Source of the DNA: Octopus sinensis
Taxonomy: Eukaryota
Direction: 5' to 3'
Assembly (NCBI RefSeq): GCF_006345805.1
Contig: NC_043023.1
Coordinates: 12,338,001-12,402,000, forward strand
Length of the DNA stretch: 64,000 nt
Shown: positions 1-64,000 of the stretch, piece after piece
How the letters are laid out: each line of letters opens with the position of its first letter
How positions within the stretch are numbered: position 1 is the first letter of the stretch
The notes under the pieces: generated by a model
Database searches by the model: none
Seen by the model: only the letters and a program-made list of their open reading frames with translations
Told to the model about the DNA's origin: nothing
Translations under genes and position numbers: made by a program

Positions 1-5
1 AGTTG

Positions 6-44
<39 letters not shown>

Positions 45-47
<3 letters not shown>

Positions 48-283
48 CTTTATCTACTACGATTTCATCTCAATCGAAGGAGAGGGACTTTCTCCGTCCG
101 GGTTGCAGATCCGTGGAATAAGCTGCCGGATGAGATAGTGAAGATGCCAACGACCGCTCTCTTGACCTGAAATGGCCTGAACTCTTTGCATGAACACCCT
201 TCCTGTATATAACTCCATGTCCCCCTACATGGCCTTGCTTTTTGCTTTTTGAGCCCAAAAATTAACTTAACCTGAGCTTAACT
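45..283 (+). mobile_element. CR1/L2-type LINE 3' fragment (ORF2 C-terminus plus 3' UTR)
   Basis: Manual translation from 45 gives KLYLLRFHLNRRRGTFSVRVADPWNKLPDEIVKMPTT. This matches the R..FS.RV...WN.LP..V motif at the end of CR1-clade ORF2 and is followed by a short AACTT-like tail. Confidence 0.7.
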
Positions 284-615
284 ATATCTGTGCTAGATTA
301 TTTTCTCAAAATGGTAGTTTCACTACTCACAAATTCATTCATACAGGACGAGATCCATATCTCTGATATCTGTTGTAAATGATTCTCTGAAAGACATTCC
401 TTAACTAAACACTGACTTACACATGCAGGACAGAAGCCATATCAGTGTGATATCTGTGGTAAAAAGTTTCCTTATACCAGTTACCGGAAAACAGCGAAAA
501 TGTATTCGTACAGGTGAGAAGCCATATCAGTGTGAAAGTAAATCATTCTCTAAAAATAGTCACTTGACTAAACATTAAAGTACACATACAGAAGAGAAGC
601 CTTATCACTGTGTTA
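284..615 (+). pseudogene. Decayed C2H2 zinc-finger array (~4 broken fingers)
   Basis: Repeated GAGAAGCCATATCAGTGTGATATCTGTGGTAAA-like units with stops and frameshifts. 900-1082 and 5615-5785 resemble the 3' UTR of the intact paralogs (22920-23185). Confidence 0.85.
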
Positions 616-694
616 TCTCTATATATATAAATAGCAAAATGTCTGCGTGCGTGTCCTTTATACAAATCCACAATTTTTCAGTTAGAGGGCTCGC

Positions 695-895
695 ACACAC
701 ACACACACATATATATATATATACATATATACGATGGGCTTCTTTCAGTTTCCAACTACCAAATCCACTCACAAGGCTTTGGTGGGCCCGAGGCTATAGT
801 AGAAGACACTTCCCCAAGGTGTCACACAGTGTGACTGAACCCGGAACCATGTGGTTGGTAAGCAAGCTACTTACCACACAGCCACTCCTGCACCT
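695..895 (-). mobile_element. tRNA-derived SINE, 5' part (family A)
   Basis: Reverse complement of the GGCGCAGGAGTGGCTGTGTGGTAAG...GGTTCAGTCCC (A/B box) head seen at 1988. Confidence 0.85.
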
Positions 896-1083
896 ATGTG
901 AAGATTTTTTACATGACAACAATTAAAACTATTTTGTCTGCTAAAACACAATGTTTTTTCCCTTCATCAACTTCAATATTGTCAAGGTGAACCTCAAATT
1001 TGTCATCATCTGTAAAAATATTCACTCTGAGACAACTTCATTACTGGAAATTTTATAGTATACTTGAATTTGTTAATAAAGAA

Positions 1084-1785
1084 TCTCTATATATATAAAC
1101 GGCAAGATGTCTGTCTGTGTGTGTGTTCTTTATACAAATCCACAATTTTTCAGTTAGAGGGCTTGCACTTTCTATGGTCATTCAAAACCGTCCGAGGGTG
1201 GTCGTGCACATCTTTACATTTCTCCAGTCACCCCGCAAAGCCATTAAAAATTTAATAGAAGTGACTTTTTTGTGAATTTTCTATCCAAAACCCAATCAAA
1301 ATGCCCGAAACTTGATACGCCAATTGAATGCCAGCTAGCTGTATGTGATTGGTCGGAGATTTGGACAGTAGTCGCATGTATGTGCGCGCACACGCAGCTG
1401 TATATGCATGCACTAGCACAATGACCACGCAACGCCGGGTCATAGTGCTAGTATATATATATATAAATGGCCAAATGTGTGTGTGTCCTTTATGCAAATC
1501 CACAATTTTTCATTTAGAGGGCTCGCAGTTTCTATGGTTTTTCAAAACCGTCCAAGAGTGGTCGTGCACATCTTTACATTTCCCCAGTCACCCCGCAAAG
1601 CCATTAAATATATATATAAACGGCAAAATGTCTGTGTGTGTGTCCTTTATACAAATCCACAATTTTTCAGTCAGAGGGCTCGCAGTTTCTATGGTTATTC
1701 AAAACCGTCCAAGGGTGGTCGTGCACATCTTTACAATCCCATTAAAAAATCAATAGAAGTAACTTTTTTGTGAATTTTCTATCAT
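1084..1785 (+). mobile_element. Non-autonomous Helitron (1084-1451) followed by tandem partial copies; another 5' fragment at 616-694
   Basis: Starts TC(TCTATATA). Ends with hairpin ACTAGCAC.ATGACC/GGTCAT.GTGCTAGT and CTAG at 1448-1451. The 5' segment is repeated at ~1452 and ~1608. Confidence 0.65.
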
Positions 1786-1987
1786 GACGGAACTGGATGC
1801 TGCAACTGCAGGAAATTTCATTTATTTGCTGTGATTCCATAGAACTTACAATCCAATATCCTAGATCTATTGTATACCGGACACTTTGATATGGAACGAA
1901 GAGGCAAGCAGCGAACATCGACAACAGGATTATGGTGAGATGAATGGCTAAGGGACCATTTTTTTTAGATATCGAAGTCCGCATATA

Positions 1988-2380
1988 GGCGCAGGAGTGG
2001 CTGTGTGGTAAGTAGCTTGTTTACCAACCACATGGTTCCAGGTTCAGTCCCACTGCGTGGCACCTTGGGCAAGTGTCTTCTACTATAGCCTCGGGCCGAC
2101 CAAAGCCTTGTCAGTGGATTTGGAAGACGGAAACTTAAAGAAGCCCATCGTATATATGTATATATATATATGCGTTTGTGTGTCTGTGTTTGTCCCCCTA
2201 GCATTGCTTGACAACCGATGCTGGTGTGTTTATGTCCCCGTTACTTAGCGGTTCGGCAAAAGAGACCGATAGAATAAGTACTGGGCTTACAAAAGAATAA
2301 GTCCCAGGGTCGAGTTGCTCGATTAAAGGTGGTGCTCCAGCATGGCCGCAGTCAGATGACAAACAAGTAAAAGAGAGTAA
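1988..2380 (+). mobile_element. tRNA-derived SINE, full length (family A)
   Basis: Pol III A/B-box head, CACCTTGGGCAAGTG core-like segment, internal (TA)/(TG) tract and AAGAGTA tail. Many copies in the window. Confidence 0.9.
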
Positions 2381-2624
2381 AGAGATATGGTTAGGGAGTA
2401 CATGGTACCAAAATAGAGGTGTGTTAACGACGTCACCAACCTGGGTACCAAGAGAAATATTGTAAGCAGGGAAACGATGGGAGAGAATTTACTGTGCCAC
2501 TGGTTCCCCCACGCCACGACCCTTTGAAGGCACACCACAGATTGTTGCTTGTAGAGTGGCTTCTTGTGGGACTGAGGGGAGAATGAGCCCTTGTGGGTAC
2601 ATGTTGCATGACCACCCTGATAAT

Positions 2625-3435
2625 GCATTTTTTTACTGCCCACAAGAGGGGACAAACAAGGACAGACAAAGGGATTAAGTGGGAAACTGGTACTTATTTA
2701 ATCAACCCCGAAAGGATGAAAGGCAAAGTCGACCTCGGCGGAATTTGAACTCAGAACGTAAAGACAGACGAAACACCTATTTCTTTACTATCCACAAGGG
2801 GCTAAACATAGAGGGGACAAACAAGGACAGAGAAAGGGATTAAGTCGATTACATCGACCCCAGTGCGTAACTGGTAGTTAATTTATCGACCCCGAAAGGA
2901 TGAAAGGCAAAGTCGACCTCAGCGGAATTTGAACTCAGAACGTAAAGACAGACGAAATACCTATTTCTTTACTATCCACAAGGGGCTAAACAAGGACAGA
3001 CAAAGGGATTAAGTCGATTACATCGACCCCAGTGGGAAACTGGTGCTTAATTTATCGACCCCGAAAGGATGAAAGGCAAAGTCGACCTTGGCGGAATTTG
3101 AATTCAGAACGTAAAGACAGACGAAACACCTATTTCTTTACTACCCACAAGGGGCTAAACATAGAGGGGACAAACAAGGACAGACAAAGGGATTAAGTCG
3201 ATTACATCAACCCCAGTGCGTAACTGGTAGTTAATTTATCGACCCCGAAAGGATGAAAGGCAAAGTCGACCTCGGCGGAATTTGAACTCAGAACGTAAAG
3301 ACAGACGAAATACCTATTTCTTTACTATCCACAAGGGGCTAAACAAGGACAGACAAAGGGATTAAGTCGATTACATCGACCCCAGTGCGTAACTGGTACT
3401 TAATTTATTGACCCCGAAAGGATGAAAGGCAAAGT
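2625..3435 (-). repeat. Tandem array (~4.5 x ~170-190 bp) of a Nin/Deu-domain SINE segment
   Basis: GACCCCGAAAGGATGAAAGGCAAAGTCGACCTCGGCGGAATTTGAACTCAGAACG recurs at ~2705, 2888, 3057, 3241 and 3410. Confidence 0.8.
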
Positions 3436-3662
3436 TGTGCACCCTGATAATGATGAGAATGGTGGGAAGATCTGGAGAAGGAACATCAATCGCAGTGCGA
3501 TGGATGGCAGAGAGGTCAAATATAGGGAAAATCAGCAAAGTGAAAGTAGAGATACAGGGGTCAGGGTATAAGCTACAGGTGACTGTAGTTAATGAGATGG
3601 TGGACGTAGTGGTTGGAACGGACATTATCGAACGTTTTCAAATACAGTGTGTAGTTGATTGA
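3435..3662 (+). mobile_element. Possible degenerate Ty3/gypsy protease remnant
   Basis: ORF ends VTVVNEMVDVVVGTDIIERF, resembling the retropepsin D.ILG.D.L motif. No catalytic DTG is visible. Confidence 0.35.
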
Positions 3663-3736
3663 AAAGAAATAAACGACACACGGACACGCTTTTACTCCAG
3701 GTAATTTTTATGTAAAGCTTAAGAAAGTTATACAGT

Positions 3737-4548
3737 GGGTGCAGGAGTGGCTGTGTGGTAAGTAGCTTGCTTACCAACCACATGGTTCAGGGTTCATTCC
3801 CACTGCGTGACACCTTGGGCAAGTGTCTTCTACTATAGCCTTGGGCCAACCAATACCTTGTGAGTGGATTTGGTAGACGGAAACTGAAAGAAGCCCGTCG
3901 TATATATGTATATATATATATATATGCGTGTGTGAGTCTGTGTTTGTCCCCCTTGCATTGCTTGACAACCGATGCTGGTGTGTTTACGTCCCCGTTACTT
4001 AGCGGTTCGGCAAATGAGACCGATAGAATAAGTACTGGGCTTACAAAAGAATAAGACCCGGGGTCGAGTTGCTCGACTAAAGGCGGTGCTCCAGCCTGGC
4101 CGCAGTCAAATGACTGAAACAAGTAAAAGAGTAAACTTAGCGGTTCAGCAAAAGAGACCGATAGAATAAAGTACTGGGCTTACAAAAGAATAAGTCCCGG
4201 GGTTGAGTTGCTCAACTAAAGGCGGTGCTCCAGCATGGCTGCAGTCAAATGACTGAAACAAGTAAAGGAGTAAACTTAGCGGTTCGGCAAAAGAGACCAA
4301 TAGAATAAAGTACTGGGCTTACAAAATAATAAGTCCTGGGGTTGAGTTGCTCGACTAAAGGCGGTGCTCCAGCATGGCCGCAGTCAAATGACTGAAACAA
4401 GTAAAAGAGTAAACTTAGCGGTTCGGCAAAAGAGACCGATAGAATAAAGTACTGGGCTTACAAAACAATAAGTCCCGAGGTTGAGTTGCTCGACTAAAGG
4501 CGGTGCTCCAGCATGGCCGCAGTCAAATGACTGAAACAAGTAAAAGAG
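3737..4548 (+). mobile_element. SINE family A with its 3' ~138 bp present as 4 tandem copies
   Basis: ACTTAGCGGTTC unit starts at 3997, 4135, 4274 and 4413. Confidence 0.9.
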
Positions 4549-4845
4549 TGGGTTAAAAGAAATACGACCGAGATCAGTACTTTGAATAAGGTATCAGTGG
4601 ATGGACTGCAGTATCACGTGTTCGATATTCAAAGAGTGATTAGGTGTTCCAATGATGTTGGGGTGGGGAAGGACAACCCCGTGACTTGAAGGAGATCTGA
4701 AAGGGAACAACGCCCTCGGCCCCGACAGAACGGAGGATTATGAAACGGAATAGAGAAGCAGTTTTCGTAGTCGCGCATCCACGATAGCTAGTCGTGAGTA
4801 GTCGATCCTTACTTTGTGTTTTATTTACTTTGTTATAAAAGAATT

Positions 4846-5614
4846 GGATCTTTTCCGTTTGACCGGCAGTTTTAAAAAATAATTTCCACGTAACTAAACA
4901 CTTTTAAACTTCGTATACTGGTAGAATGTGTTTATAAAACATCTTTTTCTCTTGGCTTTATTGAGAAAATTCTATAGTTTGTAAGATATTTGGGATCTTT
5001 ACGGTTTGAACGGCAGTTTTTTAAAATAATTTCCACGTAACTAAACTCTTTTAAACTTCGTATACTGGTAGAATGTGTTTATAAAACATCTTTTTCTCTT
5101 GGCTTTATTGAGAAAATTCTATAGTTTGTAAGATATTTGGGATCTTTACGGTTTGAACGGCAGTTTTTTAAAATAATTTCCACGTAACTAAACACTTTTA
5201 AACTTCGTATACTGGTGGAATGTGTTTATAAAACATCTTTTTCCACGTAACTAAACACTTTTAAACTTCGTATACTGGTAGAATGTGTTTATAAAACATC
5301 TTTTTCTCTTGGCTTTATTGAGAAAATTCTATAGTCCATAAGATATTTGTTGTTGTTTTTCCTCAATTTCTGCAATTTCAACCAATCAATGACATCTATT
5401 GGGGTAAAAAACATTATGTGCCGTATGAATATGTCCCTTGTTTAAAAAACAGATTGGGTTTACTTATATTTCTGAAGAAATAAAGAAACCCTTGTCCCCA
5501 ATCCTAACCCTAAAACAGATTGAAATGCAGTAGATCGATACTAGGGTCATAATTATGGGTGACAATTTCATATGACACTGCTAGAAAAAACTGCCGTTCA
5601 AACTGGAAAGATCC
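4846..5614. mobile_element. MITE with GGATCTTTT..TTTGA.CGGCAG TIRs and ~146-bp internal tandem repeats
   Basis: Ends GGATCTTTTCCGTTTGACCGGCAG / CTGCCGTTCAAACTGGAAAGATCC. Family copies at ~6350-6985 (fragments), 17506-18214, 19058-19621 and 45368-45688 (partial). Confidence 0.8.
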
Positions 5615-5789
5615 CATCATCTTTATCTATAAAAATATTGACTCTGAGATAACTTGATTACTGAAAATGCCTGTGTTTGGATTTTGATGAATTTGTTCCA
5701 AAAGAAAAATGAATAAAAAGTTAGACCGACCATCTTGTATTTTGTTTCTCTAAATCTAGACACTGTCCCTTCTATACCTAAAACATCTA

Positions 5790-6180
5790 TGTTTAGCCCC
5801 TTATGGGTAGTAAAGGAATAGGTATTTCGTCTGCCACTACGTTCTGAGTTCAAATTCCGCCAAGGTCGACTTTGCCTTTCATCCTTTCGGGGTCGATAAA
5901 TTAAGTACCGGTTACGCACAGGGGTCGATGTAATCGACTTAATCCGCTTGTTTGTCCCCTCTGTGTTTAGCCCCTTGTGGATAGTAAAGAAATAGGTATT
6001 TCGTCTGCCGTTACGTTCTGAGTTCAAATCCCGCCGCGGTCGACTTTGCCTTTCATCCTTTCAGGGTCGTTAAATTAAGTACCAGTTACGCACTGGGGTC
6101 AATGTAATCGACTTAATCCCTTTCTCTGTCCTTGTTTGTCCTCTCTATGTTTAGCCCCTTGTGGGCAATAAAGAAATAAG
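5790..6180 (+). repeat. Nin/Deu-domain SINE segment, tandem dimer
   Basis: Two copies of GTTCTGAGTTCAAAT..CGACTTTGCCTTTCATCCTTTC.GGGTCG. Confidence 0.8.
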
Positions 6181-7059
6181 GAATAAGAACTCTGCTGTAG
6201 GAGCCACATCAAAATCACTAGTGGTGGTGCCATACAAACGGAAAAGCACCAATGATACCGTCGCCTAAAAGGTCCTGGTGAAGGTACCACATTAAGAAGC
6301 AGTAACTGGTGGCACATACAATACCTTGGTGATGGTCTCATGTAGAAAGCATTTGGGAAAAGATTCCCATTGGTGAGAATTTGATTTCAACCAACCAATG
6401 ACGTCTATTGAGGTAAAAAAAACATTCTGTGCCGTATGAATATGTCCCTCGTTTAAGAAACAGATTGAAATGCAATAGATTGATACTAGGGTCATAATTA
6501 TGGGTGACAATTTTATATGACACCCCTAGAAAAAACTGCTGTTCAAACGGAAAAGATCCCATTGGTGAGAATTTGATTTCAACCAAACAATGACATCTAT
6601 TGAAGTGAAAAAAACATTCTGTGCCTTATGAATATGTCCCTCGTTTAAGAAACAGATTGGGTTTATTTACATATCTGAAGAAAAAAAGTTACCCTTTCCA
6701 TCACCCCTAAGTCTAATCCTAACCCTAAAACAGATTGAAATGCAATAGATTGATACTATATTCTATAGTTTGTAAGATATTTGTTTTGTTTTTTTTTCAA
6801 TTTCTGCAATTTCAACCAATCAATGACGTCCATTGAGGTAAAAAAAAAACATTCTGTGCGTATGAATATGTCCCTCGTTTAAGAAACAGATTGGATTTAT
6901 TTACATTTGTGAAGAAAACAAGATACCCTAACACTAAAATTTCATATGACACTGCTAGAAAAAACTGCCGTTCAAACCGAACAGATCATCGCCCTCAACA
7001 GAATGGACGACAACGAAACGGAATAAAGACGTATTGTTCTTTTGATCAGGGTCAATTGT

Positions 7060-7806
7060 CGAGGAAGGAGAATAATTAGAAGGGAGAGGAAATGACGTCA
7101 GGAAGGCAGAGGTTGAAGATGTCTTTATTCCTACAGTATCTGCGATGATGGTGGGGGCGCAATGGCCCAGTGGTTAGGGCAGCGGACTCGCGGTTTCGAT
7201 TCCCAGACCGGGCATTGTGAGTGTTTATTGAGCGAAAACACCTAAAGCTCCACGAGGCTCCGGCAGGGGATGGTGGTGATCCCTGCGGTACTCTTTCACC
7301 ACAACTTTCTCTCACTCTTACTTCCTGTTTCTGTTGTACCTGTATTTCAAAGGGCCGGCCTTGTCACGCTGAATCTCCCCGAGAACTACGTTAAGGGTAC
7401 ACATGTCTGTGGAGTGCTCAGCCACTTACACGTTAATTTCACGAGCAGGCTGTTCCGTTGATTCGGATCAACCGGAACCCTCGTCGTCGTAACTGACGGA
7501 GTGCTTCCCCCATCTGCAATGATGCCAAGTCGTGTGCCGGGAAACGGCCGCAGAGTAGAATATGTGAGTACGCTTTCTTAAAATAATTTGAAAGAACTTG
7601 AAGGGGAAGTTGTTGATAGAAAGGGACAAAGAAAAACCCTTGAAAGAAACCAATCGCTCAGTAGAGACATCTATTGTAGAATTATAGAATTACAATAGTA
7701 TAAAGGGAAATAACTTCTACAACAGTTCAACCGAGGTCCAAGTAAATTATTAATTAAGGTGCTTAATTACTGAACACTGACTCGTTTATATGTGAATACG
7801 GTAAAT
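7060..7806 (+). promoter_or_regulatory. Putative promoter/first non-coding exon of the 13.9-kb ZNF gene, interrupted by a SINE
   Basis: Homologous to 18215-18645. TGACGTCA at ~7093, degenerate CTCF-like motif at 7663-7677, and donor-like GAATACG|GTAAAT at 7801. Confidence 0.5.
7152..7510 (+). mobile_element. tRNA-derived SINE (family B)
   Basis: GGCGCAATGGCCCAGTGGTTAGGGCAGC...GGTTTCGATTCCC head. A related copy lies at ~37000-37295 on the minus strand. Confidence 0.8.
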
Positions 7807-7820
7807 TGACAAAGGTTTAC

Positions 7821-8523
7821 GGTACTACCAGCGAACAGTGGTCCCGGTGCGCGCACTCGCGATAGCTAGTCGTAAGTAGTCGATCCTACACGAATTTTTA
7901 ACCCTAAACCTAAACCTAGCTCTACTAGCGAACAGTGGTCCCGGTGCGCGCACTCGTGATAGCTAGTCGTAAGTAGTCGATCCTACACGAATTTTTAATC
8001 CTAAACCTAAACCTAGTTCTACTAGCGAACAGTGGTCCCGGTGCGCGCACTCGCGATAGCTAGTCGTAAGTAGTCGATCCTACACGAATTTTTAACCCTA
8101 AACCTAAACCTAGTTCTACTAGCGAACAGTGGTCCCGGTGCGCGCACTCGTGATAGCTAGTCGTAAGTAGTCGATCCTACACGAATTTTTAACCCTAAAC
8201 CTAAACCTAGTTCTACTAGCGAACAGTGGTCCCGGTGCGCGCACTCGCGATAGCTAGTCGTAAGTAGTCGATCCTACACGAATTTTTAACCCTAAACCTA
8301 AACCTAGTTCTACTAGCGAACAGTGGTCCCGGTGCACGCACTCACTCTAGCTAGTTTTAAAAATTACTTCCATCGTGATTTTGTGAATCGCCGTTTTATT
8401 TACTTTGTTTAAAAAATTATTTATTTTGTATTTTATTTACTTTGCTTGGTAGTTGTAGGATCGACTAGTCACGGCTAGCTAGCGCGAGTACGCGCACCGG
8501 GACCACTCTTCTAAAATAGTACC
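7821..8523. mobile_element. GGTACTA-TIR MITE with 97-bp tandem array (~5.3 copies)
   Basis: AGCGAACAGTGGTCCCGGTGCGCGCAC at 7830, 7927, 8024, 8121 and 8218, with a 1-nt variant at 8315. Inverted copy at 8455-8523. Relatives at 18868-19020 and 47463-47945. Confidence 0.8.
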
Positions 8524-8749
8524 CAAATTAATTTACTTGTATGACATGTAACATTTGATCATAGGTTTCCATAAACGACAGATCGGTACTACAAGCGAAC
8601 AGTGGTCCCATTGCGCGCACTCGCTCTAGCTAGTCGTAAGTAGTCGATCCTACAACAACTTTTTAACCCTAAACCTAACCCTAACCTTAGTTTGTTTATA
8701 AAAATAATTTATTTACTTAGTTTAAAAAATCATTTACTTTGCGTTTTAT

Positions 8750-9192
8750 GGCGATCTTTCGTCTCTAGTAGACCTTTCCGTCGATTTCCGTAAAAAAAAT
8801 TTTTTTTTTTTACATATGGGCTTGCGGGAACTTTTGAAGTAATGAGAGCGAAAGAGACTAAGAGGAAGCGATTTTATGACGAGGGAAGTTCTTTTGAAGT
8901 TACCGTGCATGGACTCTCTCTGTCTCTTCACACACACTAACAGAAGCACTTCACTTACACAACATACTGTCTGTCTCCCACACCCCATCAAACACACACA
9001 CACACACACACACATGTACATCAATGCTTCACATGCACGGTAACTTCAAAAGAACTTCCCTCGTCATACAATCGCTTTCTCTTAGTCTCTTTCGCTCTCA
9101 TTACTTCAAAAGTTCCCGCAAGCCCATATGTATAAAAAAAAAAATTTTTTACGGAAATCGACGGAAAGGTCTACTGGGGACGAAAGATCGCC
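8750..9192. mobile_element. GGCGATC-TIR MITE (~160-bp TIRs)
   Basis: GGCGATCTTTCGTC...GACGAAAGATCGCC. Same family as 38106-38508. Confidence 0.85.
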
Positions 9193-9246
9193 AATAATTT
9201 ATTTACTTAGTTTAAAAAATTATTTACTTTGTTCGCTAGTAGTACC

Positions 9247-12200
9247 GGATCTTTTCTTTTTGATGGACGGAATTTTCTAGTTAACTAAAAAATTTGAAAC
9301 TTCGTACACTGGTAGAATGTGTCAAAAGAAAACATTATTGTAATTTCTAAGTTTAACGTGCGTGTGTGTGTGTTATTGTTGTGTGTGTGTGTGTGTGTTA
9401 TTGTTGTGTGTGTGTGTGTGTGTTATTGTTGTGTATGTGTGTGTGTTATTGTTGTGTATGTGTGTGTGTTATTGTTGTGTGTGTGTGTGTGTGTTATTGT
9501 TGTGTATGTGTGTGTGTGTTATTGTTGTGTATGTGTGTGTGTGTTATTGTTGTGTATGTGTGTGTGTGTTATTGTTGTGTATGTGTGTGTGTTATTGTTG
9601 TGTGTGTGTGTGTGTGTTATTGTTGTGTATGTGTGTGTGTTATTGTTGTGTGTGTGTGTGTGTGTTATTGTTGTGTATGTGTGTGTGTTATTGTTGTGTG
9701 TGTGTTATTGTTGTGTGTGTGTGTGTGTGTTATTGTTGTGTATGTGTGTGTGTTATTGTTGTGTATGTGTGTGTTATTGTTGTGTGTGTGTGTTATTGTT
9801 GTGTATGTGTGTGTGTTATTGTTGTGTATGTGTGTGTGTTATTGTTGTGTGTGTATGTGTGTTTTTGTTGTGTATGTGTGTGTGTTTTTGTTGTGTATGT
9901 GTGTGTATGTTATTGTTGTGTATGTGTGTGTGTTATTGTTGTGTATGTGTGTGTGTTATTGTTGTGTATGTGTGTGTTATTGTTGTGTGTGTGTGTGTGT
10001 GTTATTGTTGTGTATGTGTGTGTGTTATTGTTGTGTATGTGTGTGTTATTGTTGTGTGTGTGTATGTGTGTGTTATTGTTGTGTGTGTATGTGTGTGTTT
10101 TTGTTGTGTATATGTGTGTGTTATTGTTGTGTGTGTATGTGTGTGTTATTGTTGTGTATGTGTGTGTGTGTTATTGTTGTGTATGTGTGTGTGTTATTGT
10201 TGTGTATGTGTGTGTGTGTTATTGTTGTGTGTGTGTGTGTGTTATTGTTGTGTATGTGTGTGTTATTGTTGTGTGTGTGTATGTGTGTGTTATTGTTGTG
10301 TGTGTATGTGTGTGTTTTTGTTGTGTATATGTGTGTGTTATTGTTGTGTGTGTATGTGTGTGTTATTGTTGTGTATGTGTGTGTGTGTTATTGTTGTGTA
10401 TGTGTGTGTGTTATTGTTGTGTATGTGTGTGTGTGTTATTGTTGTGTGTGTGTGTGTGTTATTGTTGTGTATGTGTGTGTGTTTTTGTTGTGTATGTGTG
10501 TGTGTTATTGTTGTGTATGTGTGTGTTATTGTGTGTGTGTGTGTGTGTGTGTGTTATTGTTGTGTATGTGTGTGTGTTATTGTTGTGTGTGTGTGTGTGT
10601 GTTATTGTTGTGTATGTGTGTGTTATTGTTGTGTGTATGTGTGTGTGTGTGTTATTGTTGTGTATGTGTGTGTATGTTATTGTTGTGTATGTGTGTGTAT
10701 GTTATTGTTGTGTATGTGTGTGTGTTATTGTTGTGTATGTGTGTGTGTTATTGTTGTGTATGTGTGTGTGTTATTGTTGTGTATGTGTGTGTGTTATTGT
10801 TGTGTATGTGTGTGTTATTGTTGTGTGTGTGTGTGTGTGTGTTATTGTTGTGTATGTGTGTGTGTGTTTTTGTTGTGTATGTGTGTGTGTGTTTTTGTTG
10901 TGTATGTGTGTGTGTTATTGTTGTGTATGTGTGTGTGTTATTGTTGTGTGTGTGTGTTATTGTTGTGTATGTGTGTGTGTTTTTGTTGTGTATGTGTGTG
11001 TGTGTTTTTGTTGTGTATGTGTGTGTGTGTTATTGTTGTGTGTGTGTGTTATTGTTGTGTATGTGTGTGTGTTATTGTTGTGTATGTGTGTGTGTTATTG
11101 TTGTGTATGTGTGTGTGTTATTGTTGTGTATGTGTGTGTTATTGTTGTGTATGTGTGCGTGTTTTTGTTGTGTGTGTGTGTGTGTTATTGTTGTGTATGT
11201 GTGTGTGTGTGTTTTTGTTGTGTGTGTGTGTGTGTTATTGTTGTGTATGTGTGTGTGTTTTTGTTGTGTATGTGTGTGTGTGTGTTATTGTTGTGTGTGT
11301 GTGTGTGTGTTATTATTGTGTATGTGTGTGTGTGTGTTATTGTTGTGTGTGTGTGTTATTGTTGTGTATGTGTGTGTGTTTTTGTTGTGTATGTGTGTGT
11401 GTGAGTTATTGTTGTGTGTGTGTGTGTGTGTTATTATTGTGTATGTGTGTGTGTGTGTTATTGTTGTGTGTGTGTGTTATTGTTGTGTATGTGTGTGTGT
11501 TATTGTTGTGTATGTGTGTGTTATTGTTGTGTATGTGTGCGTGTTTTTGTTGTGTGTGTGTGTGTTATTATTGTGTATGTGTGTGTGTGTGTTTTTGTTG
11601 TGTGTGTGTGTGTGTGTTTTTGTTGTGTATGTGTGTGTGTGTTATTGTTGTGTATGTGTGTGTGTGTTTTTGTTGTGTATGTGTGTGTGTGTTTTTTGTG
11701 TGTGTGTGTGTGTGTTATTGTTGTGTGTGTGTGTGTTATTGTTGTGTGTGTGTGTGTTATTATTGTGTATGTGTGTGTGTGTGTTTTTATTGTGTATGTC
11801 TGTGTGTTTTTGTTGTGTATGTGTGTGTGTGTTTTTGTTGTGTATGTGTGTGTGTGTTATTGTTGTGTATGTGTGTGTGTGTTTTTGTTGTGTATGTGTG
11901 TGTGTGTGTTTTTGTTGTGTATGTGTGTGTGTGTTTTTGTTGTGTATGTGTGTGTGTGTGTTATTGTTGTGTGTGTGTGTGTGTTTTTGTTGTGTGTGTG
12001 TGTGTGTGTATTTGTTGTATATGTGTGTGTGTTATTGTTGTGTGTGTGTGTGTGTTTTTGTTGTGTATGTGTGTGTGTGTGTTATTGTTGTGTGTGTGTG
12101 TGTGTGTTTTTGTTGTGTGTGTGTGTGTGTATTTGTTGTATATGTGTGTGTGTTATTGTTGTGTGTGTGTGTGTTTTTGTTGTGTGTGTGTGTGTGTGTT

Positions 12201-12735
12201 ATTGTTGTGTATGTGTGTGTGTGTTATTGTTGTGTATGTGTGTGTGTGTTTTGTTGTGTATGTGTGTGTGTGTTTTTGTTGTGTATGTGTGTGTGTGTTT
12301 TTGTTGTGTGTGTGTGTGTGTGTTATTGTTGTGTGTGTGTGTGTGTGTATTTGTTGTATATGTGTGTGTGTTATTGTTGTGTGTGTGTGTGTGTGTGTGT
12401 TTTTGTTGTGTATGTGTGTGTGTTATTGTTGTGTATGTGTGTGTGTGTTTTTGTTGTGTATGTGTGTGTGTTATTGTTGTGTATGTGTGTGTGTTTTTTT
12501 GTTGTGTATGTGTGTGTGTGTTATTGTTGTGTGTGTGTGTGTGTGTGTGTTTTTGTTGTGTATGTGTGTGCGTGTTTTTGAGCTCAAATGCTGGGATTTC
12601 ATTGGTTAAAATTCGAAGAATTAAACTACGTTAAACTTACAAATTACAATTTTGTTTACAATAATGTTTTCTTTTGACACATTCTACCATTTTTTAGTTA
12701 ACTAGAAAATTCCGTCCATCAAAAAGAAAAGATCC
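9247..12735. mobile_element. GGATCTTTTC-TIR MITE whose interior has expanded into a microsatellite
   Basis: GGATCTTTTCTTTTTGATGGACGGAATTTTCTAGTTAAC at 9247 is mirrored at ~12697-12735. Confidence 0.85.
9357..12578. repeat. ~3.2-kb compound microsatellite (TG)n-TTATTGTTG / TTTTTGTTG
   Basis: Direct reading; variable unit of ~18-26 bp. Confidence 0.98.
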
Positions 12736-12929
12736 GAACAAAGTAAATAATTTTTTAAACTAAGTAAATACATTATTTTTGTTAACAACCTAAGGTTAGG
12801 GTTAAAAAGTCGCTGTAAGATCGACTACTTACGACGAGCTAGAGCGAGTGCGTGCACCGGGACCACTGTTCGCTAGTATTACTAGCCTTGTGAGTGGATT
12901 TGGTAGATGGAAACTGAAAGAAGCCCGTC

Positions 12930-12962
<33 letters not shown>

Positions 12963-12965
12963 TAT

Positions 12966-13240
12966 AGCCAGCGCCGCCTCGACTGGTTTCCGTGCCGGTG
13001 GCACGTTAAAAGCACCAACCGATCGTGGCCGATGCCAGACTTCCCTGGCACCTGTGCCGGTGGCACGTAAAAAGCACCCACTACATTCGCGGAGTGGTTG
13101 GCGTTAGGAAGGGCATCCAGCTGTAGAAACACTGCCAGATCAGACTGGAGCCTGGTGCAGCCTCCTAGCTTCCCAGACCCCGGTCGAACCGTCCAACACG
13201 TGCTAGCGCGGAAAACGGCCGTTAAACGATGATGATGATG
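12966..13240 (+). mobile_element. SINE-like element with (ATG)n tail (family C, RTE-type tail)
   Basis: GGTTGGCGTTAGGAAGGGCATCCAGCTGTAGAAAC...GTTAAACGATGATG. Copies at 23660-24185, 25028-25480, 26940-27258, 39505-39960, 40808-41335, 51668-51983, 53455-53860 and 54714-55220. Confidence 0.8.
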
Positions 13241-13956
13241 ATATATATATATATGTGTGTGTGTATGGTTGTGTGTCTGTGCTTTATTCCATGGGTATGA
13301 AGACTTAATGCATGTTTTTATTTCATTAGGTCATGTTTGTCTTGGAATGACTGGTAATGTCTGCCTGAATTCTCCTGATAAAACTAATGTAACTCCTCCA
13401 ATAAATTTACAGTTGTGAGTGAAATACCCTAACCACCAAGCCATGCCACTTCACAGGTGAAACAAGTGAAAGGAGAGAAGAGAAAGAAAACAGTTAAATA
13501 ATTAGTGAACTGTTGAAGCGATTCATCAATATACAGAATGTTGTAAAACTTTCAAGGCCTCAATGGATGTCAGTGTTGATGTAAGATTTGCAATGTTGAA
13601 TTACTATGTCGTTTGATGATTCTCTTTATCTCACTGCTTCTTTTTTTCTATTTCAGAATATCACATCATGTTGACGTTAAAGAAATTTCTTCATTTAGTC
13701 ATGCCTCTGATATTTTTATTGACTTTCATCAATTAAAGGAAGACCATATATTAATAAGGCACATTCATCAACGCATCAACTTCTTTGTATAAATGAAATC
13801 TTCAACAAACGATGGGAAAATATTTCTTCTGGACTCTGTAATTAACAGAAACATTTTTGTTTTCTTCACTGTCTGGAATGTAGAGGAGATCATCAATTCA
13901 CAGATTAATTAAGCTTCGAGGAATTATTCTCTAAAAATACTATCCTTGTGATATGT

Positions 13957-14700
13957 ATGACAATTTATTCTCACATAATGAATAATTCCACTAAACCAAA
14001 AATCCCTGATAAAGGAGAGAAGCCATATCACTGTGATGTCTGTGGAAAATCATTTTCTCAAATTGCCAATTTAACTATTCACAAACATATTCATACAGGA
14101 GAGAAGCCATATCACTGTGATATCTGTGGTAAATCATTCACTCACAGAAGTGCTGTAACTGTACATAAACGTACTCATACAGGTGAGAAACCATATCAAT
14201 GTGATATCTGTGATAAATCATTCTCTCGAAGTGCTCACTTGACTGGACACAGACGTACACATACAGGAGAGAAGCCATATCATTGCGAAATCTGTGGTAA
14301 ATCATTCTCTTGTGATACTCATTTGATTTATCACAAACGTACACATACTAGGGAAAGACCATATCATTGTGATATCTGTGGTAAATCATTCTCTCAAAGT
14401 AGGGATTTCACCGAACACAAACGTACACATACAGGAGAGAGGCCATATCATTGTGACATCTGTGGTAAATCTTTCTCTCAAAGGAGTCACTTGACGATAC
14501 ATATACGTACACATACGGGAGAGAAGCCATATCATTGCGATATCTGTGGTAAATCTTTTTCTCAAAGGAGTCACTTGACGATACATATACGTACACATAC
14601 GGGAGAGAAGCCATATCATTGCGATATCTGTGGCAAGTCATTTTCTGACAACAATTACTTGACTAGGCTCAGACGTATTCACACAGGGGAAAAACCATGA
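13957..14700 (+). CDS. C2H2 zinc-finger protein, 8 fingers (last lacks first His); frameshift before 2 further fingers
   Basis: ORF with tandem [17 protein letters not shown] units. First ATG 13957, alternative 13978. Acceptor TTTCAG| at 13656; AATAAA at ~15098-15125. Confidence 0.85.
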
Positions 14701-14860
14701 GTGTAATATCTGTGGTAAATCATTCTCTCAAAGTGGTCACTTGACTAGTCACATGCGTGTTCATACAGGAGAGAAACCACATCAGTGTGATGTCTGTGGT
14801 AAATGTTTCTCTCAAAAAGGACACTTAAATACACACGTGAGTATTCATACACAAGCGTAA
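14699..14860 (+). pseudogene. Two intact-looking fingers out of frame with the upstream ORF
   Basis: Translates [53 protein letters not shown]. Confidence 0.8.
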
Positions 14861-15516
14861 CTGTATCAATATCAAAATTTATTACAACATGAGAACAATT
14901 ATGAATATTTTGTCTGCTAAAAGACTAGATTTATTCCCCTTCAAGTTTGACCTCATCAACTTTAATTTCATCATTAGCAATTTGATGTTAATGAACCCCA
15001 ACTTCAATATCATTTATATATCTAAATACATCAACACAGAGATGACTTTGGTTTCTGAAGATGATTGTGCTGGATTTTTGAGGAATTTGTTATGAGAGAA
15101 TAAAGGAATGGGAATAAGGAATAAAAGTTTTAAGTGACATTGATTTTGTCTTTGTTGTGTTTTCATCATCAACATCATCATCATACTTTAATGTCCATTT
15201 TTATGCAGGCTTAGGTGGTCAAGTGTGACGAGCCGTCAAGCCAGAGTGCTGCTCCAGGCTCCAGTCAGATTTCGCTTGGTTTCTTTGGCCTTATGCCCCT
15301 AAGCTTCATAGTATGTTTTATAAATATGCCTGTCCCAGTATCATAACAGCATGAAACTAATAGTAGCTCTTTCGGTTGTGTATTTAATTTGATATATTAG
15401 GTTGAGTAAAAAGTAAGCAACGTTTTGAACCATGAAGAGTTTGTACCAGGTTTTTGCAGAGTTTTGAATTTTTTTAAACGTCTTTTTGAAATTGTCTGAT
15501 AATACAAACATATATA

Positions 15517-15877
15517 GGCGCAGGAGTGGCTGTGTGGTAAGTAGCTTGTTTACCAACTACGTGGTTCCAGGTTCAGTCCCACTGTGTGGAACCTTGGGCA
15601 AGTGTCTTCTACTATAGCCGCGGGCTGACCAAAGCCTTGTGAGTGGATTTGGTAGACGGAAACTGAAAAAAAGCCCGTCGTACATATGTATATATATATG
15701 TGTGTGTCTGTGTTTGTTCCCCTAGTATTGCTTGACAACCGATGCTGGTGTGTTTATGTCCCCATTACTTAGCGGTTCGGCAAAAGAGGCAGATAGAATA
15801 AGTCCCAGGGTCGAGTTGCCCGATTAAAGGCGGTGCTCCAGCATGGCCGCAGTCAAATGACTGAAACAAGTAAGAGT
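15517..15877 (+). mobile_element. SINE family A
   Basis: Same head, body and tail as 1988-2380. Confidence 0.9.
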
Positions 15878-16077
15878 AATAGACTTGTCCAAATGCACCA
15901 ATAAATTAACATTGATAATTTTTTTCACTGTTACAATAATCTGAAATGGAAGTGTGAAAGAGCAATATTGGAGCGGGGACAGTTTTAATTTAATTTATAT
16001 ATATATATATATATATATATTACGGAGATGTACTTGCATAGCAAGTGATCTGATCTGAGATTGTGTGTTAGAACGAA

Positions 16078-16310
16078 AACAATTGCAGTGTGGAAGGTGT
16101 TTATAAGCCATTTAAGAAACACACAAAAACCATTAGATTCACGACTAACTGTCATTTATTCAGATGCAGTAGAGAATTTTGTCAGTGAACAGGTCACGGT
16201 CGGAAAGCGACGGAAATATTTTGACAAATTAGATTTCAATATTGAAGTGGAACTAACGGTTTTTGTGTGTTTCTTAAATGGCTTATAAGCACCTTCCACG
16301 CTGCAATTGT
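16078..16310. mobile_element. Small palindromic MITE next to TA microsatellites
   Basis: AACAATTGCAGTGTGGAAGGTGTTTATAAGCCATTTAAGAAACACACAAAAACC is mirrored at ~16257-16310. Confidence 0.7.
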
Positions 16311-16318
16311 TGTGTGTG

Positions 16319-16350
<32 letters not shown>

Positions 16351-16377
16351 TATATATATATATATATGTATGTATAT

Positions 16378-16418
<41 letters not shown>

Positions 16419-16528
16419 TATATGTATGTATATATATATATGTATGTATATATATACACATATATATATATGTATACATACGTAAATATGTGTGTGTATA
16501 TATATATATATATGTCTACGTATATATG

Positions 16529-16603
<75 letters not shown>

Positions 16604-16790
16604 GTATTCATAAATATATATGTGTGTGTATATATATATACGTAGTGCACCTGAGCACTGTACACAATGTTTATTATTATTATTATTATTATACATACAC
16701 ACGGATGCGTATACACATATCATTGTACATGTGTATATATATATGACATACACACATGTATGTATACATATACACGAACATATATGTAAG
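16311..16790. repeat. (TA)n/(TATG)n microsatellite
   Basis: Direct reading. Confidence 0.95.
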
Positions 16791-17505
16791 ACAGATACAC
16801 CCGCTTAATTTTACAATAGCTAGAACTTTATTCCTTCCTCCATAATTTTGGTGAAAATTTGAAAAAAAAACGCAGAAAGAAAATCATTGAATCGAATCCC
16901 GCCAGTAAATAATGCCATCTCGGGGAGAAGCGGGGAAATAGAGTCGTATAAAGGGGAATAACTTTAACAGCAGGGGAAAATTTAAATAGTGCTGGTGATT
17001 TAACATCGGGCACTGACCCGTAAGAATACGGTAAGTTGACAACGATCTGTTTTAAAGCTGTAATGATAAAAAGATAGATAAATAATAAGGTAGTTTCCTA
17101 TTTGATGCCCGTAAAATCATAGCGATCCAACAAGTTTATTTTAATAAAACATTTCATTAATTATAAGTGGAACACACTACGAACAATGAATGAAAGGTGA
17201 GGGAAAATGTTTGAGTTATTTTGAATAGAGTTTCGCCCTGGACATATTTGAGAATTGTTCAACAATCCATGGCGATGACACAAAGCAATACAAGTAGCTG
17301 GATCTGAGAAAGATCGAACCAGTATCGTAATTGTAAGGCTTTAATTGATTAAAACGGGAAGCAAGACATGCTAATCGAGTTGAAATGAAATTTAGACTAA
17401 AACAAATTTGATTTTACGGACATCAAATAGGAAATGACCAATAATAATGTTGAATGGCAAAATATATTTCCTCTTCTTTGATAATTACTTTCAAATTGAA
17501 AAGTT

Positions 17506-18214
17506 GGAATCTTTTCGGTTTGAACGGCAGATTTTTAAAATAGTTTCCACTAAACTAAACACTTTTTAAACTTCGTATACTGGTAGAATGTGTTTATAAG
17601 ACATCTTTTTCTCTTGGCTTTATTGAGAAAATTCAATAGTTTGTAAGATATTTGGGTCTTTTCGGTTTGACCGGCAGTTTTTAAAAATAATTTCCACGTA
17701 ACTAAACACTTTTAAACTTCGTTTACTGGTAGAATGTGTTTATAAAACATCTTTTTCTCTTGGCTTTATTGAGAAAATTCTATAGTTTGTAAAATATCTG
17801 GGATCTTTTCGGTTTGACCGGCAGTTTTTTAAAATAGTTTCCACGTAACTTAACACTTTTAAACTTCGGATACTGGTAGAATATGTTTATAAAACATCTT
17901 TTTCTCTTGGCTTTAATTGAGAAAATTCTGTAGTTTGTAACATATTTGTTGTTGTTTTTTTTTCAATTTCTGCAATTTCAACCAATAAATGACGTCTATT
18001 GAGGTAAAAAACATTCTGTGCCGTATCAATATGTCCCTCGTTTAAGATACAGATTAGGTTTATTTACATTTGTGAAGAAAAAAAGATACCCTTCCCACCA
18101 GCCGTAACCCTGAAACAGATTGAAATGCAATAGATCGATACTAGGGTCATAATAATGGGTGACAATTTCATATGACACCGCTAGAAAAAACTGCCGGTCA
18201 AACAGAAAAGATCC
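17506..18214. mobile_element. GGATC-TIR MITE with internal tandem repeats
   Basis: Same family as 4846-5614. Confidence 0.8.
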
Positions 18215-18640
18215 GGAAGGACAATGAGTGGAGAAGAGAGGAAATGACGTTCAGAAAGGACCGGAACTACGACGGCATGACGTCACGTCAGGTAGCCACA
18301 TGTTGAGGACGTCTTCTGTATTACGGTATCTTTGACGGGGTCAAAATATTGCGTTGGAAACGGTCGTAGAGAATATAAGAATATATGAGTAGACTTTATT
18401 AAAATAATCTGGTGAGAATTTGAAAGAACTTGAAGGTGAAATTGTTGATAAAATGGGACAAAAAAAAAAAAAACGGAACGAATTCAACCTGCCAGTAGAG
18501 CCATCTACTGGAGAATAGAAGTACAACCATACCAAGGGAAGTAACTTCTACAACACTCCAAACCACGTGGTCCCTGTAAATTATTAATTAAGGTGCTTAA
18601 TTGCCAATCACTGGCTTGTTTATATCCGAATACGGTAAGT
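18215..18640 (+). promoter_or_regulatory. Putative promoter/first exon of the 21.3-kb ZNF gene
   Basis: CRE-like TGACGTCACGTCA at ~18278, CTCF-like CCAGTAGATGGCTCT (minus strand, 18497-18511), and donor ACG|GTAAGT at 18635. A more diverged copy has its donor at 17031. Confidence 0.55.
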
Positions 18641-19057
18641 TTATAAAGATTTAATTAAAGACTGTATTAATACTATTAATTAATAATTTAAATAATAAAA
18701 TTATGCGAGCCTCTCCAAACGAAAACATTTTATTTTTTAGTATAAAATATTTCAAACTGGATGAATCTTCCTAATTTTTTGCATACTTCATTTATTTTGT
18801 ATATATTTTCCATCTTAATAACTTCCTAAAAAATTAGGTGTCATTTTCGTGCAGAGGTGTGTTTCTAGGTACTACTAGCGAACAGTGGTCCCAGTGTGAT
18901 CACTTTTTAACCCTAAACATAACCCTAACCCGGTACTATTTAAGAAGAGTGGTCCCTGTGCCCGCACTTACTCGCTAGCTAGTAGTGGCTAGTGCATTCT
19001 AAATGTCTACTTAGCGCGAGTGCCACATAGGTTTTTTTTTAACAAAATAAATAATTC

Positions 19058-19621
19058 GGATCTTTTCGGTTTGAACGGCAGTTTTTAAAATAGTTTCCAC
19101 GTAACTAAACACTTTTAAACTTCGTATACTGGTAGAATGTGTTTATAAAACATCTTTTTCTCTTGGCTTTATTGAGAAAATTCTATGGTTTGTAAGATAT
19201 TTGGGATCCTTTCGATTTGAACGACAGTTTTTTAAAATAATTTCCACGTAACTAAACACTTTTAAACTTCGTATACTGGTAGAATGTGTTTATAAAACAT
19301 CTTTTTCTCTTGTCTTTAATTGAGAAAATTCTATGGTTTGTAAGATATTTGTTGTTTTTTTTTCTTCAATTTCTGCAATTTCAACCGATCAATTACGTCT
19401 ATTGATGTAAAAAAAACAAACATTCTGTGCCGTATGAATATGTTCCTCGTTTAAGAAACATTGGGTTTATTTACATTTCTGAAGAAAAAAAGGATACCCT
19501 TCCCACACCCCTAACCCTAAAACAGATTGAAATGCAATAGATCGATACTAGGGTCATAATTATGGGTGACAATTTCATATGACACTGCTAGAAAAAACTA
19601 TAGTTCAAACCGAAAAGATCC
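19058..19621. mobile_element. GGATC-TIR MITE
   Basis: GGATCTTTTCGGTTTGAAC...GTTCAAACCGAAAAGATCC. Confidence 0.85.
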
Positions 19622-22600
19622 AATAAGTGTCTTCTACTATAGCCCTGAGCTAACTAAACCCTTTTATTTCACATCCACGTAGGGGACGAATCTAAACACA
19701 AAAATGCTCTGAAAGCAACGGGGTTGGGAGAGGCTTTCGGAAAATTCACAAGATCCGATGTTTTTCCCTCGTAACTTTGAGGAAAATATAATCCTTTTGA
19801 AATAACAAATTCAATTTTTCCTCAGGAACTTCTATGCTAAACATCCTTTTGTTAAGGTTCATTCGTTGGTCCCCCTTTCGTTATAACACATGCTGTCAAC
19901 TATAAACACATGAAATATTATCACTAATAATGCTCTCTCGATGCACATACATATTTCTTCTCTGTATTTGTGTGGAATGTAGATAACAAAATCAATGTGG
20001 CAGTTTAAACTTGAGAAAAGCCTTGCATATTTATAATGTCCAAGTTATATAGATGTATGTATGCATTTCTGTGCATGTGTGTGTATGCGGCTAGGGTTCC
20101 TTCTTACCTGCTTCGTTTGTGTATGTAAATTTCTAAGAAGAAAACGAGATCGATGTCAAAAAAGCCGTATTACTGATGATATTTCATTAATTTAGGGCTG
20201 ACAACACGTGCTCTCGTGCTCACTGAAACTAACAAAAGAATCTTGACGAGTCTGAGACTGAAAAACGATTAAATGCCGCTTAACCAAACTGTAGAAGAAC
20301 GAGATGCTGTTGAGCATTTTGTCCGATAAGCAAAGGATTCTTCCTCTAAATAATACACGGTTGACCAGAATCCATGTCTCCCTTGTTCGTTAAATTTATT
20401 TAATATATTATTATTCATTAATACACTTATTAAGAAATAAAATAGTAAATTTAAATAATAAACGAAGCATGCTAGGACAGATGACTAATAATTGAGTCAT
20501 GAATTCTTTCCCTCTCTGTAGGATTATATGAACCCTTCGAAGTTACAGTCATCACATAGAATTAAGAACATAGCAACGTTGAGAAAATATGATTCCTCGT
20601 TTTGGGTATATCAAACATTGGCGATCCTTCGTTATAGGTACCGGAAGTGGCGTTGTTTACATTTTTGAGGATAACAGAAACACTTTTCTCCCACCCCTAA
20701 CACTAACCCCCCATATATATAAAAAAAAACATTTTTTTGAAATGTATCCGGTACCTATACCGAAGTTACTCCCAAATATTGATTTTCTTTTGATTGGCTT
20801 GAGAAAACAAATTTAGGGTGTAGTGCTTGTCATTATGCCAGTCTTTCAATGCCTCAAGGAACTCTGACCCCTAACAACATTTAATAGATGACATTGTTAA
20901 ATTTTGCAACGTTGAATTAGTGTATCATTTAACTATTCTCTTTATCTTGATGTTTCTTTTCCTATTTCAGAATATCACCTTATGTTGACCCACAAGAAAC
21001 TTCTTCATTCAGATGTGCCTTTCATATTTTGACGTTGTTTCATCAACTAAAGCAAGATGACATAATTTATCAGCAGCATTCATCAATACATCAAAATTTA
21101 TATGAATACAATCTAAGAATACAATATTTTTTCTTGTCTTCACTGTTTGGAATGCAGACGAAGTGATTGCCTTACATGTTAATTAAGGTTGGATACCTTT
21201 ACAAACGAGTTGACGATTTTCACCTGCTGATTTAGATATTAATTAAGATCACAGAAGAAAGAAACACAGCTTCAAATTCTTTTCTGGAACTGAAAACAAA
21301 GATGTTTATAGAGATGAAGGAAACATTATTATTGTGATATGTATAATAAATTATTCTGTCATAATGAATAATTCAATTAAACCAAAAGACCCAGATACAA
21401 GAGAGAAACAATATTTCTGTGATATCTGTGGTAAATCATTCTCTCAAAGTTCGAAGGTGACTAGACACAAACGTACACATACAGGAGAAAGGCCTTATCA
21501 TTGTGATATCTGTGATAAATCATTTTCTGACAGCAGTACCTTGACTAAACACAAATATACACACATGGGAGAAAAGCCATTTCAATGTGATATCTGTGGT
21601 AAATCATTCTCTCGCAGTTCAGACGTAACTAGACACAAATGTACACGTGCTGGAGAAAAACCATATCACTGTGATATTTGTGGTAAATCATTTTCTCAAA
21701 ATGGCGATTTAACTCAACACGAACGTACACATACAGGAGAAAAGCCATATCATTGTAATATCTGTGGTAAATCATTCTCTCTAAGGGGTAACTTGACTCA
21801 TCACAAATATACACATACAGGAGAAAAGCTATATCAGTGTGATATTTGTTGTAAATCATTCTCTCAAAGAGGTACCTTGACTGAACACAAACGCACACAT
21901 ATGGGAGAAAGGCCTTATCATTGTGATATCTGTGGTAAATCATTCTCTAAACGTAATGACTTGACTCGCCACAAACTTACACATACAGGAGAAAAGCCAT
22001 ATCATTGTGATATCTGTGGTAAATCATTCCCTCGAAGGAGTAACTTGACTGTACACAATCGTACACATACAGGAGAAAAGCCTTACCACTGTGATATCTG
22101 TGGTAAATCATTCTCTTTTAAGAATACCTTGGCTGAACACAAATATACACATACAGGAGGAAAGCCATATCATTGTGATATCTGTGGTAAATTATTCTCT
22201 CAAAGGAATAGCTTGACTCATCACAAATATACACATACAGGAGAAAAGCCATATCATTGTGATATCTGTGGTAAATCATTCTCTCAAAGAGGTACCTTGA
22301 CTGAACACAAACGCACACATACGGGAGAAAAGCCTTATCATTGTAATATCTGTGATAAATCATTTTCGCATAGGAGTATTTTGACTAGACACAAACGTAC
22401 ACATACAGGAAAAAAGCTATATAATTGTGATATCTGTGATAAATCATTCTCGCGTAGGAGTAGCTTGACTCGGCATGAATATACACATACAGGATAAAAG
22501 CCATACCATTGTGATATCTGTGATGAATCATTTTCTCAAAATTATCATTTAACGAATTTCAGATACATTCATACGAGGGAAAAACCATGTCACTGTGATA

Positions 22601-25600
22601 TCTGTGATAAATCATTCTCTGCAAATTGTGATTTAACTAGTAACAAACGTATTCATTCTGGAGAGAAGCCATTATCATTGTGACACCTGAGGTAAATCAT
22701 TCTCTTGCGAATGTACATTTTCATACCACACAAAATCTACATCATGGTCATATCTATTGTAAATCATTCTCTCATAGACTTAACTGTAAATGAATACATT
22801 CCTACAGAAGAGAAGCCAGGTCAGAGTGACATCTGTGCTAAACCATTCTCTTGAAAAAAGCTACATCCATCCACCTGGGTATTCACAACAATTGTAACTG
22901 TACCAATGCCAGGATTTATTAAAACATTACGACAATGAAGTCTGTTTTGTCAGCTGTCCTTCAGGGTTTTTCCCATCATCAATTTGAATACCGTCAGTGT
23001 GAACGTCAAACCTGTCATAATCTGTAAAAATATTGACTCTGAGTTAACTTGATTGCTAAAAATGCCTGCGTTTGGATTTTGAGGAATTTGCTAGAAAAGA
23101 ATAATGAATAAAAAATCAGAATAAAAGTTAGACCATTTTGTGTTTGTTTTGTTACTCAATATCTGGACACTGTCTCCTCTATACCTTAAATCTCTCGACT
23201 GGCACAATGGCACACCCGTTCAATACTAACTGGCCACCTCCCTGTTGTGGGATTTTTTTGTCACCTGGGGACTTGGTGACCCTTTTGATGCTGATGCTAC
23301 ATGTCCTTACACACTGTTAAAGTACAGGTCTGGAATCCCCAACTCTACGGGGGTGGTCTTGTTATTCAAATGCCTTGTTTCTATTTGCTCCTGAAATTTA
23401 TGTGTAATCTTTTATTCTTTGATGTGTTTCAATCATTTGACTGAGGCCATGCTGGAGCACCTTCTTCAAGGGTGTTAGTGGAAGAAATCGACCTCAAGAC
23501 TTAGTCTTTGTAAGTCTAGTACTAATTTTATTGGTGACTTTTACTAATCCGTAGTTACTGTGAGATAATCACACCAGTACCAATGGTTAAGCCCGTGGCA
23601 GGTGAAAAAAAAAGACACAGACACATACCCAAATACATATAGATATACATTCTGGTGTCTTCTACCTGGGACGTAGCCAGCCCACTTATGCATACCTTTC
23701 CTTCTTGTGACACAAACCCTACTTGTGACGACCTGTTGAGGCAAGTGAAAATCAAAATCGAAATCGATCAACATCAATGGAAATTGTAGCTGTGATACCA
23801 GTGCCAATGGCACGTAAGAGAACGATCCGAACGTGGCCGTTGCCAGCGACGACTCGACTGGCCTCCGTGCCGGTGGCACGTAAAATGCACCATCCGATTG
23901 TGGCCATTGCCAGCCTCGTCTAGCCCCTGTGCCGGTGGTATGTAAAAGGCAGCATCTGACAAAGGCCGGTTGCCAGCCTCGTCTGGCACCTGTGCAGGTG
24001 GCATGTAAAAGGCAGCCACTACACTCACGGAGTGGTTGGCATTAGGAAGGGCATCCAGACGTAGAAACACTGCCTGATCAGACTGGGCCCAGCACAGCCT
24101 TCTGGTTTCCAAGACCCCAGTTGAACTGTCCAACCCATGCGAGCATGGAAAGCGGATGCAAAACAATGATGATGATGATGATGATTTATATATATATATA
24201 TATGTAGTAGCCTAAGGTTGAGTTGAGCTGGCAAAAACGTCAGCACACCGGGGAAATGTATTTCATCTGGTGTTACGTTCTGAGTTCAAATTCCACCGAG
24301 GTCGACTTTGCCTTACATCCTATTGGAGTCGATAAATAAAGTACCAGTTACTCACTGGGGTTGGTGTAGTCGACTTAATCCATGTCCCTGTTTGTCCTCT
24401 CTGTGTTTACCTCTTTGTGGGCGATAAAGAAATAAGAAATCGACCCCAAGACAGGGACATAAACACACCAATACCAGTTGTTAAGCGATGGCTGAGGGAA
24501 AAACAGATACACACATTTATACACATACCCACATATATACATGCATACAAACACACATATATAGTAGCCTAAGTACCCGGCGTTGCCCGGAATTTAAAGG
24601 AATGTTAACCCTTTTGATACCTATTTCTTTACTAAACACAGAGGGGACAGACACACGAATTAAGTCGATTATATCGACACCAGTGCGTAACTGGTACTTA
24701 TTTAATCGACCCCGAAAGGATGAAAGGCAAAGTCGATCTCGGCGGAATTTGAACTCAGAATGTAACGGCTACGCATTTTACCCGGCGTGCTAACGTTTCT
24801 GCCAGCTCACCGCCTTTTGACACCAACCCAGCTGGCAGGCACCCCCTCAAACTCTGTAGTACAAATAAATGTCTTGTTTTAATGAGTTCTGATTTAAAAT
24901 TTTTCATCAAACTTTAGTCACAACTTATGTTCCAACACCAGGTTAATGATAACCACCAAGTTATTTTATGAAGCTGTTTGTTATATTTAAAATTAATTGA
25001 AAGAAACACAGAGCCTCTCAACAGAATTCATCATCGTTTAACGTCTGCTTTCCATGCTAGCATGGGTTGGACGAATGACTGAGGGCTGGCGAACCAAATG
25101 GCTGCACCAAATGTCTTGATATGGCAGAGTTTCTACAGCTGGATGCCCTTCCTAATGCCAACCATTCTGAGAATGTAGTGGGTGCTTTTTACATTATATA
25201 TCATCATTATATATCATGGGTGCTTTTTACATTATATATCATCATTATATATCATCATCATCATCATTTAACGTTTGCTTTCCATGCTAGCATGGGTTGG
25301 ACGAATGACTGAGGTCTGGCGAACCAAATGGCTGCACCAGGCTTCAGTCTTGATCTGGCAGAGTTTCTACAGCTGGATGCCCTTCCTAACGCCAACCACT
25401 CCGAGAGTGTAGTGGGTGCTTTTACATGCAACTGGCACGGGGCCAGTCAGGCGGAACTGGCAACGACCTCGCTTGAATCTTCTAATTATGGTAACAAAAT
25501 TGTTAAAGGAAATGAACGTATTTATTCCGATAAAAAATACATTTTCAGAACAATTCTATCAGATGACATGTGTATAAACAATATCAGGAAAACAAATTTT

Positions 25601-25991
25601 GGAAGCAATCACAGTTTAATTCTGTAGAACTTCTAAATATACAAGGTTTTCAGCAACCACTACATTCTTGAAGTGTTTGGTGTTAGGAAGGGCATCCAGC
25701 TTCCAAGAACTGATTGCAGCCTGGTTCATCTTCGTGAGTTGGCAGTCCTCAGTCAAACCGTCCAACCCATGGAAAGCAGGTGTTAAATGATGATGATACT
25801 ATATATGATATATTGTTATGACATTGAAAGTTTAGGGTGAAATTTGCCAACCATTCGCTGTCTCTCTCTCTCACTCACTCGACACAAAGAAGACACGTGA
25901 TTTCCTCGCCAGAAATTGCAAAGGGAAACTGCTTTAGCGTTTCAAATTTATTCTGCAATCTGGGATTATTATACCTTATATATATTATATT
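19301..25991 (+). repeat. Left arm of near-identical 6.7-kb inverted segmental duplication (partner 38997-45688)
   Basis: Paired coordinates sum to ~64989 throughout (21334/43655, 22497/42492); identical 387-aa ORFs. Confidence 0.95.
21364..22497 (+). CDS. C2H2 zinc-finger protein, 13 fingers
   Basis: ORF 21334-22497 (GTG-called); first in-frame ATG 21364. Acceptor CCTATTTCAG| at 20970; AATAAA at 23107 and 23120. Confidence 0.9.
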
Positions 25992-27364
25992 CAGTGACTC
26001 TAACAGTTATTAAAAGATAATTTTGTTTTAATAATTATACGTTTAGTTGTTTCATACACAAACTAACCGTGTTTTTCCTTTTAGATTAATTGTTAATCCT
26101 TATTTATCTCTCCAATGACTTCGGTATCACTCTAACTTCTCTCAATTTTCAATTTAATGTAATCCACACTCTCTTGAAAACGGGAAAGACAAAGTGAGAG
26201 AGAGTGAGTGACGACGTTCATAAAATATAAAATGTAAAATGTTTTAGTTTTTCTTAAACACGAGATATTGTGTTCAAATTCAGGATGGTTTTGAAAGACA
26301 CTATATTTTATAATCATAGTATATATACTTTCTCACACAACAATTACAATATATTTATTTTAAATCGTTCATCTTTCTCCCCCTCTCTCTCTCACACACA
26401 TTACTTTGGGTGCGAAAGAGTTTTGTTTTTATTTTACGCCCAGTAAAAAAGTGTTTTGTTGAGAGTCAATATTACTTAGTTTGACTTGAAATAAAGGCCG
26501 GGTTATACTGCTAGTGTAAAATAAAGTTTATTATAAACAACACAAACACTTTGTAATTTAATAGATTTCAATGTGATACCTGTTCAATAGAAATTATTTT
26601 TATTTATTAAAAATTTAATTAAATCCAATCAGGAGTAAGTGAAATTCTGCTGAATAAAAACTAAATTGAAAACATTTATCCCTGGCTGTCTCGGCAATAC
26701 TCAAAGGTTTGAGGTGAGAATTTTACATAAGTAGGACACTTTCTTTTAACAAATATCATCTCTGTCAATTACACGGGTGCACAAAGTACCTGGGTGTTTA
26801 CAGTGCTTGTGCATAGTCAAGTGATACCTTTTAGAAAATGATATCAGAATATGGCTTTTCTCTTGTATGTGTATGTTTGTGTTGAGTCAAGTCCAATAAG
26901 AGAATGATTTACTACATATTACAAAGACATGGATTTACTATGTGCCGGTGACACGTAAAAAACACCATTCAAGCGTGACCGTTACCAGCGTCCCCTTACT
27001 GGCACCTGCGCCGGTGGCATGTGTAAAAGATTCGAGCGAGGTCGTTGCCAGTGCCGCCTGACTGGCCCCATGCCAGTTGCACATAAAGGCACCCACTACA
27101 CTCTCAGAGTGGTTGGCGTTAGGAAGGGCATCCAGCTGTAGAATCTCTGCCAGATCAAGATTGAAGCCTGGTGCAGCCACCTGGTTCGCCAGCCCTCAGT
27201 CATTCGTGCAACCCATGCTAGCATGGAAAGCAGACGTTAAATGATGATGATGATGATGTGTATGTTTGTGTTGAGTCAAGTCCTATAAGAGAATGATTTA
27301 ACACAGATATTAGGATATTTCTTTTCTGCTGTATATGTATATATATACATGTATATATAAATAC

Positions 27365-27832
27365 AGATTGGTGAATGCAGTTGTCTTCCCAATAGCAACA
27401 TATGGATGCGAGACCTGGACACTAAAGAAAGCTGACCAGAAGAGAAATAATGCATTCGAGCTTTGGTGTTGGAGAAGACTTTTGCGGATTCCATGGACAG
27501 CGAGGCTCACCAATGGAGAAGTTCTTAAGCAGATCAGGCCGAAAATGTCGATAGAAGCTGGGATCACCAAGCATAGATTGGCATATTTCGGTCATATTAT
27601 GCGGAGAAGATCCCTGGAGAAGAACATCATGCTCGGAATGGTCAGTAGCAAGAGAGGTAGAGGCTGACCAAGAACCCACTGGCTTGACACCATCAAGAGT
27701 GATACCGGAAAGGACATAGCCAATCTGAAAGAAGCGGCCCAGGATAGAACTGACTGGAAAACACTGATTCATCGAGTAACCGAGAGTCGACTTCGACTGA
27801 GCGGATAGTGTGAGAGTATATGTATGTATGTG
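27365..27832 (+). mobile_element. RTE-clade LINE 3' fragment inserted antisense in a ZNF tail
   Basis: Translates PIATYGCETWTL...WRRLLRIPWT...YFGHIMRR...RGRG, the RTE/BovB-type ORF C-terminus. (TATG)-like tail. Confidence 0.9.
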
Positions 27833-27863
27833 TTGAATCAAGTTGCACCCATAAGAGAATGAT

Positions 27864-28330
27864 TTACCACATGTTACAAAGATACGGCTTTACTTTTGCA
27901 TGTGTATACTCGTGTTTAGTCAAGTTACACCTTTTAGAGAAGGACCTACCACAGATATCACGATCATGTGGCTTTTCTTCTGTATGAGTACGTTTATGTT
28001 GAGCCAAGGGACTCCTACACGAAAATGATTTGCCACAGATATCACAACGAAACGGCTCTTCTCCTGTATGTGTACGTTTGTGTTCAGTCAAGGTACTCCT
28101 TCCAGAGAATGATTTACCACAGATACGTTTATGATTAGTCAAACAACGATGTTCAGAAAAGGATTTACCACAGATGTCACAATAAGGCTTCTCTCCTGTA
28201 TGAACACGTTTGTGATGAGTTAAAATGCTATTTTGAGAGAATGATTTACCACAGATATCACAAGGATAAGGCTTTTCTCCTCTATGTGTGTATTTGTGAT
28301 GAGTCAAGTTACACCTTTGAGAGAATGATT
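27864..28330 (-). pseudogene. 5'-truncated ZNF paralog of the 49.7-kb gene, fused to the neighbour's 3' UTR
   Basis: Shares fingers QNSILTH, EHRCLTN, GRSTLTE, CRSPLAQ and KRCNLTK with 49954-51231. Sequence above 28330 is ZNF 3'-UTR. Confidence 0.85.
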
Positions 28331-28952
28331 CTGATATTTTATTCATTATTCTTTTGTAGCAAATTCTTAAAAATCCAAACGCAGGCATCTTTAGCAATCA
28401 AGTTAACTCAGAGTCAATATTTTTACAGATTATGACAGGTTTGACGTTCACACTGACGGTATTCAAATTGATGATGGGAAAAACCCTGAATGACAGCTGA
28501 CAAAACAGACTTCATTGTTGTAATGTTTTAATAAATCCTGGCATTGGTACAGTTACAATTGTTGTGAATACCCGGGTGGATGGATGTAGCTTTTTTCAAG
28601 AGAATGGTTTAGCACAGATGTCACTCTGACCTGGCTTCTCTTCTGTAGGAATGTATTCATTTACAGTTAAGTCTATGAGAGAAGGATTTACAATAGATTT
28701 CACCATGATGTAGATTTTGTGTGGTATGAAAATGTACATTCGCACGAGAATGATTTACCTCAGGTGTCACAATGATAACGGCTTCTCTCCAGCATTAATA
28801 TGTTTGTTACTAGTTAAATCACAATTTGCAGAGAATGATTTGTCACAGATATCACAGCGATATGGTTTTTCCCTCGTATGAATGTATCTGAAATTAGTTA
28901 TATGATAATTTTGAGAAAATGATTTATCACAGATATCACAATGGTATGGCTT

Positions 28953-30944
<1,992 letters not shown>

Positions 30945-32619
30945 TCTTCTGTGATCTTAATTAATATCTAAATCAGCAGGTGGAAATTGTCAATTCGTTT
31001 GTAAAGTTATCCAACATTAATTAACCTGTAAGGCAATCACTTCGTCTACATTCCAAACACTAAAGAGAAGAAAAAAATATTGTATTCATATAAATTTTGA
31101 TGTATTGATGAATGCTGCTGATAAATTATGTCATCTTGCTTTAGTTAATGAAACGACGTCAAAATATGAAAGGCACATCTGAATGAAGAAGTTTCTTGTG
31201 GGTCAACATAAGGTGATATTCTGAAATAGGAAAAGAAACATCAAGATAAAGAGAATAGTTAAATGATACACTAATTCAACGTTGCAAAATTTAACATTGT
31301 CATCTATTAAATGTTTTTAGGGGTCAGAATTCATTGAAAGAATGGCATAACGACATAAATGTGTTACACCCTAAATTCCTTTCCTCATACCTTTAAAAAA
31401 AATCAATGTTTAATATACCCAAAACGAGGAATCATATTTTCTCAACGTTGCTATGTTCTTAATTCTATGAGATTATTGTAACTTCGAAGGGTTCATATAG
31501 TTTTACAGCAAGGACCCGAATTCATGACTCAATTATTAGTCATCTTTCCTAGCATGCTTCTTTTATTATTTAAATTTACTATTTTATTTCTTAATAAGTG
31601 TATTAATGAATAATAATATATTAAATAAATTTAACGAACAAGGGAGACATGGATTCTGGTCAACCGTGTATTATTTAGAGGAAGAATCCTTTGCTTATCG
31701 GACAAAATGCTCAACAGCATCTCGTTCTTCTATAGTTTTGTTAAGCGGCATTTAATCGTTTTTCAGTCTCAGACTCGTCAAGATTCTTTTGTTAGTTTCA
31801 GTGAGCACGAGAGCACGTGTTGTCAGCCCTAAATTAATGAAATATCATCAGTAATACGGCTTATTTGACATCGATCTCGTTTTCTTCTTAGAAATTTACA
31901 TACACAAATGAAGCAGGTAAGAAGGAACCCTAGCTGCATACACACACATGCATGTGCTATAACGAAAGGGGGACCAACGAATGAACCTTCACAAAAGGAT
32001 GTTTAGCATAGAAGTTCCTGAGGAAAAATTGAATTTGTTATTTCAAAGGGATTATATTTTCCTCAAACTTACGAGGGAAAAACATCGGATTTTCCAAAGT
32101 CCTCTCCTGACCCCATCGCAAAACATTTCCCCCACAAATTACTTTATAATCGTGACCTATACCGTTTGAAACGTATTTATATAAAATTTCGTTTACAAAA
32201 AAAAGCCTATTTTCCTCAAAGTGACGAGGGAAAACCTTCGGATCTTGTCAATTTTCTGAAGGCCTCTCACCCTCATTGCTTTCTGCACATTTTTCTCTTC
32301 AGATCCCTTTTCTACCCCTTTTTCTTTTCTACCCGTTGCACTATTTCTTTTTCTCGATTTCCTCTCCGGGTAACAACGTCAACCTTACCCTTAAAATTTC
32401 CTTTATACCCCATGTAACAGTGGATTCTAGGTTCCCATAAACCACAGATCAACATTTCAGTTTGGAAGTTCTTCAGACCAACAAATCTATTTTCCTAATT
32501 GTTGTCAGGTTCCCCTTTCCAACTAATTACTCCAACATCCAGAGAAGTTCACAGAAATCTATTATCTTCCATTATCATTAGTAGTATTATTATCATGATT
32601 ACAGCCTTAAAGGAAATCT

Positions 32620-32770
32620 TGATCAACTTACCCGATCCAGATATAAACAACGAGTCAGCGATCAGTAATTAATCAACGTAATTAAGAATTTAATTGGCGC
32701 GAAGATCAAGTGCTGCTGGAGTTGTTTCCCCTTACATAATTATATTACATGACTTCTATAGATGGCGCTA
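32620..32770 (-). promoter_or_regulatory. CTCF-like motif plus first-exon donor cassette
   Basis: TCTATAGATGGCGCT at 32755-32769; ACTTAC (GTAAGT on minus) at 32626-32631. Confidence 0.5.
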
Positions 32771-34536
32771 CTCACTGGGGTCAATTTTGATTCTTTCACC
32801 CGCAAAATTTTCAATGAGAAAAAAAAAGAATCACGGGTTTTTTACAGGGTATCAAATATCCTGACCCTTAATATGCTGCAAACCTTTGATTTTCGTTCAG
32901 AAAAAGGGTTGGGTGAGAAGCTACACCCCATCCCGGAATCACTTGAATTTTTTTCTTTTTATTGAATGAATTCTGGTGACCTCATATTATTCCACAAAAC
33001 CCCTTTCTTTGTGGTTCGGAAGACGGGATGGGGTCTGGTGGAAGCCTCAGAAATGTCAGCCAACCCGCCACACCAATATTTTTCGCTGTTTCTTTCTCTA
33101 CCCATTTTTTTTAGATAACATTTGGCAGAAATGTTTTCAAGAGAGTGTGGATTACATTAAATTGAAAATTGAAAGAAGTTTGAAATAAATAAGTGAAAAA
33201 TGCAGAACTTATAGAAGTTCGAGTGGTACCGAAGTCAGTGGAGAGATAAATAAGGATAAATCATTAATCTAAAGAGAAATGCACGTTAGTTTGTGTATGA
33301 AACAACTGAACGTATAATATAAAAATACACATGTAAACACATATATATAATATATATAGATATATAAATCAGTAGGAGACTTAGTATCGGCCCTTGCCTT
33401 TCCCTTGGATAACACTGGTGACGTGGAGAGGAGAGGCTGGTATGCATGGGCGACTGCTGGTCTTCCATAAAGACAACCTTGCCCAGACTTGTGCCGCAGA
33501 GGGGAACTCTCAAAGTGCAAGCCCATGGTCAGTGTCTGACCGAAGGGGGTCTCACACACACAGACTAGACTTACAAAAGACTAGGTCTTGGGACTGATTT
33601 CTGCCACTAACACCCTTGAAGGTGGTACTCCAGCATGGCCTCAGTCAAATGACTGAAACAAGTAAAAGACTATGGAAACAAGGCATTTGAATAACACAGT
33701 TAATAGCAGCCCTTTAACAGTGTGTAAGGACATGTAACATCAGCATCAAAAGGGTCACCAAGTCCCCAGGTGACAAAAAAATCCCACAACAGGGAGGTGG
33801 GCAGTTAGTATTGAACGGGTGTGCCATTGTGCCAGTTGAGAGATTTAAGGTATAGAGGAGACAGTGTCCAGATATTGAGTAACAAAACAAACACAAAATG
33901 GTCTAACTTTTATTCTGATTTTTTATTCATTATTCTTTTCTAGCAAATTCCTCAAAATCCAAACACAGGCATTTTTAGCAATCAAGTTAACTCAGAGTCA
34001 ATATTTTCACAGATTATGACAGGTTTGAGGTTCACACTGATGGTATTCAAATTGATGATGGGAAAAACCCTGAATGACAGCTGACAAAACAGACTTCATT
34101 GTTGTAATGTTTTAATAAATTCTGGCATTGGTACAGTTACAATTGTTGTGAATACCCAGGTGGATGGATGTAGCTTTTTTCAAGAGAATGGTTTAGCACA
34201 GATGTCACTCTGACCTGGCTTCTCTCCTGTAGGAATGTATTCATTTACAGTTAAGTCTATGAGAGAAGGATTTACAATAGATTTGACCATGATGTAGATT
34301 TTGTGTGGTATGAAAATGTACATTCGCAAGAGAATGATTTACCTCAGGTGTCACAATGATAACGGCTTTTCTCCAGCATGAATACGTTTGTTACTAGTTA
34401 AATCACAATTTGCAGAGAATGATTTATCACAGATATCACAGTGACATGGTTTTTCCCTCGTATGAATGTATCTGAAATTCGTTAAATGATAATTTTGAGA
34501 AAATGATTCATCACAGATATCACAATGGTATGGCTT

Positions 34537-35082
34537 TTATCCTGTATGTGTATATTCATGCCGAGTCAAGCTACTCCTACGCGAGAATGATTTATCACAG
34601 ATATCACAATTATATAGCTTTTTTCCTGTATGTGTACGTTTGTGTCTAGTCAAAATACTCCTATGCGAAAATGATTTATCACAGATATTACAATGATAAG
34701 GCTTTTCTCCCGTATGTGTGCGTTTGTGTTCAGTCAAGGTACCTCTTTGAGAGAATGATTTACCACAGATATCACAATGATATGGCTTTTCTCCTGTATG
34801 TGTATATTTGTGATGAGTCAAGCTATTCCTTTGAGAGAATGATTTACCACAGATATCACAATGATAAGGCCTTTCTCCCGTATGTGTGCGTTTTTGTTCA
34901 GTCAAGGTACCTCTTTGAGAGAATGATTTACCACAGATATCACAATGATATGGCTTTTCTCCAGTATGGATACGTCTGTGACTAGTCAACTGACTATTAT
35001 AAGCGAATGATTTACCACAGATATCACAGAAACATTGCTTCACTCTTGTATCTGGGTCTTTTGGTTTAATTGAATTATTCAT
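34537..35082 (-). CDS. C2H2 zinc-finger protein, 6 fingers (one His->Gln)
   Basis: ORF 34537-35112; [11 protein letters not shown] at ~35082; acceptor at 35487-35488. Confidence 0.8.
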
Positions 35083-36177
35083 TATGACAGAATAATTTAT
35101 TATACATATCACAATAATAATGTTTCCTTCATCTCTATAAACATCTTTGACTTCAGTTCTGCAACTTTTTCCAGAAAAGAATTTGAAGCTGTGTTTCTTT
35201 CTTCTGTGATCTTAATTAATATCTAAAGCAGCAGGTGGAAATTGTCAACTCGTTTGTAAAGGTATCCAACCTTAATTAACCTGTAAGGCAATCACTTCAT
35301 CTACATTACAAACAGTGAAGACAAGAAAAATATTGTATTCTTAGATTGTATTCATATAAATTTTGATGTATTGATGAATGCTGCTGATAAATTACGTCAT
35401 CTTGCTTAGGTTGATGAAACGACGTCAAAATATGAAAGGCACATCTGAATGAAGAAGTTTCTTGTGGGTCAACATAAGGTGATATTCTGAAATAGGAAAA
35501 GAAACATCAAGATAAAGAGAATAGTTAAATGATACACTAATTCAACGTTGCAAAATTTAACATTGTCATCCATTAAATGTTTCTAGGGGTCAGAGTTCCT
35601 TGGGGCATTGAAAGACTGGCATAATGACATAAATGTGTTATACCCTAAATTTGTTTTCCCAGGCCAAGCAAAAGAAAATCAATTACATTGACAAAATATG
35701 ATTCACAGTCTATAAGATTACTGTAAATTCAAAGGGTTCATATAATTTTACAGGGTGGACTAGAAATTATGAAGGAATCTCGACAAGTCAGTGAGAATTC
35801 TAAACAATTCCAAGCCTGTTAAGCTATACAAGAGTGTGTCCGTGTATTGTTTATTTCGCTTCCATCAGTCAGAAACGGTGAAAGAGGGTTCGAACAGACA
35901 TTTTAGTCTCCAGACTCCTTTCCTGCCTGACCAGAAGTCCCTTCCTTGTGGACCAAGTTGCTAACCAGGCCACACAAAAGGCCCTGTCTGTAGTTCGTGT
36001 ATTTTGAGTCCATGGGTAAGGCCCTGTACATCTTTACTTTCAAAGCACAAACTCTTTTCAGGTCGACTTTGTCTTGCATCCTTTCCAGGTAAACAGAATA
36101 AGGTTCTTCTTTAGAAATGCATCTCTCCAAGAAAAGGAAATGCAAATGAAAAACTGATGTAAAAATGGGAAAAAGGG

Positions 36178-36527
36178 ATTCCTTTGATATGCCTTGATGA
36201 AATGAAAAACGTCAAACAGTTTTACTGTTTCTGTGAAAAGCATGCGGTCAAGTGTCATAAAATGGGAGGAAGAGACGAAAGACCATGGGTTGTATGTGCG
36301 TGCGTGCTTGTTCCTGTGTGTGTGCATGCGTGTTTATTCTTGTCACACACAGAAAGAAGCAGACAAGCACACACAGACAAGAACCGCACACACACAGAGG
36401 AACTAGCATGCACGCAGGCGTGTGCAACCCTTTAGCTTTCTTCTCCTCTTCCCATTTCATGACAGTGATCCACGTGCTTTTCAGTCGAATTGATGTTTTG
36501 ATTTCGTCAAGTCATATTGAAGGAATG
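36178..36527. mobile_element. Old diverged palindromic (foldback/MITE) element
   Basis: ATTCCTTTGATATGCCTTGATGAAAT... is mirrored imperfectly by ...ATTTCGTCAAGTCATATTGAAGGAAT. Confidence 0.55.
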
Positions 36528-36544
36528 CCAAAAAATTAAACATA

Positions 36545-36912
36545 GGCGCAGGAGTGGCTGTGTGGTAAGTAGCTTAGTTACCAACCACATGGCTCCGGGT
36601 TCAGTCCCACTGTATGGCACCTTGGGCAAGTGTCTTCTACTATCCTGTTAGTGGATTTGGTAGATGGAAACTGAAAGAAGCCCGTCGTATGCATGTATAT
36701 GTGTGCGTGTGTCTTTGTTTGTCCCCCTAGCATTGCTTGACAACCGATGCTGGTGTGTTTATGTCCCCATTAGTTAGCGGTTCGGCAAAAGAGATCGATA
36801 GAATAAGTACTGGGCTTACAAAAGAATAAGTCTTGGGGTCGAGTTGCTCGATTAAAGGTGGTGCTCCAGCATGGCCGCAGTCATATGACTGAAACAAGTA
36901 AAAGAGTAAAAG
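36545..36912 (+). mobile_element. SINE family A
   Basis: Same head and tail as 1988. Confidence 0.9.
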
Positions 36913-38105
36913 AGACGGAAAGCGGGCACTCTCGAAAATAAACAAACACGTCAGACGATACAAGGGGTAGTAATTTACTTTTATTTTATTATTTATGCAC
37001 CCTATTTAAGCCTAACCAGGTTCATGGGCCCGGTTTCCTGATTCCTGTGGCATATGTGTTCCACCCAGCTAGACAGGATGCCAGTCCATCGCAGCGTTAC
37101 TCAAGAAACAGGAAGAGAGAGCGAGAGAAAGTTGGAGTGAAAGGGTATAACAGGGGTCGCCACCACCCCCTGCCGGAGCCTTGTGGAGCTTTAGATGTTT
37201 TCGCTCAATAAACACACACAACGCCCGTTCTGGGAATCGAAACCGCAATCCTCCGACCGCAAGTCTGCTGCCTTGACTGCTGGGCCATTGCGCCTCCACA
37301 ATTTTCGGCATAACTTCGGTATAGGTACCGGAAGTACCAGATACATTTCAAAAAAGTGATTTTTTCTATATATGGGGATTAGGGTTAGGGTTTGTGTTAG
37401 GGTTAAAGATGGAAGAAAAGGGTTTCTGCTATCTTCAGAAATGTAAACAAAGCCACTTCCGGTACGTACGGTACCTATACCAAAGGATCGCCCAATTTCT
37501 TTTACCTGACCGACAATATTTGTTTACAAATTCTTTACTGTTTTTCATGAGATTTTTTTACTGTGCATACTCGTGGGCATTAGGCTTAGGTTTAGTTTTA
37601 GGGTTAGATTAGTTTTAGGTTAAGGTTAGGGTTAGTTGTAGGGTTAGCATTAGGTTTAGGTGGTGTACACTCGCTTTACCTTCGTCCATTCTATGATGTG
37701 TTGATATACGGCACAAATAATTATAACACAATACAGTAAATATGTTTAAGACGTATGCAAGGTTTGTAATCTTTATTTTTGTTTACAGTTTACAGAGAAA
37801 ATAAATTAAACAACATATAACTCAGGGGCTATGTGGTCCCAAAAGCTGAAAAATGTCCAAATTACTGACTCCACATTTATTGAATTTCAAGAAACAGCTT
37901 GTGAATCAGTCTTACAATTCGCAGACGACATTGTAGGGTTCCTCCCCTTGGGCCACCCCACATATTTATGTTCCCAAGAGCCCCTCTCCCGATTGTTTTA
38001 CTTTTTAGTATGAACTATTTAAAAACAGATGAATCTTCCTAATTTTTTCCATACTTCATTTCTTTTGTATATATTTTCTATTTGTACGTTTCTTTAAAAA
38101 TTAAG

Positions 38106-38508
38106 GGCGATCTTTCGTCTCTAGTAGACCTTTCCGCCGATTTCCGTAAAAAACATTTTTTTGTACATATGGGCTTGCGGGAACTTTTGAAGTAATGAGA
38201 GCGAAAGACAGTTATCTCTCTCTTTCACACATTACTCTCTCTGTCTCTTCACACACACTAACAGAAGCACTTCACTTACACAACATACTGTCTGTCTCCC
38301 ACACCCCATCAAACACACACACACACACATGTACATCAATGCTTCCCATGCACGGTAACTTCAAAAGAACTTCCCTCGTCATAAAATCGCTTTCTCTTAG
38401 TCTCTTTCGCTCTCACTACTTCAAAAGTTCCCGCAAGCCCATATGTAAAAATAAAAGAAGTTTTTTACGGAAATCGACGGAAAGGTCTACTAGAGACGAA
38501 AGATCGCC
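38106..38508. mobile_element. GGCGATC-TIR MITE with perfect 8-bp TSD (AAATTAAG)
   Basis: AAATTAAG|GGCGATC...GATCGCC|AAATTAAG. Confidence 0.9.
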
Positions 38509-38996
38509 AAATTAAGCGTTATTTTCTAAAGGAGTGCCCAAAATAAGTAACAGTACAGCACTGAGGTCCACCGAATCGATCTCCGCCCTCCCGCTAAATT
38601 TTAGCCCTTGTGTCTCAAGTACAAGAGATCATTATCAACATCATCATCATTACTTTATGCAACCCGAAAAAGAAGTCCAGGTCTCAGTGGAAATAGGGCC
38701 GAGGTCGTATTTGCCTTTCATCCTTTTCGAGAAATACTGGGTTCCAGGTATTCGACTTCAGGTTCGCATAAAAGACTTCTGGCCCCGGGGCCAAAATGTG
38801 AAACCATCATCATCATTATCAAAATAACCTTAAAGTAAATCTTCGTCAACTTAATGCTTTATCAATGCCTCATTAACAACGGGACAACGTTAATTAATGT
38901 GGTTTCTTCAATCGGTTTCCTCTCATTTTACTAATTAATTAAGCCGCTTTACCCTCATTTTACCAATTAATTTCCTTTATATGACATGAAACACTT

Positions 38997-41900
38997 AATA
39001 TAATATATATAAGGTATAATAATCCCAGATTGCAGAATAAATTTGAAACGCTAAAGCAGTTTCCCTTTGCAATTTCTGGCGAGGAAATCACGTGTCTTCT
39101 TTGTGTCGAGTGAGTGAGAGAGAGAGACAGCGAATGGTTGGCAAATTTCACCCTAAACTTTCAATGTCATAACAATATATCATATATAGTATCATCATCA
39201 TTTAACACCTGCTTTCCATGGGTTGGACGGTTTGACTGAGGACTGCCAACTCACGAAGATGAACCAGGCTGCAATCAGTTCTTGGAAGCTGGATGCCCTT
39301 CCTAACACCAAACACTTCAAGAATGTAGTGGTTGCTGAAAACCTTGTATATTTAGAAGTTCTACAGAATTAAACTGTGATTGCTTCCAAAATTTGTTTTC
39401 CTGATATTGTTTATACACATGTCATCTGATAGAATTGTTCTGAAAATGTATTTTTTTATCGGAATAAATACGTTCATTTCCTTTAACAATTTTGTTACCA
39501 TAATTAGAAGATTCAAGCGAGGTCGTTGCCAGTTCCGCCTGACTGGCCCCGTGCCAGTTGCATGTAAAAGCACCCACTACACTCTCGGAGTGGTTGGCGT
39601 TAGGAAGGGCATCCAGCTGTAGAAACTCTGCCAGATCAAGACTGAAGCCTGGTGCAGCCATTTGGTTCGCCAGCCCTCAGTCATTCGTCCAACCCATGCT
39701 AGCATGGAAAGCAAACGTTAAATGATGATGATGATGATATATAATGATGATATATAATGTAAAAAGCAACCCATGATATATAATGATGATATATAATGTA
39801 AAAAGCACCCACTACATTCTCAGAATGGTTGGCATTAGGAAGGGCATCCAGCTGTAGAAACTCTGCCATATCAAGACATTTGGTGCAGCCATTTGGTTCG
39901 CCAGCCCTCAGTCATTCGTCCAACCCATGCTAGCATGGAAAGCAGACGTTAAACGATGATGAATTCTGTTGAGAGGCTCTGTGTTTCTTTCAATTAATTT
40001 TAAATATAACAAACAGCTTCATAAAATAACTTGGTGGTTATCATTAACCTGGTGTTGGAACATAAGTTGTGACTAAAGTTTGACGAAAAATTTTAAATCA
40101 GAACTCATTAAAACAAGACATTTATTTGTACTACAGAGTTTGAGGGGGTGCCTGCCAGCTGGGTTGGTGTCAAAAGGCGGTGAGCTGGCAGAAACGTTAG
40201 CACGCCGGGTAAAATGCGTAGCCGTTACATTCTGAGTTCAAATTCCGCCGAGATCGACTTTGCCTTTCATCCTTTCGGGGTCGATTAAATAAGTACCAGT
40301 TACGCACTGGTGTCGATATAATCGACTTAATTCGTGTGTCTGCCCCCTCTGTGTTTAGTAAAGAAATAGGTATCAAAAGGGTTAACATTCCTTTAAATTC
40401 CGGGCAACGCCGGGTACTTAGGCTACTATATATGTGTGTTTGTATGCATGTATATATGTGGGTATGTGTATAAATGTGTGTATCTGTTTTTTCCCTCAGC
40501 CATCGCTTAACAACTGGTATTGGTGTGTTTATGTCCCTGTCTTGGGGTCGATTTCTTATTTCTTTATCGCCCACAAAGAGGTAAACACAGAGAGGACAAA
40601 CAGGGACATGGATTAAGTCGACTACACCAACCCCAGTGAGTAACTGGTACTTTATTTATCGACTCCAATAGGATGTAAGGCAAAGTCGACCTCGGTGGAA
40701 TTTGAACTCAGAACGTAACACCAGATGAAATACATTTCCCCGGTGTGCTGACGTTTTTGCCAGCTCAACTCAACCTTAGGCTACTACATATATATATATA
40801 TATAAATCATCATCATCATCATCATTGTTTTGCATCCGCTTTCCATGCTCGCATGGGTTGGACAGTTCAACTGGGGTCTTGGAAACCAGAAGGCTGTGCT
40901 GGGCCCAGTCTGATCAGGCAGTGTTTCTACGTCTGGATGCCCTTCCTAATGCCAACCACTCCGTGAGTGTAGTGGCTGCCTTTTACATGCCACCTGCACA
41001 GGTGCCAGACGAGGCTGGCAACCGGCCTTTGTCAGATGCTGCCTTTTACATACCACCGGCACAGGGGCTAGACGAGGCTGGCAATGGCCACAATCGGATG
41101 GTGCATTTTACGTGCCACCGGCACGGAGGCCAGTCGAGTCGTCGCTGGCAACGGCCACGTTCGGATCGTTCTCTTACGTGCCATTGGCACTGGTATCACA
41201 GCTACAATTTCCATTGATGTTGATCGATTTCGATTTTGATTTTCACTTGCCTCAACAGGTCGTCACAAGTAGGGTTTGTGTCACAAGAAGGAAAGGTATG
41301 CATAAGTGGGCTGGCTACGTCCCAGGTAGAAGACACCAGAATGTATATCTATATGTATTTGGGTATGTGTCTGTGTCTTTTTTTTTCACCTGCCACGGGC
41401 TTAACCATTGGTACTGGTGTGATTATCTCACAGTAACTACGGATTAGTAAAAGTCACCAATAAAATTAGTACTAGACTTACAAAGACTAAGTCTTGAGGT
41501 CGATTTCTTCCACTAACACCCTTGAAGAAGGTGCTCCAGCATGGCCTCAGTCAAATGATTGAAACACATCAAAGAATAAAAGATTACACATAAATTTCAG
41601 GAGCAAATAGAAACAAGGCATTTGAATAACAAGACCACCCCCGTAGAGTTGGGGATTCCAGACCTGTACTTTAACAGTGTGTAAGGACATGTAGCATCAG
41701 CATCAAAAGGGTCACCAAGTCCCCAGGTGACAAAAAATCCCACAACAGGGAGGTGGCCAGTTAGTATTGAACGGGTGTGCCATTGTGCCAGTCGAGAGAT
41801 TTAAGGTATAGAGGAGACAGTGTCCAGATATTGAGTAACAAAACAAACACAAAATGGTCTAACTTTATTCTGATTTTTTATTCATTATTCTTTTCTAGCA

Positions 41901-44900
41901 AATTCCTCAAAATCCAAACGCAGGCATTTTTAGCAATCAAGTTAACTCAGAGTCAATATTTTTACAGATTATGACAGGTTTGACGTTCACACTGACGGTA
42001 TTCAAATTGATGATGGGAAAAACCCTGAAGGACAGCTGACAAAACAGACTTCATTGTCGTAATGTTTTAATAAATCCTGGCATTGGTACAGTTACAATTG
42101 TTGTGAATACCCAGGTGGATGGATGTAGCTTTTTTCAAGAGAATGGTTTAGCACAGATGTCACTCTGACCTGGCTTCTCTTCTGTAGGAATGTATTCATT
42201 TACAGTTAAGTCTATGAGAGAATGATTTACAATAGATATGACCATGATGTAGATTTTGTGTGGTATGAAAATGTACATTCGCAAGAGAATGATTTACCTC
42301 AGGTGTCACAATGATAATGGCTTCTCTCCAGAATGAATATGTTTGTTACTAGTTAAATCACAATTTGCAGAGAATGATTTATCACAGATATCACAGTGAC
42401 ATGGTTTTTCCCTCGTATGAATGTATCTGAAATTCGTTAAATGATAATTTTGAGAAAATGATTCATCACAGATATCACAATGGTATGGCTTTTATCCTGT
42501 ATGTGTATATTCATGCCGAGTCAAGCTACTCCTACGCGAGAATGATTTATCACAGATATCACAATTATATAGCTTTTTTCCTGTATGTGTACGTTTGTGT
42601 CTAGTCAAAATACTCCTATGCGAAAATGATTTATCACAGATATTACAATGATAAGGCTTTTCTCCCGTATGTGTGCGTTTGTGTTCAGTCAAGGTACCTC
42701 TTTGAGAGAATGATTTACCACAGATATCACAATGATATGGCTTTTCTCCTGTATGTGTATATTTGTGATGAGTCAAGCTATTCCTTTGAGAGAATAATTT
42801 ACCACAGATATCACAATGATATGGCTTTCCTCCTGTATGTGTATATTTGTGTTCAGCCAAGGTATTCTTAAAAGAGAATGATTTACCACAGATATCACAG
42901 TGGTAAGGCTTTTCTCCTGTATGTGTACGATTGTGTACAGTCAAGTTACTCCTTCGAGGGAATGATTTACCACAGATATCACAATGATATGGCTTTTCTC
43001 CTGTATGTGTAAGTTTGTGGCGAGTCAAGTCATTACGTTTAGAGAATGATTTACCACAGATATCACAATGATAAGGCCTTTCTCCCATATGTGTGCGTTT
43101 GTGTTCAGTCAAGGTACCTCTTTGAGAGAATGATTTACAACAAATATCACACTGATATAGCTTTTCTCCTGTATGTGTATATTTGTGATGAGTCAAGTTA
43201 CCCCTTAGAGAGAATGATTTACCACAGATATTACAATGATATGGCTTTTCTCCTGTATGTGTACGTTCGTGTTGAGTTAAATCGCCATTTTGAGAAAATG
43301 ATTTACCACAAATATCACAGTGATATGGTTTTTCTCCAGCACGTGTACATTTGTGTCTAGTTACGTCTGAACTGCGAGAGAATGATTTACCACAGATATC
43401 ACATTGAAATGGCTTTTCTCCCATGTGTGTATATTTGTGTTTAGTCAAGGTACTGCTGTCAGAAAATGATTTATCACAGATATCACAATGATAAGGCCTT
43501 TCTCCTGTATGTGTACGTTTGTGTCTAGTCACCTTCGAACTTTGAGAGAATGATTTACCACAGATATCACAGAAATATTGTTTCTCTCTTGTATCTGGGT
43601 CTTTTGGTTTAATTGAATTATTCATTATGACAGAATAATTTATTATACATATCACAATAATAATGTTTCCTTCATCTCTATAAACATCTTTGTTTTCAGT
43701 TCCAGAAAAGAATTTGAAGCTGTGTTTCTTTCTTCTGTGATCTTAATTAATATCTAAATCAGCAGGTGAAAATCGTCAACTCGTTTGTAAAGGTATCCAA
43801 CCTTAATTAACATGTAAGGCAATCACTTCGTCTGCATTCCAAACAGTGAAGACAAGAAAAAATATTGTATTCTTAGATTGTATTCATATAAATTTTGATG
43901 TATTGATGAATGCTGCTGATAAATTATGTCATCTTGCTTTAGTTGATGAAACAACGTCAAAATATGAAAGGCACATCTGAATGAAGAAGTTTCTTGTGGG
44001 TCAACATAAGGTGATATTCTGAAATAGGAAAAGAAACATCAAGATAAAGAGAATAGTTAAATGATACACTAATTCAACGTTGCAAAATTTAACAATGTCA
44101 TCTATTAAATGTTGTTAGGGGTCAGAGTTCCTTGAGGCATTGAAAGACTGGCATAATGACAAGCACTACACCCTAAATTTGTTTTCTCAAGCCAATCAAA
44201 AGAAAATCAATATTTGGGAGTAACTTCGGTATAGGTACCGGATACATTTCAAAAAAATGTTTTTTTTTATATATATGGGGGGTTAGTGTTAGGGGTGGGA
44301 GAAAAGTGTTTCTGTTATCCTCAAAAATGTAAACAACGCCACTTCCGGTACCTATAACGAAGGATCGCCAATGTTTGATATACCCAAAACGAGGAATCAT
44401 ATTTTCTCAACGTTGCTATGTTCTTAATTCTATGTGATGACTGTAACTTCGAAGGGTTCATATAATCCTACAGAGAGGGAAAGAATTCATGACTCAATTA
44501 TTAGTCATCTGTCCTAGCATGCTTCGTTTATTATTTAAATTTACTATTTTATTTCTTAATAAGTGTATTAATGAATAATAATATATTAAATAAATTTAAC
44601 GAACAAGGGAGACATGGATTCTGGTCAACCGTGTATTATTTAGAGGAAGAATCCTTTGCTTATCGGACAAAATGCTCAACAGCATCTCGTTCTTCTACAG
44701 TTTGGTTAAGCGGCATTTAATCGTTTTTCAGTCTCAGACTCGTCAAGATTCTTTTGTTAGTTTCAGTGAGCACGAGAGCACGTGTTGTCAGCCCTAAATT
44801 AATGAAATATCATCAGTAATACGGCTTTTTTGACATCGATCTCGTTTTCTTCTTAGAAATTTACATACACAAACGAAGCAGGTAAGAAGGAACCCTAGCC

Positions 44901-45688
44901 GCATACACACACATGCACAGAAATGCATACATACATCTATATAACTTGGACATTATAAATATGCAAGGCTTTTCTCAAGTTTAAACTGCCACATTGATTT
45001 TGTTATCTACATTCCACACAAATACAGAGAAGAAATATGTATGTGCATCGAGAGAGCATTATTAGTGATAATATTTCATGTGTTTATAGTTGACAGCATG
45101 TGCTATAACGAAAGGGGGACCAACGAATGAACCTTCACAAAAGGATGTTTAGCATAGAAGTTCGTGAGGAAAAATTGAATTTGTTATTTCAAAAGGATTA
45201 TATTTTCCTCAAAGTTACGAGGGAAAAACATCGGATCTTGTGAATTTTCCGAAAGCCTCTCCCAACCCCGTTGCTTTCAGAGCATTTTTGTGTTTAGATT
45301 CGTCCCCTACGTGGATGTGAAATAAAAGGGTTTAGTTAGCTCAGGGCTATAGTAGAAGACACTTATTGGATCTTTTCGGTTTGAACTATAGTTTTTTCTA
45401 GCAGTGTCATATGAAATTGTCACCCATAATTATGACCCTAGTATCGATCTATTGCATTTCAATCTGTTTTAGGGTTAGGGGTGTGGGAAGGGTATCCTTT
45501 TTTTCTTCAGAAATGTAAATAAACCCAATGTTTCTTAAACGAGGAACATATTCATACGGCACAGAATGTTTGTTTTTTTTACATCAATAGACGTAATTGA
45601 TCGGTTGAAATTGCAGAAATTGAAGAAAAAAAAACAACAAATATCTTACAAACCATAGAATTTTCTCAATTAAAGACAAGAGAAAAAG
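38997..45688 (-). repeat. Right arm of inverted segmental duplication
   Basis: Reverse complement of 19301-25991 with only scattered SNPs and 1-bp indels. Confidence 0.95.
42492..43625 (-). CDS. C2H2 zinc-finger protein, 13 fingers (identical protein to 21364-22497)
   Basis: ORF track shows an identical 387-aa translation; acceptor at 44019-44020. Confidence 0.9.
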
Positions 45689-46880
45689 GTTAATATCTAG
45701 ACCCGCACCCGGTGGAAAAAATGGAAACGCAAATGTGTAACAGTTGTAAGGCATCGTATATTGACGTAATAAGATGGAAAAAAAGGGCGCTGACGAACGG
45801 GGGTGGGGGAGGGGGGTCGGAAGGAGGTGGGGGGGGTCGGAAAATTCCCAGGATCAACCTGGAATCTAAAATGTGTAACAGTTGTAAGGCATCGTATATT
45901 GACGGAATAAGACGTAAAAAAAGGGCGCTGACGAACGGGGGTGGGGTGGGGGGTCGGAAAATTCCCAGGATCAACCGTAGAGGATCCACGCCCAGGTGGC
46001 AAAAATGGAAAAAAATATGTGTAAGAGGTGTAAGGCATCGTATATTGAAGGAATATGACGAAAAAAAAGCGCGCTGACAAACGGGGGGGGAGGGCGCTCG
46101 GAAAATTGCCTACGATTTAAAGAAAAATTTACCATCAATTTTCACCATTTAAACGCATTGTTGGCATAAGGGAAGTAACTCTCTAAAAATCTCTATATAA
46201 ACGGCAGTTTTTCTGTGTGTCTGTCAGGTTGTACCCTCACCCTGACCACGGCTTTCAACCGATTCTGATGAAACTTGACACACACATAGCCCAATGTCAT
46301 AATTCAAAACTAACGCAGCGAAAATTTTGAAAAGTTCCCCCAGTTCTGAAAAAAATCGATAGATTCGACATGGGGTCGAGAATTTCAATTTTTTTGCTAT
46401 TTTCAATATTTTTCAATATTTTTGCTAAAAATGCTTTATAGTTATTTCCCTTACAAACTCGAGCAACGCCGGGCGATACTGCTAGTCTATATATATATTT
46501 TTTTTTATTTTACAAACAAAAAGTGAAAACTGAAGTAATGGAATTTGAATTTTTGAAGTTGCGATTGATAATTATTCTGTGACAATCAATAATATTGGGA
46601 AAATATAATCTGTACTTACCACATGCGTGGTAGATTTGCTGATTATTTTCAACAAATCTACCACGCTTCTATTTCAAATTCTTTAACGTTGTCCTGTGAA
46701 TTTTCCGACCCCCCCCCCACTCCCCCCTTCCGACCCCCTCCCCCCTTCCGACCCCCCTCCCCCACTCCCGTTCGTCAGCGCCCTTTTTTTCCGTCTTATT
46801 ACGTCAATATACGATGCCTTACAACTGTTACACATTTGCGTTTCCATTTTTTCCACCGGGTGCGGATCTAGATATTAACC
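45688..46880. mobile_element. Foldback/TIR element (~170-bp TIRs, G-run subrepeats)
   Basis: GGTTAATATCTAGACCCGCACCCGGTGG... is mirrored by ...CCACCGGGTGCGGATCTAGATATTAACC. The left subrepeat occurs 3 times. Confidence 0.85.
46190..46485 (+). mobile_element. Non-autonomous Helitron nested in the foldback element
   Basis: A|TCTCTATATAAACGGC start; CTCGAGCAACGCCGGG...CTAG|T end, similar to 1084-1451. Confidence 0.65.
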
Positions 46881-47274
46881 TTATTATTATTAGTAGTAGT
46901 ATTATCACCATCACAACTTTAAAGTAAATCTTCGTCAATTTAGCCTCATTAACAACGGGACAACGTTAATTAATATGGTATTCTTCAATCGGTTTCCTCT
47001 CATTCTGCTAATTAATTATGCCACATTACTCTCATTTTATAAATTAATTTCCTTTATATCACATGTAACAGTCGATCATAGGTTTTCATAAACAATAAAT
47101 CAACATTTCAGTTCGGAATTTGTTAATTAAGACGAGCAAATATATTTTCTTAATTGTTGTCAGGTTCCCGCTTCGAAAAATAATTACTGTAACATCGAGA
47201 GGGTCACAGAATTCTATTATTTACCTTATTATTAGTAGTATTATCAACACTATTACAGCCTTAAAGTAAATCTT

Positions 47275-47430
47275 TGTCAACTTACCGTATTCACAAATAA
47301 ACAGCGACTCAGTATTCGGTAATTAAGCACCTTAATTGATAATTAATTGAATGGAGGTTGAAGTGCTGTAGAAGTTATTTCCCTTGTGATAATTCAATTC
47401 CTCAGTTCTCCAATAGATGGCGCTACTGAC
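47275..47430 (-). promoter_or_regulatory. CTCF-like motif plus first-exon donor cassette
   Basis: CCAATAGATGGCGCT at 47410-47424; ACTTACCGTATTC at 47280. Confidence 0.55.
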
Positions 47431-49674
47431 TGGTTGGTTCCCTTTAAAATTTAATTAAACAAGGCACTACTAGCGAATAGTGGTCCCGGTGCGCGCACTC
47501 GCGCCAGCTAGTCATGGTTAGTCGATCCTTACTTTGTGTTTTATTTACTTTACTCTTTTAATTGTTTCAGTTATTCACCGCTTTTAGTCGAGCAAATCGA
47601 CCCCGGGACTTATTGTTGTAAGGATTTGGTCGGCCCGAGGCTATAGTGGAAGACACTTGCCCAAGGTGCCACGCAGTGGGACTGAACCCGGAACCATGTA
47701 GTTCGTAAGCAAGCTACTTACCACACAGCCACTCCTGCGCCTTTGTTTATTAAAATTGAATAAAATTATTTATTTTGTGTTTTTGTGTTTTATTTATTTT
47801 GTTTAACAAAAATTATTTATTTTGTGTAAAAAAATTATTTACTTTGTGTTTCGTTTACTTTGCTAGCTAATCGTTGTAGGATCGACTAGTCACGACTAGC
47901 TAGCGCGGATACGCGCACAGGGACACTTCTTCTTAAGTGGTACCCTTCTTAAATAATGCCTTAATAATAATATAAATAATAGATTTCTGTGAACTTCTCT
48001 CGATGTTGGAGTAATTATTTCGAAGCGGGAACCTGACAACAATTAGGAAATTATATTTGCTCGTCTTAATTAATAACTTCCAAACTGAAATGTTTATCTG
48101 TTGTTTATGGAAACCTATAATCCACAGTTACACGTGGTATAAAGGAAATTAATTATTAAAATGAGAGTAATGAGGCCCTGTCAGGGTATTTAGCTGTCGA
48201 GAGCCATATTAATTAGTGTTGTTAATGAGGCACTGATAAAACGGTAAGTCGACGAAGATTTATTTAAAGGTTATATTAATAATAGTAATGATGATGAGGG
48301 ATTTAAATTTTGGCCCAGGACCAGAAATCTTTGATGCGAGTGAGAAGTCGAACCCATGGAACCCAGTGTTTCCTGAAAGGGATGAAAGGCAAAGTCGATG
48401 TCGACCGTATTTGAACTCAGGACTTTGCGCGCGAAATCGTCATTTAATTTAAATTCATTTCAGGGTCCATAAATAATAATGATGACAAGGAACCTTTTTA
48501 CTTAAGGCACAGGGCCTGTAATTTGATGGGTTGACGTAATTCTATTGTCTGGACCCTAGCTTTTTACTGCTTCGTATTTTATTGACCCCGAAAGGACGAA
48601 AGGCAAAGTGAACCTCGGTGGAATTTGAACTTTCAGGGTAAAAAGACGGACGAGTGTTACATGTGATATGATTAAAGATTTGGCAGATTAACGGTAAATC
48701 GAAATCGTTTGATGTTCGTTACATTTAATTACTACATAATGAGAGAAAAGGTGCCTAATTAATTTTGATAGACTTACTAATTGGTCTGGTGTAAGTACAT
48801 AAATGTGCCCCACCGTCTTTCTTTCCTTGGAACTTTTGGGTTGGTATTTTTTAATGAAATTTTCCATGACTATATTTCGGATGCTGTAGTTTGTGATTAT
48901 ATCCAAATTGGATGTGGAAACCTTTTCTCCGAGACAGTGCTATGAAAAGGAATTTCCTATGATTCACATACCTCTGTCTTCTTTCGTTATAATTTACTGA
49001 AGAAGTTGTGTTATACTGAAAGTTTGTAAAAAGTACTATTCCAGTGTTATAGTTTACGAGTATATTCTACCAGTATACGAAGTTTAAAAGTGTTTAGTTG
49101 ACTAGAAATTGTGTTGACATGTGCCGTTCAAAAGGAAAAGATCCTGCCATTCTTTCAATGCCTCAATGAACTCTGACCCCTAAAAACATTTAATGGATGA
49201 CAGTGTTCATGTTGTAAAATTTGCAACATTGAATTAGTGTATCATTTAACTATTCTCTTTATCTTGATGTTTCTTTTCCTATTTCAGAATATCACCTTAT
49301 GTTGACCCACAAGAAACTTCTTCATTCAGATTTGCCTTTCATATTTTGACGTCGTTTCATCAACTAAAGCAAGATGACGTAATTTATCAGCAGCATTCAT
49401 CAATACATCAAAATTTATATAAATACAATCTAAGAATACAATATTTTTTCTTGTCTTCACAGTTTGGAATGTAGACGAAGTGATTGCCTTACATGTTAAT
49501 TAAGGTTGGATAACTTTACAAACGAGTTGACAATTTCCACCTGCTGATTTAGATATTAATTAAGATCACAGAAGAAAGAAACACAGCTTCAAATTCTTTT
49601 CTGGAAATAGTTACAAAACTGAAAACAAAGATGTTTATAGAGATGAAGGAAACATTATTATTGTGATATGTATA

Positions 49675-51231
49675 ATGAATTATTCTCTCACAATGAATAA
49701 ATTAACTGAAGCAAAAAACGATGATACAAGAGAGAAACAATGTTTCTGTGATATTTGTGGTACATCATTCAATTATAATAGTCAGTTGACTAGTCACAGA
49801 CATATCCATACTGGAGAAAAACCATATCACTGTGATATATGTGATAAATCATATTCTTTAAGTAGCAACTTAACTTAACACAAACGTACACATACAGGAG
49901 AAAAACCATATCATTGTAATATCTGTGGTAGATCATTCTCTCAAAAGAGCCACTTGACTCATCACAAACATACGCATACAGGTGTAAAGCCATATCATTG
50001 TGATATCTGTAGTAAATCATTCTCTCTAAGGGGTAACTTGACTAACCACAAATATACACATACAGGAGAAAAGTCGTATCATTGTGATATCTGTGGTAAA
50101 TCATTTTCTTTAAGTAGCAACTTAACTCAACACAAATATACACATACTAGAGAAAAGCTATATCATTGTGAAATCTGTGGTAATTCATTCTTTCAAAAGA
50201 GTCACTTGACTCATCACAAATATACACATACAGGAGAAGAGCCATATCATTGCGATATCTGTGGTAAATCATTCTCTCGGAGGTGGAACTTGGATCTGCA
50301 CAAACATACACATACAGAACAAAAGCTATATAATTGTGATATCCGTAGTAAATCATTCTTGTGTAGGACTAACTTGACTAAACACAATCGTACACATACG
50401 GGAGAAAAGCCTTATCATTGTGATATCTGTGGTAAATCATTCTCTCAAAGGAGTAACTTTTCTAATCACAAACGTACACATACAGGAGAAAAACCATATC
50501 CTTGTGATATCTGTGGTAAATCATTCTCTTCAAGGAATACCTTAGCTGAACACAAGTATACACTTATGGGAGAAAAGCCTTATCATTGTGATATCTGTGG
50601 TAAATCATTCTCTTTCAAGAATACCTTGGCTGAACACAAATATACACATACAGGAGAAAAGCCATATCGTTGTGATATCTGTGGTAAATCATTCTCTCAA
50701 AATAGCATTTTAACTCATCACAAACGTGTTCATACAGGAGAGAAGCCTTATCATTGTGACACCTGTGGTAAATCCTTTTCTGAACATCGTTGTTTGACTA
50801 ATCATAAACGTATCTGTGGTAAATCATTCTCTGGAAGGAGTACCTTGACTGAACACAAACGTACACATACAGGAGAAGAGCCGTTTCGTTGTGATATCTG
50901 TGGCAAATCATTTTCGTGTAGGAGTCCCTTGGCTCAACATAAACGTACTCATACAGAAGAAAAGCCATATGATTGTGATATCTGTGGTAGGTCCTTCTCT
51001 AAAAGGTGTAACTTGACTAAACACGAGTGTACACATGCAAAAGTAAAGCCGTATCTTTGTAACATTCTCTTATGGGTGCAACTTGATTCAACACATACAT
51101 ACATATACTCTCACACTATCCGCTCAGTCGAAGTCGACTCTCGGTTACTCGATGAATCAGTGTTTTCCAGTCAGTTCTATCCTGGGCCGCTTCTTTCAGA
51201 TTGGCTATGTCCTTTCCGGTATCACTCTTGA
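49675..51231 (+). pseudogene. C2H2 ZNF gene (~16 fingers, several degenerate) with in-frame TAA in finger 2 and a LINE-derived C-terminus
   Basis: ORFs 49663-49878 and 49954-51231 are in the same frame. TAA at 49876 corresponds to CAA in the sister finger (~50128). Acceptor at 49287. Confidence 0.8.
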
Positions 51232-51560
51232 TGGTGTCAAGCCAGCGGGTTCTTTGTCGGCCTCTTCCTCTCTTGCTACTGACCATTCCGAGCATGATGT
51301 TCTTCTCCAGGGATCTTCTCCGCATAATATGACCGAAATATGCCAATCTATGCTTGGTGATCCCAGCTTCTATCGACATTTTCGGCCTGATCTGCTTAAG
51401 AACTTCTCCATTGGTGAGCCTCGCTGTCCATGGAATCCGCAAAAGTCTTCTCCAACACCAAAACTCGAATGCATTATTTCTCTTCTGGTCAGCTTTCTTT
51501 AGTGTCCAGGTCTCGCATCCATATGTTGCTATTGGGAAGACAACTGCATTCACCAATCTG
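51092..51560 (-). mobile_element. RTE-clade LINE 3' fragment (duplicate of 27365-27832)
   Basis: ORF 51116-51589 translation ending RWLDTIK...DRTDWKTLIHRVTESRLRLSG. Confidence 0.9.
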
Positions 51561-54500
51561 TATTTATATATACATGTATATATATACATATACAGCAGAA
51601 AAGAAATATCCTAATATCTGTGTTAAATCATTCTCTTAAAGGACTTGACTCAACACAAACATACACATCATCATCATCATCATTTTACGTCTGCTTTCCA
51701 TGCTAGCATGGGTTGCACGAATGACTGAGGGCTGGCGAACCAGGTGGCTGCACCAGGCTTCAATCTTGATCTGGCAGAGTTTCTACAGCTGGATGCCCTT
51801 CCTAACGCCGACCACTCTGAGAGTGTAGTGGGTGCCTTTACATGCAACTGGCATGGGGCCAGTCAGGCGCCTCTGGCAACGAACTCGCTTGAATCTTTTA
51901 CACATGCCACCGGCGCATGTGCCAGTAAGGTGACGCTGGTAACGGTCACGCTTGAATGGTGTTTTTTACGTGCCACCGGCACATAGTAAATCCATGTCTT
52001 TGTAATATGTAGTAAATCATTCTCTTATTGGACTTGACTCAACACAAACATACACATACAAGAGAAAAGCCATATTCTGATACCTGTGGTAAATCATTTT
52101 CTAAAAGGTATCACTTGACTACGCACAAGCACTGTAAACACCCAGGTACTTTGTGCACCCGTGTAATTGACAGAGATGATATTTGTTAAAAGAAAGTGTC
52201 CTACTTATGTAAAATTCTCACCTCAAACCTTTGAGTATTGCCGAGACAGCCAGGGATAAATGTTTTCAATTTAGTTTTTATTCAGCAGAATTTCACTTAC
52301 TCCTGATTGGATTTAATTAAATTTTTATTAAATAAAAATAATTTCTATTGAACAGGTATCACATTGAAATCTATTAAATTACAAAGTGCTTGTGTTGTTT
52401 ATAATAAACTTTATTTTACACTAGCAGTATAACCCGGCCTTTATTTCAAGTCAAACTAAGTAATATTGACTCTCAACAAAACACTTTTTTACTGGGCGTA
52501 AAATAAAAACAAAACTCTTTCGCACCCAAAGTAATGTGTGTGAGAGAGAGAGGGGGAGAAAGATGAATGATTTAAAATAAATATATTGTAATTGTTGTGT
52601 GAGAAAGTATATATACTATGATTATAAAATATAGTGTCTTTCAAAACCATCCTGAATTTGAACACTATATCTCGTGTTTAAGAAAAACCAAAACATTTTA
52701 CATTTTATATTTTATGAACGTCGTCACTCACTCTCTCTCACTTTGTCTTTCCCGTTTTCAAGAGAGTGTGGATTACATTAAATTGAAAATTGAGAGAAGT
52801 TAGAGTGATACCGAAGTCATTGGAGAGATAAATAAGGATTAACAATTAATCTAAAAGGAAAAACACGGTTAGTTTGTGTATGAAACAACTAAACGTATAA
52901 TTATTAAAACAAAGTTATCTTTTAATAACTGTTAGAGTCACTGAATATAATATATATAAGGTATAATAATCCCAGATTGCAGAATAAATTTGAAACGCTA
53001 AAGCAGTTTCCCTTTGCAATTTCTGGCGAAGAAATCACGTGTCTTCTTTGTGTCGAGTGAGTGAGAGAGAGAGACAGCGATTGATTGACAAATTTCACCT
53101 AAACTTTCAATGTCATAACAATATATCATATATAGTATCATCATCATTTAACACCTGCTTTCCATGGGTTAGACGGTTCGACGGAGGACTGGCAACTCAC
53201 AAAGATGAACCAGGCTGCAATCAGTTCTTGGAAGCTGGATGCCCTTCCTAACACCAAACACTTCAAGAATGTAGTGGTTGCTGAAAACCTTGTATATTTA
53301 GAAGTTCTACAGAATTAAACTGTGATTGCTTCCAAGATTTGTTTTACTGATATTGTTTATACACATGTCGTCTGATAGAATTGTTCTGAAAATGTATTTT
53401 TTATCGGAATAAATACGTTCATTTCCTTTAACAATTTTGTTACCATAATTAGAAGATTCAAGCAAGATCGTTGCCAGTACCGCCTGACTGGCCCCGTGCC
53501 AGTTGCATGTAAAAGCACCCACTACACTCTCGGAGTGGTTGGCGTTAGGAAGGGCATCCAGCTGTAGAAACTCTGCCAGATCAAGACTGAAGCCTGGTGC
53601 AGCCAGTTGGTTCGCCAGTCCTCAGTCAAATCAGCCAACCCATGCTAGCATGGAAAGCAAACGTTAAATGATGATGATGATGATATATAATGTAAAAAGC
53701 ACCCACTACATTCTCAGAGTGGTTGGCATTAGGAAGGGCATCCAGCTGTAGAAACTCTGCCAGATCAAGACTGAAGCCTGGTGCAGCCATTTGATTCGCC
53801 AGCCCTCAGTCATTCGTCCAACCCATGCTAGCATGGAAAGCAGACGTTAAACGATGATGAATTCTGTTGAGAGGCTCTGTGTTTCTTTCAATTAATTTTA
53901 AATATAACAAACAGCTTCATAAAATAACTTGGTGGTTATCATTAACCTGGTGTTGGAACATAAGTTGTGACTAAAGTTTGATGAAAAATTTAAAATCAGA
54001 ACTCATAAAAACAAGACATTTATTTGTACTACAGAGTCTGAGGGGGTGCCTGCCAGCTGGGTTGGTGTCAAAAGGCGGTGAGCTGGCAGAAACGTTAGCA
54101 CGCCGGGTAAAATGCGTAGCCGTTACGTTCTGAGTTCAAATTCCGCCGAGGTCGACTTTGCCTTTCATCCTTTCGGGGTCGATTAAATAAGTACCAGTTA
54201 CGCACTGGTGTCTATATAATCGACTTAATTCGTGTGTCTGTCCTTGTTTGTCCCCTCTGTGTTTAGTAAAGAAATAGGTATCAAAAGGGTTAACATTCCT
54301 TGAAACTCCGGGCAACGCCGGGTACTTAGGCTACTATATATGTGTGTTTGTATGCATGTATATATGTGGGTATGTGTATAAATGTGTGTATCTGTTTTTC
54401 CCTCAGCCATCGCTTAACAACTGGTATTGGTGTGTTTATGTCCCTGTCTTGGGGTCAATTTCTTATTTCTTTATCGCCCACAAAGAGGTAAACACAGAGA

Positions 54501-56379
54501 GCACAAACAGGGACATGGATTAAGTCGACTACACCAACCCCAGTGAGTAACTGGTACTTTATTTATCGACTCCAATAGGATGTAAGGCAAAGTCGACCTC
54601 GGTGGAATTTGAACTCAGAACGTAACACCAGATGAAATACATTTCCCCGGTGTGCTGACGTTTTTGCCAGCTCAACTCAACCTTAGGCTACTACATATAT
54701 ATATATATATAAATCATCATCATTGTTTTGCATCCGCTTTCCATGCTAGCATGGGTTGGACAGTTCAACTGGGGTCTTGGAAACCAGAAGGCTGTGCTGG
54801 GCCCAGTCTGATCTGGCAGTGTTTCTACGGCTGGATGCCAACCACTCCGTGAGTGTAGTGGGTGCCTTTTACATGCCACCTGCACAGGTGCCAGACGAGG
54901 CTGGCAACCGGCCTTTGTCAGATGCTGCCTTTTACATACCACCGGCACAGGGGCTAGACGAGGCTGGCAATGGCCACAATCGGATGGTGCATTTTACGTG
55001 CCACCGGCACGGAGGCCAGTCGAGGCGTCGCTGGCAACGGCCACGTTCGGATGGTCCTCTTACGTGCCATTGGCACTGGTATCACAGCTACAATTTCCAT
55101 TGATGTTGATCGATTTCGATTTTGATTTTCACTTGCCTCAACAGGTCGTCACAAGTAGGGTTTGTGTCACAAGAAGGAAAGGTATGCATAAGTGGGCTGG
55201 CTACGTCCCAGGTAGAAGACACCAGAATGTATATCTATATGTATTTGGGTATGTGTCTGTGTCTTTTTTTTTCACCTGCCACGGGCTTAACCATTGGTAC
55301 TGGTGTGATTATCTCACAGTAACTACGGATTAGTAAAAGTCACCAATAAAATTAGTACTAGACTTACAAAGACTAAGTCTTGAGGTCGATTTCTTCCACT
55401 AACACCCTTGAAGAAGGTGCTCCAGCATGGCCTCAGTCAAATGATTGAAACATGTTAAAGAATAAAAGATTGCACATAAATTTCAGGAGCAAATAGAAAC
55501 AAGGCATTTGAATAACATGACCACCCCCGTAGAGTTGGGGATTCCATACCTGTACTTTAACAGTGTGTAAGGACATGTAACATCAGCATCAAAAGGGTCA
55601 CCAAGTCCCCAGGTGACAAAAAAATCCCACAACAGGGAGGTGGCCAGTTAGTATTGAACGGGTGTGCCATTGTGCCAGTTGAGAGATTTAAGGTATAGAG
55701 GAGACAGTGTCTAGATATTGAGTAACAAAACAAACACAAAATGGTCTAACTTTTATTCTGATTTTTTATTCATTATTCTTTTCTAGCAAATTCCTCAAAA
55801 TCCAAACGCAGGCATTTTTAGCAATCAAGTTAACTCAGAGTCAATATTTTTACAGATTATGACAGGTTTGGCGTTCACACTGACGGTATTCAAATTGATG
55901 ATGGGAAAAACCCTGAAGGACAGCTGACAAAACAGACTTCATTGTTGTAATGTTTTAATAAATCCTGGCATTGGTACAGTTACAATTGTTGTGAATACCC
56001 AGGTGGATGGATGTAGCTTTTTTCAAGAGAATGGTTTAGCACAGATGTCACTCTGACCTGGCTTCTCTCCTGTAGGAATGTATTCATTTACAGTTAAGTC
56101 TATGAGAGAATGATTTACAATAGATATGACCATGATGTAGATTTTGTGTGGTATGAAAATGTGCATTCGCAAGAGAATGATTTACCTCAGGTGTCACAAT
56201 GATAATGGCTTCTCTCCAGCATGAATACGTTTGTTACTAGTTAAATCACAATTTGCAGAGAATGATTTATCACAGATATCACAGTGACATGGTTTTTCCC
56301 TCGTATGAATGTATCTGAAATTCGTTAAATGATAATTTTGAGAAAATGATTCATCACAGATATCACAATGGTATGGCTT

Positions 56380-57429
56380 TTATCCTGTATGTGTATATTC
56401 ATGCCGAGTCAAGCTACTCCTACGCGAGAATGATTTATCACAGATATCACAATTATATAGCTTTTCTCCTGTATGTGTACGTTTGTGTCTAGTCAAAAGA
56501 CTCCTACGCGAAAATGATTTATCACAGACATTACAATGATAAGGCTTTTCTCCCGTATGTGTGCGTTTGTGTTCAGTCAAGGTACCTCTTTGAGAGAATG
56601 ATTTACCACAGATATCACAATGATATGGCTTTTCTCCTGTATGTGTATATTTGTGATGAGTCAAGGTATTCTTAAAAGAGAATGATTTACCACAGATATC
56701 ACAATGATATGGCTTTTCTCCTGTATGTGTATATTCATGCCGAGTCAAGGTACTCTTTTGAGAGAATGATTTACCACAGATATCACAATGATATGGCTTT
56801 TCTCCTGTATGTGTATATTTGTGATGAGTCAAGCTATTCCTTTGAGAGAATAATTTACCACAGATATCACAATGATATGGCTTTCCTCCTGTATGTGTAT
56901 ATTTGTGTTCAGCCAAGGTATTCTTAAAAGAGAATGATTTACCACAGATATCACAGTGGTAAGGCTTTTCTCCTGTATGTGTACGATTGTGTACAGTCAA
57001 GTTACTCCTTCGAGGGAATGATTTACCACAGATATCACAATGATATGGCTTTTCTCCTGTATGTGTAAGTTTGTGGCGAGTCAAGTCAGTACGTTTAGAG
57101 AATGATTTACCACAGATATCACAATGATATGGTTTTTCTCCAGCATGTGTACATTTGTGTCTAGTTACGTCTGAACTGCGAGAGAATGATTTACCACAGA
57201 TATCACATTGAAATGGCTTTTCTCCCATGTGTGTATATTTGTGTTTAGTCAAGGTACTGCTGTCAGAAAATGATTTATCACAGATATCACAATGATAAGG
57301 CCTTTCTCCTGTATGTGTACGTTTGTGTCTAGTCACCTTCGGACTTTGAGAGAATGATTTACCACAGATATCACAGAAATATTGTTTCTCTCTTGTATCT
57401 GGGTCTTTTGGTTTAATTGAATTATTCAT
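56380..57429 (-). CDS. C2H2 zinc-finger protein, 12 fingers
   Basis: ORF 56380-57459; [11 protein letters not shown] ~57429; acceptor at 57823-57824. Confidence 0.9.
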
Positions 57430-59569
57430 TATGACAGAATAATTTATTATACATATCACAATAATAATGTTTCCTTCATCTCTATAAACATCTTTGTTTT
57501 CAGTTCCAGAAAAGAATTTGAAGCTGTGTTTCTTTCTTCTGTGATCTTAATTAATATCTAAATCAGCAGGTGAAAATCGTCAACTCTTTTGTAAAGGTAT
57601 CCAACCTTAATTAACCTGTAAGGCAATCACTTCGTCAACATTCCAAACAGTGAAGACAAGAAAAAATATTGTATTCTTAGATTGTATTCATATAAATTTT
57701 GATGTATTGATGAATGCTGCTGATAAATTATGTCATCTTGCTTTAGTTGATGAAACGACATCAAAATATGAAAGGCACATCTGAATGAAGAAGTTTCTTG
57801 TGGGTCAACATAAGGTGATATTCTGAAATAGGAAAAGAAACATCAAGATAAAGAGAATAGTTAAATGATACACTAATTCAACGTTGCAAAATTTAACATT
57901 GTCATCCATTAAATGTTTTTAGGGGTCAGAGTTCCTTGAGGCATTGAAAGACTGGCATAATGACAAGCTCTACACCCTAAATTTGTTTTCTCATGCCAAT
58001 CAAAAGAAAATCAATATTTGGGAGCAACTTCGGTATAGGTACCGGATACATTTCAAAAAAATGTTTTTTTTTATATATATGGGGGGTTAGTGTTAGGGGT
58101 GGGAGAAAAGAGTTTCTGTTATCCTCTGAAATGTAAACAAAGCCACTTCCGGTACCTATAACGAAGGATCGTAAATGTTTGATATACCCAAAACGAGGAA
58201 TCATATTTTCTCAACGTTGCTATGTTCTTAATTCTATGTGATGACTGTAACTTTGAAGGGTTCATATAATCCTACAGAGAGGGAAAGAATTCATGACTCA
58301 ATTATTAGTCATCTTTCCTAGCATGCTTCGTTTATTATTTAAATTTACTATTTTATTTCTTAATAAGTGTATTAATGAATAATAATATATTAAATAAATT
58401 TAACGAACAAGGGAGACATGGATTCTGGTCAACCGTGTATTATATAGAGGAAGAATCCTTTGCTTATCGGACAAAATGCTCAACAGCATCTCGTTCTTCT
58501 ACAGTTTGGTTAAGCGGCATTTAATCGTTTTTCAGTCTCAGACTCGTCAAGATTCTTTTGTTAGTTTCAGTGAGCACGAGAGCACGTGTTGTCAGCCCTA
58601 AATTAATGAAATATCATCAGTAATACGGCTTTTTTGACATCGATCTCGTTTTCTTCTTAGAAATTTACATACACAAATGAAGCAGGTAAGAAGGAACCCT
58701 AGCCGCATACACACACATACACAGAAATGCATACATACATCTATATAACTTGGACATTATAAATATGCAAGGCTTTTCTCAAGTTTAAACTGCCACATTG
58801 ATTTTGTTATCTACATTCCACACAAATACAGAGAAGAAATATGTATGTGCATCGAGAGAGCATTATTAGTGATAATATTTCATGTGTTTATAGTTGACAG
58901 CATGTGCTATAACGAAAGGGGGACCAACGAATGAACCTTCACAAAAGGATGTTTAGCATAGAAGTTCGTGAGGAAAAATTGAATTTGTTATTTCAAAAGG
59001 ATTATATTTTCCTCAAAGTTATGAGGGAAAAACATCGGATTTTCCGAAGTCCTCTCCTGACCCCATCGCAAAAGATTTTCCCCACAAATTTCTTTATAAT
59101 CGTGACCTATACCGTTTGAAACGTATTTATATAAAATTTCATTTACAAAAAAAAAGGCTATTTTCCTCAAAGTTACGAGGGAAAACCTTCGGATCTTGTC
59201 AATTTTCCGAAGGCCTCTCACCCTAATTGCTTTCTGCACATTTTTCTCTTCAGATCCCTTTTCTACCCCTTTTTCTTTTATACCCGTTGCACTATTTCTT
59301 TTTCTCGATTTCCTCTCCGGGTAACAACGTCAACCTTACCCTTAAAATATCCTTTATACCCCATGTAACAGTGGATTCTAGGTTCCCATAAACCACAGAT
59401 CAACATTTCAGTTTGGAAGTTCTTCAGACCAACAAATCTATTTTCCTAATTGTTGTCAGGTTCCCGTTTCCAAATAATTACTCAAACATCCAGAGAAGTT
59501 CACAGAAATCTATTATCTTCCATTATCATTAGTAGTATTATTATCATGATTACAGCCTTAAAGGAAATC

Positions 59570-59725
59570 TTGATCAACTTACCCGATCCAGATATAAACA
59601 ACGAGTCAGTGATCAGTAATTAATCAACGTAATTAAGAATTTAATTGGCGCGAAGATCAAGTGCTGCTGGAGTTGTTTCCCCTTACATAATTATATTACA
59701 TGACTTCTCCTATAGATGGCGCTAC
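59570..59725 (-). promoter_or_regulatory. CTCF-like motif plus first-exon donor cassette
   Basis: CCTATAGATGGCGCT at 59709-59723; ACTTAC at 59577-59582. Confidence 0.5.
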
Positions 59726-61304
59726 TCACTGGGGTCAATTTTGATTCTTTCACCCGCAAAATTTTCAATGAGAAAAAAAAAAAATTACGGGTTTTTTACA
59801 GGGTATCAAATATCCTGACCCTTAATATGCTGCAAACCCATCATTTTTGCTCGGAAAAAAGGGTTGGGTGAGAAACTACACCCCATCCCGGAATCACTTG
59901 AATTTTTTTCTTTTTATTGAATGAATTCTGGTGACCTCTTATTATTCCACAAAACCTCTTTCTTTGTGGTTCGGAAGACGGGATGGGGTCTGGTGGAAGC
60001 CTCAGAAATGTCAGCCAACCCGCCACACCAATATTTTTCGCTGTTTCTTTCTCTACCCATTTTTTTTAGATAACATTTGGCAGAAATGTTTTCAAGAGGG
60101 TGTGGATTACATTAAATTGAAAATTGAAAGAAGTTTGAAATAAATAAGTGAAAAATGCAGAACTTATAGAAGTTCGAGTGGTACCGAAGTCAGTGGAGAG
60201 ATAAATAAGGATAAATAATTAATCTAAAGAGAAATGCACGTTAGTTTGTGTATGAAACAACTGAACGTATAATATAAAAATACACATGTAAACACATATA
60301 TATAATATATATAGATATATAAATCAGTAGGAGACTTAGTATCGGCCCTTGCCTTTCCCTTGGATAACACTGGTGACGTGGAGAGGAGAGGCTGGTATGC
60401 ATGGGCGACTGCTGGTCTTCCATAAAGACAACCTTGCCCAGACTTGTGCCGCAGAGGGGAACTCTCAAAGTGCAAGCCCATGGTCAGTGTCTGACCGAAG
60501 AGGGTCTCACACACACAGACTAGACTCACAAAAGACTAGGTCTTGGGACTGATTTCTGCCACTAACACCCTTGAAGGTGGTACTCCAGCATGGCCTCAGT
60601 CAAATGACTGAAACAAGTAAAAGACTATGGAAACAAGGCATTTGAATAACACAGTTAATAGCAGCCCTTTAACAGTGTGTAAGGACATGTAACATCAGCA
60701 TCAAAAGGGTCACCAAGTCCCCAGGTGACAAAAAAATCCCACAACAAGGAGGTGGCCAGTTAGTATTGAACGGGTGTGCCATTGTGCCAGTTGAGAGATT
60801 TAAGGTATAGAGGAGACAGGTCCAGATATTGAGTAACAAAACAAAGACAAAATGGTCTAACTTTTATTCTGATTTTTTATTCATTATTCTTTTCTAGCAA
60901 ATTCCTCAAAATCCAAACACAGGCATTTTTAGCAATCAAGTTAACTCAGAGTCAATATTTTCACAGATTATGACAGGTTTGAGTTTCACACTGATGGTAT
61001 TCAAATTGATGATGGGAAAAACCCTGAATGACAGCTGACAAAACAGACTTCATTGTTGTAATGTTTTAATAAATCCTGGCATTGGTACAGTTACAATTGT
61101 TGTGAATACCCAGGTGGATGGATGTAGCTTTTTTCAAGAGAATGGTTTAGCACAGATGTCACTCTGACCTGGCTTCTCTCCTGTAGGAATGTATTCATTT
61201 ACAGTTAAGTCTATGAGAGAAGGATTTACAATAGATTTGACCATGATGTAGATTTTGTGTGGTATGAAAATGTACATTTGCAAGAGAATGATTTACCTCA
61301 GGTG

Positions 61305-62288
61305 TCACAATGATAATGGCTTTTCTCCAGCATGAATACGTTTGTTACTAGTTAAATCACAATTTGCAGAGAATGATTTATCACAGATATCACAATTATA
61401 TAGCTTTTCTCCTGTATGTGTATATTCATGCCGAGTCAAGGTACTCTTTTGAGAGAATGATTTACCACAGATATCACAATGATAAGGTTTTTCTCCTGTA
61501 TGTGTATATTTGTGATGAGTCAAGCTATTCCTTTGAGAGAATAATTTACCACAGATATCACAATGATATGGCTTTCCTCCTGTATGTGTATATTTGTGTT
61601 CAGCCAAGGTATTCTTAAAAGAGAATGATTTACCACAGATATCACAGTGGTAAGGCTTTTCTCCTGTATGTGTACGATTGTGTACAGACAAGTTACTCCT
61701 TCGAGAGAATGATTTACCACAAATATCACAATGATATGGCTTTTCTCCTGTATGTGTAAGTTTGTGGCGAGTCAAGTCATTACGTTTAGAGAATGATTTA
61801 CCACAGATATCACAATGATAAGGCCTTTCTCCCGTATGTGTGCGTTTGTGTTCAGTCAAGGCACCTCTTTGAGAGAATGATTTACAACAAATATCACACT
61901 GATATAGCTTTTCTCCTGTATGTGTATATTTGTGATGAGTCAAGTTACTACTTTCAGAGAATGATTTACCACAGATATTACAATGATAAGGCTTTTCTCC
62001 TGTATGTGTATATTTGTGATGAGTCAATTTACTCATTTGAGAGAATGATTTACCACAGATATCACATTGAAATGGCTTTTCTCCCATGTGTGTATATTTG
62101 TGTTTAGTCAAGATACTGCTGTCAGAAAATGATTTATCGCAGATATCACAATGATAAGGCCTTTCTCCTGTATGTGTACGTTTGTGTCTAGGCACCTTCG
62201 AACTTTGAGAGAATGATTTACCACAGATATCACAGAAATATTGTTTCTCTCTTGTATCTGGGTCTTTTGGTTTAATTGAATTATTCAT
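61305..62288 (-). CDS. C2H2 zinc-finger protein, 10 fingers plus 1 degenerate finger
   Basis: ORF 61305-62318; ends SANCDLTSNKRIHAGEKPLSL; acceptor at 62682-62683. Confidence 0.88.
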   Translation of the reverse strand: MNNSIKPKDPDTREKQYFCDICGKSFSQSSKVPRHKRTHTGERPYHCDICDKSFSDSSILTKHKYTHMGEKPFQCDICGKSFSQMSKLTHHKYTHTGEKPYHCNICGKSFSESSNLTHHKYTHTGEKLYQCDICCKSFSQRGALTEHKRTHTGERPYHCDICGKSFSKRNDLTRHKLTHTGEKPYHCDICGKSFSRRSNLSVHNRTHTGEKPYHCDICGKSFSFKNTLAEHKYTHTGGKPYHCDICGKLFSQRNSLTHHKYTHTGEKPYHCDICGKSFSQKSTLTRHEYTHTGEKLYNCDICDKSFSANCDLTSNKRIHAGEKPLSL

Positions 62289-63449
62289 TATGACAGAATA
62301 ATTTATTATACATATCACAATAATAATGTTTCCTTCATCTCTATAAACATCTTTGTTTTCAGTTCCAGAAAAGAATTTGAAGCTGTGTTTCTTTCTTCTG
62401 TGATCTTAATTAATATCTAAATCAGCAGGTGAAAATCGTCAACTCTTTTGTAAAGGTATCCAACCTTAATTAACCTGTAAGGCAATCACATCGTCAACAT
62501 TCCAAACAGTGAAGACAAGAAAAAATATTGTATTCTTAGATTGTATTCATATAAATTTTGATGTATTGATGAATGCTGCTGATAAATTATGTCATCTTGC
62601 TTTAGTTGATGAAACGACATCAAAATATGAAAGGCACATCTGAATGAAGAAGTTTCTTGTGGGTCAACATAAGGTGATATTCTGAAATAGGAAAAGAAAC
62701 ATCAAGATAAAGAGAATAGTTAAATGATACACTAATTCAACGTTGCAAAATTTAACATTGTCATCCATTAAATGTTTTTAGGGGTCAGAGTTCCTTGAGG
62801 CATTGAAAGACTTGCATAATGACAAGCTCTACACCCTAAATTTGTTTTCTCATGCCAATCAAAAGAAAATCAATATTTGGGAGTAACTTCGGTATAGGTA
62901 CCGGATACATTTCAAAAAAATGTTTTTTTTTATATATATGGGGGGTTAGTGTTAGGGGTGGGAGAAAAGGGTTTCTGTTATCCTCTGAAATGTAAACAAA
63001 GCCACTTCCGGTACCTATAACGAAGGATCGTAAATGTTTGATATACCGAAAACGAGGAATCATATTTTCTCAACGTTGCTATGTTCTTAATTCTATGTGA
63101 TGACTGTAACTTTCTGCACATTTTTCTCTTCAGATCCCTTTTCTACCCCTTTTTCTTTTATACCCGTTGCACTATTTCTTTTTCTCCATTTCCTCTCCGG
63201 GTAACAACGTCAACCTTACCCTTAAAATATCCTTTATACCCCATGTAACAGTGGATTCTAGGTTCCCATAAACCACAGATCAACATTTCAGTTTGGAAGT
63301 TCTTCAGACCAACAAATCTATTTTCCTAATTGTTGTCAGGTTCCCGTTTCCAAATAATTACTCCAACATCCAGAGAAGTTCACAGAAATCTATTATCTTC
63401 CATTATCATTAGTAGTATTATTATCATGATTACAGCCTTAAAGGAAATC

Positions 63450-63605
63450 TTGATCAACTTACCCGATCCAGATATAAACAACGAGTCAGTGATCAGTAAT
63501 TAATCAACGTAATTAAGAATTTAATTGGCGCGAAGATCAAGTGCTGCTGGAGTTGTTTCCCCTTACATAATTATATTACATGACTTCTCCTATAGATGGC
63601 GCTAC
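63450..63605 (-). promoter_or_regulatory. CTCF-like motif plus first-exon donor cassette
   Basis: CCTATAGATGGCGCT at 63589-63603; ACTTAC at 63457-63462. 63113-64000 duplicates 59233-60120. Confidence 0.5.
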
Positions 63606-64000
63606 TCACTGGGGTCAATTTTGATTCTTTCACCCGCAAAATTTTCAAGGAAAAAAAAAAAAATTACGGGTTTTTTACGGGGAATCAAATACCCTGACCC
63701 TTAATATGCTGCAAGCCCATCATTTTTGCTCGGAAAAAAGGGTTGGGTGAGAAACTACACCCCATCCCGGAATCACTTGAATTTTTTTCTTTTTATTGAA
63801 TGAATTCTGGTGACCTCATATTATTCCACAAAACCCCTTTCTTTGTGGTTCGGAAGACGGGATGGGGTCTGGTGGAAGCCTCAGACATTTCAGCCAACCT
63901 GCCACCCCAATATTTTTCGCTGTTTCTTTCTCTACCCATTTTTTTTTAGATAACATTTGGCAGAAATGTTTTCAAGAGAGTGTGGATTACATTAAATTGA

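Follow-up and report, generated by a model that had tools for sequence, protein, structure and literature searches.

A donor-bearing 5′ cassette with a CTCF-like site, probably inherited by gene duplication, in a family of octopus C2H2 zinc-finger genes

A cassette combining a CTCF-like site with a splice donor recurs across a 64,000-nt stretch of the Octopus sinensis genome (NC_043023.1:12,338,001-12,402,000, hereafter the window). We consider it quite probable that this cassette corresponds to the 3′ portion of a non-coding 5′ exon together with its donor, inherited by whole-gene duplication across one family of C2H2 zinc-finger (ZNF) genes. The donor would splice to an acceptor exon of the family, probably the one in its own gene; the CTCF-like site would be a slowly evolving, dispensable element that likely helps to regulate or insulate the gene. 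This reading builds on the association of the cassette with ZNF genes, the use of its donor, the single coding exon of each gene, the slow evolution of the site and its loss from one large subfamily. Unless CTCF binding or long reads come to support more, the resemblance among the 5′ modules is the ordinary outcome of whole-gene duplication, and the best overall reading is that such duplication carried along a modular, constrained 5′ regulatory region.

All seven cassettes described in the initial annotation were recovered at their positions, as were all eight acceptors (TTTCAG|AATATCAC), and a search with an HMM built from the seven copies found no eighth full cassette in the window (Table 1). 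The donor reads G|GTAAGT as described, except in the 7.7k copy, where it is G|GTAAAT; it lies 128–131 nt beyond the end of CATCT, or 110 nt in the 16.9k copy. Although the cassette does recur, its proposed length of about 150 bp was too short, since homology continues on both sides: for about 100–300 nt more upstream in copies free of insertions, and downstream through about 300 nt of intron that include a second donor-like copy. The acceptor exon starts with 321–405 nt of non-coding sequence followed by the likely ATG, and in the window genes the CDS lies wholly inside this exon from ATG to stop, with stops in all three frames before it. The proposal that most ZNF genes have their own cassette agrees with six of the eight acceptors; 35487 and 49287 have none. 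Acceptor 20970 is preceded by two cassettes in tandem, of which copy 2 is likely an alternative first exon. The cassettes at 32.6k, 59.6k and 63.5k are duplicates (94–98% identical) and thus are not independent observations.

Table 1. Cassettes, acceptor exons and associated features in the window
Feature	Position	Strand	Details
Promoter-like upstream module	7051..7604	+	Insertion-split: 7051-7149 and 7508-7604; 3′ end donor-like GAATAT|GTGAGT
Cassette copy 1	7650..7824	+	Degenerate CTCF-like site, 3.8 bits; donor AATACG|GTAAAT
Acceptor exon and ZNF CDS	13657..14700	+	ATG 13978, 240 aa, 7 fingers
Cassette copy 2	16898..17060	+	Diverged subfamily, 9.9 bits; tandem with copy 3, common acceptor
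Intact promoter-like module, GC-richer	18205..18436	+	CRE-like TGACGTCA and ETS-like CCGGAA words; candidate transcription start region
Cassette copy 3	18484..18664	+	CTCF-like site 18493-18511, 16.2 bits; donor AATACG|GTAAGT at 18634
Acceptor exon and ZNF CDS	20971..22497	+	ATG 21364, 377 aa, 12 fingers
Acceptor exon and ZNF CDS	28953..31220	-	ATG 30827, stop after 186 aa; more fingers in separate ORF
Cassette copy 4	32602..32778	-	7.4 bits, 3-nt deletion adjoining site; donor GATCGG|GTAAGT
ZNF gene without own cassette	34537..35486	-	ATG 35082, 181 aa, 5 fingers
Acceptor exon and ZNF CDS	42492..44018	-	ATG 43625; inverted duplicate, identical to 20971 gene; cassette differs
Second donor-like partial copy of cassette 3′ end	46873..46967	-	Inside first intron
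Cassette copy 5	47256..47437	-	CTCF-like site 47410-47428, 17.9 bits, best in window; donor 47286
Conserved first-intron block with second donor (48243)	47960..48300	+	Head-to-head 49287 gene, own cassette gone
Acceptor exon and ZNF sequence	49288..50974	+	ATG 49693, early stop after 61 aa
Acceptor exon and ZNF CDS	56380..57822	-	ATG 57429, 349 aa
Cassette copy 6	59553..59732	-	15.0 bits; donor 59583
Acceptor exon and ZNF CDS	61305..62681	-	ATG 62288, 327 aa
Cassette copy 7	63433..63612	-	15.0 bits; donor 63463; contig joint with 62681

The association with ZNF genes extends well beyond the window. Genome-wide, a 25-nt donor pattern gave 34 matches against none for its reversed control, and a 19-nt motif pattern and an acceptor pattern gave 28 and 94 matches, again against none for controls; the recurrence of cassette, motif and acceptor is therefore not due to chance. 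In 1,064 kb (1.06 Mb) on seven chromosomes, made up of regions picked by cassette matches, 75 of 77 full cassettes point toward a same-strand ZNF exon within 12 kb, as had been claimed for the window, and a same-strand cassette is the nearest upstream feature of 61 of the 81 acceptors. Two matches on C10 to a 14-nt donor word have neither a cassette nor a ZNF gene beside them. In all, the cassette family comprises roughly 150–300 paralogous octopus C2H2 genes.

Use of the donor was also borne out. The predicted junction between 63463 and 62681 appears in runs X1 and X3, bridging a 781-nt intron with GT..AG ends and carried in each run by one contig whose short side measures 29 nt; the joint is absent from the roughly 76% of the DNA-like run X16 that was read. 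Because its paralogs are near-identical, this joint is not assignable to one gene, and copy 4 or copy 6 may be its source. Neighbouring genes are likewise nearly the same at donor and acceptor, so that a joint within a gene looks like one that skips to the next. The family junction AATACG|AATATC likewise occurs at loose contig ends in X1, X3 and X7, with none in the same share of X16. The RNA status of X1, X3 and X7 is presumed, as no listed run is recorded as RNA. In the region 43700-50000 of runs X1, X3, X4 and X7, abundant repeats dominate, and the absence of 47286-44018 among the joints listed (15 of 106) is no evidence either way.

We infer that the cassette exon is the first exon and that the region upstream is the promoter. 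Coverage of 63525-63618 is near zero in X1, X3 and X7 and continues in X16; at best this drop weakly suggests that transcription starts some 60 nt before the donor, and an 82% likeness cut confounds it. An internal exon with the acceptor TAATTAAG|G was considered and rejected: copies 4, 6 and 7 lack the AG, and contigs from the motif-less subfamily continue across it. Any choice among splice sites would alter the 5′ UTR only and leave the protein unchanged.

The CTCF-like site was scored with a vertebrate matrix, which lessens the weight of the scores. On this scale the initial description of the motif as CTCF-like suits most copies, with 63 of 74 matching at p≤1e-4 and 45 of 74 at the stricter p≤1e-5. 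It does not suit the 7.7k copy, whose score is poor; in the window, 32.6k and 16.9k score moderately and the other four copies reach 15.0–17.9 bits. The textbook-like form quoted for the motif, TAGATGGCGC, is not the usual one: the commonest is CCAATAGATGGCTCT, and GCGCCATCT is present in only 6 of 66 representatives. The most frequent variants deviate from the matrix at two points. The two main ones, with cores AGATGGCTC and AGAGAGCGC, have lost different positions and both still score about 12.5 bits; the best variant is AGATGGCGC. Over 864 kb, 46 of the 95 strong matrix sites fall inside cassettes, which cover about 2% of the sequence, and the site lies 110–131 nt from the donor. In squid, CTCF and cohesin genes as well as a CTCF-like motif at domain borders have been reported (PMC9023564). 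The good matrix scores, together with the slow evolution of the informative columns described below, make CTCF binding plausible from the sequence, and we put the chance that CTCF is the bound protein at about even.

A substantial but smaller chance falls to a different binder, such as YY1 or a zinc-finger protein of the family itself, acting on a genuinely conserved promoter or 5′ UTR element whose likeness to a CTCF site is incidental. In 16 of the 66 representatives the core has GA instead of TG, which places an A at the most invariant G of the matrix; a G-to-A change at an invariant position, present in 17 of 66, is an exception to the constraint on the site. A T stands where the matrix wants G or A in 35 of 66, the perfect CTCF 16-mer occurs just 4 times in 2.7 Gb, and several blocks adjoining the site are about as slow (rates 0.57–0.69). 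On the other hand, the two main classes keep their scores despite having lost different positions, and YY1 fits poorly by its consensus, with CCGCCAT in 1 of 66, GCCATNTT in none and GCCAT kept in only 38.

Constraint on the site was gauged by tip-level counts and by rates per site. The 8 high-information CTCF columns evolve at a rate of 0.49 versus 0.88 in the other cassette columns (p=0.001); the slowest columns in the alignment are those of the donor (0.44). These estimates leave out copies without the site, and the HMM that picked the copies includes it. The more informative a column, the slower it evolves (rho −0.54), a correlation reached by 1.4% of 802 other windows. A neutral passenger, that is, a word that an ancestor happened to hold and that recent duplication and gene conversion then spread, is unlikely. 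It would fit the single ancestral origin that accounts for all copies, the loss of the site from a large subfamily, the selection of copies by an HMM containing it and the equal slowness of 11% of other 19-column windows. Yet mean pairwise identity among the 66 representatives is only 72%, the information-weighted rate of the site ranks among the slowest 4% of windows, and 83% of representatives retain at least 7 bits, against 32% when drift is simulated simply and without regard to kinship.

The subfamily without the site consists of at least 47 copies in tandem, from which it has been deleted; they lie at 12.50–13.02 Mb of C27, 100–600 kb from the window. Sequence of this subfamily appears in contigs of the presumed RNA runs, and seven of nine motif-less cassettes examined lead to an ORF with at least 8 fingers. 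About 50 adjacent motif-less paralogs beside many motif-bearing ones amount to a natural experiment on CTCF at spiralian promoters.

This subfamily also bears on the initial suggestion of a protocadherin-like layout, which the data do not support. Constant exons common to the genes are absent; every gene comes with a separate acceptor and a complete CDS, and the near-identical part among the ZNF genes is the first exon. The sites are not co-oriented either: they follow gene strand, which changes 9 times along 464 kb (21+ and 17−), with 9+ and 6−, and 5+ and 2−, in two other stretches, whereas all protocadherin promoter sites face one direction (PMC7811963). A version closer to Pcdh-beta than to Pcdh-alpha/gamma would have CTCF at each cassette loop single ZNF promoters to a common enhancer, giving a random subset per cell. 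It draws on the single site that most genes carry at a constant spacing from the donor, on the enrichment of strong sites in cassettes, on constraint that tracks the CTCF information profile, on the squid machinery, and on the single-exon genes with one site each of Pcdh-beta (PMC7811963), a trait that the window's independent tandem genes with a single coding exon display. Against it stand the strand switches, the tandem copies without the site, the double departures of the commonest variants and a matrix scan of site positions in which no enhancer with opposed sites was identified, and we regard it as improbable. Equally improbable is its fullest form: an array of some 150–300 ZNF genes, each with a CTCF-bound 5′ module, evolved independently of vertebrate protocadherins, in which CTCF/cohesin looping selects a cell-specific subset and from which a recently amplified subfamily of about 50 genes escaped by deleting the site.

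One could also imagine the cassette as a bidirectional promoter of head-to-head gene pairs, since 11 of 81 acceptors have that layout with a single cassette, but the upstream module lies on the acceptor's own strand in only two of the 11, and the head-to-head partner in the window (the 49287 gene) still has the intron block, its own cassette having been lost. A dispersed transposon inserted near ZNF genes, which the initial annotation named as one outcome that would undo its reading, is already largely refuted and has almost no chance of being right: mobile-element-like repeats directly adjoin many copies and a first look gave 333 candidates genome-wide, but matches cluster at ZNF loci, with 35 of 44 on the window's chromosome and copies on all six further chromosomes checked at ZNF genes in sense orientation, and cassettes aim at ZNF exons with homology extending into the intron.

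With whole-gene duplication as the preferred reading, the ancestral 5′ module may have run from a CRE/ETS-type promoter through a weak donor, a purine tract and the CTCF-like site to GGGAAATAAC and TAATTA blocks, the main donor and a conserved intron with a second donor. The names CRE and ETS for the words of the upstream module are our assumption. Duplications, inversions and mobile-element insertions would then have left different subsets of the module in different genes. Of 83 cassettes, only 20 have the CRE/ETS module within 1.2 kb, which leaves most promoters without an explanation. A common module would give family-wide co-regulation, and the regulation of the greatly expanded cephalopod C2H2 genes can now be approached through a specific 5′ module that is common to the family and whose donor is in use.

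Among known ZNF systems, the family resembles the large tandem C2H2 clusters of coleoids (PMC9068888; PMC12513265), and among named matches to its N-terminal 60 residues the highest identity, 73%, belongs to an Octopus zinc-finger protein; a protein atlas returned generic C2H2 clusters only. The accessible parts of those papers do not mention CTCF or describe a common non-coding first exon, and in that of PMC12513265 the words exon, UTR, upstream and motif do not occur. Zebrafish FiNZ-ZNF genes (PMC10547256) similarly comprise hundreds of tandem paralogs, each with a small upstream exon and one finger-array exon; their 5′ ends are so alike that one morpholino targets 447 of 684, and subsets have a common promoter architecture. 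However, the FiNZ upstream exon is coding whereas the octopus one is non-coding, the octopus protein has no accessory domain before its fingers, and CTCF goes unmentioned in the FiNZ paper. Clustered protocadherins (PMC7811963) are alike in that most members have a CTCF-like element in their 5′ region, placed at a nearly constant distance, and Pcdh-beta genes are also alike in having one coding exon each. Unlike Pcdh-alpha/gamma, the ZNF family does without variable-to-constant exon splicing, and unlike clustered protocadherins in general its sites are neither co-oriented nor present throughout, with CTCF binding and stochastic choice only hypothetical here. Cephalopod protocadherins themselves diversify via full-gene duplication (PMC9068888).

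The ZNF genes of this cluster share a family-wide 5′ module that is real and is mostly the product of whole-gene duplication. All seven cassettes (each the 3′ part of a noncoding 5′ exon, with a splice donor and a CTCF-like motif) and all eight acceptors of the initial annotation lie where it placed them, and in the window the two strands together bear eight acceptor-plus-C2H2 exons and one fragment. In 1,064 kb of DNA fetched around cassette or acceptor hits, window included, 75 of 77 full cassettes are followed within 12 kb by a same-strand ZNF exon, a count that leaves out cassettes without a ZNF exon at a stretch edge with <7 kb of room. The order of cassette, acceptor, and finger array recurs on contigs C1, C2, C4, C6, C15, and C28. 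Thus, the cassette is a component of the duplicated gene unit, with unplaced scaffolds covered only in part, and its expected association with ZNF genes held; a dispersed element is largely ruled out by the same 75 of 77. In the first 864 kb, the nearest upstream feature is a same-strand cassette for 61 of 81 acceptors; an opposite-strand cassette is nearest for 11, another exon precedes 5, and the remaining 4 are at a stretch edge. Head-to-head pairs around a single cassette (11/81 acceptors) may arise because one cassette serves both directions or because an inverted duplicate has lost its own.

Across the 2.72-Gb genome, exact patterns matched 34 donor regions, 28 motifs, and 94 acceptors, with none for each reversed control. 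Because a 14-nt donor word matched 220 times against 73 in the control, and a DNA search gave 333 first-look candidates (40 scored), we estimate, rather than count, roughly 150–300 cassettes. The first 60 residues of the gene with its acceptor at 20971 gave 672 hits; among the best 120, which are mainly generic finger matches, the named protein of highest identity is an Octopus zinc-finger protein (73%). On this basis, the window may be read as one of the octopus C2H2 clusters already known from PMC9068888. The 5′ module itself is apparently new: literature listings, abstract openings, and term look-ups in papers gave no description of it.

The homology extends beyond the 150 bp first assigned to the cassette. 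The donor lies 128–131 nt from the CATCT end of the motif (110 nt in the 16.9k copy); upstream are a purine tract and, ∼100 nt ahead of the motif, a donor-like GAATAT/GTGAGT; downstream, the intron is conserved over ∼300 nt and includes a second donor-like copy. Intact copies have, further upstream, a GC-richer module with words that we take to be CRE-like and ETS-like. Of 83 cassettes, just 20 have this module within 1.2 kb (13 of these retain the motif part and 7 lack it), and in many of the others a repeated element adjoins the cassette. A MITE-like repeat very often lies 60–250 nt 5′ to the cassette, where it has taken the place of the promoter-like module or shifted it. In two ZNF genes with the module and no cassette, the upstream donor may be the one that is spliced. 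In the acceptor exon, the likely ATG is preceded by 321–405 nt that contain stops in every frame; the coding sequence is confined to this single exon. Thus, first-exon choice would alter only the 5′ UTR. Upstream ATGs in that stretch could point to control of translation, or else to an additional, hidden intron. Tandem cassettes precede one acceptor at 16.9k and 18.5k and at several places elsewhere; they could act as alternative first exons.

Features of the ZNF cluster and its relatives (bare coordinates, window G000:C27:12338001-12402000; C numbers, contigs of G000)
Feature	Position	Strand	Detail
Inverted duplication	19301-23125; 41864-45688		3825 nt, 100% identity; same ZNF gene, cassettes 18.5k and 47.3k
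GT-rich minisatellite	9216-12630		3.4 kb, unit 23-25 nt; intron of gene with acceptor at 13656
LINE-like reverse-transcriptase fragments	51116-51610; 27314-27667	-; +	directly 3′ of ZNF exon; inverted duplicate pair; presumably RTE family
MITE-like repeat	19030-19620		∼400 nt, inverted ends; also many cassette flanks
CRE/ETS module	18205-18436		example of intact copy
CRE/ETS module, no cassette	C1:136833298-136833517; C27:12095511-12095720		ZNF genes
Upstream ATGs	20971-21363		7-10 per gene; every gene, paralogs included
Head-to-head pair	47437-49287		10 other places in fetched DNA
Splice joint	62681-63463	-	781 nt, GT..AG
Site-deleted array	C27:12500629-13016489	+, then -	at least 47 ZNF 5′ modules (32, then 15)
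Deletion junction	C27:12.50-13.02 Mb		47 exact copies

The inverted duplication with two different cassettes reflects either a promoter swap in the very recent past or an error of assembly.

The cassette donor is in use across the family. Contigs from one DNA-like run (X16) and from X1, X3, and X7, presumed RNA runs of three different studies, were placed on 62350-63750 at 82% likeness. The splice joint, a junction proposed in the initial annotation, was found in one contig each of X1 and X3 (short side 29 nt), and in none of X7 or of the ∼76% of X16 read. Loose ends reading AATACG/AATATC on the gene strand occur at 63469 (X1, 1 contig; X3, 3; X7, 4) and at 62658 (X7, 3). With four GATCGG-type donors in the fetched DNA, the joint is not attributable to a single gene. 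One X1 contig joins acceptor 62682 to 63226, ∼240 nt into the conserved intron block, which suggests a further donor in some paralogs.

In one subfamily, the CTCF-like site is cleanly deleted and the upstream module and donor are intact; the site is thus dispensable. By a rough ORF rule in fetched DNA, at least eight fingers follow 7 of 9 motif-less cassettes that have a downstream ORF, versus 50 of 61 motif-bearing ones. Many modules of the site-deleted array have the acceptor duplicated ∼330 nt downstream. In X1 and X3, the loose 30 letters behind 63516 have six exact matches, all of them in this subfamily. These ends extend 246–255 nt, of which the 30 matched are the only letters read, and on a collinear layout they would arrive at the CRE/ETS module. 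This hints, short of proof, at transcription of the motif-less subfamily and at an exon 1 able to begin in the module; in genes like the 18.5k copy, the motif position would then fall within exon 1.

Where present, the CTCF-like site evolves slowly. Under an approximate vertebrate CTCF count matrix, 63 of 74 cassettes pass p≤1e-4 and 45 pass p≤1e-5; in 864 kb, 46 of the 95 sites at p≤1e-5 lie inside cassettes. Relative site rates among 66 representatives (<97% identity, mean 72%; only copies that retain the cassette's motif end) are 0.44 for the donor, 0.69 for the 19-mer, and 1.00 for the intron. The eight most informative 19-mer columns evolve at 0.49, the remaining cassette columns at 0.88 (p=0.001). 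Rate falls as information content rises (rho −0.54, matched by 1.4% of the 802 windows elsewhere); overall, 11% of other windows evolve as slowly, and three other blocks lie at 0.57–0.69. The likeness to CTCF originally proposed is supported by the matrix match and the slow informative columns; GCGCCATCT is present in only 6/66. An A replaces the near-invariant G of the matrix in 17/66, and a T occupies the G/A position in 35/66. The perfect CTCF 16-mer occurs four times genome-wide; the two main motif classes depart at different positions, each keeping ∼12.5 bits. YY1 fits worse than CTCF. CTCF binding at the cassette has about an even chance. For coleoids, PMC9023564, PMC13652810, and PMC10658181 report CTCF and subunits of cohesin, together with motifs resembling that of CTCF where domains border or loops are anchored; motif lists in the supplements of the first two may bear on the cephalopod motif. 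We propose that the cassette exon would serve as first exon and the upstream module as promoter, and that the CTCF-like site may insulate the gene from its many neighboring mobile elements.

It is useful to contrast this family with clustered protocadherins, whose layout had been suggested for it and largely does not apply. According to PMC7811963, Pcdh-α/γ variable exons are spliced to constant exons, whereas the octopus family has none, and Pcdh promoter CTCF sites all face opposed enhancer sites in one orientation, whereas octopus cassettes are mixed (21+/17−, nine switches in 464 kb). Pcdh-β genes are single-exon, and “one gene, one site” is the sole matching aspect; it does not hold for all octopus ZNF genes, one subfamily lacking the site. 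By PMC10547256, the zebrafish FiNZ-ZNF family, with a 5′ exon and promoter types in common, is a closer analogue.

Follow-up and report, generated by a model that had tools for sequence, protein, structure and literature searches.

A young octopus cluster of finger-only C2H2 genes with arrays probably remodelled by out-of-register recombination

The expansion of C2H2 zinc-finger genes in coleoid cephalopods was reportedly described by Albertin in 2015. In the available parts of two papers on coleoid C2H2 genes (PMC9068888, PMC12513265) the expansion is treated at the gene level, as a large, clustered, lineage-specific poly-finger family. The family analysed here consists likewise of clustered, lineage-specific paralogs (at least 25 copies), and finger-level mosaics are described for it below. 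The available text of PMC12513265 calls the diversification of the huge cephalopod C2H2 repertoire elusive and never uses the words recombination, gene conversion or shuffling. A study of finger-level recombination in cephalopod zinc-finger genes was not found in the open literature.

The PRDM9 minisatellite, as far as the available part of its description goes (PMC5519329), shares with the present arrays an 84-nt unit, variation concentrated at helix positions -1 to +6, gain and loss of units and the occurrence of hybrids. However, the arrays described here belong to a multi-gene family with units about 81% alike, and positions -1, 2, 3 and 6 hold a 0.36-0.39 share of the amino-acid diversity, compared to 0.69-0.91 in PRDM9 (human 0.687, mouse 0.910; Baker 2017, PMC5519329, in the part available), where the site set may not be -1, 2, 3 and 6. 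A likeness to PRDM9, drawn in a first-pass annotation of this DNA, therefore failed on homogenisation (units 0.79-0.82 alike) as well as on domains, SET, KRAB and SSXRD being absent. The likeness to KRAB-ZNF clusters drawn in the same place stood with respect to array plasticity among young paralogs, but not with respect to the KRAB domain. The same plasticity is in print for mouse KRAB clusters (Kauzlaric 2017, PMC5363842, in the part available). In contrast to the mouse KRAB-ZFP clusters, as described in the available parts of PMC5363842 and of Bruno 2025 (PMC12575710), there is no KRAB exon here. Thus, as far as its DNA is concerned the cluster behaves like a young KRAB cluster, and it is a member of neither the KRAB nor the PRDM9 group. 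It also differs from the zebrafish FiNZ-ZNFs (Wells, bioRxiv 10.1101/2022.11.29.518450, in the part available) in that no N-terminal domain exists beyond 16 residues and in that positive selection is only suggested.

Tandem finger arrays would be expected to undergo out-of-register exchange, which has been published for the mouse, so the cluster is a good example and should not surprise a specialist. Because the cluster is young, single events are visible at base resolution, among them deleted blocks, hybrid helices, swapped gene ends and an in-frame gene fusion, which makes rates and targets testable. The finger-only architecture raises the question of how such proteins would act.

The finger genes of the window and their relatives

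The window, that is the whole 64,000-nt stretch analysed, corresponds to C27:12338001-12402000 of a 2.72-Gb genome. A tandem-repeat search confirmed the 84-bp module period claimed previously and located period-84 repeats at 14.0-14.8, 21.4-22.7, 27.9-28.3, 28.7-30.8, 34.3-35.0, 42.3-43.6, 49.7-51.1, 56.2-57.4 and 61.3-62.2 kb. Every such block in the window is an ORF of C2H2 fingers. The units have the Kruppel-type form (CxxC-x12-HxxxH, TGEKP-type linkers, 28-aa period), in a finger style that we take to be that of octopus C2H2 genes.

The genes g21, g56, g61 and g34 have a common ORF layout, consisting of a 16-residue leader, fingers and a stop within a linker (377, 349, 327 and 181 aa, respectively). 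In g21 (21364..22497, plus strand) the leader is followed by 13 finger units, 12 of them canonical, with unit 3 lacking its last His; the stop lies in the linker after RRSS and the two degenerate units that follow are 3' UTR. The ORF of g56 (56380..57429, minus strand) contains 12 canonical fingers, that of g61 (61305..62288, minus strand) 10, and that of g34 (34537..35082, minus strand) 6 units, 5 of them canonical and unit 2 without its first His. In most copies two or three degenerate units (QNYH, ANCD, CECT) are kept after the stop (22498-22700 and equivalents). Deletions in g61 and in a C15 copy restore these units to the reading frame; in g61 the deletion comprises two units and thereby removes the usual stop codon.

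A further gene, g42 (42492..43625, minus strand), has a coding sequence identical to that of g21. The two genes occupy opposite arms of an inverted duplication of 6.7 kb (19301..25996, plus, and 38992..45688, minus); the arms are 99.8% identical over 6,699 aligned columns, with 8 mismatches and 5 one-base gaps. The 21k and 42k genes, previously counted as separate arrangements, are thus one, leaving four arrangements and not five. Three of the 8 substitutions between the arms fall within 62 nt (19825-19886). At each of these the 42k arm has the letter of g56, as would follow either from a short tract of conversion or from an artefact of polishing. Several of the differences between the arms agree with alleles of other paralogs, a pattern compatible with conversion and with cross-polishing. 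Shared blocks in the window show that genes were duplicated together with their flanks (22711-27861 vs 56166-51063, 96.5%; 31950-34319 vs 58900-61273, 98.1%).

The five genes listed in the first-pass annotation were given correctly, but two loci in the same range had been omitted. One of them, g30 (28953..30827, minus strand), is a frameshifted member of the young family with tandem QRFD/SRNT repeats and a frame disrupted by four units of 76-83 nt; it is either a pseudogene or a consensus error. The other, g49 (49693..51060, plus strand), belongs to a sister subfamily with a different leader and a different 3' tail, and has an in-frame stop in finger 2. A 3' remnant of a g49-type array (27864..28330, minus strand) abuts the 3' flank of g30 directly. 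The older paralog g14 (13978..14700, plus strand) has a 5' flank 75% alike, and its 3' half is 99.6% identical to a chimeric copy outside the window, which is described below. Directly after the g49-type 3' end, and duplicated along with it, lies an ORF (51116-51610, also 27314-27667 on the minus strand) which gave 0 families in a Pfam search and presumably resembles the C-terminal region of a LINE reverse transcriptase.

A genome search with the 5' UTR and leader, in which 40 of 306 candidates were scored, yielded at least 25 copies whose 5' part is ≥85% alike. Of these, 20 are on C27 between 11.25 and 12.45 Mb, a span of 1.2 Mb, or 21 if one at 11.998 Mb is included; 2-3 are on C15 or elsewhere, and 2 on C2. 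The young-family copies at G000:C15:50636019, C15:50651059, C2:184383073 and C2:184395137 occur in pairs on these two other large contigs and are 85-91% alike in the 5' part. Among the 21 copies with a scored ATG, 20 distinct fingerprint arrays were found, truncated ORFs counted. Two minus-strand copies (G000:C27:11432046 and 11392161; L041 and L036) have within their array a second start codon and leader, fused in frame behind the last His of a finger. Here one entire gene has been joined onto another array, apparently at a short microhomology. A third locus (L040, G000:C27:11423881-11425644) has 14 tandem CRSN fingers, 13 of them protein-identical, with a stop in unit 3. The broken copies g30, g49, h65 and k423 fit the pattern of birth-and-death families, and many copies of the family may be short-lived.

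Order of the fingers and exchange between arrays

Leaders and UTRs are nearly identical, as had been claimed: among the five genes, 520 nt on the 5' side are 96.9-100% and 520 nt on the 3' side 97.5-100% identical. Across the young cluster in the window, flanks are 93-100% alike. With helices written as residues -1, +1, +2 and +3, the array of 21k/42k reads QSSK, DSST, RSSD, QNGD, LRGN, QRGT, KRND, RRSN, FKNT, QRNS, QRGT, HRSI, RRSS; that of 56k reads QSPK, DSST, RSSD, KRTD, RRSN, FKNT, QRNS, QKST, FKNT, QRGT, RRSL, RRSS; and that of 61k reads QSSK, DSSI, QMSK, ESSN, QRGA, KRND, RRSN, FKNT, QRNS, QKST. These lists agree exactly with those of the first-pass annotation, and so does the 34k list, but the degenerate last unit of 61k had been left out there.

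The accompanying claim that the order of the helices differs was not upheld. In the comparison of the four distinct genes (g21, g56, g61 and g34), every one of the 46 units that match at ≤4 nt is collinear (38/38 at ≤2 nt and 51/53 at ≤6 nt), as are 269 of the 281 among 18 arrays. The arrays differ by whole multiples of 84 nt. What sets them apart is the deletion or duplication of blocks, together with hybrids and point changes, so that blocks are missing, doubled or replaced. Since events of this kind excise and rejoin blocks without permuting them, most of the order survives. Hence the term 'combinatorial shuffling' overstated the reordering of units that stay collinear, although recombination itself is well supported. 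A copying model left 11 mismatches over the 1,260 nt of g56 and 6 over the 756 nt of g34, one jump in each being a mere frame offset at the last unit. Along its path g56 lacks g21 units 4-6, has QKST in common with g61, and passes through a hybrid unit with the helix FKNTLTH into the g21 tail. In g34 the path leads from the start of the KRND unit straight into QRNS. Fingers clustered by type and not by gene: 57 of 68 units were nearest to another array, 3 to their own array and 8 were ties, with g42 omitted and g30 entered as two arrays. Such grouping is also expected from duplication alone.

Clean single-crossover hybrids were found in 9 of 258 units, compared to a mean of 0.9 and a maximum of 4 in 100 codon-order shuffles. 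The excess is weak in the four genes alone (2/48 units, a number reached by 4/100 shuffles). The proposal that FKNTLTH in g56 combines FKNTLAE and QRNSLTH was borne out. The unit (g56.9, 56629..56712, minus strand) is a QRNSLTH unit with an FKNTLAE tract, the 13 differing sites reading J,J,J / I x6 / J x4 with no third base. The tract runs from unit nt 9-28 to nt 47-50, and the switch falls between helix +3 and +5, for which one conversion tract ending within the helix would be the simplest explanation. Another hybrid, g61.11 (61320..61403, minus strand), joins the 5' part of an RRSS unit to the 3' part of an ANCD unit with 0 mismatches and a switch at nt 9-35.

Exchange had been proposed to run specifically through the conserved linker. 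In fact, 6/9 hybrids change parent within the Cys-hairpin/KSFS stretch (unit nt 9-41), 2/9 in the helix (37-56, 42-46) and 1/9 near the last His (67-73), a count that is biased against the linker because crossovers at unit borders leave no hybrid. Out-of-register units of g21 share 41 perfect runs of 20-52 nt, located in the linker and above all in the Cys hairpin and KSFS, hardly in the helix, and most switch points lie there. The linker is not special for exchange.

That paralogs underwent unequal crossover or conversion, both internally and with one another, as suggested at the outset, is supported by these hybrid units and further by discordant flanks and a chimera. Because the flank trees were poorly resolved (4/14 and 0/8 inner branches starred), informative sites were counted in their place. 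In the 5' flank of the four genes (630 columns), 3/3 informative sites pair g56 with g61. In the 3' flank (752 columns), 28/28 pair g56 with g21 and g61 with g34, so that g56 is g61-like upstream and g21-like downstream, while g61 is g56-like upstream and g34-like downstream. The discordance is significant with all 28 3' sites (Fisher p 2.2e-4) and with only the 8 outside a divergent tail that contains 20/28 (p 0.006). The chimera at G000:C27:12411231, outside the window, is 97.6% identical to g21 and 75.5% to g14 at its 5' end, and 99.6% to g14 and 61.0% to g21 at its 3' end; the copying model places the switch in unit 6, nt 9-33. Likewise, h65 and h90/g49 have a common 5' type (98.5%) and unrelated tails, and k423 and k432 have common first fingers and unrelated tails. 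Given a correct assembly, these arrangements would reflect recombination between genes, with crossover and conversion indistinguishable from one assembly and the direction and order of events unrooted.

Gene structure and selection on finger codons

That no effector domain is visible, as stated in the first-pass annotation, was supported by Pfam searches and by gene structure. PF00096 and PF13465 were above cut-off in 4/4 ORFs and only finger-type families were reported; SET, KRAB and SSXRD were not found in the 4 ORFs, and neither was PF01352 (KRAB), for two ORFs among the best 25 of 27 and of 31 families. An in-frame stop lies about 40 codons upstream of the ATG, and a splice acceptor lies upstream of that stop. 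The 40 open codons before the ATG are not taken to be coding, since a 1-nt deletion there in two copies marks this stretch as UTR. The intron upstream of g56 (57823..58408, minus strand; 586 nt, GT-AG) is seen in one short-read contig that joins 58409 to 57822 with 28 letters on the short side, and in a second contig joint that uses the same acceptor; this splice evidence comes from one run (X12) of unrecorded kind, and the contig may derive from a paralog. The finger exon of g56 begins at this acceptor, 393 nt upstream of the ATG, has in-frame stops within that stretch, and itself carries 5' UTR, ATG and stop. Because an in-frame stop lies between acceptor and ATG, the spliced isoform cannot take up an in-frame effector exon. 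The isoform with the upstream acceptor is finger-only; an alternative acceptor is conceivable. Further upstream, an element at 59346..59732 (minus strand) recurs in shared blocks upstream of several copies, and contig pieces end at 59346; it is likely a promoter with a non-coding first exon.

An exact look-up of 5 translations in a protein collection matched 0/5. A homolog search with g21 residues 1-110 gave 4,373 matches, the best 120 of which are generic long zinc-finger proteins at 47-61% identity, one of them from cuttlefish. With no close relative among these best 120, arrays were not compared across species.

Substitution at positions -1, 2, 3 and 6 was compared with the framework. A first run had used canonical fingers only, which biases framework omega down, and was repeated without this filter on 12 genes. 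Framework omega was 0.35-0.39 (coding units, 12 genes; p≤5e-4, this and the following p-values being indicative only as they ignore recombination), and 0.48-0.52 in the four genes alone, where it was not significant. The constraint on framework codons indicates that protein is made by the family taken as a whole. At contact codons the rate of change is about three to five times that of the framework (p≤0.006 for each of four sets). Relative to all synonymous sites, contact omega was 0.93-1.33 in the 18-array set, and 1.31, 1.67 and 1.76 in the 12 genes at edge limits of 3, 4 and 6 nt (p 0.25, 0.037 and 0.001). In the four genes it was 1.69-2.71, on 6-17.5 changes. Over all pairs of the family-wide analysis, pN/pS within contact codons was 1.01-1.08. 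The check proposed earlier for these four positions thus gave contact codons faster than framework codons, but significance only on longer edges. Since recombinant units inflate longer edges, the values indicate relaxed to weakly positive selection and amount to no demonstration; positive selection on contact codons is only suggested.

Assembly, proposed mechanism and rival explanations

The assembly of g56 was compared with DNA contigs of 4 runs, which break at every conserved stretch, none of them spanning an array. Pieces over the unit 3/4 junction have 1-2 other letters and may be g21-type copies, so the deletion in g56 is neither confirmed nor refuted by them; the hybrid unit g56.9 is spanned by none of the contig pieces listed. 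Two g56 variants are absent from the contigs of X2 and X4 (56499 and 57089) and of X8 (57089), which makes them private alleles or consensus errors. By word share, the family was detected in short-read contigs of three organisms and nine studies. Contigs of four probable RNA runs cover UTR parts, finger order being beyond their reach. Consensus errors seem to account for the short units of g30 and for the single-base gaps that separate the two inverted arms.

Our preferred reading, to which we assign a probability of roughly 0.8, is a young cluster of duplicated leader-plus-finger genes whose arrays were remodelled by out-of-register homologous recombination within and between copies, which would give each copy its own DNA-binding code. 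Directly visible are the duplication of entire gene units, both segmental and inverted, as well as mosaic units, discordant flanks and framework constraint. The 84-nt units, with their long identical runs of His, linker, hairpin and KSFS, would mispair, and a crossover in a mispaired stretch would delete or double whole fingers in frame. A crossover between paralogs would swap gene ends, and one inside a helix would create a new fingerprint. Judging from the changed contact residues, new DNA-binding specificities may have arisen, and the proteins would bind DNA, plausibly repeats or transposons, acting without a fused effector. A more far-reaching version, which we consider doubtful, is an effector-less, recombination-driven recognition repertoire, in which some two dozen genes made of fingers alone would exchange helix modules and whole gene ends so rapidly that individuals differ in their fingerprint sets, with selection for new contacts against young transposons. 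If true, this would be KRAB-like genome defence in a mollusc, with no fused repressor domain needed.

Plain duplication with point mutation and deletion or slippage within each gene, but no exchange between paralogs, would be in line with the collinearity within both array sets and with the grouping by finger type, which follows from duplication alone. The shape of g34, the loss of g21 units 4-6 from g56 and g61.11 would then be simple intragenic deletions. However, the discordant flanks are inexplicable on this account, as is the 12411231 chimera with its 75% and 99.6% ends, and we regard it as unlikely. Artefacts of assembly or polishing could also have produced the mosaics and the 21k/42k pair, through wrongly joined haplotypes or paralogs and through cross-mapping of short reads. 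The four 76-83 nt units of g30 amid near-identical repeats, the 5 arm gaps, all single bases in homopolymer or short runs, and the g56 variants missing from independent contigs point in this direction, and so do the arm differences equal to other paralogs' alleles, as cross-polishing would give. Yet the arrays measure merely 0.5-1.3 kb and each sits in its own flanking arrangement; most frames are intact and differences are whole units. Errors do not produce a deficit of nonsynonymous relative to synonymous change in the framework, and a collapse lowers, not raises, the number of distinct arrays. Such an artefact is decidedly unlikely as an account of the family.

A PRDM9-like system, with homogenised fingers, strong positive selection on contacts and a role in directing recombination or chromatin marks, appears highly improbable. 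It would be consistent with the faster change of contact codons in all four sets, with the contact omega of the 12 genes at the 4- and 6-nt edges and with the homogenised runs of a few copies (g30, k423). It is at odds with the absence of SET, KRAB and SSXRD from the ORFs, with the unit identity within a gene and the diversity share given above, and with a contact omega that spans 1 among the 18 arrays and is not significant at the 3-nt limit, longer edges being inflated by recombinant units.

Two other repeats were observed in the window. A 3.2-kb compound (GT)n-TATT microsatellite array with a period of 23-25 (9358-12580) yields spurious long ORFs, and a 97-nt unit is repeated in 5.5 copies at 97% (7825-8355), with a telomere-like end.
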